DNA of 64,000 bases from Octopus sinensis. Taxonomy: Eukaryota. Shown one piece after another: positions 1 through 64,000 of this stretch. The stretch lies in the NCBI RefSeq assembly GCF_006345805.1, contig NC_043015.1, positions 28,520,001-28,584,000 on the forward strand, written 5' to 3'. How positions within the stretch are numbered: position 1 is the stretch's first letter; each line of letters opens with the position of its first letter. The notes beneath the pieces were generated by a model that saw only the letters and a program-made list of their open reading frames with translations, was not told where the DNA came from and did not search any database. The translations under genes and the position numbers were made by a program.

Positions 1-113
1 TTCCATGCTAGCATGGGTTGGACGGTTCAACTGGGGTCTGGCAAGCCCGAAGGCTGCACCAGGCCAGTCAGATCTGGCAGTGTTTCTACAGCTGGATGCC
101 CTTCCTAACGCCA
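1..113 (-). mobile_element. SINE fragment (family with (ATG)n tail)
   Basis: ccatgctagcatgggttggacggttc...ggatgcccttcctaacgcca recurs inside the SINE copies at 13930-14188 and 26590-26850, and in reverse at 22540-22705. Confidence 0.7.
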
Positions 114-134
114 ATATATATATATTTTTTTGGT

Positions 135-189
<55 letters not shown>

Positions 190-449
190 TATAAATACAC
201 ACACATGTACACACATATATACATACACACATATATATACATATATATATATATTGCACACACACATATATATATGTGTATATATATATATTATATATAT
301 ATGTGTATATATATATATACACATACATATATATGTGTATATATATATGTATATATACATACACACATATATATATGTGTATATATATATATATTTGCAC
401 ACACACATATATATATATTTATATATATATGTATATATATATGTATGGA

Positions 450-483
<34 letters not shown>

Positions 484-575
484 CACATATATGTGCACTA
501 TAAACTTATATATATATATGTGTACATACATATATATACATATATTTCTACACACCCACACACACACACATATAT
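114..575. repeat. degenerate (TA)n/(CA)n microsatellite
   Basis: direct reading; source of the spurious YI/HT-rich ORFs. Confidence 0.95.
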
Positions 576-1147
576 AAGTCAAGATTTTGCTTTAAGCATA
601 CAAGAGCAAACATACATAGCAAAAACAGATATCTGATATACAATAATAAATCACAGACTAGATTAACATAGATGAAAAACAAAGCAAAACAAAACTAAAA
701 AAAAAAAAAGAAAAAAAAAGAAAAGAAAAACCCCTAAAACAAATGAAAATCTGTCTGGAAGTCTTTCTAGTTTAGTAAATAAAGACATTTTGCTGTTTAG
801 TTAATTTTTTAGCCAGACTGCACAGGGAATTGTATTTTGAAATATATATAAATTCTTACAGGCAAAGTAATTTGAAGCAGAATTTTGAGAATCTTCTTAA
901 TTCAGCAAGTTACGATTTGTTAAATGTGAAATGTTTATATAAGGAAATAGCTTCTTTCTTTTCTTTTTTTTTTCTTTTTTTTTTTATATCTTCTATGGAA
1001 TGAATGTAAACAGATTTGTTCATAAATAAATACACTGAGGAATTACACTGGTAAAAAAAGTTCTGATGTACAGATATATCTAGCATATGATATTACTGTT
1101 ATAAGGTGCATATGGGTGTGTATATATATATAATATATATATATATG

Positions 1148-1297
1148 AGAAGAAATGAGGTACTCAGAAAATCAGATGGTTTATATTTGCAGATATTTAT
1201 TTGTATATTACATTTTTTATATATATCATATAACCATCCGATTTTCTGAGTACCTCATTTCTTCTAATATATATACCTGTACATCATCTCCAAACCT

Positions 1298-1335
<38 letters not shown>

Positions 1336-1750
1336 TTATCGTTTGTGGATTTGGTTTGCAAGATTCTTTATATGAGTTCATGTGTTGAAGCATATTCTGT
1401 TGTGTCTGGGGAGATTCATTCTCTTTTAGTACTTTATTATTTAACACACTCAGTAGCTTATTATTTAACTGAGTGTGTTAAATAATAAGGTACTAAAAGA
1501 GAATGACTCTCCCCAGACACAACAGTATATATATATATATATAACAAATAATAGAGATAGAAAATGTCACGAGCAACATACAGTATTAAAACCAAGCAAA
1601 ACATGTTTTAATACAGCATGATAAGGCATCAATCATATATATAAATACATATATATATTTAAAGGGGCTAAAAACCACTATGTGGTCAGCCGTATGCTAG
1701 AAGTAGATCACCATACGGCTGACCACATAGTGGTTTTTAGCCCTTTAAAT
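1148..1750. repeat. three consecutive inverted repeats (hairpins)
   Basis: arms ~1148-1181/1232-1265, ~1397-1454/1467-1525, ~1658-1697/1712-1750, each a near-perfect reverse complement. Confidence 0.85.
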
Positions 1751-1885
1751 ATACACATGTATTAGAATTTTCTCTGATTTTTCAGATTTTTGTATGCTAG
1801 GCTACTGGTTTTAAATTGATATTAATTAAATTAATATTCAATTTACCTCCCTCATTATTTAAATACATATATATATATACAATGT

Positions 1886-2205
1886 GGAGGCGCAATGGCC
1901 CAGTGGTTAGGGCAGCAGACTCACGGTTGTAGGATCGCGGTTTCGATTCCTAGACCGGGCATTGTGAGTGTTTATTGAGCGAAAACACCTAAAGCTTCAT
2001 GAGGCTCAGGCAGGGGGTGGTGGCGATCCCTGCTGTACTCTTTCGCTACAACTTTCTCTCACTCTTTTTTCTGTTGGCCTGCTCGCTTAGCCAGTGGGGT
2101 AGTGTCATCTGAAGGCTAAAACAATGCGAAGTGCATTGTGACCAGCGATGTGTAGCAACATCTTGTTAGCCTAGTCGGTCATAGTGATCACGGTGACCAC
2201 GGTAA
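1886..2205 (+). mobile_element. tRNA-derived SINE
   Basis: head ggaggcgcaatggcccagtggttagg (A box)...ggtttcgattcc (B box); short (cacggtga)-like tail repeat. Confidence 0.7.
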
Positions 2206-2382
2206 TTACTATTGAAATTGAGTTTGGTGTGAATCTATAAATTTGCCAAAGGTTTAAATTAAAATATGAAAAAGAGAGAAATGTATGAATTCTGTGGAAA
2301 GAGGAAAAATCTAAGAAATTGGTTATAAAACTACACAATACTTGTAAATGGTCCAGAAATTTTGCCAGTGACCAAGGGATTA

Positions 2383-2662
2383 ATCCATCCTTCTATCCAT
2401 CTATCCATCCATCCATCCATCTGCCTCTCCGTCGGTCCATCTGCTTGTCTGTCTGTCCATCTGCCTGTCCATCCATCCATCCATCCATCCACCTACCTAT
2501 ATACCTATTGACCTACCTACCTACCTACCTGCCTACCTACCTACCTACCTGTCTATGTATGTATGTATGTATGTATGTATGTATATATGTATGTATGTAT
2601 GTATGTATATATGTATGTGTGTATGTATGTATGCATGTATCTATCTATCCCTCCATCCATCC

Positions 2663-2694
<32 letters not shown>

Positions 2695-2754
2695 GTCCGT
2701 CCATCCATCCATCCATCCATCCATCCATCCATCCATCCATCCATCCATCCATCC

Positions 2755-2830
<76 letters not shown>

Positions 2831-2835
2831 GTCTA
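2383..2835. repeat. compound (ATCC)n/(ACCT)n/(ATGT)n/(ATCT)n microsatellite
   Basis: direct reading. Confidence 0.95.
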
Positions 2836-2948
2836 TACCACACATACACACACATACCTACAAATATTTGTACACATTAAACACACACACACAGACATGT
2901 GGATAGATTATATGATACACGAACACTCATTACAGAAGTTTTACATAC

Positions 2949-2998
2949 CTCCATCGTCACTTTTAAAATTGACTCAGCTCGGTCTGAATAATTGCAGT
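2949..2998 (-). CDS. TEX11: TEX11/ZIP4-like, visible exon 5 of 5: (D)CNYSDRAESILKVTME
   Basis: tttcag|ACTGC...ATGGAG|gtatgt; 50 nt, phase 1 to 0; aligns by eye to human WLDAGNFLIADECF region. Confidence 0.75.
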
Positions 2999-3196
2999 CT
3001 GAAATGATACAAATTCCTCATTATATATGTTTATGAAAACTACCATAATTATTAGAGTGGATTACAATTTGCAGCAATAAAAATTGTTAGACTAAATCAG
3101 CAGTTCTTGTATAGTGCCCCCACTTTTTACTAGTTGCTATGTCCAGCACCCAGCTATGTGGTGATTGAGGCATCATGACTTAACTAACTTTAACAT

Positions 3197-3592
3197 ACTC
3201 TTTTACTTGTTTCAGTCATTTGACTGTGGCCATGCTGGAGCACCGCCTTTAATCGAGCAACTCGACCCCGGGACTTATTCTTTTGTAAGCCCAGTACTTA
3301 TTCTATCGGTCTCTTTTGCCGAACCGCTAAGTTACGGGGACATAAACACACCAGCATCGGTTGTCAAGCAATGCTAGGGGACAAACACAGACCCCCACAC
3401 ACGCATATATCTATATATATACATATATACGATGGGCTTCTTTCAGTTTCCGTCTACCAAATCCACTCACAAGGCTTTGGTCGGCCCGAGGCTATAGTAG
3501 AAGACACTTGCCCAAGGTGCCACGCAGTGGGACTGAACCCGGAACCATGTGGTTGGTAGACAAGCTACTTACCACACAGCCACTCCTGCGCC
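3197..3592 (-). mobile_element. full-length tRNA-derived SINE (most abundant family here)
   Basis: head aggcgcaggagtggctgtgtggtaag...ggttcagtccc, central CA/TA repeat, (aaaagag)-type tail; more than 12 copies in the window. Confidence 0.85.
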
Positions 3593-3669
3593 TATGGATG
3601 ATAATTTATAAATTTTACTCTAAAAATAGATTGTATAAGCTTTTAACAGTGAAATGATAAAAAAAAATT

Positions 3670-4161
3670 AAGGTGTGGCTGTGTGGTAAGAAGCTTGCTT
3701 CCCAACCACATGGTTCCGAGTTCAGTCCCACTGTGTAGCGCCTTGGGCAAGTGACATCTGCTATAGACTTGGGCGAACCAAGGCCTTGTGAGTGGATTTA
3801 GTAGATGGAAACTGAAAGAAGCCTGTCATGTATATGGAGGAGGAGACCCCCTTCAGTCACGACACAGACCATGGGATTGCACCTAGAAAGTTACCCTCCT
3901 AGACACAAGTCCGGGCGAGGTTGTTTATGGAAGACCAGCAGTCGCCCATGCATACCAGCCTCCCCTCTCCACGCCACCAGTGTTATCCAAGGGAAAGACA
4001 AAGGTCGATACAGCTTGGCACCAGTGACGTCGCAACTCATTTCTACAGCTGAGTGAACTGGAGCAACGTGAAATAAAGTGCCTTGCAGTCCGGTCCGGGA
4101 TTCGAGCTCACAACCTCACGATCGTAAGCTCAATGCTCTAACCACTGAGCCATGCACCTTC

Positions 4162-4165
<4 letters not shown>
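3670..4165. mobile_element. SINE 5' part (+) abutting a second SINE family (-)
   Basis: gtggctgtgtggtaag head at ~3675; 3845-4165 matches the copies at 20695-21030 and 61670-62010. Confidence 0.7.
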
Positions 4166-4200
<35 letters not shown>

Positions 4201-4309
4201 TGTGTCTGTGTTTGTCACCCCATCATTACTTGACAACCAATAGAGGCCAATAGAATAAGTACTAGGCTTACAAAGAATAAGTCAACATACACAAGAGCTG
4301 GCCAGGCTG

Positions 4310-4690
4310 AAGCCTGCACCAGACTTCTGTGTCTGATTTGGCAGGATTTTTACAGCTGGATGCCCTTCCTAACACCAACCACTCAGCAGAGTGGACTTAG
4401 TGCATTTTACATAGCACAAACACAGGTGTGGTGAGTAGTGCTCTTTATGTGGCACAAGCACAGGTAAGGTCAGTTTTGGCAAGGTCTTTACAGCTGGATG
4501 CTCTTCCTAACACCAACCACTCAGCAGAGTGGGCTTAGTGCGTTTTACATAGCACAAACGCAGGTGTGGTGAGTAGTGCTCTTTATGTGGCACAAGCACA
4601 GGTGAGGTCAGATTTGGCAAGGTTTTTACAGTTGGATGCCCTTCCGAACACCAACCACTTTATAGTGTGGACTGGGGGATTTTAAGTGGC
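4310..4690. repeat. tandem triplication (~140 bp) of a SINE segment
   Basis: tacagctggatgcccttcctaacaccaaccac occurs three times at ~140 bp spacing. Confidence 0.75.
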
Positions 4691-4856
4691 ACCTGCACTG
4701 ACAGGGTCACCAAGTACTTGCAAGACATTAAAAAAAAAATCTCATGGGTGACCCTCTGATGGATTGGTATCCAACTCTAGGGGAATTTTGTGATCCCAGT
4801 CCCTTATAAACCATGGAAACCAGGTAATTAGCCCTGTGAGCCTTAGGGTTTAAGAC

Positions 4857-4996
4857 AGTACTTTTCTTTTCATTTAGTGTTACTTCAAGAAGGTTTGACT
4901 GCTATTTCTACTATGTGAAACACAAGTACTTTTCTTTTCATTTAGTGTTACTTCAAGAAGGTTTGACTGCTATTTCTACTATGTGAAACACAAGTA
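4857..4996. repeat. tandem duplication of ~69 bp
   Basis: gtacttttcttttcatttagtg...gtgaaacacaagta twice. Confidence 0.9.
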
Positions 4997-5300
4997 ACTC
5001 AAAAACAAAGCAACAACTCTGTTGTTGGCTTGCAGGAAGTTAATCTTCGGAGCAAGTCACTTTGTCAGTAAGTCATTAATATCTACTTTATCAAATAACA
5101 TACAAATATATGCTGATTTAATACCTCATGTATTATTTGTTATATTTGACATGAGCTAGACTATAATTTTAAGTAACTTTCATTTTCCCGTGATAGTTAG
5201 TGACATTGATCAACTAATTTTCTTTCAAAAGAAAAAGAAAAAAAAATTGAAAGAAAGAAGTAATCTTTGTATGAAGACAAAATTGTTTATTTCAACTTAC

Positions 5301-5331
5301 CTAGCCAAGATCGTATAGTTTTCAGTCCCAT
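5301..5331 (-). CDS. TEX11: TEX11/ZIP4-like, visible exon 4: MGLKTIRSWL(D)
   Basis: tttcag|ATGGGA...GGCTAG|gtaagt; 31 nt, phase 0 to 1; cf. human MNMRIGKEWLD. Confidence 0.75.
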
Positions 5332-5723
5332 CTGAAATTTTATATATTGATTAAATATTGATATTAATTACTAATGTCCAAAGGTTATTAACTCGGAATG
5401 ATAACTTACTGCACGAGAGGGAAAACTTTTGATGTATAAAAATATACTCAGTCTTAATATATCAGAATTTGGAGTTAAAACAAAGAGTGAAATGTTTGCT
5501 TTGAGAAATGAGAGATTGTAAGTTCAAATTTTGCCTTTGACTCAGAATTCTTGTACAAAATTAAATATGTTTACTTGTATGAAATTTTAGTTGCTACTAG
5601 ATAGATAGTGGACATTGGTTTAACAAAAATAAATTTTGCATTGGTAATCTGGGTTTTATATTATTAACATAAAAGCATGAGTTAAAAAATCATAATAATA
5701 GTATTATATCATCACCACCACTC

Positions 5724-6216
5724 TGTGTATGCATGTGAGTGTGTGTGTGTATGTGTGTGTGTGTGAGTGTGTGCATGTGTGTGTGTGTATGTGTGTATGT
5801 GTATGTATGCGTGTGTGTGTATGCATGTGTGTGTGTGTGTATGCATGTGTGTGTGTGTGTGTGTGTGTGTGTATGCATGTGTGTGTATGTGTGTATGTGT
5901 ATGTATGCGTGTGTGTGTATGCATGTGTGTGTGTGTATGCATGTGTGTGTATGTGTGTGTGTGTATGTATGCGTGTGTGTGTATGCAGTGTGTGTGTGTG
6001 TGTATGCATGTGTGTGTGTGTATGTGTGTGTGTGTATGCATGTGTGTGTGTGTGTATGTGTATATGCATGTGTGTGTGTATGCATGTGTGTGTATGCATG
6101 TGTGTGTGTGTGTATGCATGTGTGTGTATGTGTGTGTATGCATGTGTATGTGTGTGTATGCATGTGTGTGTGTATGCATGTGTGTGTGTGTGTGTGTATG
6201 CGTGTGTGTGTGTATG

Positions 6217-6251
<35 letters not shown>

Positions 6252-6266
6252 ATGTGTATGTGTGTA
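5724..6266. repeat. (TG)n/(TATGCATG) microsatellite
   Basis: direct reading. Confidence 0.95.
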
Positions 6267-6268
6267 TA

Positions 6269-8538
6269 TTGGGTTGGCAAGAAAGTAATTTCGATGTTTC
6301 AGTGTGAAATAAAAGGTTTTTTTTTCATACAAAGAAAGAACTTGAACCAATTATATATTTTCCATTTTGTTCGATGACCTTTTGCCATCTTTCTGGCAAC
6401 TTCATGATTCCGTGCTCATAGAACTTAGCGGTTCGGCAAAAGAGACCGATAGAATAAGTACTGGGCTTACAAAGAATAAGTCCCGGGGTCGATTTGCTCG
6501 ACTAAAGGCGGTGCTCCAGCATGGCCGCAGTCAAATGACTGAAACAAGTAAAAGATAAAAGATAAAGAAGAAGAACTTCTGGTTCTTATCAGGCAAAAAC
6601 TGAAGCAAGTGTGATTTCAGGTCATCGTCATTATTGAAAGTTTTACCATTCAAAGGATTTTGCAAACTTCAAAATAAATGGTAATCTGATGGTGCAAGGT
6701 TAGGGGCTGCATGGTGGATGTGACATCACTTCCCAACCAAGCTCCAGTAATTTTTCATGAGTTACCAAAGATATGTGTCGTCTACCATTGTCATGGTGGA
6801 ATACGATTCCATTACATTTTGCCAATTCTGGCCATTTTTCTTTGATTGCTTCCTCCAGTTTCATTAGTTGTTGACAGTAAACATCTGAATTTATTGTTTA
6901 CTTCCTTGGAAGCAGCTCAAAATACACAAAACCTTTATTAATCTCACCAAATTGACAGCATAACTGTTTTTTGATGCAATTCAGCTTTCGATGTAGTTTA
7001 TGCTGGTTCATTACACTTGGACCATGATTCGTTTGCAATTGATGTTATTGTAGACAATCCATTTCTCATCACCAATGATGATTCGTTTCAAAACAAGGTC
7101 AATTTCATTGCGCTTGAGATGCATATCACAAATCTCTTTACTCTTTACTCTTTTACTTGTTTCAGTCATTTGACTGCGGCCATACTGGAGCACCGCCTTT
7201 AGTCGAGCAACTCGACCCCGGAACTTATTCTTTGTAAGCCCAGTACTTATTCTATCGGTCTCTTTTGCCGAACCGCTAAGTGACGGGGATGTAAACACAC
7301 CAGCATTGGTTGTCAAGCAATGCTAGGGGGACAAACACAGACACACAAACATATATATATATACATATATACGACAGGCTTCTTTCGGTTTCCGTCTACC
7401 AAATCCACTCACAAGGCATTGGTCGGCCCGGGGCTATAGCAGAAGACACTTGCCCAAGGTGCCACGCAGTGGGACTGAACCCGGAACCATGTGGTTGGTA
7501 ACAAGCTACTTACCACACAGCCACTCCTGCACCTATTGCTTCCTCCAGTTTCATTCGTTGTTGATAAAAAACATCTAAATTTATCGTTTACTTCCTTGGA
7601 AGCAGCTCAAAATACACAACACTTTTGTAATCCCACCAAATTGACAGCATAACCATTTTTTGATGCAATTCAGGTTACGATGTGGTTTGTGCTGGTTCAT
7701 TACACTTGGACCATGATCGTTTTCAATTGATGTTATTGTAGACAATCCAGGAATTACAACCGTGTTTCGTGATCTGCTACCACAACAGCTCCTTTATAGG
7801 ATCCAGTTAGCTCAAGACATCATCAGGAGGAACCACGTCTGGTTTCGGCCCCTACTCCTCTACCGTTTTGACGTGGCGGGGCCCCACCTTTCGGAGGTGT
7901 CTTCAGCTCATCACCAGCGATGATTCAAAACAAGGTCGATTTCATTGCGCTTGAGATGCATATCGCAAATATCGATTCATTGTGTTAATTGAATCTCTTT
8001 CAATTTATGGGGAATCAAAATATCGAGCTTCTTAACAAGTCCAAGTCATTTTAAGTGATTTTCAATTGTTGTGTGTGATACATTTAGCCTCTCTGCAATC
8101 TCTCGCACCGTTATATGACAATCAGATTCAATTATGGCTTTGATTCAGTCATCATCAAGTTCAGTAAGTTGACCAGAATGTTGATCATCTTTCAGTGAAA
8201 AATCTCCAGAACGGAATTTTTAAAACCATTTCTGACATGTGCTTTCTGTTAAGCAATCAACACCTTAAACTTCACATATCTCATCGTGAGTCTTAGCAGC
8301 TTTTCTTACCTTTTATGGAAATAAAAAGCAAAATATGGCAAAAATGTTCCATGTTAATATTGACACTGAACTAATAGCTGTAAAGAAAATTAGGTGCAGT
8401 TTGCTTCTAAAGTAAGATAAAAGTAACAGCTATCAAATGTCAAAAGGAAAAAAAAAATCATAACATTGACAAAAGTTATTCAAAAAATTCTTACTCTATC
8501 TATTTGTGAAAAACAACAGTACTTTCTTGCCAACCCAA
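6269..8538 (-). mobile_element. decayed mariner (Tc1/mariner) transposon with nested insertions
   Basis: TA + TTGGGTTGGCAAGAAAGT ... ACTTTCTTGCCAACCCAA + TA; minus-strand remnants IIIGDEKWIVYNN and HPPCSPNLAPSDYHLF; SINEs at ~6420-6565 and ~7135-7535; internal duplication of ~215 bp. Confidence 0.9.
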
Positions 8539-8873
8539 TACATGTGTGTGTGTGTGTATGTATATATATATATGTAACAATAATCAATTCCTAATGCATA
8601 CACACACACACACACATACACTCACATCCACAAACACACACATGCACACACACACACACGTGCACACACACATACATACACATATAAACGTGTAGATTCC
8701 AGCCTGTAGGTCTGATGAGGCGCCTATATGGCTAAATGCAATAACAGACATGAAATCTATGGTGACTTTCTGACTGGCCATAACAACACCTACATAATAT
8801 ATATATATATATATATACAAATAATTCCAATAAAAAGTTAACAGTAACTGAATAAAACTGGAATTTTACGAAC

Positions 8874-8953
8874 CATGCATAATTTTCTTAGAGTGACTTC
8901 ATCTGATGTGTTACTGTTACAAAAATGTACCATCTTAAAAGATAAATTCCTCA
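8874..8953 (-). CDS. TEX11: TEX11/ZIP4-like, visible exon 3: (L)RNLSFKMVHFCNSNTSDEVTLRKLCM
   Basis: ttttacag|TGAGG...TGCATG|gttcgt; 80 nt, phase 1 to 0; cf. human [27 protein letters not shown]. Confidence 0.72.
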
Positions 8954-9019
8954 CTGTAAAAGACCAATTCAGTTAAGAAATATCAAAAACATCATTTTTA
9001 CATCAATATATATTCGTTT

Positions 9020-9675
9020 CTACTATAGGCACAAGGCCTGAAATATTTGGGTAGGGGAGGGGGAAGTTGATTAGATCGACCCCAGTACGCAACTGGTATT
9101 TAATTTATATCGACCCCGAAAGGATGAAAGGCAAAGCCAACCTTGGTAGTATTTGAGCTCAGAATGTAAAAAAACAGATGAAATACCTATTTCTTTACTA
9201 TCCACAAGGGGCTAAACACAGAGGGGACAAACAAGGACAGACAAATGGATTAAGTTGATTATATCGACCCCAGTGCATAACTGGTACTTAATTTATCGAC
9301 CTCGAAAGGATGAAAGGCAAAGCCAACCTTGGTAGTATTTGAGCTCAGAATGTAAAAAAACAGATGAAATACCTATTTCTGTACTATCCACAAGGGGCTA
9401 AACACAGAGGGGACAAACAAGGACAGACAAATGGATTAAGTTGATTATATCGACCCCAGTGCATAACTGGTACTTAATTTATCAACCTCGAAAGGATGAA
9501 AGGCAAAGTCAACCTCGGCGGAATTTGAACTCAGAACGTAACGGCAGACGAAATATGGCTACGCATTTTGCCCGGTGTGCTAACATTTCTGCCAGCTCGC
9601 TGCCTTAGACAGATGAAAAACCATTAAGCATTTTGCCTGGTGTGCTAATGTTTCTGCCAGCTCGCTGCCTTTACC
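9020..9675 (-). mobile_element. SINE cluster with internal ~183 bp tandem duplication
   Basis: cgaaaggatgaaaggcaaag occurs three times; reverse complement of the SINE at 15530-15750. Confidence 0.75.
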
Positions 9676-10066
9676 TCAATATATATTATAACAATAAATG
9701 ATATTTGACCGGCCGAGAACTGGGAAGCCAGAAGGCTGCACCAGGCTCCAGTCTGATCTGGCAGTGTTTGTACAGTTAGGAAGGGCATCCAGCTGTAGAA
9801 ACACTGCCAGATCAGACTGGAGCCTGGTGCAGCCTCCTGTCTTCCCAGTTCCCAGTCAAACCATCCAACCCATGCTAGCATTGAAAACGGACGTTAAATG
9901 ATGATGATGATTTTCACTCTCGTTTAGAATTATGAAAGCTTATCCCCTATGTGATATCATTTTCTTTTGGTATATTAGTATTTATTACTTTAGAAATGCT
10001 TAAGATAATAAAATAGCATATTTCTTTTTAGGCTGTAGGTCACATTGATTCTGTTGTTGTTCTACA

Positions 10067-10487
10067 CAGGCACAGGAGTGGCTGTGTGGTAAGTAGCTTG
10101 TTTACCAACCACATGGTTCCGGGTTCAGTCCCACTGCATGGCACCTTGGGCAAGTGTCTTCTACTATAGCCTTGGGCCGACCAAAGCCTTGTGAGTGGAT
10201 TTGGTAGACGGAAACTGAAAGAAGCCCGTCGTATATATGTATATATATATGTATATATGCGTGTGTGTGTGTTTGTGTGTCTGTGTTTGTCCCCCTAGCA
10301 TTGCTTGACAACCGATGCTGGTGGGTTTACATCCCCGTCACTTAGCGGTTCGGCAAAAGAGACCGATAGAATAAGTACTGGGCTTACAAAAGAATAAGTC
10401 CCGGGGTCGAGTTGCTCGATTAAAGGCAGTGCTCCAGCATGGCCGCAGTCAAATGACTGAAACAAGTAAAAGAAAGAGAGAGAGAGT
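10067..10487 (+). mobile_element. full-length SINE
   Basis: same family as 3197-3592. Confidence 0.85.
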
Positions 10488-10734
10488 ACAGGTACTTTGT
10501 AATGATTTTTGTGATCCTTTTCCAGAGAGCCATAAGACTTAAGATTTTAGAGAAAGGAGTGAACCAGGGGTATGTCTTTTACAATAATACAGCCAAAATA
10601 AACAGAGGGAAGTAACAACAAATAAGAATAAAAATTTAGATGCTGAATCAGCTTACTGATTGCTTATTTTCTATTCTATGGTACTTAGCTGGCCAATTTA
10701 TATTAATTAGAGTAAAGCTGAAACCGAAACTCAC

Positions 10735-10819
10735 ATTTTGCATTAGCTGCTGTTGAGAGCTGGCCTCCAAATTTAGACGATACAGCATGATTCCACAATG
10801 AGACGGATGAAGATTCCAG
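10735..10819 (-). CDS. TEX11: TEX11/ZIP4-like, visible exon 2: LESSSVSLWNHAVSSKFGGQLSTAANAK
   Basis: tttctag|CTGGAA...GCAAAAT|gtgagt; 85 nt, phase 0 to 1; carries the LWNxA motif (human IEEMAVNLWNWA). Confidence 0.78.
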
Positions 10820-10931
10820 CTAGAAATATAAAAGTAATAATAAAGAATAGTTTGCATCATATTTTAATAGATTGTGGTGACACACAAGTCGGCGAGTTGG
10901 CAGAATTGCTAGCATGTTGGGCGAAGTGCTT

Positions 10932-11320
10932 ACTCTTTTTACTCTTTTTACTTGTTTCAGTCATTTGACTGAGGCCATGCTGGAGCACCGCTTTAGTCGA
11001 GCAAATCGACCCTGGGACTTATTCTTTTTGTAAGCCCAGTACTTATTCTATCGGTCTCTTTTGCCGAACTGCTAAGTGACGGGGACGTAAACACACCAGT
11101 ATCAGTTGTCAAGCAATGCTAGGGGGACAAACACAGATACACAAAACACACCCACATATAATATATATATATATACGACAGGCTTCTTTCAGTTGCCTCT
11201 ACCAAATCCACTCCAATCTTCTATAGCAGAAGACACTTGCCCAAGATGCCACGCAGTGGGCTGAACCCGGAACCATGTGGTTGGTTAGCAAGCTACTTAC
11301 CACACAGCCACTCCTGTGCT
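10932..11320 (-). mobile_element. SINE
   Basis: same family as 3197-3592. Confidence 0.8.
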
Positions 11321-12248
11321 TAGCAGCACTTTGGCTTTATGCTTTGAGTTCAGATTCTTCCAGGGTTGACATCTTTCAGTGTCAGTATAGTAAGTACCAG
11401 TCGAGCACTGGGATCATTGTTATTGACTTATCCCCTCCCCCTGAAATTACTAGCTGTGTGTCAAAATCTGAAACCCATTAAATTACGGTAAAACAGAATT
11501 TAACCAAAATACTTTTACAATTTGTTTATTAATAAGCAATTATGTTATTATACATTAGAATAAATTAGAACCATCCTTGTATTCATTTGCATAACAATTT
11601 AATAAAATTAGCTTATACTGCATAACCAGCCCCAGCTCATCACATAACCAGCCCCAGTCTATTGATCTCACATCTTGGATGGTGGTGCTGCTGCTACTGT
11701 ACACAGATATCTTGGAGTACATTCAGTAAGGGGCCACCAGACTGACTGGCATAAAAGAGTCATTCACAGATATACTCCAGTCTCTGCCTACAAGTGTACT
11801 GTGTCCTCTCTCTCTACCTTTTCTGGTGATACTATAATGGCCTCTGCTCCTCAGAGCTTGCTGGGTTCATTTCCCCTTCACTTAGACATTCCTTTTTTCT
11901 ACTTGCCTTTCCTTCTCATACTCCCCTTGTTGTGTCCAACTCCTCAGGCCTACACCTAGTTCTTCCTTTCTAGAATGTAGGATCTCAGAAATTCCTTCTC
12001 TGTCTATGCCTTTCTTGAAGATGTTGACTTGCAAAGTTTCAAGAACATTATTGGCATCAATCTCACTAGTTTTGGAGGGTTGGCACAGGCTCTTCCTCCA
12101 TGAAAGGCAAAAAACAAAACAAAAAAACAAAAAACAAAAACAAAACCCCAAAAATAACAACAAAGAAAAAAAAAACAGACAAACAGGAATGCTGCATTTA
12201 AAACTCCAAATAGTTAATAGAAAATAATAATTAAAATATTATTCTTAC

Positions 12249-12373
12249 ATGTAATTTGTCTTGTTTACTCAAATCTGAACCTTCTATGCAGTCACATAGC
12301 TCTAAAGCCTTTTCAATGTGATTAAACCATTCCACATTAGTTTCAGGTAGACGACAAATTTCACCAGTGAGAG
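12249..12373 (-). CDS. TEX11: TEX11/ZIP4-like, visible exon 1: xLTGEICRLPETNVEWFNHIEKALELCDCIEGSDLSKQDKLH
   Basis: ttaaag|CTCTCA...TTACAT|gtaaga; 125 nt, phase 1 to 0, in frame with the next exon; start exon not seen. Confidence 0.7.
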
Positions 12374-12430
12374 CTTTAATAAAGAAATATATATATAAAG
12401 AAACAAGTAAAAACAAGAAAAAAAATTATA

Positions 12431-12716
12431 TAGGCGCAGGGGTGGCTGTGTGGTAAGTAGCTTGTTTACCAACCACATGGTTCCAGGTTCAGTCCCACTG
12501 TGTGGCACCTTGGGCAAGTGTCTTCTACTATAGCCTCGGGCGACCAAAGCCTTGTGAGTGGATGGGTAGATGGAAACTGAAAGAAGCCCGTCATATATTA
12601 TATTATATATATTATATATATGCTTGTGTGTGTTTGGGTGTCTAGTTTGTCCCCCCCTAGCATTGCTTGACAACCGATGCTGGTGTGTTTGTCCCCCGTC
12701 ACTTAGGCGTGTCGGC
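12431..12716 (+). mobile_element. SINE truncated by the assembly gap
   Basis: aggcgcaggggtggctgtgtgg head. Confidence 0.8.
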
Positions 12717-12816
12717 NNNNNNNNNNNNNNNNNNNNNNNNNNNNNNNNNNNNNNNNNNNNNNNNNNNNNNNNNNNNNNNNNNNNNNNNNNNNNNNNNNNN
12801 NNNNNNNNNNNNNNNN
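12717..12816. other. assembly gap (100 N)
   Basis: direct reading. Confidence 1.
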
Positions 12817-13359
12817 CTCAATGGTCAATATTTAGTTTGTAGAATGACCGTGTGAAGGAGAGGTGACGAGAATGGCTCCTTTAGTACGCCGCACGGTCAA
12901 TTACAATAAATAGGAAAAAGGATGAATGAGTATGAATGCCAGCAGGAAAAGAGAGACACAACCAGTCGAATGTTGAAGAGAAAGATTTTATTGATAGGTT
13001 AACATGTGTGTCTGTGTGTGTGTCATGTATATATAATAATAGACAGGCCGTCATGTATACATAATGTGTGTGCAGAAACGTGGATGTATGCGTGTGCGAT
13101 AAGTACAGAGCATTGAAAGAGTCTATAATAGGACGTTAGAAGAATGCAATGCAGAGCCAGTTGAGGCACGTGTCATGCGTGAAGCTGTGGCTACTATGCA
13201 GAGCCGGTTACTTGGTACAGAAGGTTCTCGCAGGTTGTATCTGCTGTTAACCATGGTGAAATAATTCATGAACAGTGTTGAGTAGAGGCCATTGATTGGT
13301 TAAAATCTGAAAAATTAAACTACGTTAAACTTACAAATTACAATTTTCTCAAGAGAGCC

Positions 13360-14399
13360 AGAAATTGTGTTGAAAACTGCCGTTCAAAAGGAATAGATCC
13401 TCCTTTTCTAATTGAAACCATTTTTCTGCAAGGCCTTCCACATGACCATATCACGCCATCCGACAAATTTTTTTTGGCTACATCCTTCAAGGAACATTTC
13501 TAGAGAATAGTAAGTTAAAGTGCGACCAGATTATTGATATTTTATATTATTGGGCAAAAGAAGATTTAGCAAAGGGAATAGCCCAGGAATGCCGTATAGA
13601 TTGGAGAAATTTTTGCTGTGATATATGTGCAGAATATTATGTTGCACAAAACATTAAGCTCGGAGGGCCAAACTGAATTGTAGAGATAGATGAAAGAGCG
13701 TTTGTTAGAAGAAAATATAATGTTGGCCATCAGGTTAAAACGCAGTGGGTTTTTGGTGCTTTGGAAAGGGATACTAGAAGATGGTATTGGTGGCAGTGGA
13801 AGATCGGACTGCGGACACTCTTTTAGAAATTGTACAAGAGCGTATATAGCCTGGTACAACTGTAATTTCTAACCTCTGGCGTTCATATAATACGCTCAAT
13901 CAGCTAGGATATAGGCATTTGACTGTGAATCATCATCATCATCATCATCATCGTTTAACGTCCGTTCTCCATGCTAGCATGGGTTGGACAGTTCGACCGG
14001 GGTTCTGGGAAGCCAGAAGGCTGCACCAGGCTCCAGTCTAATCTGGCAATGTTTCTACAGCTGGATGCCCTTCCTAACGCCAACCACTCCGTGAGTGTAG
14101 TGGGTGCTTTTTACGTGCCACCTGCACAGGTGCCAGGCGAGGCTGGCAACGGCCACGGTCAGATTGGCGTATTTTATGTGCCACCGGCAATAAATTTTGT
14201 TGATCCGGTAACATTTGCCACAACCAACCACATAGAATGTTTATGGAAGCATGTAAAGAATCGTAACAAAAGAGAAAATGGAACAGCCCGAAATTTACTT
14301 CAATCCCATCTCATTGAATTCATGTGGCATTATGAATTTAAGGACGAAATCTTTGGAAAGTTATTGGAACAAATTCAACATCTATACCCATGCATTTGA
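13360..14399 (+). pseudogene. Merlin/IS1595-like DDE transposase pseudogene with SINE insertion
   Basis: VEIDE, QWVFG and VNH..FVDP..TNHIECLWKHVK motifs; stops and a frameshift; SINE at ~13930-14188. Confidence 0.85.
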
Positions 14400-15042
14400 A
14401 ACGTTACAGAATAGAAGTATCTACAAGCATTTGTTTTATATTTCGTTAAATTCTCTCAGTTGAAAATTATATTTTTATATTCTAAATAATTTGCAATTTC
14501 AGAAAATATATTAACTTTGCGTTTTTTAATTTGATAAATTCTACGGAAACAAACAAGTGACGTCAGATTGAAGTCACACTTTCTTTTACTTTCCTCCTGA
14601 CAGCTAATTCCGTAGTGGTGCCTGTAACAGGATGTAGCGCAACTACGTGCTCTTTTGTTTTCTTACACACACGCCGCCTCAATTCAGGTGGGGTAAACAT
14701 TTAAATTAACATTTTTTTGTTGATGCTCGTATCCCACCAATGGAGCACGCATGTGGCCCATTGGTTTCATCATTAAAGGGGATGAGGAGTAAAAAAAAAA
14801 AAATCATAAATTTCCCAAACCATTTTTTCATAACAAGATGTTTCCCATCATTTCGAAGGTTGTGGTGAAAAACAATCGGGAAAACCCAGTCAAAAGGGAG
14901 AAATTCCAACTTATGTGGTCTTCTTGATCGGAAACTCCTCTCCCTGCTCCTTAAAAATTTTTCCCCACAAATTTCTTTATAATCTTAATCTATGCTGTTT
15001 GAAAGGTATTTATATAAAATTTCATTAAAAGATATCCTTTTC

Positions 15043-15361
15043 GGAATGTTTCGTTTGTAGTAGCACGCTTGTAGCACTTTCCGTCGATTTCTGTAAAAAA
15101 CTTTTATTTTTTTACATATGGCTTTGCGGGAATTTGAAGTAATGAGAGCGAAAGAGACTAAGAGGAAGCGATTTTATGACGAGGAAATTTCTTTTGATCT
15201 ATGAAAGCTTGATGTACGTGTGTGTGTGTGTGTTTGGGGTGTGGGAGACAGATAGTATTTGTGTAAGTGAAGTGCTTCTGTTAGTGTGTGTGAAGAGACA
15301 GAGAGAGTAATGTGTGAAAGAGAGAGATAACTGAAATTTTTTGCTACAAACGAACATTGCC
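15043..15361. mobile_element. internally deleted MITE (GGCAATGTTTCG TIR family)
   Basis: gg(c)aatgtttcgtttgtag ... ctacaaacgaacattgcc. Confidence 0.75.
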
Positions 15362-15529
15362 CGTCTTAACGCTTTCCCGTCTATGTTGGAACTGTCCTGC
15401 TTGACAAACTCCTGCTGCGCATGCATTCTGCAGTCTTCCGCCCACTTCATCTATCACCAGTGCACCACTTAGCTCATCACATCCTATAACACCGACTGCC
15501 AACACCACAAAACTAGGTAGTAACCGATT

Positions 15530-15750
15530 CGCTGGCAGAAAAGTTAGCACGACGGGCGAAATGCTTAGCGGTATTTCGTCAGCGATACGTTCTGGTTCAA
15601 ATTCCGCCAAGGTCGACTTTGCCTTTTATCCTTTCGGGGTCGATAAATTAAGTACCAGTTACGCACTGGTGTCGATGTAATGGACTGAATACCTATGTCT
15701 GTCCTTGTTTGTCCCCTCTGTGTTTAGCCCCTTGTGGGTAATAAAGAAAT
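15530..15750 (+). mobile_element. SINE (also at ~29450, ~36900, ~56640)
   Basis: gctggcagaa...gttcaaattccgcc...ctttcggggtcgataaattaagtacc. Confidence 0.75.
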
Positions 15751-16391
15751 AGCTATCCCAGACACTCCTATTAGATTGATACAGAAATTAACCGTTTTCT
15801 TATTTTCAAGGTAGGATATGATTTTAGGAAGATTTGGCTGGTCTATTGACCACGTAGGGTTTTCTCTTTGACTCATATCTAGATTTTGATGTCAGCCAAG
15901 TTTTTTAAAGAATGAAAGTTTTCGAAAATGAACACGCTAATAATAAATAATTTCCATTATTTTATTTCATACAAAAACATTCGGTTAATGTGAATAACTT
16001 GTCTTATTTTATCTAAAAAGACGAAGTGAAAAAAAAAAAGAATTTAATCTGCTACATGGTGAAGTTTTGCCGTGATTTGACTTTCAAATAATGCATGACA
16101 AAACTATGGAATGTCGTCGATAATGAAGAGACTTTGCGAGGAAAGTTCGAGCGACGTGGCAATGAATGTGAAGTAATTAGTATGTCGAGTTTCGTTCCTT
16201 GCTGATAGAGTTAAAATGGGAGAAACATTTTTGTTTTAAAATTTCTATAGCGCAAAATAGAAGTTAACTGCAGCATAAAGTAGAAAAGAAGTTCTGCCGA
16301 CGACCACGTAGACTGCAGTTGACTCCAGAATGTGTACGGTAGACTAATTAACGATCTCGGCGTATAATGTGTGATGAACCAGAAATAATAA

Positions 16392-16795
16392 TCTCTCTAT
16401 ATGTAAAACTGAGAACGTGTGTCTGTCTGTGTTTCCCTAAAAGTTGAGAACTACATAACCAATTTCATTCAAATTTTACACATGCCTTACTTAGAGTCCA
16501 TGTTTTTTAATGGGCAAAAAAACATTCAACTTCTTGCCTTGGGCGAGCCCATAGCAATATCATATCTTCTCCACTATGATTCGCTAAAACTTGAGAACTA
16601 CATAACCAATTTCATTCAAATTTTACACATGCCTTACTTAGGGTCCATGTAGTTTCAAGGGGGAAAAAAATGTTCAACTTCTTGCCTAGAGCGAGCCCAT
16701 AGCAATATCATATCTTCTCCACTATTTCTGTATTACGTGTTAAAAGTGAAACAAAAACATTTCTCTATTTTATGTCAGATACTTTCACTTTTTCT
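16392..16795 (+). mobile_element. 5' part of a non-autonomous Helitron (truncated; also at 57507-57905)
   Basis: matches the first part of the complete element at 37773-39648; ~147 bp internal tandem repeats. Confidence 0.65.
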
Positions 16796-16817
16796 TACCT
16801 TTTGTAAGATAGAAAAT

Positions 16818-17190
16818 GGAAGAAGAAGAACAAGAAGAAGAAGAAGAAGAAGAAGAAGAAGAAGAAGAAGAAGGAGAAGAAGAAGGAGAAGAAGAAGAAG
16901 GAGAAGAAGAAGAAGGAGAAGAAGAAGAAGAAGAAGGGGAAGAAGAAGGAGAAGAAGAAGAAGAAGAAGGAGAAGAAGAAGAAGAAGAAGAAGGGGAAGA
17001 AGAAGAAGGAGAAGAAGAAGAAGGAGAAGAAGAAGAAGAAGAAGGAGAAGAAGAAGAAGGAGAAGAAGAAGAAGAAGAAGGAGAAGAAGAAGAAGGAGAA
17101 GAAGATGAAGAAGAAGAAGATGGAGAAGGAGAAAAAGAAGAAGATGGAGAAGAAGAAGAAGAAGGAGAATAAGAAGAAAGAAAGAAGAAG

Positions 17191-17221
<31 letters not shown>

Positions 17222-17260
17222 TGATGATGACGATGACAACGACAATGATGATGATGGTGA
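16818..17260. repeat. (GAA/GGA)n tract followed by (GAT)n
   Basis: direct reading; differently expanded paralogue at 57930-58225. Confidence 0.95.
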
Positions 17261-17476
17261 TGGGTGTAGTGATGACTAGAACCACATTCATTATCTTTGA
17301 ATGATGGATCATTAGGGCCATTTGAGCATCAATGTTATTGACTCTAACCAGTTTCTCTGGAAATTGCTGGTATGCCATTATAGACAATAGAATCAGAAGG
17401 AGCCTTCACTGTTCCATCACAACTGCTGGAGCTAGAGTAGGTTTTGACTGGTGATGGTAGGTGCCCCAACAGAATA

Positions 17477-17999
17477 CTGTAAATCCTCGAGTATAGTCTG
17501 CCCTTGAGTATAATACGCAGGGGATTTTTAGGAGGCTCTACCTCTGAAAAACCTAAACCTTGTGTATAATACGCACTCCTTCTCTAACTTGAGTCGTGCA
17601 TAATTAAACCAGCAGCACCTAGTCGAACAGACACTTCTGCACATGCGTAATACAATAATGGTGATGTTCTTAACTGTTATATGGGAATGTTAATATGTTT
17701 GCAAATTGTTTTTATTACATGTTATTCTGTGTTCTAAATACTTTTATTTCGATAAATGTTGCTTACTGCAAGTTATGGATGATTCTTTTATGACTTCATT
17801 GCTTTCAGGCTTAGCTTAAGGTATTTTCGTGCCTGACATCACAAAATGTGTCTGAATAAACATTGCCGGACAGCAAATAGAGACTCGGACATTGCTTAGA
17901 AAATATTTTTCATTTTTAATCTCGTATAAAGTATGCACTAGTGATCTTGACCATTAAATTTTTGGGTAAAAAGTGCGGATTATACTTGAGGATTTACGG
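17477..17999. mobile_element. non-autonomous Tc1/mariner/pogo-type element (also at 58439-58944)
   Basis: TA+CTGTAAATCCTCGAGTATA ... TATACTTGAGGATTTACGG+TA. Confidence 0.8.
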
Positions 18000-18009
18000 T
18001 ATGGTATAT

Positions 18010-18330
18010 TGGTTTCCATAGGGGAAAAGCAAATCCCTAATTTGGGACATGATGTGCTACATTCTCTAGCTGCATCTGGCCCATAACGCAGAAGAGAGGA
18101 AGTTTAACAAATGCATGAGCCTGACTGGCTGCTGTCTGTTTGTGCAGATTGCCATCAAGACCTTCGGTGTTCTTGGGCCCCTCACTGCTAATTCCTTCCA
18201 CTAAATTAGGAAAGCAGTGGCCCGTCTGAAAAATGAACCCAGCAAAGTGGTATGGCTGTTGTAGCGAGCATTGTTGGCCATTCTCTGTGACAATGCTTTT
18301 GCAGTTATGTCAGTGGAGTGCAGCTGAACA
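18010..18330 (+). mobile_element. decayed RLE-type non-LTR retrotransposon 3' fragment (also at ~58960-59290)
   Basis: broken frames give KSLIWD, IAIKTFGVLGP and LAILCDNA, resembling restriction-like-endonuclease C-termini. Confidence 0.4.
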
Positions 18331-18425
18331 TGCCATTTGGTCTGGGGTGTAAAACCTCTTACTCCTTCTCACCCCATCTTTTGCTGTTTAATTCCCCCTT
18401 TTTTCTTTGTTTCCTCAGTGAGGTT

Positions 18426-18657
18426 ACTCTCTCTTTACTCTTTTACTCTTTTACTTGTTTCAGTCATTTGACTGCAGCCATGCTGGAGCACCACCTTTAA
18501 TCGAGCAACTCGACCCCGGGACTTATTCTTTTTGTAAGCCCAGTACTTATTCTATCGGTCTATTTTGCCGAACCGCTAAGTAACGGGGACCTAAACACAC
18601 CAGCATCGGTCGTCAAGCAATGCTAGGGGGACAAACACAGACACACAAACACACACA

Positions 18658-18697
<40 letters not shown>

Positions 18698-18863
18698 TAC
18701 GACAGGCTTCTTTCAGTTTCCGTCTACCAAATCCACTCACAAGGCTTTGGTTGGCCCGGGGCTATAGTAGAAGACACTTGTCCAAGGGGCCACGCAGTAG
18801 GACTGAGCCCGGAACCATGTGGTTGGTAAGCAAGCTACTTACCACACAGCCACTCCTGCGCCT
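18426..18863 (-). mobile_element. SINE (also at 59391-59835)
   Basis: same family as 3197-3592. Confidence 0.85.
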
Positions 18864-19184
18864 GTTTTGGTTTTTCTTTTCTTTTGCTCATTTTAATCTT
18901 TTATATTGTTAATGTTTTTTTCTCTCTTTTCTTTCAATTCGAATTAAAAAAACAAATTTGAATGAGTTGATGAACAAATATAAGGGAGGCAACTCTTAGC
19001 ATGCTAATATCCTTTGCGTCAGAAAAAAATTTAGTTGTTATTTTTAAGAGTCAATTTAGCCATGGTCAAGCAGACTTATGATTAAAGAGGTTCCAACAGC
19101 AATCAACCTTTCTTTTATTTTTTTTAATGTTGTGTAAAGACCACGAGCAAATTATTGAATGGTTAAAAAGGTACAATCTTCTTT

Positions 19185-19530
19185 TCAAAGACATACATCA
19201 TCTCGAAAGTGTCCAGAAGCTGGCTACCCACATGGTTCTTGGTCTCAAGCATTTGTCTTATGACGAAAGGCTGAAGACGCTCGACCTTTATTCTCTAGAA
19301 AAACGCCGCCGCCGTGGTGATCTCATTCTCGCTCACAACATCATAAGCAGAAAGTGTAACCTCTCGAAAGAGCTGTTCTACACTCCTGCACCAGAGTGTC
19401 GGCTGCGGGGTCACTCCGAAAAGCTCTATCTGCGACGAATTCATCTCAATCGAAGGAGAGGGGCTTTCCTGTCCTGGTTGCGGATCCGTGGAATAAGCTG
19501 CCGGACGAGATAGTGAAGATTCTGACGACC
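19185..19530 (+). mobile_element. CR1-clade LINE ORF2 C-terminal fragment (also at ~60160-60505)
   Basis: LESVQKLAT...LSYDERLKTLDLYSLEKRRRRGDLI...LRGH..KL...WNKLP. Confidence 0.85.
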
Positions 19531-20017
19531 ACATATATACGGCAGGCTCCATTCAGTTTCCGTCTACCAAATCCACTCACAAGGCATTGGTCGGCCCGAG
19601 GCTATAGCAGAAGACACTTACCCAAGATGCCACGCCGTGGGACTGAACCCGGAACCATGTGGTTGGTTAGCAAGCTACTTACCACACAGCCACTCCTGCA
19701 CCTATACAGACACGTGTGTGTGTGTGTGTATATACACACGTGTTACACACATGTGTGTAACTTATAAGATTGACTGATTACAGTAATTTATGGCTGCTTT
19801 ATATTGTTTTAACTTACAAGGCATCCATTAACCATTTCTATATTATTTTTTATGTAGAAATAAAAGCCATTCTTCCTTCTCTTCAAAAATATCTATGCCA
19901 TTTAAACTTTCCTGTCAGCAAAGAGCATTTTGGTGCTAAGTTGAAAATACATTCTCAGACCATGTTTTCTATGAATTTATTTTAGTTGTTAAGATGTATA
20001 TTATGTCACTTTATCTA

Positions 20018-20540
20018 TGAGGTCTGATCAAAAAATATCAGAACTTGTGCTATAAAAAGAAAACTATAACACAAATCAATTCAGCATTTAATCGCCTTCA
20101 AAGTAATCCTGTTCTAAAGACACACACTTTATCCAGTGCCGTTTCCATTAATGGAAGTATTCTTGGAACTTTTTTTGGGGGGGGGGACAGTGAGCAGTTG
20201 CCGCATTGCATTCTCTTAGATTTCCATGATGTCTTGAAATCTTGTTCAAGTGGAATTTGATTTTTGACTTGCTTTTGGAGTCACAGCCAAAAGACCCATG
20301 ATATATCACCTCTTATAACTGTTTTCAAAAGTTTTCGTCTTCCTCAACACAATCAAGGAGATCCTGCACATTTGAAACTTGACCCTTTTTTTTGAGATGA
20401 CCACACTCTACACACTTTACTTCCAAGCATTGTTATAAACAACAGAAGTGTGCATGCGGGACAGGGTTCAAGGTGAATTTTCCAAGTGGCTTCATTGTAG
20501 ATAACTCAGCAACAGCCCAATCCTTTTTAATCAGACCTTG
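20018..20540. mobile_element. internally deleted mariner-like element (also at ~60992-61518)
   Basis: TA+TGAGGTCTGATCAAAAA ... TTTTTAATCAGACCTTG+TA. Confidence 0.75.
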
Positions 20541-20694
20541 TATTATAATAATTCTATTCACATTCACAATGCATTCATTATAAGAATGAATATCCCTATA
20601 ATCACACCAGTATTTGACTGCTAATCTATTTCATTGATTTTGTAAAGGTAAAAGATATTATTGAACCAATTGTGTATCATACTTAATGTCTGAG

Positions 20695-21400
20695 ACCCCC
20701 TTCAGTCACGACACAGACCATGAGATTGCACCAAGAAAGTTACTCTCCCAGGCACAAGTCCGGGAAAGTTTGCTTATGGAAGACCAGCAGTCACCCATGC
20801 ATACCAGCCTCCCCTCTCCACACCACTGATGTTATCCAAGGGAAAGGCAAAGGGGCCAATACAGCTTGGCACCTGTGACATCGCAACTCATTTCTCCAGC
20901 TGAGTGAACTGGAGCAACATGAAATAAAGTGTCTTGCTCAAGAACACAACACGCAGCCCGGTCCGGGATTTGAGCTCACAACATCACGATCGTAAGCTCT
21001 ACGCTCTAACCAATGAGCCATGCACCTTCACATACTTAATGTAAATACATCACAAAAGGTTGATTTACTGCTGTGTATATCTCAAATTATTTTATCTCAT
21101 AAGAACATGCTGCATTAAAAAATACAATATATATATCGAAGGCAGACGAAAATTGTTCTAGTTGCAAAGTGGTAAGTATGCTAGATGCATTTCTGCCTCA
21201 TTTAAGAAGGTGCATGGCTCAGTGGTTAGGGCGTCGAGCTTTCAATCGTGAGGTTGTGAGTTCGAATCCCGGATCGGGCTGTGTGTTGTGTTCTTGAGCA
21301 AGACACTTTATTTCACGTTGCTCCAGTTCACTCAGCTGTAGAAATGAGTTGCGATGTCACAGGTGCCAAGCTGTATTGGCCCCTTTACCTTTCCCTTGGC
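20695..21400. mobile_element. two head-to-head SINEs of one family (also at ~61670-62380)
   Basis: 20695-21030 (-) and 21207-21400 (+) share the aggtgcatggctca.tggttag head in opposite orientation. Confidence 0.8.
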
Positions 21401-21422
21401 TATGAGTATGTGCCATTGACAA

Positions 21423-21782
21423 TGTAGCAGCACAAGCAGTCAGCGCCATATTGGATGAGATCTCGCGGCAGCCATTGGCATCTCCGAGACGGGAGCGAGA
21501 CCTCACCTGCATCCATTTGCCATGCGTAAGATCACAACGAGGCTCGTGATAGAAAACTATATAAAGGGAAAACCCTCTTCAAATCTCTCTTCTTTGGCGC
21601 CGCTACACACCAGCGCTTGCTGAACACACCACTGGCTGGAGGCAATTTGCACCCGCATTATCGGAGCTTAAGATGGCAGCTGAGAGCAGCACCCTTCATT
21701 ACCTTTCCTGTAAATAAACCAGTTGTAAATAGCATTTATAATTGAAGTCTTTTCTCTTCACCTGCTGGAAGCCTGAACTACA
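21423..21782 (+). mobile_element. probable solo LTR (also at 62401-62760)
   Basis: TGTAG...CTACA termini, TATATAAA at ~21558, AATAAA at ~21713; absent from the paralogous flank at ~51280; no clean flanking TSD. Confidence 0.55.
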
Positions 21783-22054
21783 TAAAGAACAAAAAGATGA
21801 TGGAAGGAGATGATATTCCTCCAATATCATAAACCTTGCCTTCCATTATTAAAACAATGTCTAACAGGACATGAACACATTTAGCATTCTCACCAACCAC
21901 TGCTAGGACAATCTTCATATGCCTGATATAAATTGTGTTTTTAAACAAGCATGTCCATATGAGATATTATTTCTGCATGAATACTACAGAAAGTTTGCCT
22001 TTTCTGATGTATTTACTTTACATATAATATCCAGATGGATATGTATATATATTT

Positions 22055-22676
22055 AAGTATGCTGTGCATGAGAAGACCTGGCAGGACAAGTGGGACCATA
22101 AGCTGTGACCTCTACATGGGATGTAGCCAGTCCACTTATGCATATCTTTCCTTCTAGGGACACAAAACTCTGCTTGCGAAGACCTATTGAGGCAAGTGAA
22201 AATCAAAATCGAAATCGATGAACATCAATGGAAATTGCAGCTGTGATACCAGTGCCGGTGGTATGTAAGAGAACCATCTGAACGTGGCCGTTGGCAGCGC
22301 CGCCCCGACTGCCCTCGTAAAAAGCACCCACTACTCACAGAGTGGTTGGCATTAGGAAGGGCTTCTTATCTATACAGCAACACCTGTACCCTAGAAAATT
22401 TGACTGCTCCTGGGTGGGCTTGTACCATTTATTTTTTAGTCTGTTGCCAGCCCCGCCTGGCCCTCGTGCTGGTGGCCGTTTGCCAGTCCTGTCTGACACC
22501 TGTGCCGGTGGCACGTAAAAAGTACCCACTACACTCACGGAGTGGTTGGCGTTAGGAAGGGCATCCAGCCGTAGAAATACTGCCAGACCAGACTGGGCCT
22601 GGTGCAGCCTTCTGGCTTCCCAGACCCCAGTTTGAACCGTCCAACCCATGCTAGCACGGAAAGCGGACGCTAAACA

Positions 22677-22708
<32 letters not shown>
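22055..22708 (+). mobile_element. SINE/LINE-tail element ending in (ATG)n (also at ~29680-30358, ~39820-40220, ~63035-63688)
   Basis: repeated gtggcacgtaaaaagcaccc modules, ggcgttaggaagggcatcc, (tga)n tail. Confidence 0.7.
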
Positions 22709-22710
<2 letters not shown>

Positions 22711-23130
22711 GTTTGCATCTTGCTTAATATTTTCAAATATTTTTTAAAAATGAAAATGTTGGTTTGTAAATATTAAATGAAGCCCCATCACTGGAATTTC
22801 AGTAACAGCAACAAAAATAGAAAAGTATATGGGAATTTCTTCACTGATTCTTGTTCTACTTATAGATAGAACATTCTAGAATAGACGGTATATATTCTCT
22901 TTGCTACCTTGAGAATATATATGTATATGGTACATTGGCTGTTAACTTTCCAAAAGTTTTGTAATGCCGCAATTATTGAAACAATGTAATTAGTTTATCA
23001 AGATCCAAGACATAATTACAAAGGGTGAACACGGGCGCTCAAAAATTTCGAATGTCTAAATTTAAAACAAAGAATATAAAAGCCAGATGCAATCAACACA
23101 TACATAATAATGGAATATTTACTGAGATAC

Positions 23131-23136
23131 TTTATT
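23131..23136 (-). terminator. candidate polyadenylation signal AATAAA of serpin copy 1
   Basis: ~350 nt after the stop; conserved in the flanks of the other copies (~30780, ~41200, ~44306, ~51580). Confidence 0.5.
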
Positions 23137-23487
23137 AATATGAAACATACAAATATTGATTTCACTTTATTCAACCAGAAAATAACGTTTACAGGCAACA
23201 GTAGATATATTGTTAAAATAGTAAACTTGCTAAGAAAGGATACTTTAAAAAGTGTCAAATTTTTCTGTCAATGTATGGCATATACAAATTCATAATATTG
23301 ATTTAGATTAATGTGGTATTATAATATATCATTGAATAGATATGACCTTGGTTCTACACGATTACAACTGTAATGACCTCAGTCATTTTACTAAAAACAA
23401 TTCTAAATAAATTTGCTCAGTTACATTCTCCACATAATACAATGTAGTATTCCATAAGAGGGAAATCTTTGACAGGGCAATATCAGC

Positions 23488-24651
23488 TTATGTTGAAGGA
23501 TTTGTTACTTTACCAATGAAATGGATCATTTTAGTTCGGTTGTCAACAATTAAAAATGTGAATGGATGATTGACATCAAAATCTATACGATTTATAAAAA
23601 TTTGTGCTGACGCGAAGGTCATGACTATTCCAGTTGCAGCTGCAGCTTCCGTTCCTTCTTCATTAACATCAACAAATGCTTTATGAAACATTTCACTGGC
23701 ATAAATATTCTTCTCAGCACCAGTCATTCCAGATAAATCAGCTTTTAGAGGATCAAAAATATCAGAGAGTCCAAGCTTTTTCAAAACATCACCCAACTGA
23801 AAACTACTCTCTAAACAAAATTTTGGCATATGTAATTTTAGACACATCATTTGAAATCCTTTTCTGTCAACAATGTCTTTGAGAAATTGAGCATTAATCT
23901 CCTTCTCTAAAGCAGCAAGACCATTGATTTCATTGGGAAGAATTACAAACATACTAAATGCTTTCCCTATATAAGGTAACTCAACCACTTTATAGTTGTC
24001 ACTTATTTTTGTATTAAAACCTTCAGATAGATACATAAAATCATGAGATACAGTCTTGTCAGAGCTTAAATAAAACTTTCTAGATGATGTTGCTTTTTTT
24101 CCGAATGTTTCAGCCCACGTTCCTTTGAAGTATACAGCATTAATAAGAACTAGAACCGATTGAGGTGTCAAACTTCCACTTGGTAACAGATCAGTAATTT
24201 TGTTATTTGTGTTATTCTTAACCCAATCATTAATAGTTATTCTTGTCTTCTCAGCATTTGTTATAAAGTCTACATTTTCAATATCTGAAAAGAAATATTT
24301 TACCATGTTGTTCTTGTAGTCTTCTGAAATAGGGAATTTTTCATTGGCACACAAACGATTCACTAAATTGGATGTGACGAGTTTATCTGAGTTTTTCAAA
24401 AGTGAAAAATATTCTTTAAAAGCTAAAGCTACAGAATCTGGATTTGATGTTATCTTCAAAACATTTTCAAACTGTTTGGAAGAGTTTTGTCTTGCTCCCA
24501 AATAAACCATTGATAAAACAGTAGCAACACTGAATGGTGACATGAAGACATTTTCATTGATTCCTGTAGCCACAGCTTGATAAAGACTGTTTGTAAAATA
24601 ATCAATTGAAGCGGCAAGGTTACTGATGTCTTGTTTCTTTGCTGAGTCCAT
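23488..24651 (-). CDS. serpin copy 1, 387 aa, intact, SERPINB/leukocyte elastase inhibitor-like; RCL TGIVMTFA|SAQ
   Basis: NVFMSPFS, INDWV, NAVYFKGTW, hinge EEGTEAAAAT, FDVNHPF..LI; no signal peptide; single coding exon. Confidence 0.97.
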   Translation of the reverse strand: MDSAKKQDISNLAASIDYFTNSLYQAVATGINENVFMSPFSVATVLSMVYLGARQNSSKQFENVLKITSNPDSVALAFKEYFSLLKNSDKLVTSNLVNRLCANEKFPISEDYKNNMVKYFFSDIENVDFITNAEKTRITINDWVKNNTNNKITDLLPSGSLTPQSVLVLINAVYFKGTWAETFGKKATSSRKFYLSSDKTVSHDFMYLSEGFNTKISDNYKVVELPYIGKAFSMFVILPNEINGLAALEKEINAQFLKDIVDRKGFQMMCLKLHMPKFCLESSFQLGDVLKKLGLSDIFDPLKADLSGMTGAEKNIYASEMFHKAFVDVNEEGTEAAAATGIVMTFASAQIFINRIDFDVNHPFTFLIVDNRTKMIHFIGKVTNPST

Positions 24652-24668
24652 ATTGTATACGATAGTAT

Positions 24669-24700
24669 CTGGAGAATATAGAATATGAAGAGAAAATATA
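24669..24700 (-). promoter_or_regulatory. 3' splice acceptor 17 nt upstream of the serpin ATG
   Basis: ttttctcttcatattctatattctccag|atactatcgtatacaatATG; conserved in copies 2, 3, 4 and 7. Confidence 0.7.
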
Positions 24701-25243
24701 CAGAATAAATTCTTGCAAACATTTCAAAATATTTTATTAGACATTACTGTAATTAGAGACATCTATAAAAGCAAAGTCTGAAATCTCTTCTGAACAAACT
24801 CTAATTTTAACTTTTACATGAACATATTTCTTAACATAACACAGAGTTAATGTGTTTTAAACAGTTTTTAAAACAATTAAAAATTTATATGATTAATTAA
24901 TATAACCATTTTTTTCTCCAATATTTATCTGATATTTGGCACATATCTTAAAAGTTTCATTTATAAGATGATGTTGGAACTTAACCATGTTTGCATTTCA
25001 GAGACAAATTTGAATGGAGCAGGTTTAGTTTTCATTTTTTGCATATATGGTAAGATAAGGTATCAAGTACAATGATATACTCCACCTGCTGAGAGCCTGG
25101 TCAAATACTTGCAACAAAATGACATCCTCAAAAAAGGCCTAAATGTGCCTGGAGGTGATGTTGAACTAATTAGTGTAATACCAAGCTAGACCGGATCCTG
25201 TAAACCTAGACTCAATGGTTAATATTTAGTTTGTAGAATGACC

Positions 25244-25522
25244 TGTGGGATGACGTCAGCAGCTGGGTGCGTTGACCGGAAGCTGGGGCAACCGGAAGGG
25301 GCTGCTGTCAGGCGTGCGCAGGCAGCAGTCAATTGGGCCTTTCCAACGTGGGTCGTCCAAATGACAAGACGTGTGAGGATGGTGGCGAAGGGTCTGGGTG
25401 AGCAGCTGCTATCTTTAGTGTTCGGGTTGGAGCTGTGTCGAAGGATTAGCTACCACAGAAGGGTCTCCATCACGAGGAAGAGAAGGTAGGTGCCTTTATA
25501 TTCAAATCGTGCACACACCACA
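25244..25522. mobile_element. solo-LTR-like insertion, 279 bp
   Basis: TGTGG...CCACA with 5-bp TSD TGACC; empty sites agaatgaccgtgtg at ~12841 and ~54210. Confidence 0.85.
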
Positions 25523-26039
25523 TGACCGTGTGAAGGAGAGGTGACGAGAATGTCTCCTTTAGTACGCCGCACGGTCGATTACAATAAATAGGAAAAAGGA
25601 TGAATGAGTATGAATGCCAGCAGGAAAAGAGAGACACAACCAGTAGAATGTTTAAGAGAAAGATTTTATTGATAGGTTAACATGTGTGTCTGTGTGTGTG
25701 TCATGTATATATAATAATAGACAGGCCGTCATGTATACATAATGTGTGTGCAGAAACGTGGATGTATGCGTGTGCGATAAGTACAGAGCATTGAAAGAGT
25801 CTATAATAGGACGTTAGAAGAATGCAATGCAGAGCCAGTTGAGGCACATGTCATGCGTGAAGCTGTGGCTACTATGCAGAGCCGGTTACTTGGTACAGAA
25901 GGTTCTCGCAGGTTGTATCTGCTGTTAACCATGGTGAAATAATTCCTGAACAGTGTTGAGTAGAGGCCATTGATTGGTTAAAATCTGAAAAATTAAACTA
26001 CGTTAAACTTACAAATTACAATTTTCTCAAGAGAGCCAG

Positions 26040-27060
26040 AAATTGTGTTGAAAACTGCCGTTCAAAAGGAAAAGATCCTCTTTTTCTGCAAGGCCTTCCA
26101 CATGACCATATCACGCCATCCGACAAATTTTTTTTGGCTACATCCTTCAAGGAACATTTCTAGAGAATAGTAAGTTAAAGTGCGAGCAGATTATTGATAT
26201 TTTATATTATTGGGCAAAAGAAGATTTAGCAAAGGGAATAGCCCAGGAATGCCGTATAGATTGGAGAAATTTTTGCTGTGATATATGTGCAGAATATTAT
26301 GTTGCACAAAACATTAAGCTCGGAGGGCCAAACTGAATTGTAGAGATAGATGAAAGAGCGTTTGTTAGAAGAAAATATAATGTTGGCCATCAGGTTAAAA
26401 CGCAGTGGGTTTTTGGTGCTTTGGAAAGGGATACTAGAAGATGGTATTTGGTGGCAGTGGAAGATCGGACTGCGGACACTCTTTTAGAAATTATACAAGA
26501 GCGTATATAGCCTGGTACAACTGTAATTTCTAACCTCTGGCGTTCGTATAATACGCTCAATCAGCTAGGATATAGGCATTTGACTGTGAATCATCATCAT
26601 CATCATCATCATCGTTTAACGTCCGTTCTCCATGCTAGCATGGGTTGGACGGTTCGACCGGGGTTCTGGGAAGCCAGAAGGCTGCACCAGGCTCCAGTCT
26701 AATCTGGCAATGTTTCTACAGCTGGATGCCCTTCCTAACGCCAACCACTCCGTGAGTGTAGTGGGTGCTTTTTACGTGCCACCTGCACAGGTGCCAGGCG
26801 AGGCTGGCAACGGCCACGGTCAGATTGGTGTATTTTATGTGCCACCGGCAATAAATTTTGTTGATCCGGTAACATTTGCCACAACCAACCACATAGAATG
26901 TTTATGGAAGCATGTAAAGAATCGTAACAAAAGAGAAAATGGAACAGCCCGAAATTTACTTCAATCCCATCTCATTGAATTCATGTGGCATTATGAATTT
27001 AAGGACGAAATCTTTGGAAAGTTATTGGAACAAATTCAACATCTATACCCATGCATTTGA
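26040..27060 (+). pseudogene. Merlin-like transposase pseudogene with SINE insertion
   Basis: paralogue of 13360-14399. Confidence 0.85.
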
Positions 27061-27636
27061 AACGTTACAGAATAGAAGTATCTACAAAGCATTTGTTTTA
27101 TATTTCATTAAATTCTCTCAGTTGAAAATTATATTTTTATCTTCTAAATAATTTGCAATTTCAGAAAATATATTAACTTTGCATTTTTTAATTTGATAAG
27201 TTCTACGGAAACAAACAAGTGACGTCAGATTGAAGTCACACTTTCTTTTACTTTCCTCCTGACAGCTAATTCCGTAGTGGTGCCTGTAACAGGATGTAGC
27301 GCAACTACGTGCTCTTTTGTTTTCTTACACACACGCCGCCTCAATTCAGGTGGGGTAAACATTTAAATTAACATTTTTTTGTTGATGCTCATATCCCACC
27401 AATGGAGCACACGTGTGGCCCACTGGTATAATCATTAAAGGGGATGAGGAGTAAAAAAAAAAAAAATCATAAATTTTCCAAACCATTTTTTCATAACAAG
27501 ATGTTTCCCATCATTTCGAAGGTTGCGGTGAAAAACAATCGGGAAAACCCAGTCAAAAGGGAGAAATTCCAACTTATGTGGTCTTCTTGATCGGAAACTC
27601 CTCTCCCTGCTCCCTAAAAAATTTTTCCACCAGAAA

Positions 27637-28693
27637 GGCAATGTTTCGTTTGTAGTAGCACGCTTGTAGCACGTTTCCGTCGATTTCTGTAAAAAACTTT
27701 TATTTTTTTTACATATGGCTTTGCGGGAACATTTGAAGTAATGAGAGCGAAAGAGACTAAGAGGAAGCGATTTTATGACGAGGAAATTTCTTTTGAAGCT
27801 ATGAAAGCATTGATGTACGTGTGTGTGTGTGTTTGATGGGGTGTGGGAGACAGACAGTATGTTGTGTAAGTGAAGTGCTTCTGTTAGTGTGTGTGAAGAG
27901 ACAGAGAGAGTAATGTGTGAAAGAGAGAGATAACTGAAATTTTTTACTCGATTTATGGCTGCATGTATGTGTGTGTGTGTATGTATCTATGTATGTGTGT
28001 GTGTATGTATGTGTGTGTGTATGTATGTGCGCATGTATCTATGTATGTGTGTGTGTATGTATGGCCGATTCAGTAATTTTTTACTCGGTGTATGTGTATA
28101 TGTATGTCTGAATGTATGTATGTATGTGTGTATGTATCTATGTATCTGTGTATGTGTATGTATGTATGTATTTATGGCCGATTCAGTCTAATTTTTTACT
28201 CGGTGTATGTGTATATGTATGTCTGCATGTATGTATGTGTGTGTATGTATCTATGTATGTGTGTGTGTGTGTAAGTATGTGTAAAAAATTACACTGAATC
28301 GGCCATACATACATACATACATACTTACACATACATACATAGATACATACACACACACATACATATATACATACATCGAGTAAAAAATTTCAGTTATCTC
28401 TCTCTTTCACACATTACTCTCTCTCTGTCTCTTCACACACACTAACAGAAGCACTTCACTTACACAACATACTGTCTGTCTCCCACACCGCATCAAACAC
28501 ACACACACGTGTACATCAATGCTTTCATAGCTTCAAAAGAAATTTCCTCGTCATAAAATCGCTTCCTCTTCGTCTCTTTCGTTCTCATTACTTCAAATGT
28601 TTTTTTACGGAAATCGACGGAGGAAATCGACAATCGACGGAGGAAATCGACGGAAACGTGCTACAAGCGTGCTACTACAAACGAAACATTGCC
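27637..28693. mobile_element. foldback MITE, GGCAATGTTTCG...CGAAACATTGCC
   Basis: ~310 bp inverted arms around (TG)n/(CA)n microsatellites; GG-starting TIR consistent with Merlin. Confidence 0.85.
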
Positions 28694-28698
28694 GAAAT

Positions 28699-29029
28699 GG
28701 CAATGTTTCGTTTGTAGTAGCACGCTTGTAGCACGTTTCCGTCGATTTCCGTAAAAAACTTTTATTTTTTTACATATGGCTTTGCGGGAACATTTGAAGT
28801 AATGAGAGCGAAAGAGACTAAGAGGAAGCGATTTTATGACGAGGAAATTTCTTTTGAAGCTATGAAAGCATTGATGTACGTGTGTGTGTGTGTTTGATGG
28901 GGTGTGGGAGACAGACAGTATGTTGTGTAAGTGAAGTGCTTCTGTTAGTGTGTGTGAAGAGACAGAGAGAGTAATGTGTGAAAGAGAGACATAACTGAAA
29001 TTTTTTGCTACTACAAACGAAACATTGCC
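28699..29029. mobile_element. second, internally deleted MITE in tandem
   Basis: both TIRs present, right arm missing. Confidence 0.8.
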
Positions 29030-29246
29030 CCATTGGCTCCTGAAAGTTATGAGGGAAAAAATCGGATTGTGTGAATTTTCCGAAAGTCCTCTCCTCCTCT
29101 CCGTTTCGTTTACGCAAATTTTGTTTTCCAGATTCGTTAACTTTTTTCTTCTTGTTCTGGTGGCCAGGTATTAAACTTGTAGTGTGATGGATGAAGAAGA
29201 CAACAGAAAAAGAAGCAACGGGAGAAAGAAATACAAAAGGCCTTAC

Positions 29247-29372
29247 CTCTTCGAAATCAGCGGTCTCTTTCACGAATTCTACACGTCTTAACGCTTTCCC
29301 GTCTATGTTGGAACTGTCCTGCTTGACAAACTCCTGCTGCGCATGCATTCTGCAGTCTTCCGCCCACTTCAT
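29247..29372 (-). other. unidentified exon-like segment MKWAEDC...KETADFEE followed by a splice donor (also at 36702-36827, 56437-56562; truncated at 15362-15450)
   Basis: ATG, 42 open codons, GAG|gtaagg; CpG-rich; function unknown. Confidence 0.4.
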
Positions 29373-31138
29373 CTATCACCAGTGCACCACTTAGCTCATC
29401 ACATCCTATAACACCGACTGCCAACACCACAAAACTAGGTAGTAACCGATTCGCTGGCAGAAAAGTTAGCACGACGGGCGAAATGCTTAGCGGTATTTCG
29501 TCAGCGATACGTTGTGAGTTCAAATTCCGCCATGGTCGAGTTTGCCTTTCATCCTTTCGTGGTCGATAAATTAAGTACCAGTTACGCACTGGGGTCGATG
29601 TAATCGACTTAATCCCTTTGTCTGTCCTTGTTTGTCCATTCTGTGTTTAGCCCCTTGTGGGTAGTAAAGAAATATATATTTAAGTATGCTGTGCATGAGA
29701 AGATCTGGGAGGCCAAGTAAGACCATAAGCCATGACCTCAACATGGGATGTAGCCAATCCACTTATGCATACCTTTCCTTCTAGGGACACAAAACTCTGC
29801 TTGTGAAGACCTGTTGAGGCAAGTGAAAATCAAAATCGAAATTGATGAACATCAATGGAAATTGCAGCTGTGATACCAGTGCCGGTGGTATGTAAGAGAA
29901 CCATCCGAACGTGGCCGTTGCCAGCGCCACCCCGTCTGGCCTCGGAAAAAGCACCCACTACACTCACGGAGTGGTTGGCATTAGGAAGGGCTTCTTAACT
30001 ATACAGCAACAACTGTACTCTAGAAAATTTGACTGCTCCTGGGTGGGCTTGCACCATTTATTTTTTAGTCCGTTGCCAGCCCCGCCTGGCCCTCGTGCCG
30101 GTGGCACGTAAAAAGCACCATCCGACCGTGGCCGTTTGCCAGCCCCATCTGACACCTGTGCTGGTGGCACGTAAAAAGCACCCACTACACTCACGGAGTG
30201 GTTGGCGTTAGGAAGGGCATCCAGCCATAGAAAAACTGCCAGATCAGACTGGGCCTGATGCAGCCTTCTGGCTTTCCAGACCCCAGTTTGAACCGTCCAA
30301 CCCATGCTAGCACGGAAAGCGGACGCATGATGATGATGATGATCATGATGATGATGATTTGTTTGCATCTTGCTTAATATTTTCAAATATTTTTTTAAAT
30401 GGAAATGTTGGTTTGTAAATATTAAATGAAGCCCCATCACTGGAATTTCAGTAACAGCAACAAAAATAGAAAAGTAGATGGGAATTTCTTCACTGATTCT
30501 TGTTCTACTTATAGATAGAACATTCTAGAATAGACGGTATATATTCTCTTTGCTACCTTGAGAATATATATGTATATGGTACATTGGCTGTTAACTTTCC
30601 AAAAGTTTTGTAATGCCGCAATTATTGAAACAATGTAATTAGTTTATCAAGATCCAAGACATAATTACGAAGGGTGAACACGGGCGCTCAAAAATTTCGA
30701 ATGTCTAAATTTAAAACAAAGAATATAAAAGCCAGATGCAATCAACACATACATAGTAATGGAATATTTACTGAGATACTTTATTAATATGAAACATACA
30801 AATATTGATTTCACTTTATTCAACCAGAAAATAACGTTTACAGGCAACAGTAGATATATTGTTAAAATAGTAAACTTGCAAAGAAAGGATACTTTAAAAA
30901 GTGTCAAATTTTTCTGTCAATGTATGGCATATACAAATTCATAATATTGATTTAGATTAATGTGGTATTATAATATATCATTGAATAGATATGACCTTGG
31001 TTCTACACAATTACAATTATAATGTCCTAAGTCATTTTACTAAAAAAACGATTCTAAATAAATTTGTTCAGTTACATTCTCCACATAATACAATGTAGTA
31101 TTCCATAAGAGGGAAATCTTTGACAGGGCAATATCATC

Positions 31139-32299
31139 TCATGTTGTAGGATTTGTTACTTTACCAATGAAATGGATCATTTTAGTTTGGTTGTCAACAA
31201 TTAAAAATGTGAATGGGTGATTGACATCAAAATCCATAGGCATACCAAAATAGCCTGACAAATCCATCGCGAACATTCCAGTTGCAGCTGCAGCTTCCGT
31301 CCCTTCTTCATTAACTTCAACAAATGCTTTATGAAACATTTCACTGGCATAAATATTCTTCTCACCACCAGTCATTCCAGATAAATCAGCTTTTTGAGGA
31401 TCAAAAATATCAGAGAGTCCAAGCTTTATCAAAACTTCACCTAACTGAAAACTACTCTCTAAACGAAATTTTGGCATACGTAATTCTAGAAACAACCCTT
31501 CAAATCCTTTTCTGTCTATAATATCTTTGAGAAATTGAGCATTGATCTCCTTCTCTAAAGCAGCAAGACCATTGATTTCATTGGGAAGAATTACAAACAT
31601 ACTAAATGCTTTCCCTATATAACGTAACTCAACCACTTTATAGTTGTCACTTATTTTTGAATTAAAACCTTCAGATAGATACATAAAATCATGAGATACA
31701 GTCTTGTCAGAGCTTAAATAAAACTTTCTAGATGATGTTGCTCTTTCTGAGAATATTTCAGCCCACGTTCCTTTGAAGTATACAGCATTAATAAGAACTA
31801 GAACCGATTGAGGTGTCAAACTTCCACTTGGTAACAGATCAGTAATTTTGTTATTTGTGGTATTCTTAACCCAATCATTAATAGTTATTCTTGTCTTCTC
31901 AGCATTTGTTATAAAGTCTACATTTTCAATATCTGAAAAGAAATATTTTACCATGTTGTTCTTGTAGTCTTCTGAAATAGGGAATTTTTCATTGGCACAC
32001 AAACGATTCACTAAATTGGATGTGACGCGTTTATCTGAGTTTTTCAAAAGTGAAAAATATTCTTTAAAAGCTAAAGCTACAGAATCTGGATTTGATGTTA
32101 TCTTCAAAACATTTTCAAACTGTTTGGCAGAGTTTTGTCTTGCTCCCAAATAAACCATTGATAAAACAGTAGCAACACTGAATGGTGACATGAAGACATT
32201 TTCATTGATTCCTGTAGCCACAGCTTGATAAAGACTGTTTGTAAAATAATCAATTGAAGCAGCAAGGTTACTGATGTCTTGTTTCTTTGCTGAGTCCAT
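31139..32299 (-). CDS. serpin copy 2, 386 aa, intact; RCL TGMFAMDL|SGY
   Basis: same scaffold motifs as copy 1. Confidence 0.97.
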   Translation of the reverse strand: MDSAKKQDISNLAASIDYFTNSLYQAVATGINENVFMSPFSVATVLSMVYLGARQNSAKQFENVLKITSNPDSVALAFKEYFSLLKNSDKRVTSNLVNRLCANEKFPISEDYKNNMVKYFFSDIENVDFITNAEKTRITINDWVKNTTNNKITDLLPSGSLTPQSVLVLINAVYFKGTWAEIFSERATSSRKFYLSSDKTVSHDFMYLSEGFNSKISDNYKVVELRYIGKAFSMFVILPNEINGLAALEKEINAQFLKDIIDRKGFEGLFLELRMPKFRLESSFQLGEVLIKLGLSDIFDPQKADLSGMTGGEKNIYASEMFHKAFVEVNEEGTEAAAATGMFAMDLSGYFGMPMDFDVNHPFTFLIVDNQTKMIHFIGKVTNPTT

Positions 32300-32890
32300 A
32301 TTGTATACGATAGTATCTGGAGAATATAGAATATGAAGAGAAAATATACAGAATAAATTCTTGCAAACATTTCAAAATATTTTATTAGACATTACTGTAA
32401 TTAGAGACATCTATAAAAGCAAAGTCTGAAATCTCTTCTGATCAAACTCTAATTTTAACTTTTACATGAACATATTTTTAACATAACACAGAGTTAATGT
32501 GTTTTAAACAGTTTTTAAAATAATTAAAAATTTATATGATTAATTAATATAACCATTTTTTTCTCCAATATTTATCTGATATTTGGCACATATCTTAAAA
32601 GTTTCATTTATAAGATGATGTTGGAACTTAACCATGTTTGCATTTCAGAGACAAATTTGAATGGAGCAGGTTTAGTTTTCATTTTTTGCATATATGGTAA
32701 GATAAGGTATCAAGTACAATGATATACTCCACCTGCTGAGAGCCTGGTCAAATACTTGCAACAAAATGACATCCTCAAAAAAGGCCTTAATGTGCCTGGA
32801 GGTGATGTTGAACTAATTAGTGTAATACCAAGCTAGACCGGATCCTGTAAACCTAGACTCAATGGTTAATATTTAGTTTGTAGAATGACC

Positions 32891-33169
32891 TGTGGGATGA
32901 CGTCAGCAGCTGGGTGCGTTGACCGGAAGCTGGGGCAACCGGAAAGGGCTGCTGTCAGGCGTGCGCAGGCAGCAGTCAATTGGGCCTTTCCAACGTGGGT
33001 CGTCCAAATGACAAGACGTGTGAGGATGGTGGCGAAGGGTCTGGGTGAGCAGCTGCTATCTTTAGTGTTCGGGTTGGAGCTGTGTCGAAGGATTAGCTAC
33101 CACAGAAGGGTCTCCATCACGAGGAAGAGAAGGTAGGTGCCTTTATATTCAAATCGTGCACACACCACA
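32891..33169. mobile_element. solo-LTR-like insertion (copy)
   Basis: TGTGG...CCACA, TSD TGACC. Confidence 0.85.
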
Positions 33170-33689
33170 TGACCGTGTGAAGGAGAGGTGACGAGAATGT
33201 CTCCTTTAGTACGCCGCACGGTCGATTACAATAAATAGGAAAAAGGATGAATGAGTATGAATGCCAGCAGGAAAAGAGAGACACAACCAGTAGAATGTTT
33301 AAGAGAAAGATTTTATTGATAGGTTAACATGTGTGTCTGTGTGTGTGTGTCATGTATATATAATAATAGACAGGCCGTCATGTATACATAATGTGTGTGC
33401 AGAAACGTGGATGTATGCGTGTGCGATAAGTACAGAGCATTGAAAGAGTCTATAATAGGACGTTAGAAGAATGCAATGCAGAGCCAGTTGAGGCACATGT
33501 CATGCGTGAAGCTGTGGCTACTATGCAGAGCCGGTTACTTGGTACAGAAGGTTCTCGCAGGTTGTATCTGCTGTTAACCATGGTGAAATAATTCATGAAC
33601 AGTGTTGAGTAGAGGCCATTGATTGGTTAAAATCTGAAAAATTAAACTACGTTAAACTTACAAATTACAATTTTCTCAAGAGAGCCAGA

Positions 33690-34727
33690 AATTGTGTTGA
33701 AAACTGCCGTTCAAAAGAAATAGATCCTCCTTTTCTAATTGAAACCATTTTTCTGCAAGGCCTTCCACATGACCATATCACGCCATCCGACAAATTTTTT
33801 TTGGCTACATCCTTCAAGGAACATTTCTAGAGAATAGTAAGTTAAAGTGCGAGCAGATTATTGATATTTTATATTATTGGGCAAAAGAAGATTTAGCAAA
33901 GGGAATAGCCCAGGAATGCCGTATAGATTGGAGAAATTTTTGCTGTGATATATGTGCAGAATATTATGTTGCACAAAACATTAAGCTCGGAGGGCCAAAC
34001 TGAATTGTAGAGATAGATGAAAGAGCGTTTGTTAGAAGAAAATATAATGTTGGCCATCAGGTTAAAACGCAGTGGGTTTTTGGTGCTTTGGAAAGGGATA
34101 CTAGAAGATGGTATTTGGTGGCAGTGGAAGATCGGACTGCGGACACTCTTTTAGAAATTATACAAGAGCGTATATAGCCTGGTACAACTGTAATTTCTAA
34201 CCTCTGGCGTTCGTATAATACGCTCAATCAGCTAGGATATAGGCATTTGACTGTGAATCATCATCATCATCATCATCATCGTTTAACGTCCGTTCTCCAT
34301 GCTAGCATGGGTTGGACGGTTCGACCGGGGTTCTGGGAAGCCAGAAGGCTGCACCAGGCTCCAGTCTAATCTGGCAATGTTTCTACAGCTGGATGCCCTT
34401 CCTAACGCCAACCACTCCGTGAGTGTAGTGGGTGCTTTTTACGTGCCACCTGCACAGGTGCCAGGCGAGGCTGGCAACGGCCACGGTCAGATTGGTGTAT
34501 TTTATGTGCCACCGGCAATAAATTTTGTTGATCCGGTAACATTTGCCACAACCAACCACATAGAATGTTTATGGAAGCATGTAAAGAATCGTAACAAAAG
34601 AGAAAATGGAACAGCCCGAAATTTACTTCAATCCCATCTCATTGAATTCATGTGGCATTATGAATTTAAGGACGAAATCTTTGGAAAGTTATTGGAACAA
34701 ATTCAACATCTATACCCATGCATTTGA
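33690..34727 (+). pseudogene. Merlin-like transposase pseudogene with SINE insertion
   Basis: paralogue of 13360-14399. Confidence 0.85.
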
Positions 34728-34751
34728 AACGTTACAGAATAGAAGTATCTA

Positions 34752-35270
34752 CAAAGCATTTGTTTTATATTTCATTAAATTCTCTCAGTTGAAAATTATA
34801 TTTTTATATTCTAAATAATTTGCAATTTCAGAAAATATATTAACTTTGCATTTTTTAATTTGATAAGTTCTACGGAAACAAACAAGTGACGTCAGATTGA
34901 AGTCACACTTTCTTTTACTTTCCTCCTGACAGCTAATTCCGTAGTGGTGCCTGTAACAGGATGTAGCGCAACTACGTGCTCTTTTGTTTTCTTACACACA
35001 CGCCGCCTTACACACAAGCATTTGTTTTATATTTCATTAAATTCTCTCAGTTGAAAATTATATTTTTATATTCTAAATAATTTGCAATTTCAGAAAATAT
35101 ATTAACTTTGCATTTTTTAATTTGATAAGTTCTACGGAAACAAACAAGTGACGTCAGATTGAAGTCACACTTTCTTTTACTTTCCTCCTGACAGCTAATT
35201 CCGTAGTGGTGCCTGTAACAGGATGTAGCGCAACTACGTGCTCTTTTGTTTTCTTACACACACGCCGCCT
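34752..35270. repeat. tandem duplication of ~262 bp private to this unit
   Basis: aagcatttgttttata...cacacgccgcct twice, with junction filler tacacac. Confidence 0.9.
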
Positions 35271-35636
35271 CAATTCAGGTGGGGTAAACATTTAAATTAA
35301 CATTTTTTTGTTGATGCTCACATCCCACCAATGGAGCACACGTGTGGCCCACTGGTATAATCATTAAAGGGGATGAGGAGTAAAAAAAAAAAAATCATAA
35401 ATTTTCCAAACCATTTTTTCATAACAAGATGTTTCCCATCATTTCGAAGGTTGTGGTGAAAAACAATCGGGAAAACCCAGTCAAAAGGGAGAAATTCAAA
35501 CTTATGTGGTCTTCTTGATCGGAAACTCCTCTCCCTGCTCCTTAAAAAATTTTTCCACGAGAAATTTCTTTATAATCTTAATCTATGCTGTTTGAAAGGT
35601 ATTTATATAAAATTTGATTAAAAGATATCCCTTTTC

Positions 35637-36484
35637 GGCAATGTGTCGTTTGTAGTAGCACGCTTGTAGCACGTTTCCGTCGATTTCTGTAAAAAACTTT
35701 TATTTTTTTTACATATGGCTTTGCGGGAACATTTGAAGTAATGAGAGCGAAAGAGACTAAGAGGAAGCGATTTTATGACGAGGAAATTTCTTTTGAAGCT
35801 ATGAAAGCATTGATGTACGTGTGTGTGTGTGTTTGATGGGGTGTGGGAGACAGACAGTATGTTGTGTAAGTGAAGTGCTTCTGTTAGTGTGTGTGAAGAG
35901 ACAGAGAGAGTAATGTGTGAAAGAGAGAGATAACTGAAATTTTTTACTCGATTTATGGCTGCATGTATGTGTGTGTGTGTATGTATCTATGTATGTGTGT
36001 GTGTATGTATGTGTGTGTGTATGTATGGCCGATTCAGTAATTTTTTACTCGGTGTATGTGTATATGTATGTCTGCATGTATGTATGTGTGTGTATGTATC
36101 TATGTATGTGTGTGTGTGTGTAAGTATGTGTAAAAAATTACACTGAATCGGCCATACATACATACATACATACATATATACATACATCGAGTAAAAAATT
36201 TCAGTTATCTCTCTCTTTCACACATTACTCTCTCTCTGTCTCTTCACACACACTAACAGAAGCACTTCACTTACACAACATACTGTCTGTCTCCCACACC
36301 GCATCAAACACACACACACGTGTACATCAATGCTTTCATAGCTTCAAAAGAAATTTCCTCGTCATAAAATCGCTTCCTCTTCGTCTCTTTCGTTCTCATT
36401 ACTTCAAATGTTTTTTTACGGAAATCGACGGAGGAAATCGACGGAAACGTGCTACAAGCGTGCTACTACAAACGAAACATTGCC
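35637..36484. mobile_element. foldback MITE
   Basis: TIRs at both ends; empty site gatatccattttcctgaaag at ~56217-56236; degenerate ~8-bp TSD. Confidence 0.85.
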
Positions 36485-37772
36485 CCATTGGCTCCTGAAA
36501 GTTATGAGGGAAAAAATCGGATTGTGTGAATTTTCCGAAAGTCCTCTCCTCCTCTCCGTTTCGTTTACGCAAATTTTGTTTTCCAGATTCGTTAACTTTT
36601 TTCTTCTTGTTCTGGTGGCCGGGTATTAAACTTGTAGTGTGATGGATGAAGAAGACAACAGAAAAAGAAGCAACGGGAGAAAGAAATACAAAAGGCCTTA
36701 CCTCTTCGAAATCAGCGGTCTCTTTCACGAATTCTACACGTCTTATCGCTTTCCCGTCTATGTTGGAACTGTCCTGCTTGACAAACTCCTGCTGCGCATG
36801 CATTCTGCAGTCTTCCGCCCACTTCATCTATCACCAGTGCACCACTTAGCTCATCACATCCTATAACACCGACTGCCAACACCACAAAACTAGGGAGTAA
36901 CCGATTCGCTGGCAGAAAAGTTAGCACGACGGGCGAAATGCTTAGCGGTATTTCGTCAGCGATACGTTCTGGGTTCAAATTCCGCCAAGGTCGACTTTGC
37001 CTTTTATCCTTTCGGGGTCGATAAATTAAGTACCAGTTACGCACTGGTGTCGATGTAATGGACTGAATACCTATGTCTGTCCTTGTTTGTCCCCTCTGTG
37101 TTTAGCCCCTTGTGGGTAATAAAGAAATAGCTATCCCAGACACTCCTATTAGATTGATACAGAAATTAACCGTTTTCTTATTTTTCAAGGTAGGATATGA
37201 TTTTAGGAAGATTTGGCTGGTCTATTGACCACGTAGGGGTTTTCTCTTTGACTCATATCTAGATTTTGATGTCAGCCAAGTTTTTTAAAGAATGAAAGTT
37301 TTCGAAAATGAACACGCTAATAATAAATAATTTCCATTATTTTATTTCATACAAAAACATTCGGTTAATGTGAATAACTTGTCTTATTTTATCTAAAAAG
37401 ACGAAGTGAAAAAAAAAAAAGAATTTAATCTGCTACATGGTGAAGTTTTGCCGTGATTTGACTTTCAAATAATGCATGACAAAACTATGGAATGTCGTCG
37501 ATAATGAAGAGACTTTGCGAGGAAAGTTCGAGCGACGTGGCAATGAATGTGAAGTAATTAGTATGTCGAGTTTCGTTCCTTGCTGATAGAGTTAAAATGG
37601 GAGAAACATTTTTGTTTTAAAATTTCTATAGCGCAAAATAGAAGTTAACTGCAGCATAAAGTAGAAAAGAAGTTCTGCCGACGACCACGTAGACTGCAGT
37701 TGACTCCAGAATGTGTACGGTAGACTAATTAACGATCTCGGCGTATAATGTGTGATGAACCAGAAATAATAA

Positions 37773-39648
37773 TCTCTCTCTATATAAAACTGAGAACGTG
37801 TGTCTGTCTGTGTTTCCCTAAAAGTTGAGAACTACATAACCAATTTCATTCAAATTTTACACATGCCTTACTTAGGGTCCATGTTTTTTTAATGGGCAAA
37901 AAAAATGTTCAACTTCTTGCCTTGGGCGAGCCCATAGCAATATCATATGTTCTCCACTATGATTCCCTAAAACTTGAGAACTACATAACCAATTTCATTC
38001 AAATTTTACACATGCCTTAATCAGGGTCCATGTTTTTTTAATGGGCAAAAAAATGTTCAACTTCTTGCCTCGGGCGAGCCCATAGCAATATCATATCTTC
38101 TCCACTATGATTCCCTAAAACTTGAAAAGTACATAACCAATTTCATTCAAATTATACACATGCCTTACTTAGGGTCCATGTAGTTTCATGGGCAAAAAAA
38201 TGTTCAACTTCTTGCCTAGAGCGAGCCCATAGCAATATCATATCTTCTCCACTATTTCAGTGTTACGTGTTAAAAGTGAAACAAAAACATTTCTCTATTT
38301 TATGTCAGATACTTTCACTTTAACAATAAAAGTTAGAGATAATAATAACAATTGAATTATATGCAGTAAGTAATAATTACAATCAAACTAAAGTATAATA
38401 TAATCGTAACATAACAAAAGTAAAAATAGCAGTTGGTATAAAACTGCATCAATGACTTGAACTTGAATAAGTGATTTCACATGAATGGGAATAACTCAAA
38501 AATAAAATTAGTGTGCAGTATTGGAATAGCCCAGATGGAGCTGTGCACATACCATTTACCACGGCTTTTACATTAGATTATTTGCTAATTAGCTAGCATT
38601 AAGTTTGGCTGCATGTAATGTCTGTTTTCTCGAACAGCCACTACTACTGAGTACTGCTGTTGGTTTATTTTTTTATACATAAAAGACCATAGCTTCAACT
38701 GCGTACTGCTTTTTGATTCACCGTAAGGATTGTTGTTATTATTATTATTATTGTTTATTGTTATCACGTTTGTTGGTTCCTAGTAAGGGAAACGTTGTTG
38801 TGTTACATTTGTTAAATAATTGTAAACTGTAACCCTCCTTCTTTGGGAAAAGGGGCTTTGGTTATTGTTTAAAAATTGAATTGTGTCCCTGTTTGGGGAA
38901 ATTGACAATATTTTCACTGTTTATACGGAAGCATTTTTGTTAGAATGCCTTCGATAGAAGAAAGTCCAAAAATGAATTTCGCTGCAGCCGTCGGCGGGCG
39001 CGACCTCATTAAAATTAAAATGGAAGAAATACAAACCTATTTCGGATTGATCACAGACAAAGATGGTGAATCTAGGATAACACCACCAAACGAAATAAAA
39101 AATTAAATTAAAGAAAAGACTATTGTCTATAAAGTATACAATGTAGAGAAAAAAAAGATTTGAACACCTGGAGGAAAGCACCATCGTAAAGTGTCTTGGT
39201 GCGACTATGAAAGATATCTAACCAGAGGCAGTAAATTCACAACAATAGAAGCAAGGTTCGAGTCAACGGAGCATGCAAGGGAGTACTTGACTCGAACCTT
39301 GCAAAGTGGAAATATTTTATTTTTACCTTTATATCTGGGACGTAGGACGTCCCAGATGAAAATTAAAAATGTCCCCCCAGAAGTAGAGGTAGGCTGGATT
39401 GTAGCCACACTGCTATACAAGAGGGAGGACAAGATACAATTGATCGAAATTGCAAGAGACAAGCCTACAATTCCAGTCTGTTATATATTTTGAATGTTGT
39501 TATCACTAGCGATATCAAGATATAACTTTGTATTTTGTATTTTATGTGTAGATGTATATATATAGATGTACATGTAATATGTACACATATATACACATAT
39601 ATACATGCACTAGCACTATGACCCGGCAATAATGGGTCATAATGCTAG
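37773..39648 (+). mobile_element. non-autonomous Helitron
   Basis: A|TCTCTC.TATATAAAA 5' end; TATGACCC...GGGTCATA hairpin then CTAG|T 3' end; no TSD; internal ~147 bp tandem repeats. Confidence 0.75.
39191..39493 (+). pseudogene. non-LTR retrotransposon ORF1-like fragment inside the Helitron
   Basis: ...LPLYLGRRTSQMKIKNVPPEV... resembles RRM-type ORF1 segments; weak recognition. Confidence 0.35.
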
Positions 39649-40755
39649 TAATAAATAAAGATATTTTTTTCAACTAGCAAGGAAAATCATTAACTAATAC
39701 TCGCCCGAACTTCTTTTATAATATGGAGCAATATATGCATGAAATAAGTAAATAATTAATGAACACATGTAAATAATTAATTAAGAAAATAATTAAGTAA
39801 ATAATTAATGAACACAAGTGTGATCGTTGCCAGAGCAGCAAACTGCCTTCCGTTCCGGCGGCACGTAAAAAGCACCCTTTGAGTGTGATTGTTGCCAGCG
39901 TTGCCCTACTGGCACATGAAAAAACATTCAAGCAAGGTCGTTACCAGTGCTGCTGGACTGGCACCTGTGTAGGTGGCACGTAAAAAACACTATTTGAGCA
40001 TGGCCGTTGCCAGTACCACTTGACTGGCCCCTGTGCCAGTGGCATGTAAGAGTACCCACTACACTCTCGGAGTGGTTGGCATTAGGAAGGGCATCCAGCT
40101 GTAGAAACTTTGGCAGATCAGATTGGAGCCTCGTGCAGCCATCTGGTTCACCAGACCTCAGTCAAATTGTCCAATCCATGCTAGCATGGAAAGTGGACGT
40201 TAAACGATGATGATGATGATTCTTGTTCCACTTATAGACAGAACACTCCAGAATATATATTAATCATTCTCTCTGTTATTTTGAGAATGCCAACTTTGCT
40301 ACATTACTAATTCGGCAATTAAGGCAGTGAGCTAGCAGAATCATTAACGTGCCAGGGGAAATGTTTGGTATTTCGCCTGTCACTACATTCTGAGTTCTAA
40401 TTCCACCGAGGTCGACTTTGCATTTCATTCTGTTGGGGGTCAATAAAATAAATACCGGTGGTACACTGGGGTCAGTGTAATCGACTTGATACCGACTCCT
40501 CAAGCTGCACTTGTGGCAAAAATTTGAAATAATTATTAATTAGACAGTGCATTAATTAGACATATGCATGGTATTTATATGTATATAGTGTGTTGGCTGT
40601 TAACTTTTCAAAAGTTTTGTAACATCAAAATTACAGAATCAATGGAATTCTTCAATCAAGATCCAAGACTAAAATCCCTGAGGTTAATATGAGGGCTCAA
40701 GAATTTCAAATGTCTATATTTAAAAGAAAAAAGCCAGATGCAATTAACACATACA

Positions 40756-41170
40756 TAGGCACAGGAGTGGCTGTGTGGTAAGTAGCTTGCTAACCAGCCA
40801 CATGGTTCCGGGTTCAGTCCCACTGCTGGCATCTTGGGCAAGTGTCTTCTGCTATAGCCCCGGGCCGACCAATACCTTGTGAGTGGATTTGGTAGACGGA
40901 AACTGAAAGAAGCCTGTCGTATATATGTATATATATGTATATGTATGTATGTGTGTGTGTGTGTGTTTGTGTGTCTGTGTGTTTGTCCCCCTAGCATGGT
41001 GTGTTTACGTCCCCGTCACTTAGCGGTTCGGTAAAAGAGACCGATAGAATAAGTACTGGGCTTACAAAGAATAAGTGCCGGGGTTCGATTTGCTCGACTA
41101 AAGGCGGTGCTCCAGCATGGCCGCAGTCAAATGACTGAAACAAGTAAAAGAGTAAAAGAGAGAAAAAAGA
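40756..41170 (+). mobile_element. SINE inserted in a serpin 3' flank
   Basis: same family as 3197-3592. Confidence 0.85.
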
Positions 41171-41382
41171 GAATAATGATTAAATATTTACTGAGATGCT
41201 TTATTAATATAAACAGAAATAAAACTTACAAGCATTGATTTCACTTTATTCAATAAGTAAATAACGTTTACAGGCAACAATAAGTTTATTGTTAAAATAA
41301 TAAAAGATACGTTCAAGAGTGTAATATTTTTCCGTAAATGTACAACACATACAAATTGATAATGTTGATTAAAATTAAAACT

Positions 41383-41713
41383 TATTTACGTTATTTACAA
41401 TTGACAAGAATTTGTCCTCATCTTGTTTGTTGTTAACACATTTCAGCTGATATTCTATCTAGCATTCATCAGGTGTCTTGGGGAAATTTCGAACCTGGGT
41501 TCTCATTCCTAAGGTATTTTTCGATGTTGCTGTTGTTGTTATCATCATCATCATCATCATCATCATCATTATTCAGGCCACTGCCTGGAATTGAACGTGG
41601 GCATATGGCGTAGTCGTTAAGAGCACAGGCTACTAATCCCAAGATTCCAAGTTCGATTCCAGGCAGTGACCTAAATAATGATAATAATAATAGTAATAAT
41701 AATAATAATAATC

Positions 41714-41752
<39 letters not shown>

Positions 41753-42297
41753 CAGTACCAGGCAGTGGCTCTCATGGCTTCTCATCTTAACTGATTGGAA
41801 GTGTTATCATGTACATTGTTTTGTCTTGGTATGAAAGATTGGCTTACAAAAATATTCTGCTCAATACCACAGATTTGCTTGTCAGTTGTTTGACCTCAAC
41901 CAGTTGATCATGTCCCTTAGTGGCTGATGATATGTGCATCTCTGATTACGAGCAGAAGTAGTGGGGGAGCATCATAGCCATGTGTTGAGAGGGACTCTTC
42001 AGGGTTTGAATAATTCACCTCTGGAAACATGGGTGTTTCGTTCAACATCCTTAAACAACCCTTATTCAGGGACCTTTTGAGCTGGATGGGCTACTCGACC
42101 AGAAGAAAATTCTAAGTGGGCCCCACCTGCAAGGTCATGTGCTGTTGATCTTGATATGAGATCACCATGTCGCACACATATTGTTGTGATGCATGTGCCT
42201 AGTGTACCCTTATCAGACGGGTAGTCATGATGGGTATACTGGGCTTCGTATATTCTACACTAGTATCACTTTAATGGCATGCACTACTCTCTCACTC

Positions 42298-42338
<41 letters not shown>

Positions 42339-42514
42339 CAAAATCGCAAAATACCTTAGGAATGAGAGCCCAGGTTCGAAATTTCCCCAAGACACCTGAT
42401 GAAGGCTGGAGGGTATATCAGCTGAATCATTGTGTTAATAACAAACAAGATGAGGACAAATATCCATCAATTGTAAATAATGTATTTAATTCCTCATCTC
42501 TTAAATATAGAACT
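41383..42514. mobile_element. Penelope-like remnant with inverted terminal segments
   Basis: ~130 bp inverted repeats 41390-41520/42350-42482 containing cacctgatgaa; direct repeat aaattaaaact on both flanks; (AAT)n, (CAT)n and SINE pieces inside. Confidence 0.55.
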
Positions 42515-42697
42515 AAATTAAAACTATTCTTATAATCTTTCATTGCATAGATATGTCCATGGTTCTGCACAATTACAACTATAATGGTTTAAGTCATTCT
42601 ACTCAAAAATATTGTAAATGGATTTGCTGAGTTACGTTGTCTACATAATACAATCTAGTATCCCATAAGAGAAAAATCTTTGACAAGACAATATCAT

Positions 42698-42873
42698 CTA
42701 TATCGTGGGGTTTGTTACTTTACCAATGAAATGGATCATTTTAGTTCGGTCATCAACAACTAAAAACGTGAATGGGTGATTGACATCAAATTGCATCCCA
42801 ATTCTCGACATATAATTTGAGACCACCATTCCACTTGCAGCAGCAGCTTCCGTTCCTTCGTATATAGTCGTAT
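42698..42873 (-). pseudogene. serpin copy 3: orphan acceptor + hinge/RCL/C-terminus cassette
   Basis: ttctccag|atacgactatatac joined in frame to GAAGGAACG (EGTEAAAASGMVVSNYMSRIGMQFDVNHPF...KVTNPTI*); ATG and ~1 kb of scaffold deleted. Confidence 0.9.
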
Positions 42874-42929
42874 CTGGAGAATATAGAATATGAAGAGAAA
42901 ATATACAAAATAAATTTGTATAAACATTT

Positions 42930-43235
42930 GAGGCTACTGACCAGATCTCTAGATGGTGCAAAGTTCCCTTTCATCCCAAGGTAACATGGTGGTGGAACAA
43001 TGTAGTTGACAGGGTCATTAGGGAAAAGAAACAGGCATGGAAAGACTGGAAGAACAGTGGTAGCAGGGAATTGTATCAGATCGCCAGAAGGGAAACTAGG
43101 AGACAGGTTTACTTAGTCAGAGGGGAAGCAGATAAGAAAAAAATTTGTCAATGTTCTGTGTCGTGAGGACCAAAGACTTAAAGTGTTTTGTGTTGCAAGA
43201 CAGTGTGTGAGAGAGAATCATGATGTTATAGGAGA
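42930..43235 (+). mobile_element. RTE-clade LINE ORF2 fragment
   Basis: translates to TWWWNNVVDRVIREKKQAWKDWK. Confidence 0.7.
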
Positions 43236-43321
43236 GACATACACACACACAAATACATGCATGCATGTACACGTACACACACACACATACACACTCATGC
43301 ATGCATATTTTTATTATGAGT

Positions 43322-44126
43322 TACTCTCTCTTTTACTCTTTTACTTGTTTCAGTCATTTGACTGCGGCCATGCTGGAGCACCGCCTTTAGTCGAGCAAAT
43401 CGACCCCGGGAATTATTCTTTGTATGCCCAGTACTTATTCTATCAGTCTCTTTTTGCCGAACCGCTAAGTGACGGGGACGTAAACACACCAGCATCGGTT
43501 GTCAAGCAATGCTAGGTGGACAAACACAGACACACAAACATATACACACACATACATATATACGACAGGCTTCTTTCAGTTTCCGTCTACCAAATCCACC
43601 CACAAGGCATTGGTCGGCCCGGGGCTATAGCAGAAGACACTTGCCCAACCCGGAACCATGTGCTTGGTTAGCAAGCTACTTACCACACAGCCACTCTGCG
43701 CCTATATAAATATTTCTGTATAAATATTTCAAAATGTTGAGTTAGTATGAAGGACATTGAGTAATTCTGCTTCAAAAAAATTAGATGAAAAACAAAACAA
43801 GAATAAAATAACTTGTTGGATTTATGAATGTTAAAAATCTCCAAACAATTATCAGATAATAGATGAACTGAGAACAATGGAATATTAGGCGTAGGAGTGG
43901 CTGTGTGGTAAGTAGCTTGTTAACCAACCACATGGTTCCAGGTTCATCCCACTGTGTGGCATCTTGGGCAAATGTCTTCTGCTATAGCCCCGGGCCGACC
44001 AATGCTGTGTGAGTGGATTTGGTAGACGGAAACTGAAAGAAGCCTGTCGTATATATATATGTATGTGTGTGTTTGTGTGTCTGTGTTTGTCCCCCTAGCA
44101 TTGCTTGACAACCGATGCTGGTGTGT
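43322..44126. mobile_element. two head-to-head SINEs (43322-43703 -, 43886-44126 + truncated)
   Basis: same family as 3197-3592; the second is cut off at the junction with the serpin-4 3' flank. Confidence 0.8.
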
Positions 44127-44664
44127 AAAAGTTTTGTAATGCCACAATTATTGAAACAATGTAATTATTTTATCAAGATCCAAGACATAATTACGAAGGG
44201 TGAACACGGGGGCTTAAAAATTTCGAATGTCTAAATTTAAAACAAAGAATATAAAAGCCAGATGCAATCAACACATACAAAATAATGGAATATTTACTGA
44301 GATACTTTATTAATATGAAGCATACAAATATTGATTTCACTTCATTCAACCAGAAAATAACGTTTACAGGCAACAGTAGATATATTGTTAAAATAGTAAA
44401 CTTGCAAAGAAAGGATACTTTAAAAAGTGTCAAAATTTTCTGTCAATGTATGGCATATACAAATTCATAATATTGATTTAGATTAATGTGGTATTATAAT
44501 ATATCATTGAATAGATATGACCTTGGTTCTACACAATTACAATTATGATGTCCTAAGTCATTTTACTAAAAAAACCATTCTAAATAAATTTGTTCAGTTA
44601 CATTCTCCACATAATACAATGTAGTATTCCCTAAGAGGGAAATCTTTGACAGGGCAATATCATC

Positions 44665-45818
44665 TCATGTTGTAGGATCTGTTACTTTACCAATGAAATG
44701 GATCATTTTAGTTCGGTCATCAACAACTAAAAACGTGAATGGGTGATTGACATCAAATTGCATCCCAATTCTCGACATATAATTTGAGACCACCATTCCA
44801 CTTGCAGCAGCAGCTTCCGTTCCTTCTTCATTAACATCAACAAATGCTTTATGAAACATTTCACTGGCATAAATATTCTTCTCACCACCAGTCATCCCAG
44901 ATAAATCAGCTTTTAGAGGATCAAAAATATCAGGGAGTCCAAGCTTTTTCAAAACATCACCCAACTTAAAACTACTCTCTAATGAAATTTTGGCATATTT
45001 AATTCTAGAAGCATCATTTTAAATCCTTTTCTGTCAACAATGTCTTTGAGAAATTGAGCATTAATCTCCTTCTCTAAAGCAGCAAGGCCATTGATTTCAT
45101 TGGGAAGAATTACAAACATACTAAATGCTTTTCCTATATAAGGTAACTCAACCACTTTATAGTTGTCGCTTATTTTGGTATTAAAATCTTCAGATATATA
45201 CATAAAATCATGAGATACAGTCTTGTCAGAGCTTAAATAAAACTTTCTAGATGAAGTTGCTTCTTCTGAGAATATTTCAGCCCACGTTCCTTTGAAGTAT
45301 ACAGCATTAATAAGAACTAGAACCGATTGAGGTGTCAAACTTCCACTTGGTAACAGATCAGTAATTTTGTTATTTGTGTTATTCTTAACCCAATCATTAA
45401 TAGTTATTCTTGTCTTCTCAGCATTTGTCATAAAGTCTACATTTTCAATATCTGAAAAGAAATATTTTACCATGTTTTTCTTGTAGTCTTCTGAAATAGG
45501 GAATTTTTCATTGGCACACAAACGATTCACTAAATTGGATGTGACAAGTTTATCTGAGTTTTTCAAAAGTGAAAAATATTCTTTAAAAGCTAAAGCTACA
45601 GAATCTGGATTTGATGTTATCTTCAAAACATTTTCAAACTGTTTGGAAGAGTTTTGTCTTGCTCCCAAATAAACCATTGATAAAACAGTAGCAACACTGA
45701 ATGGTGACATGAAGACATTTTCATTGATTCCTGTAGCCACAGCTTGATAAAGACTGTTTGTAAAATAATCAATTGAAGCAGCAAGGTTACTGATGTCTTG
45801 TTTCTTTGCTGAGTCCAT
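44665..45818 (-). pseudogene. serpin copy 4, full length with one -1 frameshift (~44981); RCL SGMVVSNY|MSR
   Basis: 1154 nt; plus strand ctctaatgaaa versus ctctaaacgaaa in intact copies; may be an assembly indel. Confidence 0.85.
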
Positions 45819-46410
45819 ATTGTATACGATAGTATCTGGAGAATATAGAATATGAAGAGAAAATATACAGAATAAATTCTTGCAAACATTTCAAAATATT
45901 TTATTAGACATTACTGTAATTAGAGACATCTATAAAAGCAAAGTCTGAAATCTCTTCTGATCAAACTCTAATTTTAACTTTTACATGAACATATTTCTTA
46001 ACATAACACAGAGTTAATGTGTTTTAAACAGTTTTTAAAATAATTAAAAATTTATATGATTAATTAATATAACCATTTTTTTCTCCAATATTTATCTGAT
46101 ATTTGGCACATATCTTAAAAGTTTCATTTATAAGATGATGTTGGAACTTAACCATGTTTGCATTTCAAAGACAAATTTGAATGGAGCAGGTTTAGTTTTC
46201 ATTTTTTGCATATATGGTAAGATAAGGTATCAAGTACAATGATATACTCCACCTGCTGAGAGCCTGGTCAAATACTTGCAACAAAATGACATCCTCAAAA
46301 AAGGCCTTAATGTGCCTGGAGGTGATGTTGAACTAATTAGTGTAATACCAAGCTAGACCGGATCCTGTAAACCTAGACTCAATGGTTAATATTTAGTTTG
46401 TAGAATGACC

Positions 46411-46689
46411 TGTGGGATGACGTCAGCAGCTGGGTGCGTTGACCGGAAGCTGGGGCAACCGGAAGGGGCTGCTGTCAGGCGTGCGCAGGCAGCAGTCAAT
46501 TGGGCCTTTCCAACGTGGGTCGTCCAAATGACAAGACGTGTGAGGATGGTGGCGAAGGGTCTGGGTGAGCAGCTGCTATCTTTAGTGTTCGGGTTGGAGC
46601 TGTGTCGAAGGATTAGCTACCACAGAAGGGTCTCCATCACGAGGAAGAGAAGGTAGGTGCCTTTATATTCAAATCGTGCACACACCACA
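46411..46689. mobile_element. solo-LTR-like insertion (copy)
   Basis: TGTGG...CCACA, TSD TGACC. Confidence 0.85.
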
Positions 46690-47343
46690 TGACCGTGTGA
46701 AGGAGAGGTGACGAGAATGTCTCCTTTAGTACGCCGCACGGTCGATTACAATAAATAGGAAAAAGGATGAATGAGTATGAATGCCAGCAGGAAAAGAGAG
46801 ACACAACCAGTAGAATGTTTAAGAGAAAGATTTTATTGATAGGTTAACATGTGTGTCTGTGTGTGTGTCATGTATATATAATAATAGACAGGCCGTCATG
46901 TATACATAATGTGTGTGCAGAAACGTGGATGTATGCGTGTGCGATAAGTACAGAGCATTAAAAGAGTCTATAATAGGACGTTAGAAGAATGCAATGCAGA
47001 GCCAGTTGAGGCACATGTCATGCGTGAAGCTGTGGCTACTATGCAGAGCCGGTTACTTGGTACAGAAGGTTCTCGCAGGTTGTATTTGCTGTCAACCATG
47101 GTGAAATAATTCATGAACAGTGTTGAGTAGAGGCCATTGATTGGTTAAAATCTGAAAAATTAAACTACGTTAAACTTACAAATTACAATTTTCTCAAGAG
47201 AGCCAGAAATTGTGTTGAAAACTGCCGTTCAAAAGGAATAGATCCTCCTTTTCTAATTGAAACCATTTTTCTGCAAGGCCTTCCACATGACCATATCACG
47301 CCATCCGACAAATTTTTTTTGGCTACATCCTTCAAGGAACATT

Positions 47344-47726
47344 TCTACATTTTCAATATCTGAAAAGAAATATTTTACCATGTTGTTCTTGTAGTCTTCT
47401 GAAATAGGGAATTTTTCACTGGCATACAAACGATTCACTGAATTGAATGTGACGAGTTTATCTGAGTTTTTCAAAAGTGAAAAATATTCTTTAAAAGCCA
47501 AAGCTACAGAATCTGGATTTGATGTTATCTTCAAAACATTTTCAAACTGTTTGGCAGAGTTTTGTCTTGCTCCCAAATAAACCATTGATAAAACAGTAGC
47601 AACACTGAATGGTGACATGAAGACATTTTCATTGGTTCCTGTAGCCACAGCTTGATAAAGACTGTTTGTAAAATAATCAATTGAAGCAGCAAGGTTACCG
47701 ATGTCTTGTTTCTCTGCTGAGTCCAT
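47344..47726 (-). pseudogene. serpin copy 5, N-terminal third only, fused to Merlin sequence
   Basis: MDSAEKQDIGN...SDIENV then Merlin-unit sequence; tcta microhomology at 47344-47347. Confidence 0.9.
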
Positions 47727-48271
47727 ATCGTATACGATAGTGTCTAGAGAATATAGAATATGAAAAGAAAATATACAAAATAAATTCTGGCAAACATTTC
47801 AGTATATTGTAGAAGACATCTATGAAAGCAATGTCTGAAATCTCTTCTGTTCAAACTTTAAATTTAACTTTTACATGAACATATTTTGTACGGTAACACT
47901 CAATATGATTTAAATAGATTTTAAAATAATTAAAAATTTATAAGATTTAATAATATAACCATTTCTTTCTTCCATTCTTTATGTGGCTTTTGGCACATAC
48001 CTTAAAATGATGTTGAAATGTTTTAGCTTAAATACGGTGATTATTTACAAAATAGATTTGAACATTATGTATCACATTTAGAATACAGTTAGGAAACAAT
48101 AAAATTTGGGTTTTTGCATAAATCATTTCAGACCATTTTCATACAGAATTCTTAGATCACATTAGTGTGTTTTACACTCTCTTGAAATATTGAACAGGAA
48201 CTGTTTTTCAGGAAATTCTTTTGCATTTCATCTCTTCATATTGTATATTCTTTAGATGCCACGGAAATAAT

Positions 48272-49304
48272 ATGGACTAAGCAAAGAAACAAGACTTCGG
48301 TAACCTCGCTGCTTCAGTTGATTATTGTACAAAGAGTCTTTTTCAAGCTGTGTCTACAGGAACCGTTGAAAATGTTTTCATGTCACCATTCAATGTTGCT
48401 ACCGTTTTATCAATGGTTTATTCTGGAGCAAGACAAAACTCTGCCAAACAATTGAAAATATTTTGAAAATAACTTTAAATACAGATCCTGTAATTTGAGG
48501 TTTTAAAGAATATTTTTCACTTTTGAAACACTCAGATGAACTTATTGCATTGAATTCAGTCAATTGTTTTAGTGCCAATGAAAAATTTCGTATTTCAGAA
48601 GACTAAAAGAACATTATTGCAAAAAATTTCTTTTCAGATATTGAAAATGTAGACTTCATGACAAATATTGGAAAAGGAAGAATTAATATTAATTACAATG
48701 TTGTAAGACAACAAGATGCTAGAATTGTTAGTATGCTGGGCAAAATACTTAGTAGCAATTTGTCCATCTTGACATTCTGGAGTTGACATTGTCATCCTTT
48801 AGGGTTTGACAAAATAAGTACCAATTGAGCACTTGTGTTGCTGTAATTGATTTACCCCTACAATTAAATTGCTGGCCTTGCACCAAAATTTGAAAGCAGT
48901 TTTAATGATTGTGCTGAAAATAACACAAATAACATAATTACCGATCTCCTAACAATTTGAAGTTGACACCTCAGTCGGTTCTAGTTCTTATTAATGCTGT
49001 GTACTTGAAAAGAATATGGCATAAAATATTCCTATAAAAAGCAACATCATCTAGAAAGACAATTTTAGCACAAAAATAAGCAACAGCTCTACAGTTGTTG
49101 AGTTACCTTATATAGGAAAAGCATTTAGTATGTTTGTAATTCTTCCCAATGAAATCAATGGCCTTAATGCTTTAGTGAAGGAGATTAATGCTCAATTTCT
49201 CAAAGATATTGTAGACAGAAAAGGGATTTGAAATGATGCTTCTAGAATTAAATATGCCAAAATTTCGTTTAGAGAGTAGTTTTAAGTTGGGTGATGTTTT
49301 GAAA
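48272..49304 (+). pseudogene. serpin copy 6, inverted and decayed
   Basis: atggactaagcaaag start with stop, many stops and indels, SINE at ~48700-48895, internal deletion; ends at ...FKLGDVLK without an RCL. Confidence 0.9.
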
Positions 49305-49997
49305 CCCTACAATCTGCTCAATCCAACTATAGGAAAACTGATCTTTCTTACTGTTTCCACCAATGGCACACCCTCTGAAATATTTTCAAATCACTCACTA
49401 CTGAAATGCAAACCGAGGCAAATTCATATGTAACCTGACACCACGATGCCTGATTACTCATCACAGGCAAGTGTTGTCCTTGAAATACCACATCCTGCTA
49501 AATGCTGGCCAAGTGACACAACCATCTTGCCTGCTTCACCACATGCCATCATCATCATCATCCATCATTTTGAATCCGGGTTTTGTCCTCATTAACGACG
49601 GTGGCTGGATCTACTTCAATGCCATAGCAATTGCCCTCACACCATCTCACACATTTTTCGGCAATCCTCCCTTCTCAAGCCAACCATCCCAATCACCTCC
49701 TCCACTTGTTCCCTCCACCTGTTCCACAGTCTATTTCGCTTTTGCCGTCCATTTCCCTCAGACTCTAGCACCCTCTTCACAACTTGCCCCTCATCCCTCG
49801 TGTAGCATCTGTTACAAGAAGCAGTTGTTGCTGAAATATCATACACTTAAGAATGTCATTCACTTGGCACCAACATTATGTTTGTTTCCCATAAATGAAT
49901 TGATGTCGCTATGAGAGCAATAACAACCAGATGACTCAAACTGATCATTGGAGATTTAAATACATCAGCCCTTAAGCCACTCCAGATTTATTTTAAA

Positions 49998-50393
49998 CTA
50001 GCAGTATCGCCCGGCGTTGCTCGGGTTTGTAAGGGAAATAACTATATAAGCATTTTTAGAGATGTAAAGTATAATAGCCATCTCAATATGGCTAACCACA
50101 AAGGGAGGGTGTTACTGTAGCTTTTTATGTTCTGAAATTTAATAATACATTTTTAGAGAGTTACTTCCCTTATATATGCCAAAAATGCATTAAAAATGGG
50201 GAAAATTGATGGTAAATTATTTTTAAAATCGTAGACTCATCGTAGATGCGCGCTATTACCCAGAAGGGCTCGATATGAATCACGACTATAAGATACCCGG
50301 TTTTGGTTAAACTGTACTGCAAAATGTGGGAGTAGTTAGGAATCTAAATCGTAGGAGACAGACAGCACACAACCTCACTTTTATATATAAAGA
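49998..50393 (-). mobile_element. non-autonomous Helitron, 396 bp
   Basis: minus strand A|TCTTTATATATAAAAG ... CCCGAGCAACGCCGGG hairpin ... CTAG|T. Confidence 0.85.
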
Positions 50394-51936
50394 TTCTCTT
50401 AACTCTCTCCTTAAATATCGGATGATGTGAAAATGTTTGCAATTTCGAAAGTTTTAAATGATGTGCCATAGTCAAAGTTTTATTAAACTGAATATATTGG
50501 GTGATACTTTCTCTTGTTCACTCATTCTTATATATGTATACACACAAACGGGTGTATATATATAACGTATACATGTTTACTCTCCCAGACTCTAGGCTTA
50601 TGTGTCTCATTTGCTCTTTTCCTCTACTGGGCATTCCATCCTGCCGCAGTTTTCATCAGATCAACTGATCCCACGGATTTGAGTCTGCTTCATAAGGTTT
50701 TAACTTATGCGGTATCCATTATCCATTTCCATATTACTTTATGTAGAAAGAAAAGGCTTTCTTCTTTTCTCTACAACAATATTTGTGCCATTTAAATTTC
50801 CCTCTCAGCAAAAAGTATTTTTGTGTTGAAAATATATTCTCAAATCATATTTTCTAATAATTTATTTAAGTTGTTAAGATGTATATTATGTCACTTTATC
50901 TATGAGGTCTGATCAAAAATTATCCGGCCTTGTGCTATAAAAAAAAAACTACAACACATATTAATTCAGCATTTAATCCTCTTTGAAGTAGTCCCATTCT
51001 GAAGCTACACAAATGACCCAACATTGTTTCCATTCATGGATGCTTTATGTACCATACACAGTATAAATACATCACAAAATTTCAATTTACTGCAGTATAT
51101 ATCTCCAGATAATATCCTTTAAGAACATGCTGCATATAAAAATACAATATATATTGAAGGCAGATGAAAATTGTTCTAGTTGCAAGTATGCTAGTTTCTA
51201 GCTGCAGCTGGTGAGTGTGTTAGATGTATTTCTGCCTCATCTAAGCAGCTGGTTGCCTATGAGTATATGCTATTGATAGCATCCAACAGGACCTGAATGC
51301 ATCTAGTATCCTCACCAACCAACCAACCAACCACTGCTAGGACAATCTTCATATGCCTGATATAAATAGCATTTTCAAACACAGCATATCATTGTGAGGT
51401 TTTATCTCTGTATGAATACTGTATTGAATCAATGTAATTTTTTAATGAAGATCTAAGACTAAAATACCAGAGACTATCAAGAGGGCTGAAGAAGTTGAAA
51501 TGTCTACATTTGTAACAAAGCTATTAAAAGCCAGTTGCAATTAACACATACATTAAAATGGAATATTTACTGAGATGCTTTATTAATATAAACAGAAATA
51601 AAAACATACAAGCATTGATTTCATTTTATTTAACCAGTAAATAATGTTTACAGGCAACAATAAGTATATTGTTAAAATAATAAACTTGCAAAGAAAGGAT
51701 ACTTTAAAAAGTGTCATATTTTTCTGTCAATATATGGCAAGTACAAATTGATAATATTGATTTAGATTAATGTGGTATTATAATATATCATTGAATAGAT
51801 ATGACCTTGGTTCTACACAGTTACAATTATAATGTCCTAAGTCATTTTACTAAAAACAATTCTAAATAAATTTGCTCAGTTACATTCTCCACATAATACA
51901 ATGTAGTATTCCAAACTTTGACAGGGCAATATCATC

Positions 51937-53100
51937 TTATGTTGTAGGATTTGTTACTTTACCAATGAAATGGATCATTTTAGTTCGGTTGTCAACAATT
52001 AAAAATGTGAATGGGTGATTGACATCAAAATCCAAGGGATTTATAACAAGTCTTCCTTTACATGGCACTAAGCGGGCCTTAGTTGCAGCTGCAGCTTCCG
52101 TTCCTTCTTCATTAACTTCAACAAATGCTTTATGAAACATTTCATTGGCATAAATATTCTTCTCACCACCAGTCATTCCAGATAAATCAGCTTTTAGAGG
52201 ATCAAAAATATCAGAGAGTCCAAGCTTTTTCAAAACTTCACCCAACTGAAAACTACTCTCTAAACGAAATTTTGGCATATGTAATACTAGAAGCATCATT
52301 TTAAATCCTTTTCTATCTATAATATCTTTGAGAAATTGAGCATTAATCTCCTTCTCTAAAGCAGCAAGACCATTGATTTCATTGGGAAGAATTACAAACA
52401 TACTAAATGCTTTCCCTATATAAGGTAACTCAACCACTTTATAGTTGTCGCTTATTTTTGTATTAAAATCTTCAAATTTAAACATAAAATCATGAGATAC
52501 AGTCTTGTCAGAGCTTAAATAAAACTTTCTAGATGATGTTGCTTTTTTTCCGAATGTTTCAGCCCACGTTCCTTTGAAGTATACAGCATTGATAAGAACT
52601 ACAACCGATTGAGGTGTCAAACTTCCACTTGGTAACAGATCAGTAATTTTGTTATTTGTGTTATTCTTTACCCAGTCATTAATAGTAATTCTTGTCTTCT
52701 CAGCATTTGTTATGAAGTCTACATTTTCAATATCTGAAAAGAAATATTTTACCATGTTGTTCTTGTAGTCTTCAGAAATAGGGAATTTTTCATTGGCGCA
52801 CAAACGATTCACTAAATTGGATGTGACAAGTTTATCTGAGTTTTTCAAAAGTGAAAAATATTCTTTAAAAGCCAAAGCTACAGAATCTGGATTAGAAGTT
52901 ATCTTCAAAACATTTTCAAACTGTTTGGCAGAGTTTTGTCTTGCTCCCAAATAAACCATTGATAAAACAGTAGCAACACTGAATGGTGACATGAAGACAT
53001 TTTCATTGGTTCCTGTAGCCACAGCTTGATAAAGACTGTTTGTAAAATAATCAATTGAAGCAGCAAGGTTACCGATGTCTTGTTTCTTTGCTGAGTCCAT
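51937..53100 (-). CDS. serpin copy 7, 387 aa, intact; RCL TKARLVPC|KGR
   Basis: same scaffold; start taken at MDSAKK because the ATG at 53148 lies upstream of the conserved acceptor. Confidence 0.97.
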   Translation of the reverse strand: MDSAKKQDIGNLAASIDYFTNSLYQAVATGTNENVFMSPFSVATVLSMVYLGARQNSAKQFENVLKITSNPDSVALAFKEYFSLLKNSDKLVTSNLVNRLCANEKFPISEDYKNNMVKYFFSDIENVDFITNAEKTRITINDWVKNNTNNKITDLLPSGSLTPQSVVVLINAVYFKGTWAETFGKKATSSRKFYLSSDKTVSHDFMFKFEDFNTKISDNYKVVELPYIGKAFSMFVILPNEINGLAALEKEINAQFLKDIIDRKGFKMMLLVLHMPKFRLESSFQLGEVLKKLGLSDIFDPLKADLSGMTGGEKNIYANEMFHKAFVEVNEEGTEAAAATKARLVPCKGRLVINPLDFDVNHPFTFLIVDNRTKMIHFIGKVTNPTT

Positions 53101-53997
53101 ATTGTATTTGGTAGTGTCTGGAGAATATAGAATATGAAGAGAAAACATATGAAATAAATTCTTGCAAACATTTCAAAATATTTTATTAGACATTACTTCT
53201 GATCAAACTCTAATATTAACTTTTACAGGAACATATTTCTTAACATAACACAGAGTTGATGTGTTTTAAACACTTTTAAAAATAATTAAAAATTTATATA
53301 TACCATTTTTTCTCCAATATTTATCTGATATTTGGCACATATCTTAAAAGTTTCATTTATAAGATGATGTTGGAACTTATCCATGTTTGCATTTCAGAGA
53401 CAAATTTGAATGGAGCAGGTTTAGTTTTCATTTTTTGCATATATGGTAAGATAAGGTATCAAGTATAATGATATACTCCACCTGCTGAGAGCCTGGCCAA
53501 ATATTTACAACAAAATGACATCTTCAAAAAAGGCCTCCATGTGCCTGGAGGTGATGTTGAACTAATTAGTGAGTAAAGGGAACTGGTTCTTTTTTACACT
53601 TTTGGGGTGCAACTTGGGTGCAACACAATTTCCTTTCTTTTTTGTTTCTAGAAAATACCAGTCGGTAACAAAACGCAACTTTAAAAATATATACGATTCT
53701 TTATTCTCTTCTTCACAAATGAAGTACGATGGTATACTGGTATCCCCCTAGTTCAACACAGCAAAGCTGAATTCTAACGTTTGTAAGATTCTTACAATTC
53801 AGCAGCAACAGAACAGGTCAAATCCTAAGCGTCTGGGACAGGAGAATAGGCTGATCACACGTTTAAAAATACATCCTTTCTCTTCTATCGCTGTGTCTCA
53901 AGTCAACGACGCTATTAAGGAACACGATAGAATTCCTTTCCCAGTCTCTAGCGCATGTGCATGAGGAAACTTTCTTATGCCTTTCCAGAAGGTTCCA

Positions 53998-54110
53998 ACC
54001 CCGCACACGCATACTGAAGAAGGATGTACCGCACACACACCCTGAAGAAGGATGTACCGCACACGCACACTGAAGAAGGATGTACCGCACACGCACACTG
54101 AAGAATGACG
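53998..54110. repeat. minisatellite, ~27 bp x4
   Basis: ccgcacacgcacactgaagaaggatgta repeats. Confidence 0.85.
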
Positions 54111-54186
54111 TTGCGTGTGCGCACATTGGAATATGACGTCAGTACAAGTGTACTACCAAGCTAGACCGGATCCTGTAAACATAAAC

Positions 54187-57100
54187 TCAATGGTCAATAT
54201 TTAGTTTGTAGAATGACCGTGTGAAGGAGAGGTGACGAGAATGGCTCCTTTAGTACGCCGCACGGTCAATTACAATAAATAGGAAAAAGGATGAATGAGT
54301 ATGAATGCCAGCAGGAAAAGAGAGACACAACCAGTCGAATGTTGAAGAGAAAGATTTTATTGATAGGTTAACATGTGTGTCTGTGTGTGTGTCATGTATA
54401 CATAATAATAGACAGGCCGTCATGTATACATAATGTGTGTGCAGAAACGTGGATGTATGCGTGTGCGATAAGTACAGAGCATTGAAAGAGTCTATAATAG
54501 GACGTTAGAAGAATGCAATGCAGAGCCAGTTGAGGCACGTGTCATGCGTGAAGCTGTGGCTACTATGCAGAGCCGGTAACTTGGTACAGAAGGTTCTCGC
54601 AGGTTGTATCTGCTGTTAACCATGGTGAAATAATTCATGAACAGTGTTGAGTAGAGGCCATTGATTGGTTAAAATCTGAAAAATTAAACTACGTTAAACT
54701 TACAAATGACAATTTTCTCAAGAAAGCCAAGAGAAAAAATGTTTTATTTTGACACATTCTACCAGTATACGAAGTTTAAAAGTGTTTAGTTAACTAGAAA
54801 TTGTGTTGAAAACTGCCGTTCAAAAGGAAAAGATCCTCCTTTTCTAATTGAAACCATTTTTCTGCAAGGCCTTCCACATGACCATATCATGCCATCCGAC
54901 AAATTTTTTTTGGCTACATCCTTCAAGGAACATTTCTAGAGAATAGTAAGTTGAAGTGTGAGCAGATTATTGATATTTTATATTATTGGGCAAAAGAAGA
55001 TTTAGCAAAGGGAATAGCCCAGGAATGCTGTATATACTGGAGAAATTTTTGCTGTGATATATGTGCAGAATATTATGTTGCACAAAACATTAAGCTCGGA
55101 GGGCCAAACCGAATTGTAGAGATAGATGAAAGCGCGTTTGTTAGAAGAAAATATAATGTTGGCCATCAGGTTAAAATGCAGTGGGTTTTTGGTGCTTTGG
55201 AAAGGGATACTAGAAGATGGTTTTTGGTGGCAGTGGATGATCAGACTGCGGACACTCTTTTAGAAATTATACAAGAGCGTATATAGCCTGGTACAACTGT
55301 AATTTCTGACCTCTGGCGTTCGTATAATACGCTCAATCACCTAGGATATAGGCATTTGACTGTGAATCATTCAATAAATTTTGTTGATCCGGTAACATTT
55401 GCCACAACCAACCACATAGAATGTTTATGGAAGCATGTAAAGAATCGCAACAAAAGAGAAAATGGAACAGCCCGAAATTTACTTCAATCCCATCTCATTG
55501 AATTCATGTGGCGTTATAAATTTAAGGACGAAATCTTTGGAAAGTTATTGGAACAAATTCAACATCTATACCCATGCATTTGAAACGTTACAGAATAGAA
55601 GTATCTACAAAGCATTTGTTTTATATTTCGTTAAATTCTTTCAGTTGAAAATTATATTTTTATATTCTAAATAATTTGCAATTTCAGAAAATATATTAAC
55701 TTTGCGTTTTTTAATTTGATAAATTCTACGGAAACAAACAAGTGACGTCAGATTGAAGTCACACTTTCTTTTACTTTCCTCCTGACAGCTAATTCCGTAG
55801 TGGTGCCTGTAACAGGATGTAGCGCAACTACGTGCTCTTTTGTTTTCTTACACACACGCCGCCTCAATTCAGGTGGGGTAAACATTTAAAATAACATTTT
55901 TTTGTTGATGCTCGTATCCCACCAATGGAGCACGCATGTGGCCCATTGGTATCATCATTAAAGGGGATGAGGAGTAAAAAAAAAAAAATCATAAGTTTTC
56001 CAAACCATTTTTTCATAACAAGATGTTTCCCATCATTTCGAAGGTTGTGGTGAAAAACAATCGCGAAAACCCTGTCAAAAGGGAGAAATTCCAACTTATG
56101 TGGTCTTCTTGATCGGAAGCTCCTCTCCCTGCTCCTTAAAAATTTTTCCCCAAAAAATTTCTTTATAATCTTAATCCATGCCGTTTGAAATGTATTTATA
56201 TAAAATTTCACTAAAAGATATCCATTTTCCTGAAAGTTATGAGGGAAAAAATCGGATTGTGTGAATTTTGCGAAAGTCCTCTCCTCATCCCCGTTTCGTT
56301 TGCGCAAATTTTGTTTTCCAGATTCGTTAACGTTTTTCTTCTTGTTCTGGTGGCCGGGTATTAAACTTGTAGTGTGATGGATGAAGAAGACAACAGAAAA
56401 AGAAGCAACGGGAGAAAGAATAACTAAAGGCCTTACCTTTTCGAAATCAGCGGTCTCTTTCACGAATTCTACACGTCTTATCGCTTTCCCGTCTATGTTG
56501 GAACTGTCCTGCTTGACAAACTCCTGCTGCGCATGCATTCTGCAGTCTTCCGCCCACTTCATCTATCACCAGTGCACCACTTAGCTCATCACATCCTATA
56601 ACACCGACTGCCAACACCACAAAACTAGGTAGTAACCGATTCGCTGGCAGAAAAGTTAGCACGACGGGCGAAATGCTTAGCGGTATTTCCTCAGCGATAC
56701 GTTGTTAGTTCAAATTCCGCCGAGGTCGACTTTGCCTTTCATCCTTTCGGGGTCGATAAATTAAGTACCAGTTACGCACTGGAGTCGATGTAATGGACTG
56801 AATACCTATGTCTGTCCTTGTTTGTCCCCTCTGTGTTTAGCCCCTTGTGGGTAATAAAGAAATAGGTATCCCAGACACTCCTATTAGATTGATACAGAAA
56901 TTTAACCGTTTTCTTATTTTTTAAGGTAGGATATGATTTTAGGAAGATTTGGCTGGTCTATTGACCACGTAGGGTTTTTCTCTTTGACTCATATCTAGAC
57001 TTTGATGTCAGCCAAGCTTTTTAAAGAATGGAAGTTTTCGAAAATGAACACGTTAATAATAAATAATTTCCATTATTTTATTTCATACAAAAACATTCGG

Positions 57101-58094
57101 TTAATGTGAATAACTTGTCTTAATTTATCTTAAAAGACGAAGTAAAAAAAAAAAATCTAATCTGCTACATGGTGAAATTTTGCCGTGATTTGTCTTTCAA
57201 ATAATGCATGACAAAACTATGGAATGTCGTCGATAATGAAGAGACTTTGCGAGGAAAGTTCGAGCGACTTGGCAATGAATGTGAAGTAATTAGTATGTCG
57301 AGTTAGGTTCCTTGCTGATAGAGAGTTAAAATGGGAGAAACTTTTTTGTTTTAAAATTTCTATAGCGCAAAATAGAAGTTAACTGCAGCATAAAGTAGAA
57401 AAGAAGTTCTGCCGACGACCACGTAGACTGCAGTTGACTCCAGAATGTGTACGGTAGACTAATTAACGATCTCGGCGTATAATGTGTGATGAACCAGAAA
57501 TAATAATCTCTCTATATATAAAACTGAGAACGTGTGTCTGTCTGTGTTTCCCTAAAACTTGAGAACTACGTAACCAATTTCATTCGAATTTTACACATGC
57601 CTTACTGAGGGTCCATGTAGTTTCATGGGCAAAAAAATGTTCAACTTCTTGCCTAGGGCGAGCCCATAGCAATATCATATCTTCTCCACTATGATTCCCT
57701 AAAACTTGAGAACTACAAAACCAATTTTATTCAAATGTTACACATGCCTTACTTAGGGTCCATGTAGTTTCATGGGTAAAAAAACGTTCAACTTCTTGCC
57801 TAGAGCGAGACCATAGCAATATCATATCTTCTCCACTATTTCTGTATTACGTGTTAACAATTAAACAAAACATTTCTCTACTTTATGTCAGATACTTTCA
57901 CTTTATTTTACCTTTCGTAAGATAGAAAATGGAAGAAGAAGAAGAAGAAGAAGAAGAAGAAGAAGGAAGAAGAAGAAGAAGAAGAAGGAGAAGAAGAAGG
58001 AGAAGAAAAAGAAGAAGAAAAAGAAAATGGAGAAGAAGAAAAAGAAGAAGGAGAAGGAGAAGGAGAAAAAGAAGAAGGAGAAGAAGCAGATTGC

Positions 58095-58126
<32 letters not shown>

Positions 58127-59623
58127 AGGAGGAGGAAGAAGAGAAGAAGGAGGAGGAGGAGAAGGAGAAGAAGAAAAAGAAGTTGATGATGATGACGACG
58201 ACAGCAATGATGAAGATGATGATGGGTGTAGTGATGACTAGAACCACATTCATTATCTTTGAATGATGGATCGTTAGGGCCATTTGAGCATCAATGTTAT
58301 TGACTCTAACCAGTTTATCTGGAAATTACTGGTATGCCATTATAGAGAATATAATCAGAAGGAGCCTTCACTGTTCCATCACAACTGCTGGAGCTAGAGT
58401 AGGTTTTGACTGGTGATGGTAGGTGCCCCAACAGAATACTGTAAATCCTCGAGTATAATATGCAGAGGATTTTTAGGAGGCTGTACCTCTGAAAATCCTA
58501 AACCTTGTGTATAATACGCACTCCTTCTCTAACTTGAGTCATGAGTAATTAAATCAGCAGCATGTAGTTGAACAAATACTTCTGCACATGCGTAATACAA
58601 TAATGGTGATGTTCTTAACTGTTATATGGGAATGTAAATATGTTTGCAAATTGTTTTTATTACATGTTATTCTGTGTTCTAAATACTTTTATTTTGATAA
58701 ATGTTGCTTACTGCAAGTTATGGATGATTCTTTTATGACTTCATTGCTTTCAGGCTTAGCTTAAGGTATTTTCGTGCCCGACATTACAAAATGTGTCTGA
58801 ATAAGCATTGCCGGACAGCAAATAGAGACTCGGATATTGCTTAGAAAATATTTTTCATTTTTAATCTCGTATAAAGTACGCACTAGGGATTTTGACCACT
58901 AAATTTTTAGGTAAAAAGTGCGGATTATACTTGAGGATTTACGGTATGGTATATTGGTTTCCATAGGGGAAAAGCAAATCCCTAATTTGGGACATGATGT
59001 GCTACATTCTCTAGCTGCATCTGGCCCATAAACATGAGTGTTACTGCCCATAACGCAAAAGAGAGGAAGTTTAACAAATGCATGAGCCTGACTGGCTGCT
59101 GTCTGTTTGTGCAGATTGCCATCAAGACCTTCGGTGTTCTTGGGCCCCTCACTGCTAATTCCTTCCACTAAATTAGGAAAGCAGTGGCCCGTGTGAAAAA
59201 TGAACCCAGCAAAGTGGTATGGCTATTGTAGCGAGCATTGTTGGCCATTCTCTGTGATAATGCTTTTGCAGTTATGTCAGTGGAGTGCAGCTGAACATGC
59301 CATTTGGTCTGGGGTGTAAAACCTCTTACTCCTTCTCACCCCATCTTTTGCTGCTTAATTCTCCCTTTTTCTTTGTTTCCTCGGTGAGGTTACTCTCTCT
59401 TTACTCTTTTACTCTTTTACTTGTTTCAGTCATTTGACTGCAGCCATGCTGGAGCACCGCCTTTAATCAAGTAACTCGACCCCGAGACTTATTCTTTTTG
59501 TAAGACCAGTACTTATTCTATCGGTCTCTTTTGCCGAACCGCTATGTAACGGGGACCTAAACACACCAGCATCGGTTGTCAAGCAATGCTAGGGGGACAA
59601 ACACAGACACACAAACACACACA

Positions 59624-59663
<40 letters not shown>

Positions 59664-62600
59664 CATATATACGACAGGCTTCTTTCAGTTTCCGTCTACC
59701 AAATCCACTCACAAGGCTTTGGTTGGCCCGGGGCTATAGTAGAAGACACTTGTCCAAGTGGCCTCGCAGTGGGACTGAGCCCGGAACCATGTGGTTGGTA
59801 AGCAAGCTACTTACCACACAGCCACTCCTGCGCCTGTTTTGGTTTTTCTTTTCTTTTGCTCATTTTAATCTTTTATATTGTTAATGTTTTTTTCTCTCTT
59901 TTCTTTCAATTCGAATTAAAAAAACAAATTTGAATGAGTTGATGAACAAATATAAGGGAGGCAACTCTTAGCATGCTAATATCCTTTGCGTCAGAAAAAA
60001 ATTTAGTTGTTATTTTTAAGAGTCAATTTAGCCATGGTCAAGCAGACTTATGATTAAAGAGGTTCCAACAGCAATCAACCTTTCTTTTATTTTTTTTAAT
60101 GTTGTGTAAAGACCACGAGCAAATTATTGAATGGTTAAAAAGGTACAATCTTCTTTTCCAAAGACATACATCATCTCGAAAGTGTCCAGAAGCTGGCTAC
60201 CCACATGGTTCTTGGTCTCAAGCATTTGTCTTATGACGAAAGGCTGAAGACGCTCGACCTTTATTCTCTAGAAAAACGCCGCCGCCGTGGTGATCTCATT
60301 CTCGCTCACAACATCATAAGCAGAAAGTGTAACCTCTCGAAAGAGCTGTTCTACACTCCTGCACCAGAGTGTCGGCTGCGGGGTCACTCCGAAAAGCTCT
60401 ATCTGCGACGAATTCATCTCAATCGAAGGAGAGGGGCTTTCTCTGTCCTGGTTGCGGATCCGTGGAATAAGCTGCCGGACGAGATAGTGAAGATTCTGAC
60501 GACCACATATATACGGCAGGCTCCATTCAGTTTCCGTCTACCAAATCCACTCACAAGGCATTGGTCGGCCCGAGGCTATAGCAGAAGACACTTACCCAAG
60601 ATGCCACGCCGTGGGACTGAACCCGGAACCATGTGGTTGGTTAGCAAGCTACTTACCACACAGCCACTCCTGCACCTATACAGACACGTGTGTGTGTGTG
60701 TGTATATACACACGTGTTACACACATGTGTGTAACTTATAAGATTGACTGATTACAGTAATTTATGGCTGCTTTATATTGTTTTAACTTACAAGGCATCC
60801 ATTAACCATTTCTATATTATTTTTTATGTAGAAATAAAAGCCATTCTTCCTTCTCTTCAAAAATATCTATGCCATTTAAACTTTCCTGTCAGCAAAGAGC
60901 ATTTTGGTGCTAAGTTGAAAATACATTCTCAGACCATGTTTTCTATGAATTTATTTTAGTTGTTAAGATGTATATTATGTCACTTTATCTATGAGGTCTG
61001 ATCAAAAAATATCAGAACTTGTGCTATAAAAAGAAAACTATAACACAAATCAATTCAGCATTTAATCGCCTTCAAAGTAATCCTGTTCTAAAGACACACA
61101 CTTTATCCAGTGCCGTTTCCATTAATGGAAGTATTCTTGGAACTTTTTTTTTGGGGGGGGGGGGACAGTGAGCAGTTGCCGCATTGCATTCTCTTAGATT
61201 TCCATGATGTCTTGAAATCTTGTTCAAATGGAATTTGATTTTTGACTTGCTTTTGGAGTCACAGCCAAAAGACCCATGATTTATCACCTCTTATAACTGT
61301 TTTCAAAAGTTTTCGTCTTCCTCAACACAATCAAGGAGATCCTGCACATTTGAAACTTGACCCTTTTTTTTGAGATGACCACACTCTACACACTTTACTT
61401 CCAAGCATTGTTATAAACAACAGAAGTGTGCATGCGGGACAGGGTTCAAGGTGAATTTTCCAAGTGGCTTCATTGTAGATAACTCAGCAACAGCCCAATC
61501 CTTTTTGATCAGACCTTGTATTATAATAATTCTATTCACATTCACAATGCATTCATTATAAGAATGAATATCCCTATAATCACACCAGTATTTGACTGCT
61601 AATCTATTTCATTGATTTTGTAAAGGTAAAAGATATTATTGAACCAATTGTGTATCATACTTAATGTCTGAGACTCCCTTCGGTCACGACACAGACCATG
61701 AGATTGCACCAAGAAAGTTACTCTCCCAGGCACAAGTCCGGGCAAGTTTGCTTATGGAAGACCAGCAGTCACCCATGCATACCAGCCTCCCCTCTCCACA
61801 CCACTGATGTTATCCAAGGGAAAGGCAAAGGGGCCAATACAGCTTGGCACCTGTGACATCGCAACTCATTTCTCCAGCTGAGTGAACTGGAGCAACATGA
61901 AATAAAGTGTCTTGCTCAAGAACACAACACGCAGCCCGGTCCGGCATTTGAACTCACAACCTCACGATTGTAATCTCTACACTCTAACCACTAAGCCATG
62001 CACCTTCACATAATTAATGTAAATACATCACAAAAGATTGATTTACTGCTGTGCATATCTCAAATTATTTTATCTCATAAGAACACGCTGCATTAAAAAA
62101 TACAATATATATATCGAAGGCAGACGAAAATTGTTCTAGTTGCAAAGTGGTAAGTATGCTAGATGCATTTCTGCCTTATTTAAGAAGGTGCATGGCTCAG
62201 TGGTTAGGGCGTCGAGCTTTCGATCGTGAGGTTGTGAGTTCGAATCCCGGACCGGGCTGCGTGTTGTGTTCTTGAGCAAGACACTTAATTTCACGTTGCT
62301 CCAGTTCACTCAGCTGTAGAAATGAGTTGCGACGTCACAGGTGCCAAGCTGTATCGGCGCCTTTGCCTTTCCCTTGGCTATGAGTATGTGCCATTGACAA
62401 TGTAGCAGCACAAGCAGTCAGCGCCATATTGGATGAGATCTCACGGCAGCCATTGCCATCTCCGAGACGGGAGCGAGACCTCACCTGCATCCATTTGCCA
62501 TGCGTAAGATCACAACGAGGCTCGTGATAGAAAACTATATAAAGGGAAAACCCTCTTCAAATCTCTCTTCTTTGGCGCCGCTACACACCAGCGCTTGCTG

Positions 62601-63656
62601 AACACACCACTGGCTGGAGGCAATTTGCACCCGCATTATCGGAGCTTAAGATGGCAGCTGAGAGCAGCACCCTTCATTACCTTTCCTGTAAATAAACCAG
62701 TTGTAAATAGCATTTATAATTGAAGTCTTTTCTCTTCACCTGCTGGAAGCCTGAACTACATAAAGAACAAAAAGATGATGGAAGGAGATGATATTCCTCC
62801 AATATCATAAACCTTGCCTTCCATTATTAAAACAATGTCTAACAGGACATGAACACATTTAGCATTCTCACCAACCACTGCTAGGACAATCTTCATGTGC
62901 CTGATATAAATTGTGTTTTTAAACAAGCATGTCCATATGAGATATTATTTCTGCATGAATACTACAGAAAGTTTGCCTTTTCTGATGTATTTACTTTACA
63001 TATAATATCCAGATGGATATGTATATATATTTAAGTATGCTGTGCATGAGAAGACCTGGCAGGACAAGTGGGACCATAAGCTGTGACCTCTACATGGGAT
63101 GTAGCCAGTCCACTTATGCATATCTTTCCTTCTAGGGACACAAAACTCTGCTTGCGAAGACCTGTTGAGGCAAGTGAAAATCAAAATCGAAATCGATGAA
63201 CATCAATGGAAATTGCAGCTGTGATAACAGTGCCGGTGGTATGTAAGAGAACCATCTGAACGTGGCCGTTGGCAGCGCCGCCCCGACTGCCCTCGTAAAA
63301 AGCACCCACTACACTCACAGAGTGGTTGGCATTAGGAAGGGCTTCTTAACTATACAGCAACACCTGTACCCTAGAAAATTTGACTGCTCCTGGGTGGGCT
63401 TGTACCATTTATTTTTTAGTCTGTTGCCAGCCCCGCCTGGCCCTCGTGCTGGTGGCCGTTTGCCAGTCCTGTCCGACACCTGTGCCGGTGGCACGTAAAA
63501 AGTACCCACTACACTCACGGAGTGGTTGGCGTTAGGAAGGGCATCCAGCCGTAGAAATACTGCCAGACCAGACTGGGCCTGGTGCAGCCTTCTGGCTTCC
63601 CAGACCCTAGTTTGAACCGTCCAACCCATGCTAGCACGGAAAGCGGACGCTAAACA

Positions 63657-63690
<34 letters not shown>

Positions 63691-64000
63691 GTTTGCATCT
63701 TGCTTAATATTTTCAAATATTTTTTAAAAATGAAAATGTTGGTTTGTAAATATTAAATGAAGCCCCATCACTGGAATTTCAGTAACAGCAACAAAAATAG
63801 AAAAGTATATGGGAATTTCTTCACTGATTCTTGTTCTACTTATAGATAGAACATTCTAGAATAGACGGTATATATTCTCTTTGCTACCTTGAGAATATAT
63901 ATGTATATGGTACATTGGCTGTTAACTTTCCAAAAGTTTTGTAATGCCGCAATTATTGAAACAATGTAATTAGTTTATCAAGATCCAAGACATAATTACA
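54187..64000. repeat. segmental duplication, copy B (paralogue of 12817-23020)
   Basis: collinear with copy A; ends inside a serpin 3' flank. Confidence 0.9.
54800..55583 (+). pseudogene. Merlin/IS1595-like DDE transposase, least decayed copy
   Basis: KLGGPNRIVEIDES...QWVFGALER...I*PGTTVISDLWRSY...HLTVNHSINFVDP...TNHIECLWK; one in-frame TAG, no SINE. Confidence 0.9.

Follow-up and report, generated by a model that had tools for sequence, protein, structure and literature searches.

The window analysed is a 64,000-nt stretch of the Octopus sinensis genome (NC_043015.1, 28,520,001-28,584,000), and all positions are given in window numbering. It covers only the far end of a tandem serpin array of about 195 kb, carrying 22 single-exon serpin bodies, 15 intact and 7 broken; about 150 kb more of the array lies outside the window. 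Four serpin copies lie on the minus strand, A at 24651-23488, B at 32299-31139, C at 45818-44665 and D at 53100-51937, and they carry exactly the four loops that had been quoted. The extent of the array beyond the window and a frameshift in copy C had been missed, and the original prediction was confirmed in part. An Rfam scan over the whole window gave no matches. The following features were identified.

12817..15647, minus strand: remnant of a further unit, with intron sequence and a truncated LTR exon lacking a donor, and no serpin body
23488..24668, minus strand: copy A coding exon (acceptor 24668, ATG 24651, stop 23490-23488), intact, 387 aa, without signal peptide
23581..23634, minus strand: copy A reactive-centre loop TGIVMTFASAQIFINRID, canonical P1-P1' Ala-Ser, P2 Phe
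29178..29431, minus strand: solo LTR (TG...CA) upstream of A, splice donor GAG/GTAAGG after 29247
31139..32316, minus strand: copy B coding exon (acceptor 32316, ATG 32299), intact, 386 aa, matched by spliced contigs from three studies
31232..31282, minus strand: copy B loop TGMFAMDLSGYFGMPMD, canonical P1-P1' Leu-Ser, Asp at the 16th hinge position
36633..36886, minus strand: solo LTR upstream of B, donor after 36702
at least ~36990 (within a dispersed repeat) to 36702, minus strand: non-coding exon type at B, five upstream ATGs
42701..42873, minus strand: deleted derivative, acceptor fused directly to hinge, Y-M loop and C-terminus
44665..45835, minus strand: copy C, a pseudogene (ATG 45818), 1-base deletion near 44984, stop at codon 280, without its own LTR exon
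44802-44758, minus strand: copy C loop SGMVVSNYMSRIGMQ, out of frame, Y-M
47344..47743, minus strand: N-terminal serpin fragment of ~128 codons with acceptor
48205..49304, plus strand: inverted decayed serpin fragment, 78-84% identity to A, stops present
51937..53117, minus strand: copy D coding exon (ATG 53100), intact, 387 aa, without signal peptide
52030..52083, minus strand: copy D loop TKARLVPCKGRLVINPLD, canonical P1-P1' Cys-Lys, P2 Pro
56368..56621, minus strand: solo LTR upstream of D, donor after 56437, contigs aligning over 56440-56727

The remnant unit abuts a 100-N gap at 12717-12816, and the deleted derivative is present as the same fragment in O. vulgaris gene models. The frameshift of copy C is not a sequencing error, because the same deletion was found in three copies and the shifted frame recurs in O. 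vulgaris models. Single-base breaks were also observed in four further copies outside the window, the sequencing-error check covering copy C only.

Copies A, B and D matched Pfam Serpin (PF00079) at E ~1e-108 over positions 4-370 of 370. The structure model (pLDDT 89) gave its best fold match to SERPINB3 (PDB 2zv6), with a TM-score of 0.87-0.88, and the breach, shutter and gate residues S38, S41, W179, F183, F193, F357, H361, P362 and F363 were invariant in a 52-sequence alignment. As had been proposed, the inhibitory hinge EEGTEAAAA (P17-P9 E-E-G-T-E-A-A-A-A, followed by a small P8) is intact in all four copies. The proposed register also held, since antithrombin P1 Arg 393 aligned with the 17th residue from the first hinge Glu, giving A-S, L-S, Y-M and C-K. 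Judged from P1 and P2 alone, the predicted target is an elastase- or cathepsin-like protease for A, a chymotrypsin-like protease for B, with a possible second Asp site, and an elastase-like protease for D. The protease classes originally named are likewise predictions, made from P1 only. Caspase-inhibiting serpins of the CrmA/Serp-2 type have Asp at P1, and the P1 register of CrmA is probably one residue short; in the canonical register B has Leu-Ser, in line with P1 of the family. The Asp at the 16th hinge position of B is paralleled by Asp-Gly kept at that position in a chromosome-1 paralogue of three species, and Serp-2 carries a P1 Asp (PMC3458838).

Vertebrate clade B serpins, the group behind the database name 'leukocyte elastase inhibitor-like', have no cleavable signal peptide. 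By hydropathy, A, B and D share this trait, no hydrophobic N-terminus being detected (0.65-0.69 versus 2.2-3.2 in signal-bearing relatives), and the proximal copies of the array do not. The whole serpin domain of the octopus copies lies in one exon, in contrast to the 7-8 exons, with the loop in the last, given for vertebrate clade B in the available part of PMC4136820.

Two tiers of copies and an LTR-derived exon

Two tiers of gene structure, absent from the original prediction, were distinguished in the array. The proximal copies have a signal-peptide exon in common; in seven distal units its place is taken by a non-coding exon, of which the splice donor lies within a solo LTR. Every one of the seven minus-strand LTR donors is followed by a body whose loop measures 51-54 nt. 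The interval separating the six proximal bodies from the signal donor contains no LTR donor, and no signal exon lies inside the window. As the LTR tier is of single origin, loop length and exon type count as one event. The solo LTR matches both ~320-bp terminal repeats of two elements (L057 and L059) at 77-91%. Elements of this type gave Pfam zf-CCHC and RVT_3 above the cut-off, with aspartyl protease, RNase H and rve below it, and the protease-RNase H-integrase order suggests a Gypsy-like source.

Expression of the copies had been named as a check, and it was observed for B, the sole copy matched, in contigs from runs that carry no RNA label on record. A GT-AG joint from the LTR exon to the body was found in three of four runs, representing three studies, indicating that B is transcribed and spliced. 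The contig letters were those of copy B at all 9 diagnostic sites and otherwise agreed with it throughout 638 bases, and only B-type copies account for the 48 replaced loop bases; copy A and the signal exon lay outside the stretch compared. No contig carried the loops of C or D in runs X1 and X19, in which the depth of the bins over these loops equalled the share of the B contig alone (for example, 1342.2 x 307/451 = 913.7). As contigs drop rare variants, their lack is no evidence of silence. Because the contigs reach about 100 bases upstream of the LTR, the LTR was shown to be a donor and not a promoter. Two of the five upstream ATGs of the LTR exon open an out-of-frame reading frame overlapping the serpin start for 70 codons, and these ATGs could act as suppressors of translation. 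Carrying a non-coding exon instead of the signal exon, the LTR-led copies likely encode cytosolic proteins.

For the proximal tier, RefSeq models, whose exon structures were inferred from protein sequences, attach a single signal peptide to three loops of different type, and in O. bimaculoides records two loops share one. Whole-body alternative last exons are seen only in these proximal models. A single signal exon for all bodies was rejected for B by the contig joint, and was kept for the proximal tier on the RefSeq models only.

The two tiers differ markedly in their conservation between species. All six short loop types of the proximal tier were identical in O. vulgaris, whereas none of the six intact long loops of the distal tier matched, with four orthologue-like scaffold pairs of the two species being 96-98% identical. 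This contrast is drawn from one assembly of each species, with the LTR exon read in O. sinensis only, and it could instead be haplotype polymorphism.

Divergence of loops and scaffolds

Between the window copies, 41-60% of loop bases differ, whereas among A, B and C the upstream intron differs by 0.2-0.8% and codons 1-175 by 0.8-1.1%. Loop divergence is thus far higher than that of the neutral flanks, and the opposite pattern, loops no more divergent than flanks, was not found. The N-terminal halves and 5' flanks had been described as almost identical in all four copies; this holds for A, B and C but was overstated for D. Its difference from the others is 3% over codons 1-175 and about 5% over the last 500 bases of the intron, and most of its sequence beyond that point has no homology to theirs. 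The description of the loops as unrelated and not alignable at the DNA level did not survive alignment against 2000 shuffles. Four of the six window pairs aligned at p<0.02 (z 4.3 for A-B; B-D and C-D not significant), and each window loop aligned with some loop elsewhere in the array at p<=0.001. By these alignments the four loops are homologous, and the B loop is colinear with an ALSAQ loop plus a 6-base insertion.

Changes among closely related loops are almost exclusively non-synonymous. Four short loops showed 16 non-synonymous to 2 synonymous changes, and three long loops 7 to 0. For the short loops, the amino-acid rate of 0.44 exceeded the scaffold silent rate of 0.12 (p=1e-5), and their excess over the scaffold was not significant by Fisher test (p=0.08); for the long loops, the rate comparison gave p=0.07. 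Selection on the loops is judged from counts only, Fisher p ranging between 1e-5 and 0.08 according to the contrast chosen, and the counts are minimum-change counts made without a tree or a recombination model. Distant loops also carry many synonymous differences (5-7 of 9-13 sites), a pattern that old lineages protected against conversion would explain no less than selection.

Diversification extends to three scaffold patches beside the loop, a feature absent from the original prediction. These patches, which include antithrombin exosite positions, showed 35 non-synonymous to 2 synonymous changes, and the scaffold is conserved outside them. In the LTR-tier copies, dN/dS outside the patches is about 0.22; inside them, 24 changes are non-synonymous and 2 synonymous, which is above the silent rate (p=0.003). 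The patch windows of the counting analysis were drawn after sight of the variable columns; in a separate, unbiased window scan the top two patches gave P=0.006 and 0.0003. Positions 207 and 209 align to antithrombin Tyr253 and Glu255, an exosite according to a reference title in PMC12001179.

These findings support a diversification centred on the loop within a common scaffold: the loops diverge far more than the flanks, and close loops differ almost only by amino-acid changes. The interpretation originally given stands to that extent and fails as to unrelated loops; of the four copies, one is a pseudogene. With tandem paralogues whose loops diverge far beyond scaffold and flank, the locus has the character of a hypervariable tandem array.

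Origin and drivers of loop diversity

We consider it probable that the array combines a secreted, conserved tier with a fast-evolving, likely cytosolic, LTR-led tier, in which loops and exosite strands were driven apart by diversifying selection from changing proteases. The ancestral gene would have consisted of a signal exon and a body with a Leu/Met-Ser loop, and the body exon would have been duplicated in tandem. One body may then have gained the LTR donor, and the LTR-led unit could have been amplified through unequal crossing-over. Exchange between copies would keep introns and N-terminal halves near-identical, with loop and exosites kept different. Parasite or microbial proteases are the likeliest candidate driver. 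A bolder form of this reading is offered tentatively: a single LTR insertion would have supplied a new first exon and moved the product from secretion to the cytosol, creating a fast-turnover, species- or haplotype-specific repertoire of intracellular traps. Loop and exosite would then co-evolve against parasite proteases, B would also serve as an Asp-site caspase trap, and a frozen secreted tier would persist beside them, with whole-domain alternative splicing from one signal exon.

A mostly non-adaptive origin appears rather unlikely. Under it, the loops would be old or unconstrained and too different for gene conversion, scaffolds would be homogenised, and recombination with relaxed constraint on the exposed loop would suffice. 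The high synonymous divergence among distant loops and the 7 broken bodies among 22 agree with it, as does the mosaic of nearest neighbours along the gene, where B lies 2-3 bases from A/E in nt 1-330 and nearest to J in nt 781-1017. Two O. bimaculoides scaffolds also cluster (99/93), though one bears a Y-M loop like that of O. sinensis; a clade test of whether loop lineages are older than scaffolds did not, however, reject a grouping of the two Y-M scaffolds (p-AU 0.066), and scaffold homogenisation across species is therefore not proven. The non-synonymous excess in close loops, the short-loop amino-acid rate and the LTR-tier exosite patches above the silent rate all argue against this origin. 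Diversifying selection could also be aimed at the octopus's own intracellular proteases (granule or lysosomal, possibly caspases), by analogy with vertebrate clade B, with the same gene structure. The leaderless form, SERPINB3/B4 as the closest solved relatives, and the Asp of B with its Asp-Gly counterpart in the chromosome-1 paralogue would suit such targets, and caspases are expressed by octopus haemocytes according to the available part of PMC4199593. This remains unlikely, since a complete change of host proteases would not be expected between species with 96-98% identical scaffolds, and the Leu-Ser of B aligns with the conserved P1-P1' of the family.

Two structural alternatives carry still less weight. 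That every body serves as an alternative last exon to one common signal exon, yielding secreted variants by whole-domain cassette splicing of the insect serpin-1 kind, is suggested by the identical acceptor and identical phase of every body in the array, by the RefSeq joining of one leader with three proximal bodies, and by the presence of only two signal exons among 244 kb with 22 bodies. It is nevertheless very improbable: the sole listed 5' joint of a window-type body leads to the local LTR exon (the signal exon lying outside the stretch compared), and a distance of 106-135 kb, with many acceptors and poly(A) signals in between, separates the signal exon from the intact bodies of the window. 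Hardly credible at all is an assembly artefact in part of the array, with both haplotypes placed in tandem and some paralogous loops being alleles. A plus-strand block adjoining a 100-N gap does mirror window 20.7-54.1 kb at 99.3-99.5%, and the copy A protein is present three times in identical form. But A, B, C and D all lie within a single stretch that has no gaps, and the insertions flanking them differ; O. vulgaris models also contain the C-type frameshift and the deleted fragment, and such an artefact would reduce copy number, not loop diversity.

The locus contains a built-in control, near-identical scaffolds in two tiers, of which one has stayed unchanged between close species and the other has turned over completely. 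As the tiers apparently differ in protein destination, it can be tested whether compartment and target class set the rate of loop evolution. For cephalopods it would provide a concrete example of an immune-effector locus that diversifies, which would be relevant to octopus aquaculture, and it would also illustrate how an exon from a retrotransposon can re-route a gene family.

Relation to known serpin systems

That the loops of serpin arrays are hypervariable is well known, and serpin loops are a classic example of accelerated evolution, of which the driver is seldom identified. A literature search of main texts (genome-paper supplements could mention a serpin expansion) found neither an LTR-led tier nor a cephalopod case. 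The comparisons below follow the available parts of the papers cited. The rodent SERPINA1/SERPINA3 arrays (PMC12646145) are likewise tandem duplicates with a loop rich in positively selected codons and with paralogues differing in P1 residues and targets; they differ as multi-exon, secreted plasma proteins with shown activities, for which no LTR-led leaderless tier is described there. Primate SERPINB3/SERPINB4 (PMC4136820) are also young, near-identical duplicates with a positively selected loop and one selected site in sheet C. They have 7-8 exons versus one coding exon here, are 33-35% identical to the octopus copies, and are two genes against about twenty in the octopus array. The insect serpin-1 type, as in Pteromalus PpSerpin-1 (PMC10513286), similarly produces signal-bearing and leaderless forms with many loops from one locus. 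PpSerpin-1 swaps only a short loop exon, whereas in the octopus the entire serpin-domain exon is duplicated, with no intron at the hinge and its own scaffold in each copy, and the leaderless forms use their own LTR-derived exon. Ixodes scapularis (PMC13116602) shares intronless serpins in dense tandem clusters of exact duplicates and diverged paralogues; its products are mostly secreted salivary or gut proteins directed against vertebrate hosts, and most pairs are less than 70% identical.

A search of short database proteins for loop variants gave three matches at E<=1e-25, one of them informative. OoSerpin is reportedly a described octopus serpin, known here by title only. A serpin from Amphioctopus in the database, inferred to be OoSerpin, has a signal peptide and is 60% identical to the array. 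The 'Serpin B10' of O. vulgaris, which increases during infection with Aggregata (PMC5736919, available part), was rejected as an array member, its primer exactly matching a 41%-identical paralogue at 48.85 Mb. OoSerpin and 'Serpin B10' resemble the array as cephalopod serpins with a link to immunity.

Serpin copies and extent of the array

By six-frame translation, four serpin copies were recovered on the minus strand of the window together with three serpin fragments, and the four reactive-centre loops of the original prediction, following the EEGTEAAAA hinge, were all found exactly as quoted.

24651-23488, minus strand: copy A, intact single-exon reading frame, 387 aa
32299-31139, minus strand: copy B, intact single-exon reading frame, 386 aa
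45818-44665, minus strand: copy C, frame broken by a one-base deletion
53100-51937, minus strand: copy D, intact single-exon reading frame, 387 aa

The Pfam Serpin model matched A, B and D at E of about 1e-108. The loop of copy C is untranslated, because the deletion brings a stop at codon 280; this frameshift is genuine, since the same deletion is present in two further copies beyond the window and gene models of O. vulgaris contain the shifted frame. Counting along the aligned antithrombin chain confirmed the predicted hinge register. Copy B carries Arg at residue 226, in the turn following a sheet-B strand and close to the loop base, where Pro is nearly invariant in a 52-sequence alignment.

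Within 244 kb examined from the window start, 22 full-length bodies (single exons coding for the whole serpin domain; 15 intact, 7 broken) with about 10 loop types were detected across about 195 kb, and no serpin was found in the 10 kb before the window. The corresponding O. sinensis database proteins are labelled 'leukocyte elastase inhibitor-like'. The true copy number may be below 22, because four bodies sit in an inverted block of the same contig (G000:C19:28701000-28732500) that is 99.3-99.5% identical to 20.7-54.1 kb of the window and adjoins a 100-N gap; this may reflect a haplotype assembled in the wrong place, or an inverted duplication that arose very recently. The duplicated units include a 6-kb stretch (16960-23020 and 57932-64000, 97% identical) that contains what remains of a LINE-like reading frame (19082-19510 and 60139-60738) and, in the serpin intron, DDE transposase-like fragments recognized by eye (54882-55283 and 26620-27057).

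Signal exon and LTR-derived exon

A splice acceptor is common to every body, and lies 17 bases ahead of the ATG in the window copies. A signal peptide is present in database models of relatives; only two signal exons were detected in the 244 kb, and none in the window. In RefSeq proteins the first signal exon is joined to three different loops, two of which were matched exactly to bodies, and a fourth isoform is without it. In O. bimaculoides records, two loops share one signal peptide.

We then aligned contigs of four sequencing runs to window positions 44000-57500. In three runs from three studies, contigs joined the start of a body to an upstream exon nearby, and the cut at this joint fits GAG/GTAAGG on the donor side and CAG/ATAC on the acceptor side. 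The contig represents copy B, as judged from all nine diagnostic sites and zero further differences over 638 bases; 29 differences from D were observed, as expected for B, as well as a 48-base loop replacement found only in B-type copies. The upstream-exon part differs from the exon of D at 7 positions and from the candidate exons at 5-7, and hence its source copy is ambiguous. Although the runs are not recorded as RNA, the removal of a GT-AG intron, and the absence of any copy of that exon ending at the donor among the genome matches listed, argue that the contigs of B derive from RNA.

The donor sits inside a solo LTR, and the exon matches both terminal repeats of LTR elements; in these, Pfam matches to zinc-knuckle, protease, RNase H and integrase domains were obtained, two passing the cut-off and three falling short of it. 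As the contigs reach about 100 bases past the LTR into another dispersed repeat, the evidence for the LTR concerns the donor and not the promoter. The solo LTR at 36633-36886 and three LTR retrotransposon elements (L057-L059) belong to one family with many dispersed copies; its terminal repeats are about 320 bp (243 bp in L058) and about 95% alike, and the window solo LTRs are about 65 bases shorter.

Seven minus-strand LTR donors were identified, each ahead of a body with a long loop of 51-54 bases (the distal tier). The six proximal bodies, all with short loops of 45 bases, follow the signal exon with no LTR donor found in between. No hydrophobic N-terminus was detected in A, B and D. The LTR-type exon contains five upstream ATGs, two of which open an out-of-frame reading frame overlapping the serpin start, a real caveat for the protein output of LTR-led copies.

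Divergence of loops and scaffold patches

Near-identity of N-terminal halves and 5' flanks, as predicted, held for A, B and C, which differ by 0.2-0.8% in the upstream intron and 0.8-1.1% in codons 1-175, but was overstated for D, whose N-terminal half is 3% apart and whose intron is close over no more than about 500 bases. Across the four copies, 41-60% of loop bases differ. The loops had been taken as unrelated and unalignable as DNA, but proved homologous: four of the six window pairs beat shuffles at p<0.02, each window loop aligns with the loop of some other array member at p<=0.001, and the B loop is the short ALSAQ type with point changes and a six-base insertion.

For selection analysis, we used ten intact, non-identical copies, excluding broken copies and exact or near-exact duplicates. 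Scaffold residues 177-190, 202-211 and 265-275 are where amino-acid variation concentrates (strongest two windows of a column-shuffle scan: P=0.006 and 0.0003). Minimum changes were 35 non-synonymous to 2 synonymous in these patches, whose bounds were drawn after the variation was seen, versus 52:47 elsewhere. For six LTR-tier copies the patch ratio was 24:2, with dN/dS of about 0.22 in the remainder; for five signal-tier copies the patch rate was not above the silent rate. AlphaFold models B at pLDDT 89, with its reactive-centre loop exposed and of low confidence; in this model the patches form the loop after strand 167-176 and strands 199-216 and 267-276. Residues 207 and 209 align with antithrombin Tyr253 and Glu255, 274 aligns with His319, and residues 184-189 are what we take to be antitrypsin 199-204. 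Tyr253/Glu255 of strand 3C is an exosite by a reference title in PMC12001179, which also places an antitrypsin exosite at 199-204.

Among close loops, non-synonymous to synonymous changes were 16:2 (four short) and 7:0 (three long); p ranged from 1e-5 to 0.08 according to the contrast chosen. Distant loops are saturated at silent sites too, and nearest neighbours among copies shift along the gene, indicating that recombination contributes.

Species comparison and predicted mode of action

O. vulgaris records yielded 12 distinct loops. All six short loop types of O. sinensis are identical in O. vulgaris, and none of its six intact long loops matches the six of O. vulgaris, with one assembly per species and haplotype polymorphism possible. 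Four orthologue-like scaffold pairs are 96-98% identical between these species. As O. bimaculoides has the ALSAQ type almost unchanged, and Argonauta a close form with signal peptide, the secreted short-loop gene is likely ancestral. The scaffold tree comprised 23 rows, omitting the three fused models of O. vulgaris. Its seven long-loop rows form one group (98/98), and a pair of O. bimaculoides scaffolds whose loops differ also joins (99/93). In a clade test for loop lineages shared across species, grouping the two scaffolds with Y-M loops was not rejected (p-AU 0.066). Three O. vulgaris records predicted as 'multi-domain serpins' of 571-1736 residues (P0121, P0129, P0130) look like gene-model fusions of adjacent bodies via a donor near the C-terminus.

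Suicide-substrate inhibition is the established serpin mechanism, and each intact body most likely encodes such an inhibitor, with the loop and adjoining sheet-C surface predicted to select the protease. Stabilising selection would act on the proximal tier, whose proteins would be secreted. The distal tier probably arose once, through capture of an LTR donor, its proteins being likely cytosolic; unequal exchange would amplify and homogenise it, with the protease-contact surface diversified. From the identity of the loop residues, the P1 site of A is predicted to suit elastase- or cathepsin-like proteases, that of B chymotrypsin-like and that of D elastase-like proteases; B may have a second site at the Asp one residue earlier. 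Because close species have replaced their long loops completely, proteases of parasites or microbes are the leading candidates for the driver, although the one infection-responsive octopus serpin found in the literature belongs to another paralogue, outside this array.

The observation is thus real, in part as originally described. Loop hypervariability is established for tandem serpins of rodents (PMC12646145) and ticks (PMC13116602) and for primate SERPINB3/B4 (PMC4136820), and loop diversity by itself would be ordinary; its two tiers, its exon derived from an LTR and the exosites that vary along with the loops give the locus its interest. Insects reach the same outcome by another route, alternative splicing, signal-bearing and leaderless forms included (PMC10513286). 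Background on CrmA and Serp-2 is found in PMC5889911, PMC10526531 and PMC3458838. The sections available of octopus studies mention serpins solely as transcripts (PMC5736919, PMC4199593), and OoSerpin is named in a reference title. Our literature search, with most subscription journals outside it, found no description of this array or of any LTR-led serpin tier.

A 77%-identical paralogue on another chromosome (L019/L049, G000:C1:23609604-23610752) carries Asp-Gly at hinge positions 16-17 in O. sinensis and in records of O. vulgaris and O. bimaculoides, with varying preceding residues, and is more plausible than copy B as an Asp-site (caspase-type) serpin. A second cluster lies at 48.85 Mb of the same contig (L023, L024, L026): two 62%-identical copies, with an altered hinge in their database orthologues, are possibly non-inhibitory, and one 41%-identical copy contains the site of the primer for 'Serpin B10', which responds to Aggregata.

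Follow-up and report, generated by a model that had tools for sequence, protein, structure and literature searches.

A truncated, probably decayed RCL exon in a tandem serpin array of Octopus sinensis, and a signal-peptide exon that gene models share among whole-serpin exons

The serpin array and its truncated unit

The window analysed here, 64,000 nucleotides of Octopus sinensis (C19:28,520,001-28,584,000, contig NC_043015.1), carries minus-strand reading frames that belong to the serpin family (Pfam PF00079). Mapped with 200 kb of neighbouring DNA added, these frames form part of an array of 24 acceptor-bearing serpin copies and one 5' fragment, with 19 minus-strand units between 28.543 and 28.667 Mb and five more units in an inverted block; a separate serpin gene at 28.736 Mb stands outside the 19-unit array. 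Every unit consists of one coding exon preceded by a near-identical splice acceptor, with 17 pyrimidines at -5 to -25 in 24/24 copies. The full frame is kept in 10 of the 19 same-strand units and broken in the remaining nine, some of which are counted as broken for single-base breaks that may be assembly errors. Divergence among 10 distinct copies averages 36.3% in the loops compared to 4.3% in the bodies. Three whole-serpin exons in the window are intact and carry a different RCL (51940..53117, 31142..32316 and 23491..24668, all on the minus strand), the last of these being the final unit of the array.

Further serpin-derived sequence lies at 47344..49304, namely a 5' serpin fragment with an acceptor (47344-47802) and inverted serpin debris (48199-49304). 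Inverted serpin fragments adjoin several exons, both here and as matching pieces between the proximal units, and together with sense pre-mRNA they could form double-stranded RNA. Upstream of distal exons we noted a 150-nt cluster-specific block (53390-53540, 46161-46307, 32641-32787 and 24994-25140), which has 13 genomic matches, all inside the array, and precedes most distal units and not the cassette described below. Read by eye, the block ends at a donor-like site and holds a short in-phase ATG frame, and it could represent a private 5' exon of the distal units.

The cassette, on the minus strand, begins with a polypyrimidine tract and AG splice acceptor of phase 1 (42874..42900), parent-derived and matching the full-length parents. 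There follow a 14-nt exon stub (42860..42873), equivalent to the spacer ahead of the ATG in intact copies, a deletion junction with GA microhomology (42858..42859), and a segment encoding the serpin hinge, the RCL, s1C/s4B/s5B and the stop codon (42698..42859). The stub joins the hinge codons directly, such that the whole hinge is present along with five unrelated residues, and a 57-codon open frame (42701-42871) runs to a TAG stop (42698-42700). The encoded peptide matches positions 320-370 only of Pfam PF00079 (E 3.4e-12), its best match among serpin C-termini in the PDB has an E value of 2.2e-07, and its P1 residue, counting from the hinge, is presumably Tyr. The cassette lacks the inhibitory serpin fold of ~370 residues with sheet A. 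A predicted structure of the peptide alone, made without an alignment (pLDDT 63.9, pTM 0.34), shows one hairpin in a poorly defined chain, with an N-terminal half of low confidence.

Two full-length copies of the same type reveal the origin of the cassette. One is an intact parent exon with the same RCL, 84 kb away (C19:28647016-28648181), whose protein is 100% identical to the record 'leukocyte elastase inhibitor isoform X3 [Octopus sinensis]'. The other (C19:28,615,744-28,617,111) is frameshifted and shares 99.64% identity with the intact one. Across ~2.3 kb, with intron and flank included, the cassette shows 98.37% and 98.54% identity to these two parents, from which it is separated by one gap of exactly 996 nt (332 codons), in frame; the deletion removed the ATG and the serpin body and left a 2-nt GA overlap at the junction. 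An earlier reading of the window from its letters alone (hereafter the sequence-only reading) had described a deletion of ~1 kb with an intact acceptor, the same phase, an open frame and a 3' flank, all of which agrees with our comparison. Its description of the cassette as an orphan does not, since the same RCL is found in the intact parent, in the frameshifted full-length copy and in three pseudo-exons, the immediate neighbour among them. The cassette would accordingly bring no new specificity, its RCL being that of an intact exon.

A 24-mer spanning the junction has two matches in the genome, whereas a control pattern has none. The second match is another copy of the cassette on the plus strand (C19:28,710,336-765), 99.0% identical to the first. 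Both copies have in common 24 fixed differences from the parents, and both lack an upstream AG at -45 that is present in 22/22 other copies. The surroundings of the second copy, C19:28,701,089-28,732,555, are a 31-kb inverted near-copy (99.3-99.8%) of the window from 20.7 to 54 kb, beside an N gap; over 25.4 kb the identity of this block to the window is 99.35%. The block, and hence the second cassette, may be an uncollapsed haplotype. A further near-copy in tandem, of the window from 20 to 53 kb at an offset of ~54 kb, occupies C19:28,594,000-28,625,000; it has a full-length exon at the cassette's place and several single-base frameshifts, and could reflect a haplotype or insufficient polishing.

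Past the stop codon lie a proximal 3' flank of parent type (42485..42697, minus strand, ATTAAA 208 nt past the stop) and a MITE-like insertion with inverted arms of ~185 nt that are 83% alike, common to the cassette and the 3' flanks of both parents (41387..42484). A distal 3' flank, homologous in all paralogues, is found beyond these (41183..41378, minus strand), with three AATAAA motifs 1408-1493 nt past the stop. On the intron side, both cassette copies and neither parent contain a high-copy repeat of ~390 nt (43323..43713), followed by the last parent-type piece of intron (43714..43887, minus strand). As the sequence upstream of 43887 switches to the 3' flank of the neighbouring unit, the cassette lacks a private upstream region.

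A signal-peptide exon upstream of the array

In database proteins the residues ahead of the internal Met are translated and preceded by a leader of 23 aa, which by eye has the look of a signal peptide. The leader exon comprises 72 nt on the minus strand (C19:28,679,454-28,679,525), 116 kb upstream of the cassette and outside the window, and ends in a phase-1 donor that agrees with 8/9 consensus positions. This is a phase-compatible donor beyond the window that the sequence-only reading had missed. The genome holds one such leader and one 75% paralogue, the latter serving the separate serpin gene. Downstream of the leader, at distances of 12-135 kb, are 19 same-strand acceptors of phase 1, an arrangement of one leader and many acceptors; the inverted block has no leader exon on its strand. 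The separate gene (C19:28,735,099-28,738,601) has its own leader exon, and its spacer before the internal ATG is 9 nt shorter, in frame.

RefSeq isoforms X1, X2 and X3 carry the same leader with three different RCLs and serpin bodies. The body of isoform X3 is the cassette's parent, 31 kb from the leader across five other units, while isoform X2 has the appearance of a chimera between two neighbouring units. In O. bimaculoides, two models likewise place one leader on two bodies and RCLs. Given these isoforms and models, the databases present at least the proximal array as a single leader that alternates between whole-serpin terminal exons. The names of the RefSeq isoforms imply this layout, and a literature search that covered journals other than subscription ones found no paper describing this locus or layout. 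Use of the leader is documented up to 31 kb only, in gene models. Annotation treats the distal units, those of the window among them, as separate genes without a leader, and most have their own 150-nt upstream block; we therefore infer rather than observe use of the leader at 116 kb, where the cassette lies. Joined conceptually to the leader, the cassette yields an open product, a precursor of 81 aa, of which 58 aa follow the leader; read by itself, the exon has its first ATG at base 45, in frame.

The Drosophila loci lola and mod(mdg4) are known examples of a constant 5' exon combined with variable terminal exons. As at the octopus locus, a shared 5' exon is joined there to one of many terminal domain exons. 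The octopus locus differs in that the shared part is the signal peptide only and an ATG is retained in every terminal exon.

Probable decay of the cassette, and the possibility of a used mini-exon

The junction peptide occurs in two gene models from Octopus vulgaris, CAI9736908.1 and CAI9736906.1, out of 149 proteins available, and in both the cassette stands behind the same frameshifted neighbour. These multi-domain models (1736 and 1126 aa), in which the cassette appears as an internal exon, were taken to be ab initio concatenations and were used solely as evidence of the existence of the DNA. A preprint dates the split of O. sinensis and O. vulgaris to ~2.5 My ago (bioRxiv 10.1101/2023.05.16.540928). 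Together with the O. vulgaris models, this date implies that the deletion is likely older than the split.

We further examined seven of 24 available sequencing read sets (X3, X4, X5, X6, X16, X17 and X18), in the form of simplified contigs from which rare branches are dropped and with an 'RNA' label that is a guess; the junction was found in two of the seven. In X4 a contig bridges the junction, extending 139 letters to one side and 57 to the other. In X3, which is from another study, it is covered by a contig free of mismatches, with 30 letters on one side and 43 on the other, one letter below the threshold for counting as bridging. Among the matches listed for X5, X6, X16, X17 and X18 there was no junction-crossing contig, and holes between contigs prove nothing; in X17, a contig over the RCL runs on into the full-length serpin body. 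The X4 junction contig (guessed RNA) is unspliced, passing through the acceptor into the intron, and has a depth of 16 compared to 762 for a paralogue contig. A join to the leader is absent from all three contigs listed for X4, a weak result as contigs lose rare branches. Protein searches likewise returned no product of this kind: the cassette peptide had no candidate among proteins of 31-100 aa, and the leader region had none at E<=0.001 among those of 30-226 aa, blanks that are no proof of absence. The upstream part of the X4 contig matches the intron of two other units, which we regard as a possible graph jump at a shared stretch of ~40 nt and not as a new structure.

The deletion is thus neither unique, nor private to one species, nor unsupported by reads, the circumstances in which the sequence-only reading was to be given up: it is duplicated, it occurs in O. 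vulgaris models and it is present in read sets.

Our analysis suggests that, within a birth-and-death array, the cassette is probably a decayed unit without function, which arose from one deletion and was subsequently duplicated. The observations on which this reading builds directly are the parent, the size and junction of the deletion, the acceptor, the RCL, the two copies, the O. vulgaris models and the breakage of about half the array. An intact whole-serpin exon would have been duplicated, and a single deletion, likely through end joining at the 2-nt GA microhomology, would then have taken 996 nt from the duplicate. The frame would have been kept by chance, the cassette would have been carried along by segmental duplication, and at most it would now be read through at a low level into unspliced RNA. 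The cassette resembles an unprocessed pseudo-exon in being a collinear copy of a functional locus, with flanks and a disabling lesion. Of the fallback offered by the sequence-only reading, a donor or a pseudogene, the pseudogene is the better supported part, while a silent donor is unneeded, as the intact parent explains the conversion tract described below equally well.

Several lines of evidence favour decay: the identity of 98.4-98.5% to the parents with a single gap, the breakage of 9/19 units, the redundancy of the RCL, the lack of a constraint signal, the unspliced X4 contig and the low-confidence model of the peptide. Regarding constraint, fixed differences number 1/174 in the exon and 23/2150 in the flanks (p=0.45, at the low power of 174 sites), with no excess conservation seen. 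The cassette is identical to O. vulgaris at 49/49 amino acids, and the frameshifted neighbour equals that with 104/104. A neutral frame of 57 codons would stay stop-free with a probability of 0.84-0.94 at 1-3% divergence, considering substitutions only. The in-frame state of the deletion carries little weight, since a random clean deletion keeps the frame one time in three, and the same is true for the intact acceptor, simply inherited from the parent exon.

Other observations speak against decay. First, an intact acceptor is combined with a phase that fits the leader donor and with a terminal position, on account of which a spliced product would escape nonsense-mediated decay. Second, the cassette has persisted in two species for at least ~2.5 My, and none of 49 amino-acid positions has changed. 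Third, the loss of the upstream AG at -45 could favour the cassette acceptor. Lastly, a junction contig is present in a probable RNA run (X4).

Tandem serpin clusters with hypervariable RCLs, such as the rodent SERPINA clusters, evolve by birth and death. The octopus array resembles them in its near-identical bodies, divergent loops, broken copies and conversion tract. It differs from them in that each unit is one coding exon with an acceptor ahead of it, and at least the proximal units share a leader in gene models. The cassette by itself is most likely ordinary decay, and what is notable at this locus is the shared-leader layout of the database models along with the RCL-sized conversion tract.

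A used mini terminal exon, onto which the leader would splice to give the 81-aa precursor and a secreted hinge/RCL/C-terminal peptide of 58 aa, is unlikely to us, but it is the alternative that fares best. Such a peptide might act as a protease decoy, as a modulator of sibling serpins that inserts into sheet A, or as a signalling peptide, and if spliced the mini-exon would be a genome-encoded secreted RCL peptide. It would draw on a 72-nt leader with a strong phase-1 donor (8/9) and an open 81-aa product. The leader is moreover the sole one in the genome besides the 75% paralogue of the separate gene, and RefSeq isoforms X1-X3 and the two O. bimaculoides models do place it on different bodies. 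Against this stand the absence of a leader join from the three X4 contigs, the lack of any sign of selection, and the distance, the leader being documented to 31 kb with the cassette at 116 kb among distal units annotated as leaderless.

A partial precedent comes from human SERPINA1, for which short transcripts (ST1C4 and ST1C5) and C-terminal peptides are described (PMC5249162). There, as with the cassette, a 5' exon joined to the C-terminal coding part would give rise to a short C-terminal peptide. The SERPINA1 forms, as presented in that source, result from exon skipping in an intact gene and are detected as RNA, whereas the cassette is shortened by a genomic deletion, its peptide would comprise a signal peptide besides hinge and RCL, and spliced RNA was absent from the X4 contigs. 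The broadest version of such a scheme, in which one signal-peptide exon picks among up to 19 whole-serpin exons with loops reshuffled by conversion, and the cassette is a live mini-exon, a decoy or anti-serpin unchanged in two species, strikes us as improbable.

Exchange of loops between units

Adjacent to the cassette is a frameshifted serpin exon with the same RCL (psi, 44494..45835, minus strand), which contains an RCL-sized gene-conversion tract of the cassette/parent type (44680..44826, minus strand). Parent-private states are found at 15/15 sites inside the tract and 0/41 outside (Fisher p=6e-14). The tract spans from the hinge to just before the stop and is also present in the two duplicates of psi (C19:28,618,339 and 28,707,374); all three tract-bearing exons are frameshifted. 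In trees built from 14 of the 24 copies, near-duplicates being left out, the neighbour and its duplicates group with the cassette and the parent by RCL and with other copies by 3' flank. The pattern identifies an RCL-sized conversion with the neighbour as recipient, and an O. bimaculoides protein having a similar loop and a parent-type end supports this direction. The tract provides direct evidence of loop swapping between paralogues.

That the cassette serves as a silent donor, a compact RCL template converting the loops of other serpin exons, seems to us rather improbable. In psi and both of its duplicates the tract is of exactly the cassette type, and the start of the cassette falls within the interval allowed for the 5' end of the tract. 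Yet the cassette does not differ from the intact parent anywhere in the tract, which makes the donor indistinguishable and leaves no cassette-private marker. The tract also occurs beside a full-length copy (C19:28618339, beside 28615744), suggesting that conversion preceded the deletion, though this full-length copy, at 99.64% identity to the intact parent, could be a product of overwriting itself. For both reasons the intact parent is the simpler donor. Moreover, 3/3 recipients are broken, the tract is found in 0/17 other copies, and an intact exon already carries this RCL. One tract was found in all, and it bears no cassette-private marker.

The sequence-only reading had proposed, as one possibility, a nascent alternative RCL exon of the type known from Manduca, whereby an internal donor of an upstream serpin exon would splice to the cassette acceptor and swap the loop. 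Our data do not support this proposal, which we consider very improbable. The cassette does have the right orientation, an intact phase-1 acceptor and an open frame, and as an acceptor-bearing exon from RCL to C-terminus it lies downstream of, and collinear with, a serpin body. Weak phase-1 GT dinucleotides are also present 13, 20 and 21 codons before the hinge (5-6/9 consensus positions), and a further one 8 codons into the hinge in some copies. A donor keeping both fold and length must, however, lie five codons before the hinge, and this position reads G|TT in 19/19 full-length copies scanned, with a donor in 0/19 (the scan covered 19 of 24 copies, leaving out the two cassettes and three copies whose hinge is unlike the search motif). 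In this respect the sequence-only reading, which had seen no phase-compatible hinge donor in the paralogues, was correct. By established serpin structure, use of the GT sites at -21, -20 or -13 would delete strand 5A, and use of that at +8 would double the hinge. In addition, the cassette RCL equals that of the nearest upstream unit, itself frameshifted, such that no different loop would be provided. With no length-preserving donor, the hinge included in the cassette and the RCL redundant, the idea of a nascent exon was not sustained.

Mutually exclusive RCL exons are found in Anopheles SRPN10 and Drosophila Spn42Da. The constant part of the insect genes is the whole serpin body, with a variable exon from the end of the hinge, while in octopus the shared part is the signal peptide only and the variable exon is a whole serpin; the cassette itself has the hinge and no usable internal donor. 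One signal peptide on different whole serpins, as gene models in two octopus species have it, is therefore the inverse of the insect design. In the account given by PMC10513286, insect serpins (Manduca serpin-1 and PpSerpin-1 of Pteromalus) obtain several RCLs from one gene via alternative 3' exons with a phase-1 junction, and secreted and intracellular forms by N-terminal choice. The alternative exons of PpSerpin-1 begin at the end of the hinge according to the same source, which argues against the cassette, containing the hinge, as an exon of this type (PMC10513286).

An assembly error, for which one could invoke the highly repetitive array, the 31-kb inverted near-copy adjoining an N gap (99.35% over 25.4 kb), single-base indels in several units and the lack of a junction contig in 5/7 read sets, is already refuted for the junction itself, which occurs in two O. 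vulgaris models and in X4 and X3 from different studies, and given the 24 fixed differences and the repeat insertion peculiar to the cassettes we regard it as almost certainly wrong.

Broken transposase-like frames, which we take to be of the DDE type (Merlin/ISXO2-like), lie between serpin units at 54882-55580 of the window, with related ones near 13959-14396, 26620-27057 and 34287-34724. They may seed unequal crossovers, for example at 46689-47347, where a serpin exon is interrupted. A related serpin copy with 76% identity to the query protein is located on C1 (C1:23,608,694-23,617,373), with inverted debris nearby, and further serpin paralogues are found on C19 at 48.85 Mb and 38.86 Mb.

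Follow-up and report, generated by a model that had tools for sequence, protein, structure and literature searches.

How did two serpin exons of one tandem array in Octopus sinensis come to carry the same reactive centre loop (RCL) between different flanks? The exons, an internally deleted "orphan" and a serpin copy referred to as copy 4, lie in the window, i.e. the whole 64,000-nucleotide stretch of DNA that was analysed (G000:C19:28520001-28584000), to which we added the next 180 kb, with "reg" coordinates continuing the window numbering. A genome-wide protein search yielded 62 matches, mostly in reg 23-216 kb, and the window serpins match NCBI proteins labelled Octopus sinensis leukocyte elastase inhibitor(-like). 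The present assembly holds about 25 serpin copies in 200 kb, of lineages D, B and A, a copy number left unsure by an inverted block past an N gap (reg 181089-212555) that is 99.3-99.8% like window 20.7-54.1 kb and is possibly an uncollapsed second haplotype. For comparison, 25 units were cut from the array together with one chr1 gene and given names that combine type and position in kb: A (copies 1 and 2 of the window, A_64k, A_116k and others), c6, B, D (131-146k and 215k) and copy-4-type (44k, 98k and 187k). More distant single-exon-domain serpins were also seen outside the array, at C1:23609604-23610752 (77%) and C19:48.85-48.87 Mb (43-62%). The serpin exons of the window discussed below are as follows.

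23488..24651, minus strand: copy 1, an intact A-type serpin exon
31139..32299, minus strand: copy 2, an intact A-type serpin exon
42698..42873, minus strand: the orphan, a B-lineage serpin terminal exon with an in-frame internal deletion of 996 bp, as seen at the junction against intact B_127k
44665..45835, minus strand: copy 4 serpin exon (acceptor 45835, ATG 45818, 1-bp deletion near 44982)
48205..49304, plus strand: an old inverted serpin pseudogene, 77-84% to copy 4
51937..53100, minus strand: copy 6, an intact serpin exon with a third RCL type

With a cut-off of 27 bits, Pfam PF00079 (Serpin) scored 368.6 for B, 363.9 for copy 2, 114.5 for the tail of copy 4 and 46.9 for the orphan. All intact copies carry the hinge EEGTEAAAA(S/T), which aligns with the antithrombin hinge and has small residues as in inhibitory serpins; by this hinge criterion the intact copies of the array are putative inhibitory serpins. 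P1 of the B loop is presumably Tyr, by an ungapped count from the hinge, and B would be expected to favour proteases of the chymotrypsin type. No Pfam match was found for the six non-serpin frames tested. In the region upstream of A-type units, 54882-55286 and 34287-34727 (plus strand) carry putative pieces of a Merlin/ISXO2-type transposase, judged from a motif, and 60139-60741 and 19082-19513 (plus strand) are similar to the tail of a non-LTR reverse transcriptase; the frames at 54882-55286, 34287-34727 and 60139-60741 had no Pfam match.

Comparison of the orphan with copy 4 revealed an exact identity of 147 bp at an offset of 1967 (42713-42859 = 44680-44826) that spans the hinge, the RCL and the motif FLVVDDR, in agreement with the preliminary description, which had put this identity at about 145 bp. 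The match stops at the last codons, where similarity had been said to drop, and the sequences beyond it belong to different types.

42713..42859, minus strand: orphan half of the 147-bp identical stretch (exact match)
42530..42712, minus strand: B-type 3' flank of the orphan, about 20% off all A/D-type copies and 98% like two full-length B copies
44127..44679, minus strand: last codons and 3' flank of copy 4, A-type (copy-2-like), with 18/19 A/D-informative rows A-type from CDS 1153 on

Among the six non-copy-4-type copies tested, copy 2 was closest to copy 4 over 552 bp of the 3' flank, with 12 mismatches; D_131k had 76 over the same length. In this flank copy 4 and copy 2 differ at 3/114 and 1/103 sites, as against 21/111 and 25/103 sites between copy 4 and B_127k, which is of the orphan's lineage. 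The description of the copy 4 flank as copy-2-like and of the orphan flank as diverged is thus confirmed, and plain duplication, which was to have spoken against a transfer, is ruled out since the flanks of the two copies are not identical. The 5' end of the 147-bp match is the deletion breakpoint of the orphan and not the end of a tract.

The deletion in the orphan spans from 14 nt past the splice acceptor to the hinge, with a 2-nt GA microhomology at its junction. The orphan keeps the acceptor (AG at 42875-42874), which is an ordinary start-of-domain acceptor, the 14 nt of exon start, the hinge, the RCL, the C-terminus and the stop; its frame of 57 codons is open and covers Pfam Serpin positions 320-370, and 50/50 residues are identical to a piece of the O. 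vulgaris protein CAI9736908.1. Searching the genome with the orphan identified two full-length relatives, B_127k and B_96k, which match its 3' part at 98% and its 5' flank at 96%. B_127k is intact (G000:C19:28647016-28648164, about 84 kb from the orphan) and identical to XP_029647969.1. B_96k, which has a 1-bp indel, shows 9 mismatches to intact B in ~1780 bp and 25 to the orphan; being nearer to intact B, it does not date the deletion. The orphan had been taken for a special RCL cassette; it is instead a B copy with an internal deletion, in a lineage that still has an intact member 34 My old. All four B-lineage copies keep the loop, and reciprocal products may have been lost.

Intact B_127k allowed the limits of the B-derived sequence in copy 4 to be set.

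44680..44895, minus strand: maximal B-derived tract of copy 4, with all 216 bp (CDS 925-1140) matching intact B_127k
44718-44791, minus strand: minimal B-derived tract in copy 4 (CDS 1029-1102), 14 sites

The 14 sites of the minimal tract are common only to B and the copy-4-type copies when set against 13 other copies, and the stretches on either side of this core hold no informative site, so that the tract measures 74-216 bp. Next to the 216-bp identity, copy 4 differs from B at 5/123 sites just upstream and 21/111 just downstream. Copy-4-type copies are D-like to CDS 1011 and A-like from CDS 1153, and copy 4 of the window is A-type to about CDS 732 and copy-4-type from about CDS 799. Copy 4 is a three-way mosaic, consisting of a D- or A-type 5' part, a B loop and an A-type 3' flank. 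Segment trees, built without A_76k, A_83k, D_137k, c6b, the orphans, the pseudogene and the inverted A and c6 copies, grouped copy 4 with B for the tract and with the A/D types for the 3' flank. Of the 66 pairs formed by 12 non-redundant copies, B and the copy-4-type had the longest run of polymorphic sites at which both agree, 50, a length found in 0/4000 permutations, which speaks against chance; this test ignores rate variation, and 10 of the 66 pairs passed Bonferroni correction, mostly because private flank sites of B make other pairs look alike. Perfect identity of the tract was also considered as a sign of recent or repeated conversion and was rejected: the orphan and intact B differ at 29 of ~1790 flank sites, from which ~2.4 differences are expected per 147 bp and zero has p ~0.09. 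Variable sites beside the loop number 7/94 and 3/36, vs 131/924 in the body; the flanking stretches are only modestly more conserved than the body, and we do not propose a special recombination box beside the loop.

Most probably, ectopic recombination in the germline put the 74-216-bp B patch into copy 4, a broken serpin exon, before O. sinensis and O. vulgaris split. Its age is indicated by CAI9736908.1, a predicted O. vulgaris protein that strings together six exons and is known here at the protein level. In order, it carries the D_131k orthologue, B, another copy, a copy-4-type piece, the orphan and an A type; its B exon matches that of the array at 96.1% over 382 aa and its copy-4-type piece at 99.5% over 184 aa, the latter continuing with the frameshift-specific KYAKISLESS and the B loop. 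Given that the same copies are found in this protein, transfer, frameshift and deletion predate the split of the two species, which PMC10700109 puts at about 2.5 My in the part that we cite. Being common to two species, the loop transfer is old and of the germline, and not somatic in haemocytes. The O. vulgaris model also bears on assembly or polishing cross-talk, the second circumstance that was to speak against a transfer. The region does have homopolymer indels (A_83k carries six, each of a single base) and probably a duplicate haplotype, but it is hardly credible that cross-talk made the stretches identical, since the loop is present in three copy-4-type copies, one of them with a private change inside the tract, and the model of an independent species has the same copies.

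The direction of the transfer had been thought impossible to fix from the window. With the private sites and a loop orthologue in O. bimaculoides, transfer from B to copy 4 can be inferred with high confidence. Compared with nine other copies of the array, the B loop is different at 23-35 of 85 sites, and the copy-4-type has 9 private sites in ~1435 bp, B having 30 in 210 bp of 3' flank; with so few private sites, the loop is too divergent to have arisen on the short branch of copy 4. In O. bimaculoides, which according to the cited part of PMC10700109 split off about 34 My ago, the orthologous loop GMVVTNYMLRIGMQF is paired with the end NPTI, as in B, and a D-type loop with IPTT. Copy 4 of O. 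sinensis pairs the B loop with DPTT. The end NPTI is also found on the chr1 gene and on a second O. bimaculoides copy; as an ancestral end it marks B as old and is not B-specific, and it thus supports the direction without proving it. FLVVDDR is absent from the O. bimaculoides orthologue. The reverse course, in which the loop would have originated on the scaffold of copy 4 before being copied into B, is very unlikely. B does receive tracts, as its body is homogenised with D types (0 differences from D_146k at 25 polymorphic sites, CDS 809-1018), but the O. bimaculoides orthologue already pairs the loop with NPTI and the private sites of the copy-4-type are too few for this loop to have evolved there. 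The donor is a B copy, either intact or already deleted, these being indistinguishable at every site of the tract.

In the proposed transfer from B, copy 4 would have gained the bait loop and the next 40 bases from the neighbouring B copy, between non-B flanks, and the patch would end within well-conserved stretches on either side of the loop. As expected of gene conversion, the tract is identical to one paralogue and both flanks are not; the flanks do not, however, come from one recipient lineage, being D-type upstream and A-type downstream. The different lineages of the 5' and 3' sides of copy 4 imply at least two events, and a double crossover fits them too. Gene conversion in the strict sense is not proven for copy 4. 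Hence, of the proposal that a short conversion tract moved an RCL, the movement of an RCL tract from an old lineage to a different scaffold stands, and its assignment to conversion does not, a double crossover giving the same shape. Two successive unequal crossovers, joining D into B upstream of the loop and B into A downstream, would give the same direction and outcome with no conversion, and we regard them as a possible, if rather doubtful, course. They agree with the change of the copy-4-type from D-like sequence up to CDS 1011 to A-like sequence from CDS 1153 and with the many segmental duplications and hybrid junctions in the array, but would need one expansion and one contraction to explain that copy 4 keeps its D position just upstream of a B copy (the orphan or B_96k) in 3/3 occurrences and in the O. 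vulgaris model. Since a B copy is still directly downstream of copy 4, a non-crossover patch, by gene conversion or template switch, appears somewhat likelier than two crossovers. The loop transfer is one visible event of a general patchwork exchange in the array.

All three copy-4-type copies lack one base at CDS 837 (codon 280) and two of them have TGA at codon 179; as the frameshift lies upstream of the loop, the copies seen make no working new inhibitor. In the window the copy-4-type gene is further split, into copy 5 and copy 4, by an A-type insert of ~1.9 kb net (45020-47347) that replaces the codon-179 stop region.

47344..48007, minus strand: copy 5, D-type 5' portion originally belonging to the copy-4-type gene (99.8% identical to the inverted copy of that type)

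Copy 5 is cut by the insert at about codon 131, with a 4-nt TAGA microhomology at the junction. The copy-4-type gene of the inverted block is without the insert, which is either a later rearrangement or a misjoin. Contigs of 4 of the 24 listed runs (X9, X11, X16 and X18) were analysed over 42480-46100; the RNA status of these runs is guessed, none being on record as RNA, and contigs of 31-letter words cannot join the copy 4 loop to its 3' flank across a shared 36-bp stretch. At the copy 4 frameshift nearly all of the depth in the listed contigs carries the extra base, which does not imply silence. Likewise, neither copy-4-type transcripts nor an orphan-specific splice were evident in the listed contigs of the four runs, and neither result is a sign of silence; depth over the orphan in X9 may stem from the conserved tail of any paralogue. 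Neither short proteins with a leader nor a protein of the orphan's size turned up in searches.

Pseudogene-templated diversification is known from chicken immunoglobulin, Trypanosoma VSG and Borrelia vlsE, and the octopus locus resembles these systems in that a truncated copy adjoins a fuller copy and the variable part is common to both. The preliminary description had drawn this parallel, in which the deleted orphan would be a template from which working scaffolds receive their loops, much as chicken immunoglobulin genes do by conversion. Its position (2 kb from copy 4, and next after the copy-4-type piece in the O. vulgaris model) suits such a role, its deletion endpoint (CDS 994) falls within the allowed 5' boundary of the tract (925-1028), and B_96k leaves the deletion undated. 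Nevertheless, the template role is unlikely and is not needed: an intact and conserved B copy has the same loop, the recipient carries the frameshift in 3/3 copies and in the O. vulgaris model, and a single orphan type exists genome-wide (2 near-identical copies among 40 scored matches), which makes no donor library. Moreover, the event is common to two species; unlike the templated systems, the octopus case is an old germline event in a broken recipient.

The array into which the loop was transferred has an architecture of its own. Each of the 26 units opens with a splice acceptor whose frame fits a phase-1 exon upstream. The entire minus-strand array is preceded by a signal-peptide-like exon of 23 codons (reg 159455-159523; G000:C19:28679455-28679523, minus strand), whose putative signal function was judged from its make-up. 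This exon has two matches genome-wide, one for the main array and one that is the leader of D_215k. RefSeq isoform X1 joins this leader to D_146k, 12 kb away, and X3 joins it to B, 31 kb away and past five acceptors, with no other known first exon between leader and B; one leader exon likely serves several downstream coding exons. Similarly, one leader is common to two serpin bodies in O. bimaculoides. These joins rest on RefSeq models, which can mix paralogues, as XP_036367074.1 and XP_036367082.1 fuse the first part of one copy with the last part of its neighbour, reflecting either misaligned reads or hybrid genes in other animals. No leader join was found among the loose ends listed for the run contigs, where the single readable join was to the other first exon. 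From these gene models, the D- and B-type exons are likely alternative last exons of one signal-peptide exon and would give predicted secreted forms.

A single leader for all copies was considered and rejected, since the first exon found joined to an A-type acceptor is another one.

36702..36870, minus strand: leaderless exon upstream of A-type units (3' part), with donor GT after 36702

The donor ends of this leaderless exon in the window are at about 29247, 36702 and about 56437, and six more copies lie in reg 69-204 kb. The nine copies in 244 kb, none of them between leader and B, serve A-type and c6 units; a tenth match is partial (252 bp, window 15362-15612), the intron-side end of the searched stretch lying in a high-copy repeat. 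A loose end in run X11 joins the end of the leaderless exon to an A-type acceptor out of frame with the serpin, so that A types would start at their own Met, without a signal. The A-type units with their own leaderless first exon are therefore likely to encode predicted cytosolic forms.

Analysis of 10 intact copies revealed 0.633 amino-acid-changing vs 0.035 silent differences per codon pair in loop codons 340-353, 0.196 vs 0.013 in codons 261-290 and 0.053 vs 0.047 in codons 1-170. Diversifying change acts strongly on the loops of the array. O. sinensis and O. vulgaris have five D/B loops in common, each without a difference, and 0/4 O. vulgaris A-type loops match any O. sinensis loop. A loose end of run X9 at window 44792 carries a loop variant, TTFLSGRIF, that is like a mix of A_64k and A_116k and whose differences from A_64k are all amino-acid-changing; its pattern has no match in the assembly, which suggests a loop polymorphism between animals. 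A_64k itself (reg about 64.6 kb) has a hinge end like that of B and D_215k, AAAAS, before an A-type loop, and this hinge is a possible micro-tract. One tentative reading of the array, to which we give rather little weight, is a split repertoire. In it the leader would pick among at least six whole-serpin last exons with stable, secreted loops, the leaderless units would turn their loops over between sister species, ectopic recombination would carry loops from scaffold to scaffold frequently enough to yield new working inhibitors in populations, and the orphan, in-frame in two species, could join the leader as a secreted loop-only peptide.

Gene conversion together with selection has been proposed for hypervariable inhibitor reactive centres (Ohta 2010 review, PMC3966226, citing Hill & Hastie 1987 and Ohta 1994), and in the cited part of that review exchange as a driver of loop diversity is argued from substitution patterns. 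The octopus array is like such families in being tandem, with non-allelic exchange and loop codon differences that are mostly amino-acid-changing; it differs from the cases cited there in that a loop was traced whole, over 74-216 bp, to a named donor lineage with an outgroup, and in that the recipient is broken. The tandem SERPINA1/SERPINA3 clusters of rodents likewise have divergent loops, with recombination breakpoints in SERPINA3-like genes (PMC12646145, as far as cited here). Those clusters are treated as separate genes, whereas in octopus the tandem duplicates with divergent loops each have the domain in one exon and several likely have a common first exon. Insect serpin-1 genes use alternative RCL exons, as in Manduca (as cited in PMC3966226), and Pteromalus PpSerpin-1 has 2 N-terminal and 21 C-terminal forms (PMC10513286, in the part cited). 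As in these insect genes, one octopus locus is predicted to give many loops in secreted and leaderless forms. Insects, however, splice a common body to a short loop exon at the hinge, while the octopus alternative unit is the whole serpin domain, the intact copies being single open frames through the hinge. The sections of PMC4136820 considered here make no mention of conversion or chimeras. An O. vulgaris "Serpin B10" is up with Aggregata infection (PMC5736919, in the part cited). A literature search, with subscription journals outside its coverage, found no paper on the octopus serpin array.

Together, the data indicate that the loop transfer into copy 4 is real and polarised, with a dead product, and is a new example of a known process; the likely layout of whole domains with a shared leader is the less familiar part and is less firmly shown than the transfer. 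Since the loop sets the target protease of a serpin, no change retargets it faster than the exchange of the entire loop, and copy 4 records a polarised, dated and bounded exchange of this kind, which is modest on its own because the product is dead. More promising is the array itself, an inhibitor locus of a cephalopod in which a common signal exon is likely, D/B loops are the same in O. sinensis and O. vulgaris, A-type loops differ between these species, and an expressed-looking loop variant is missing from the assembly. Whether the defence repertoires of invertebrates are fed by loop shuffling can be tested directly on this locus.
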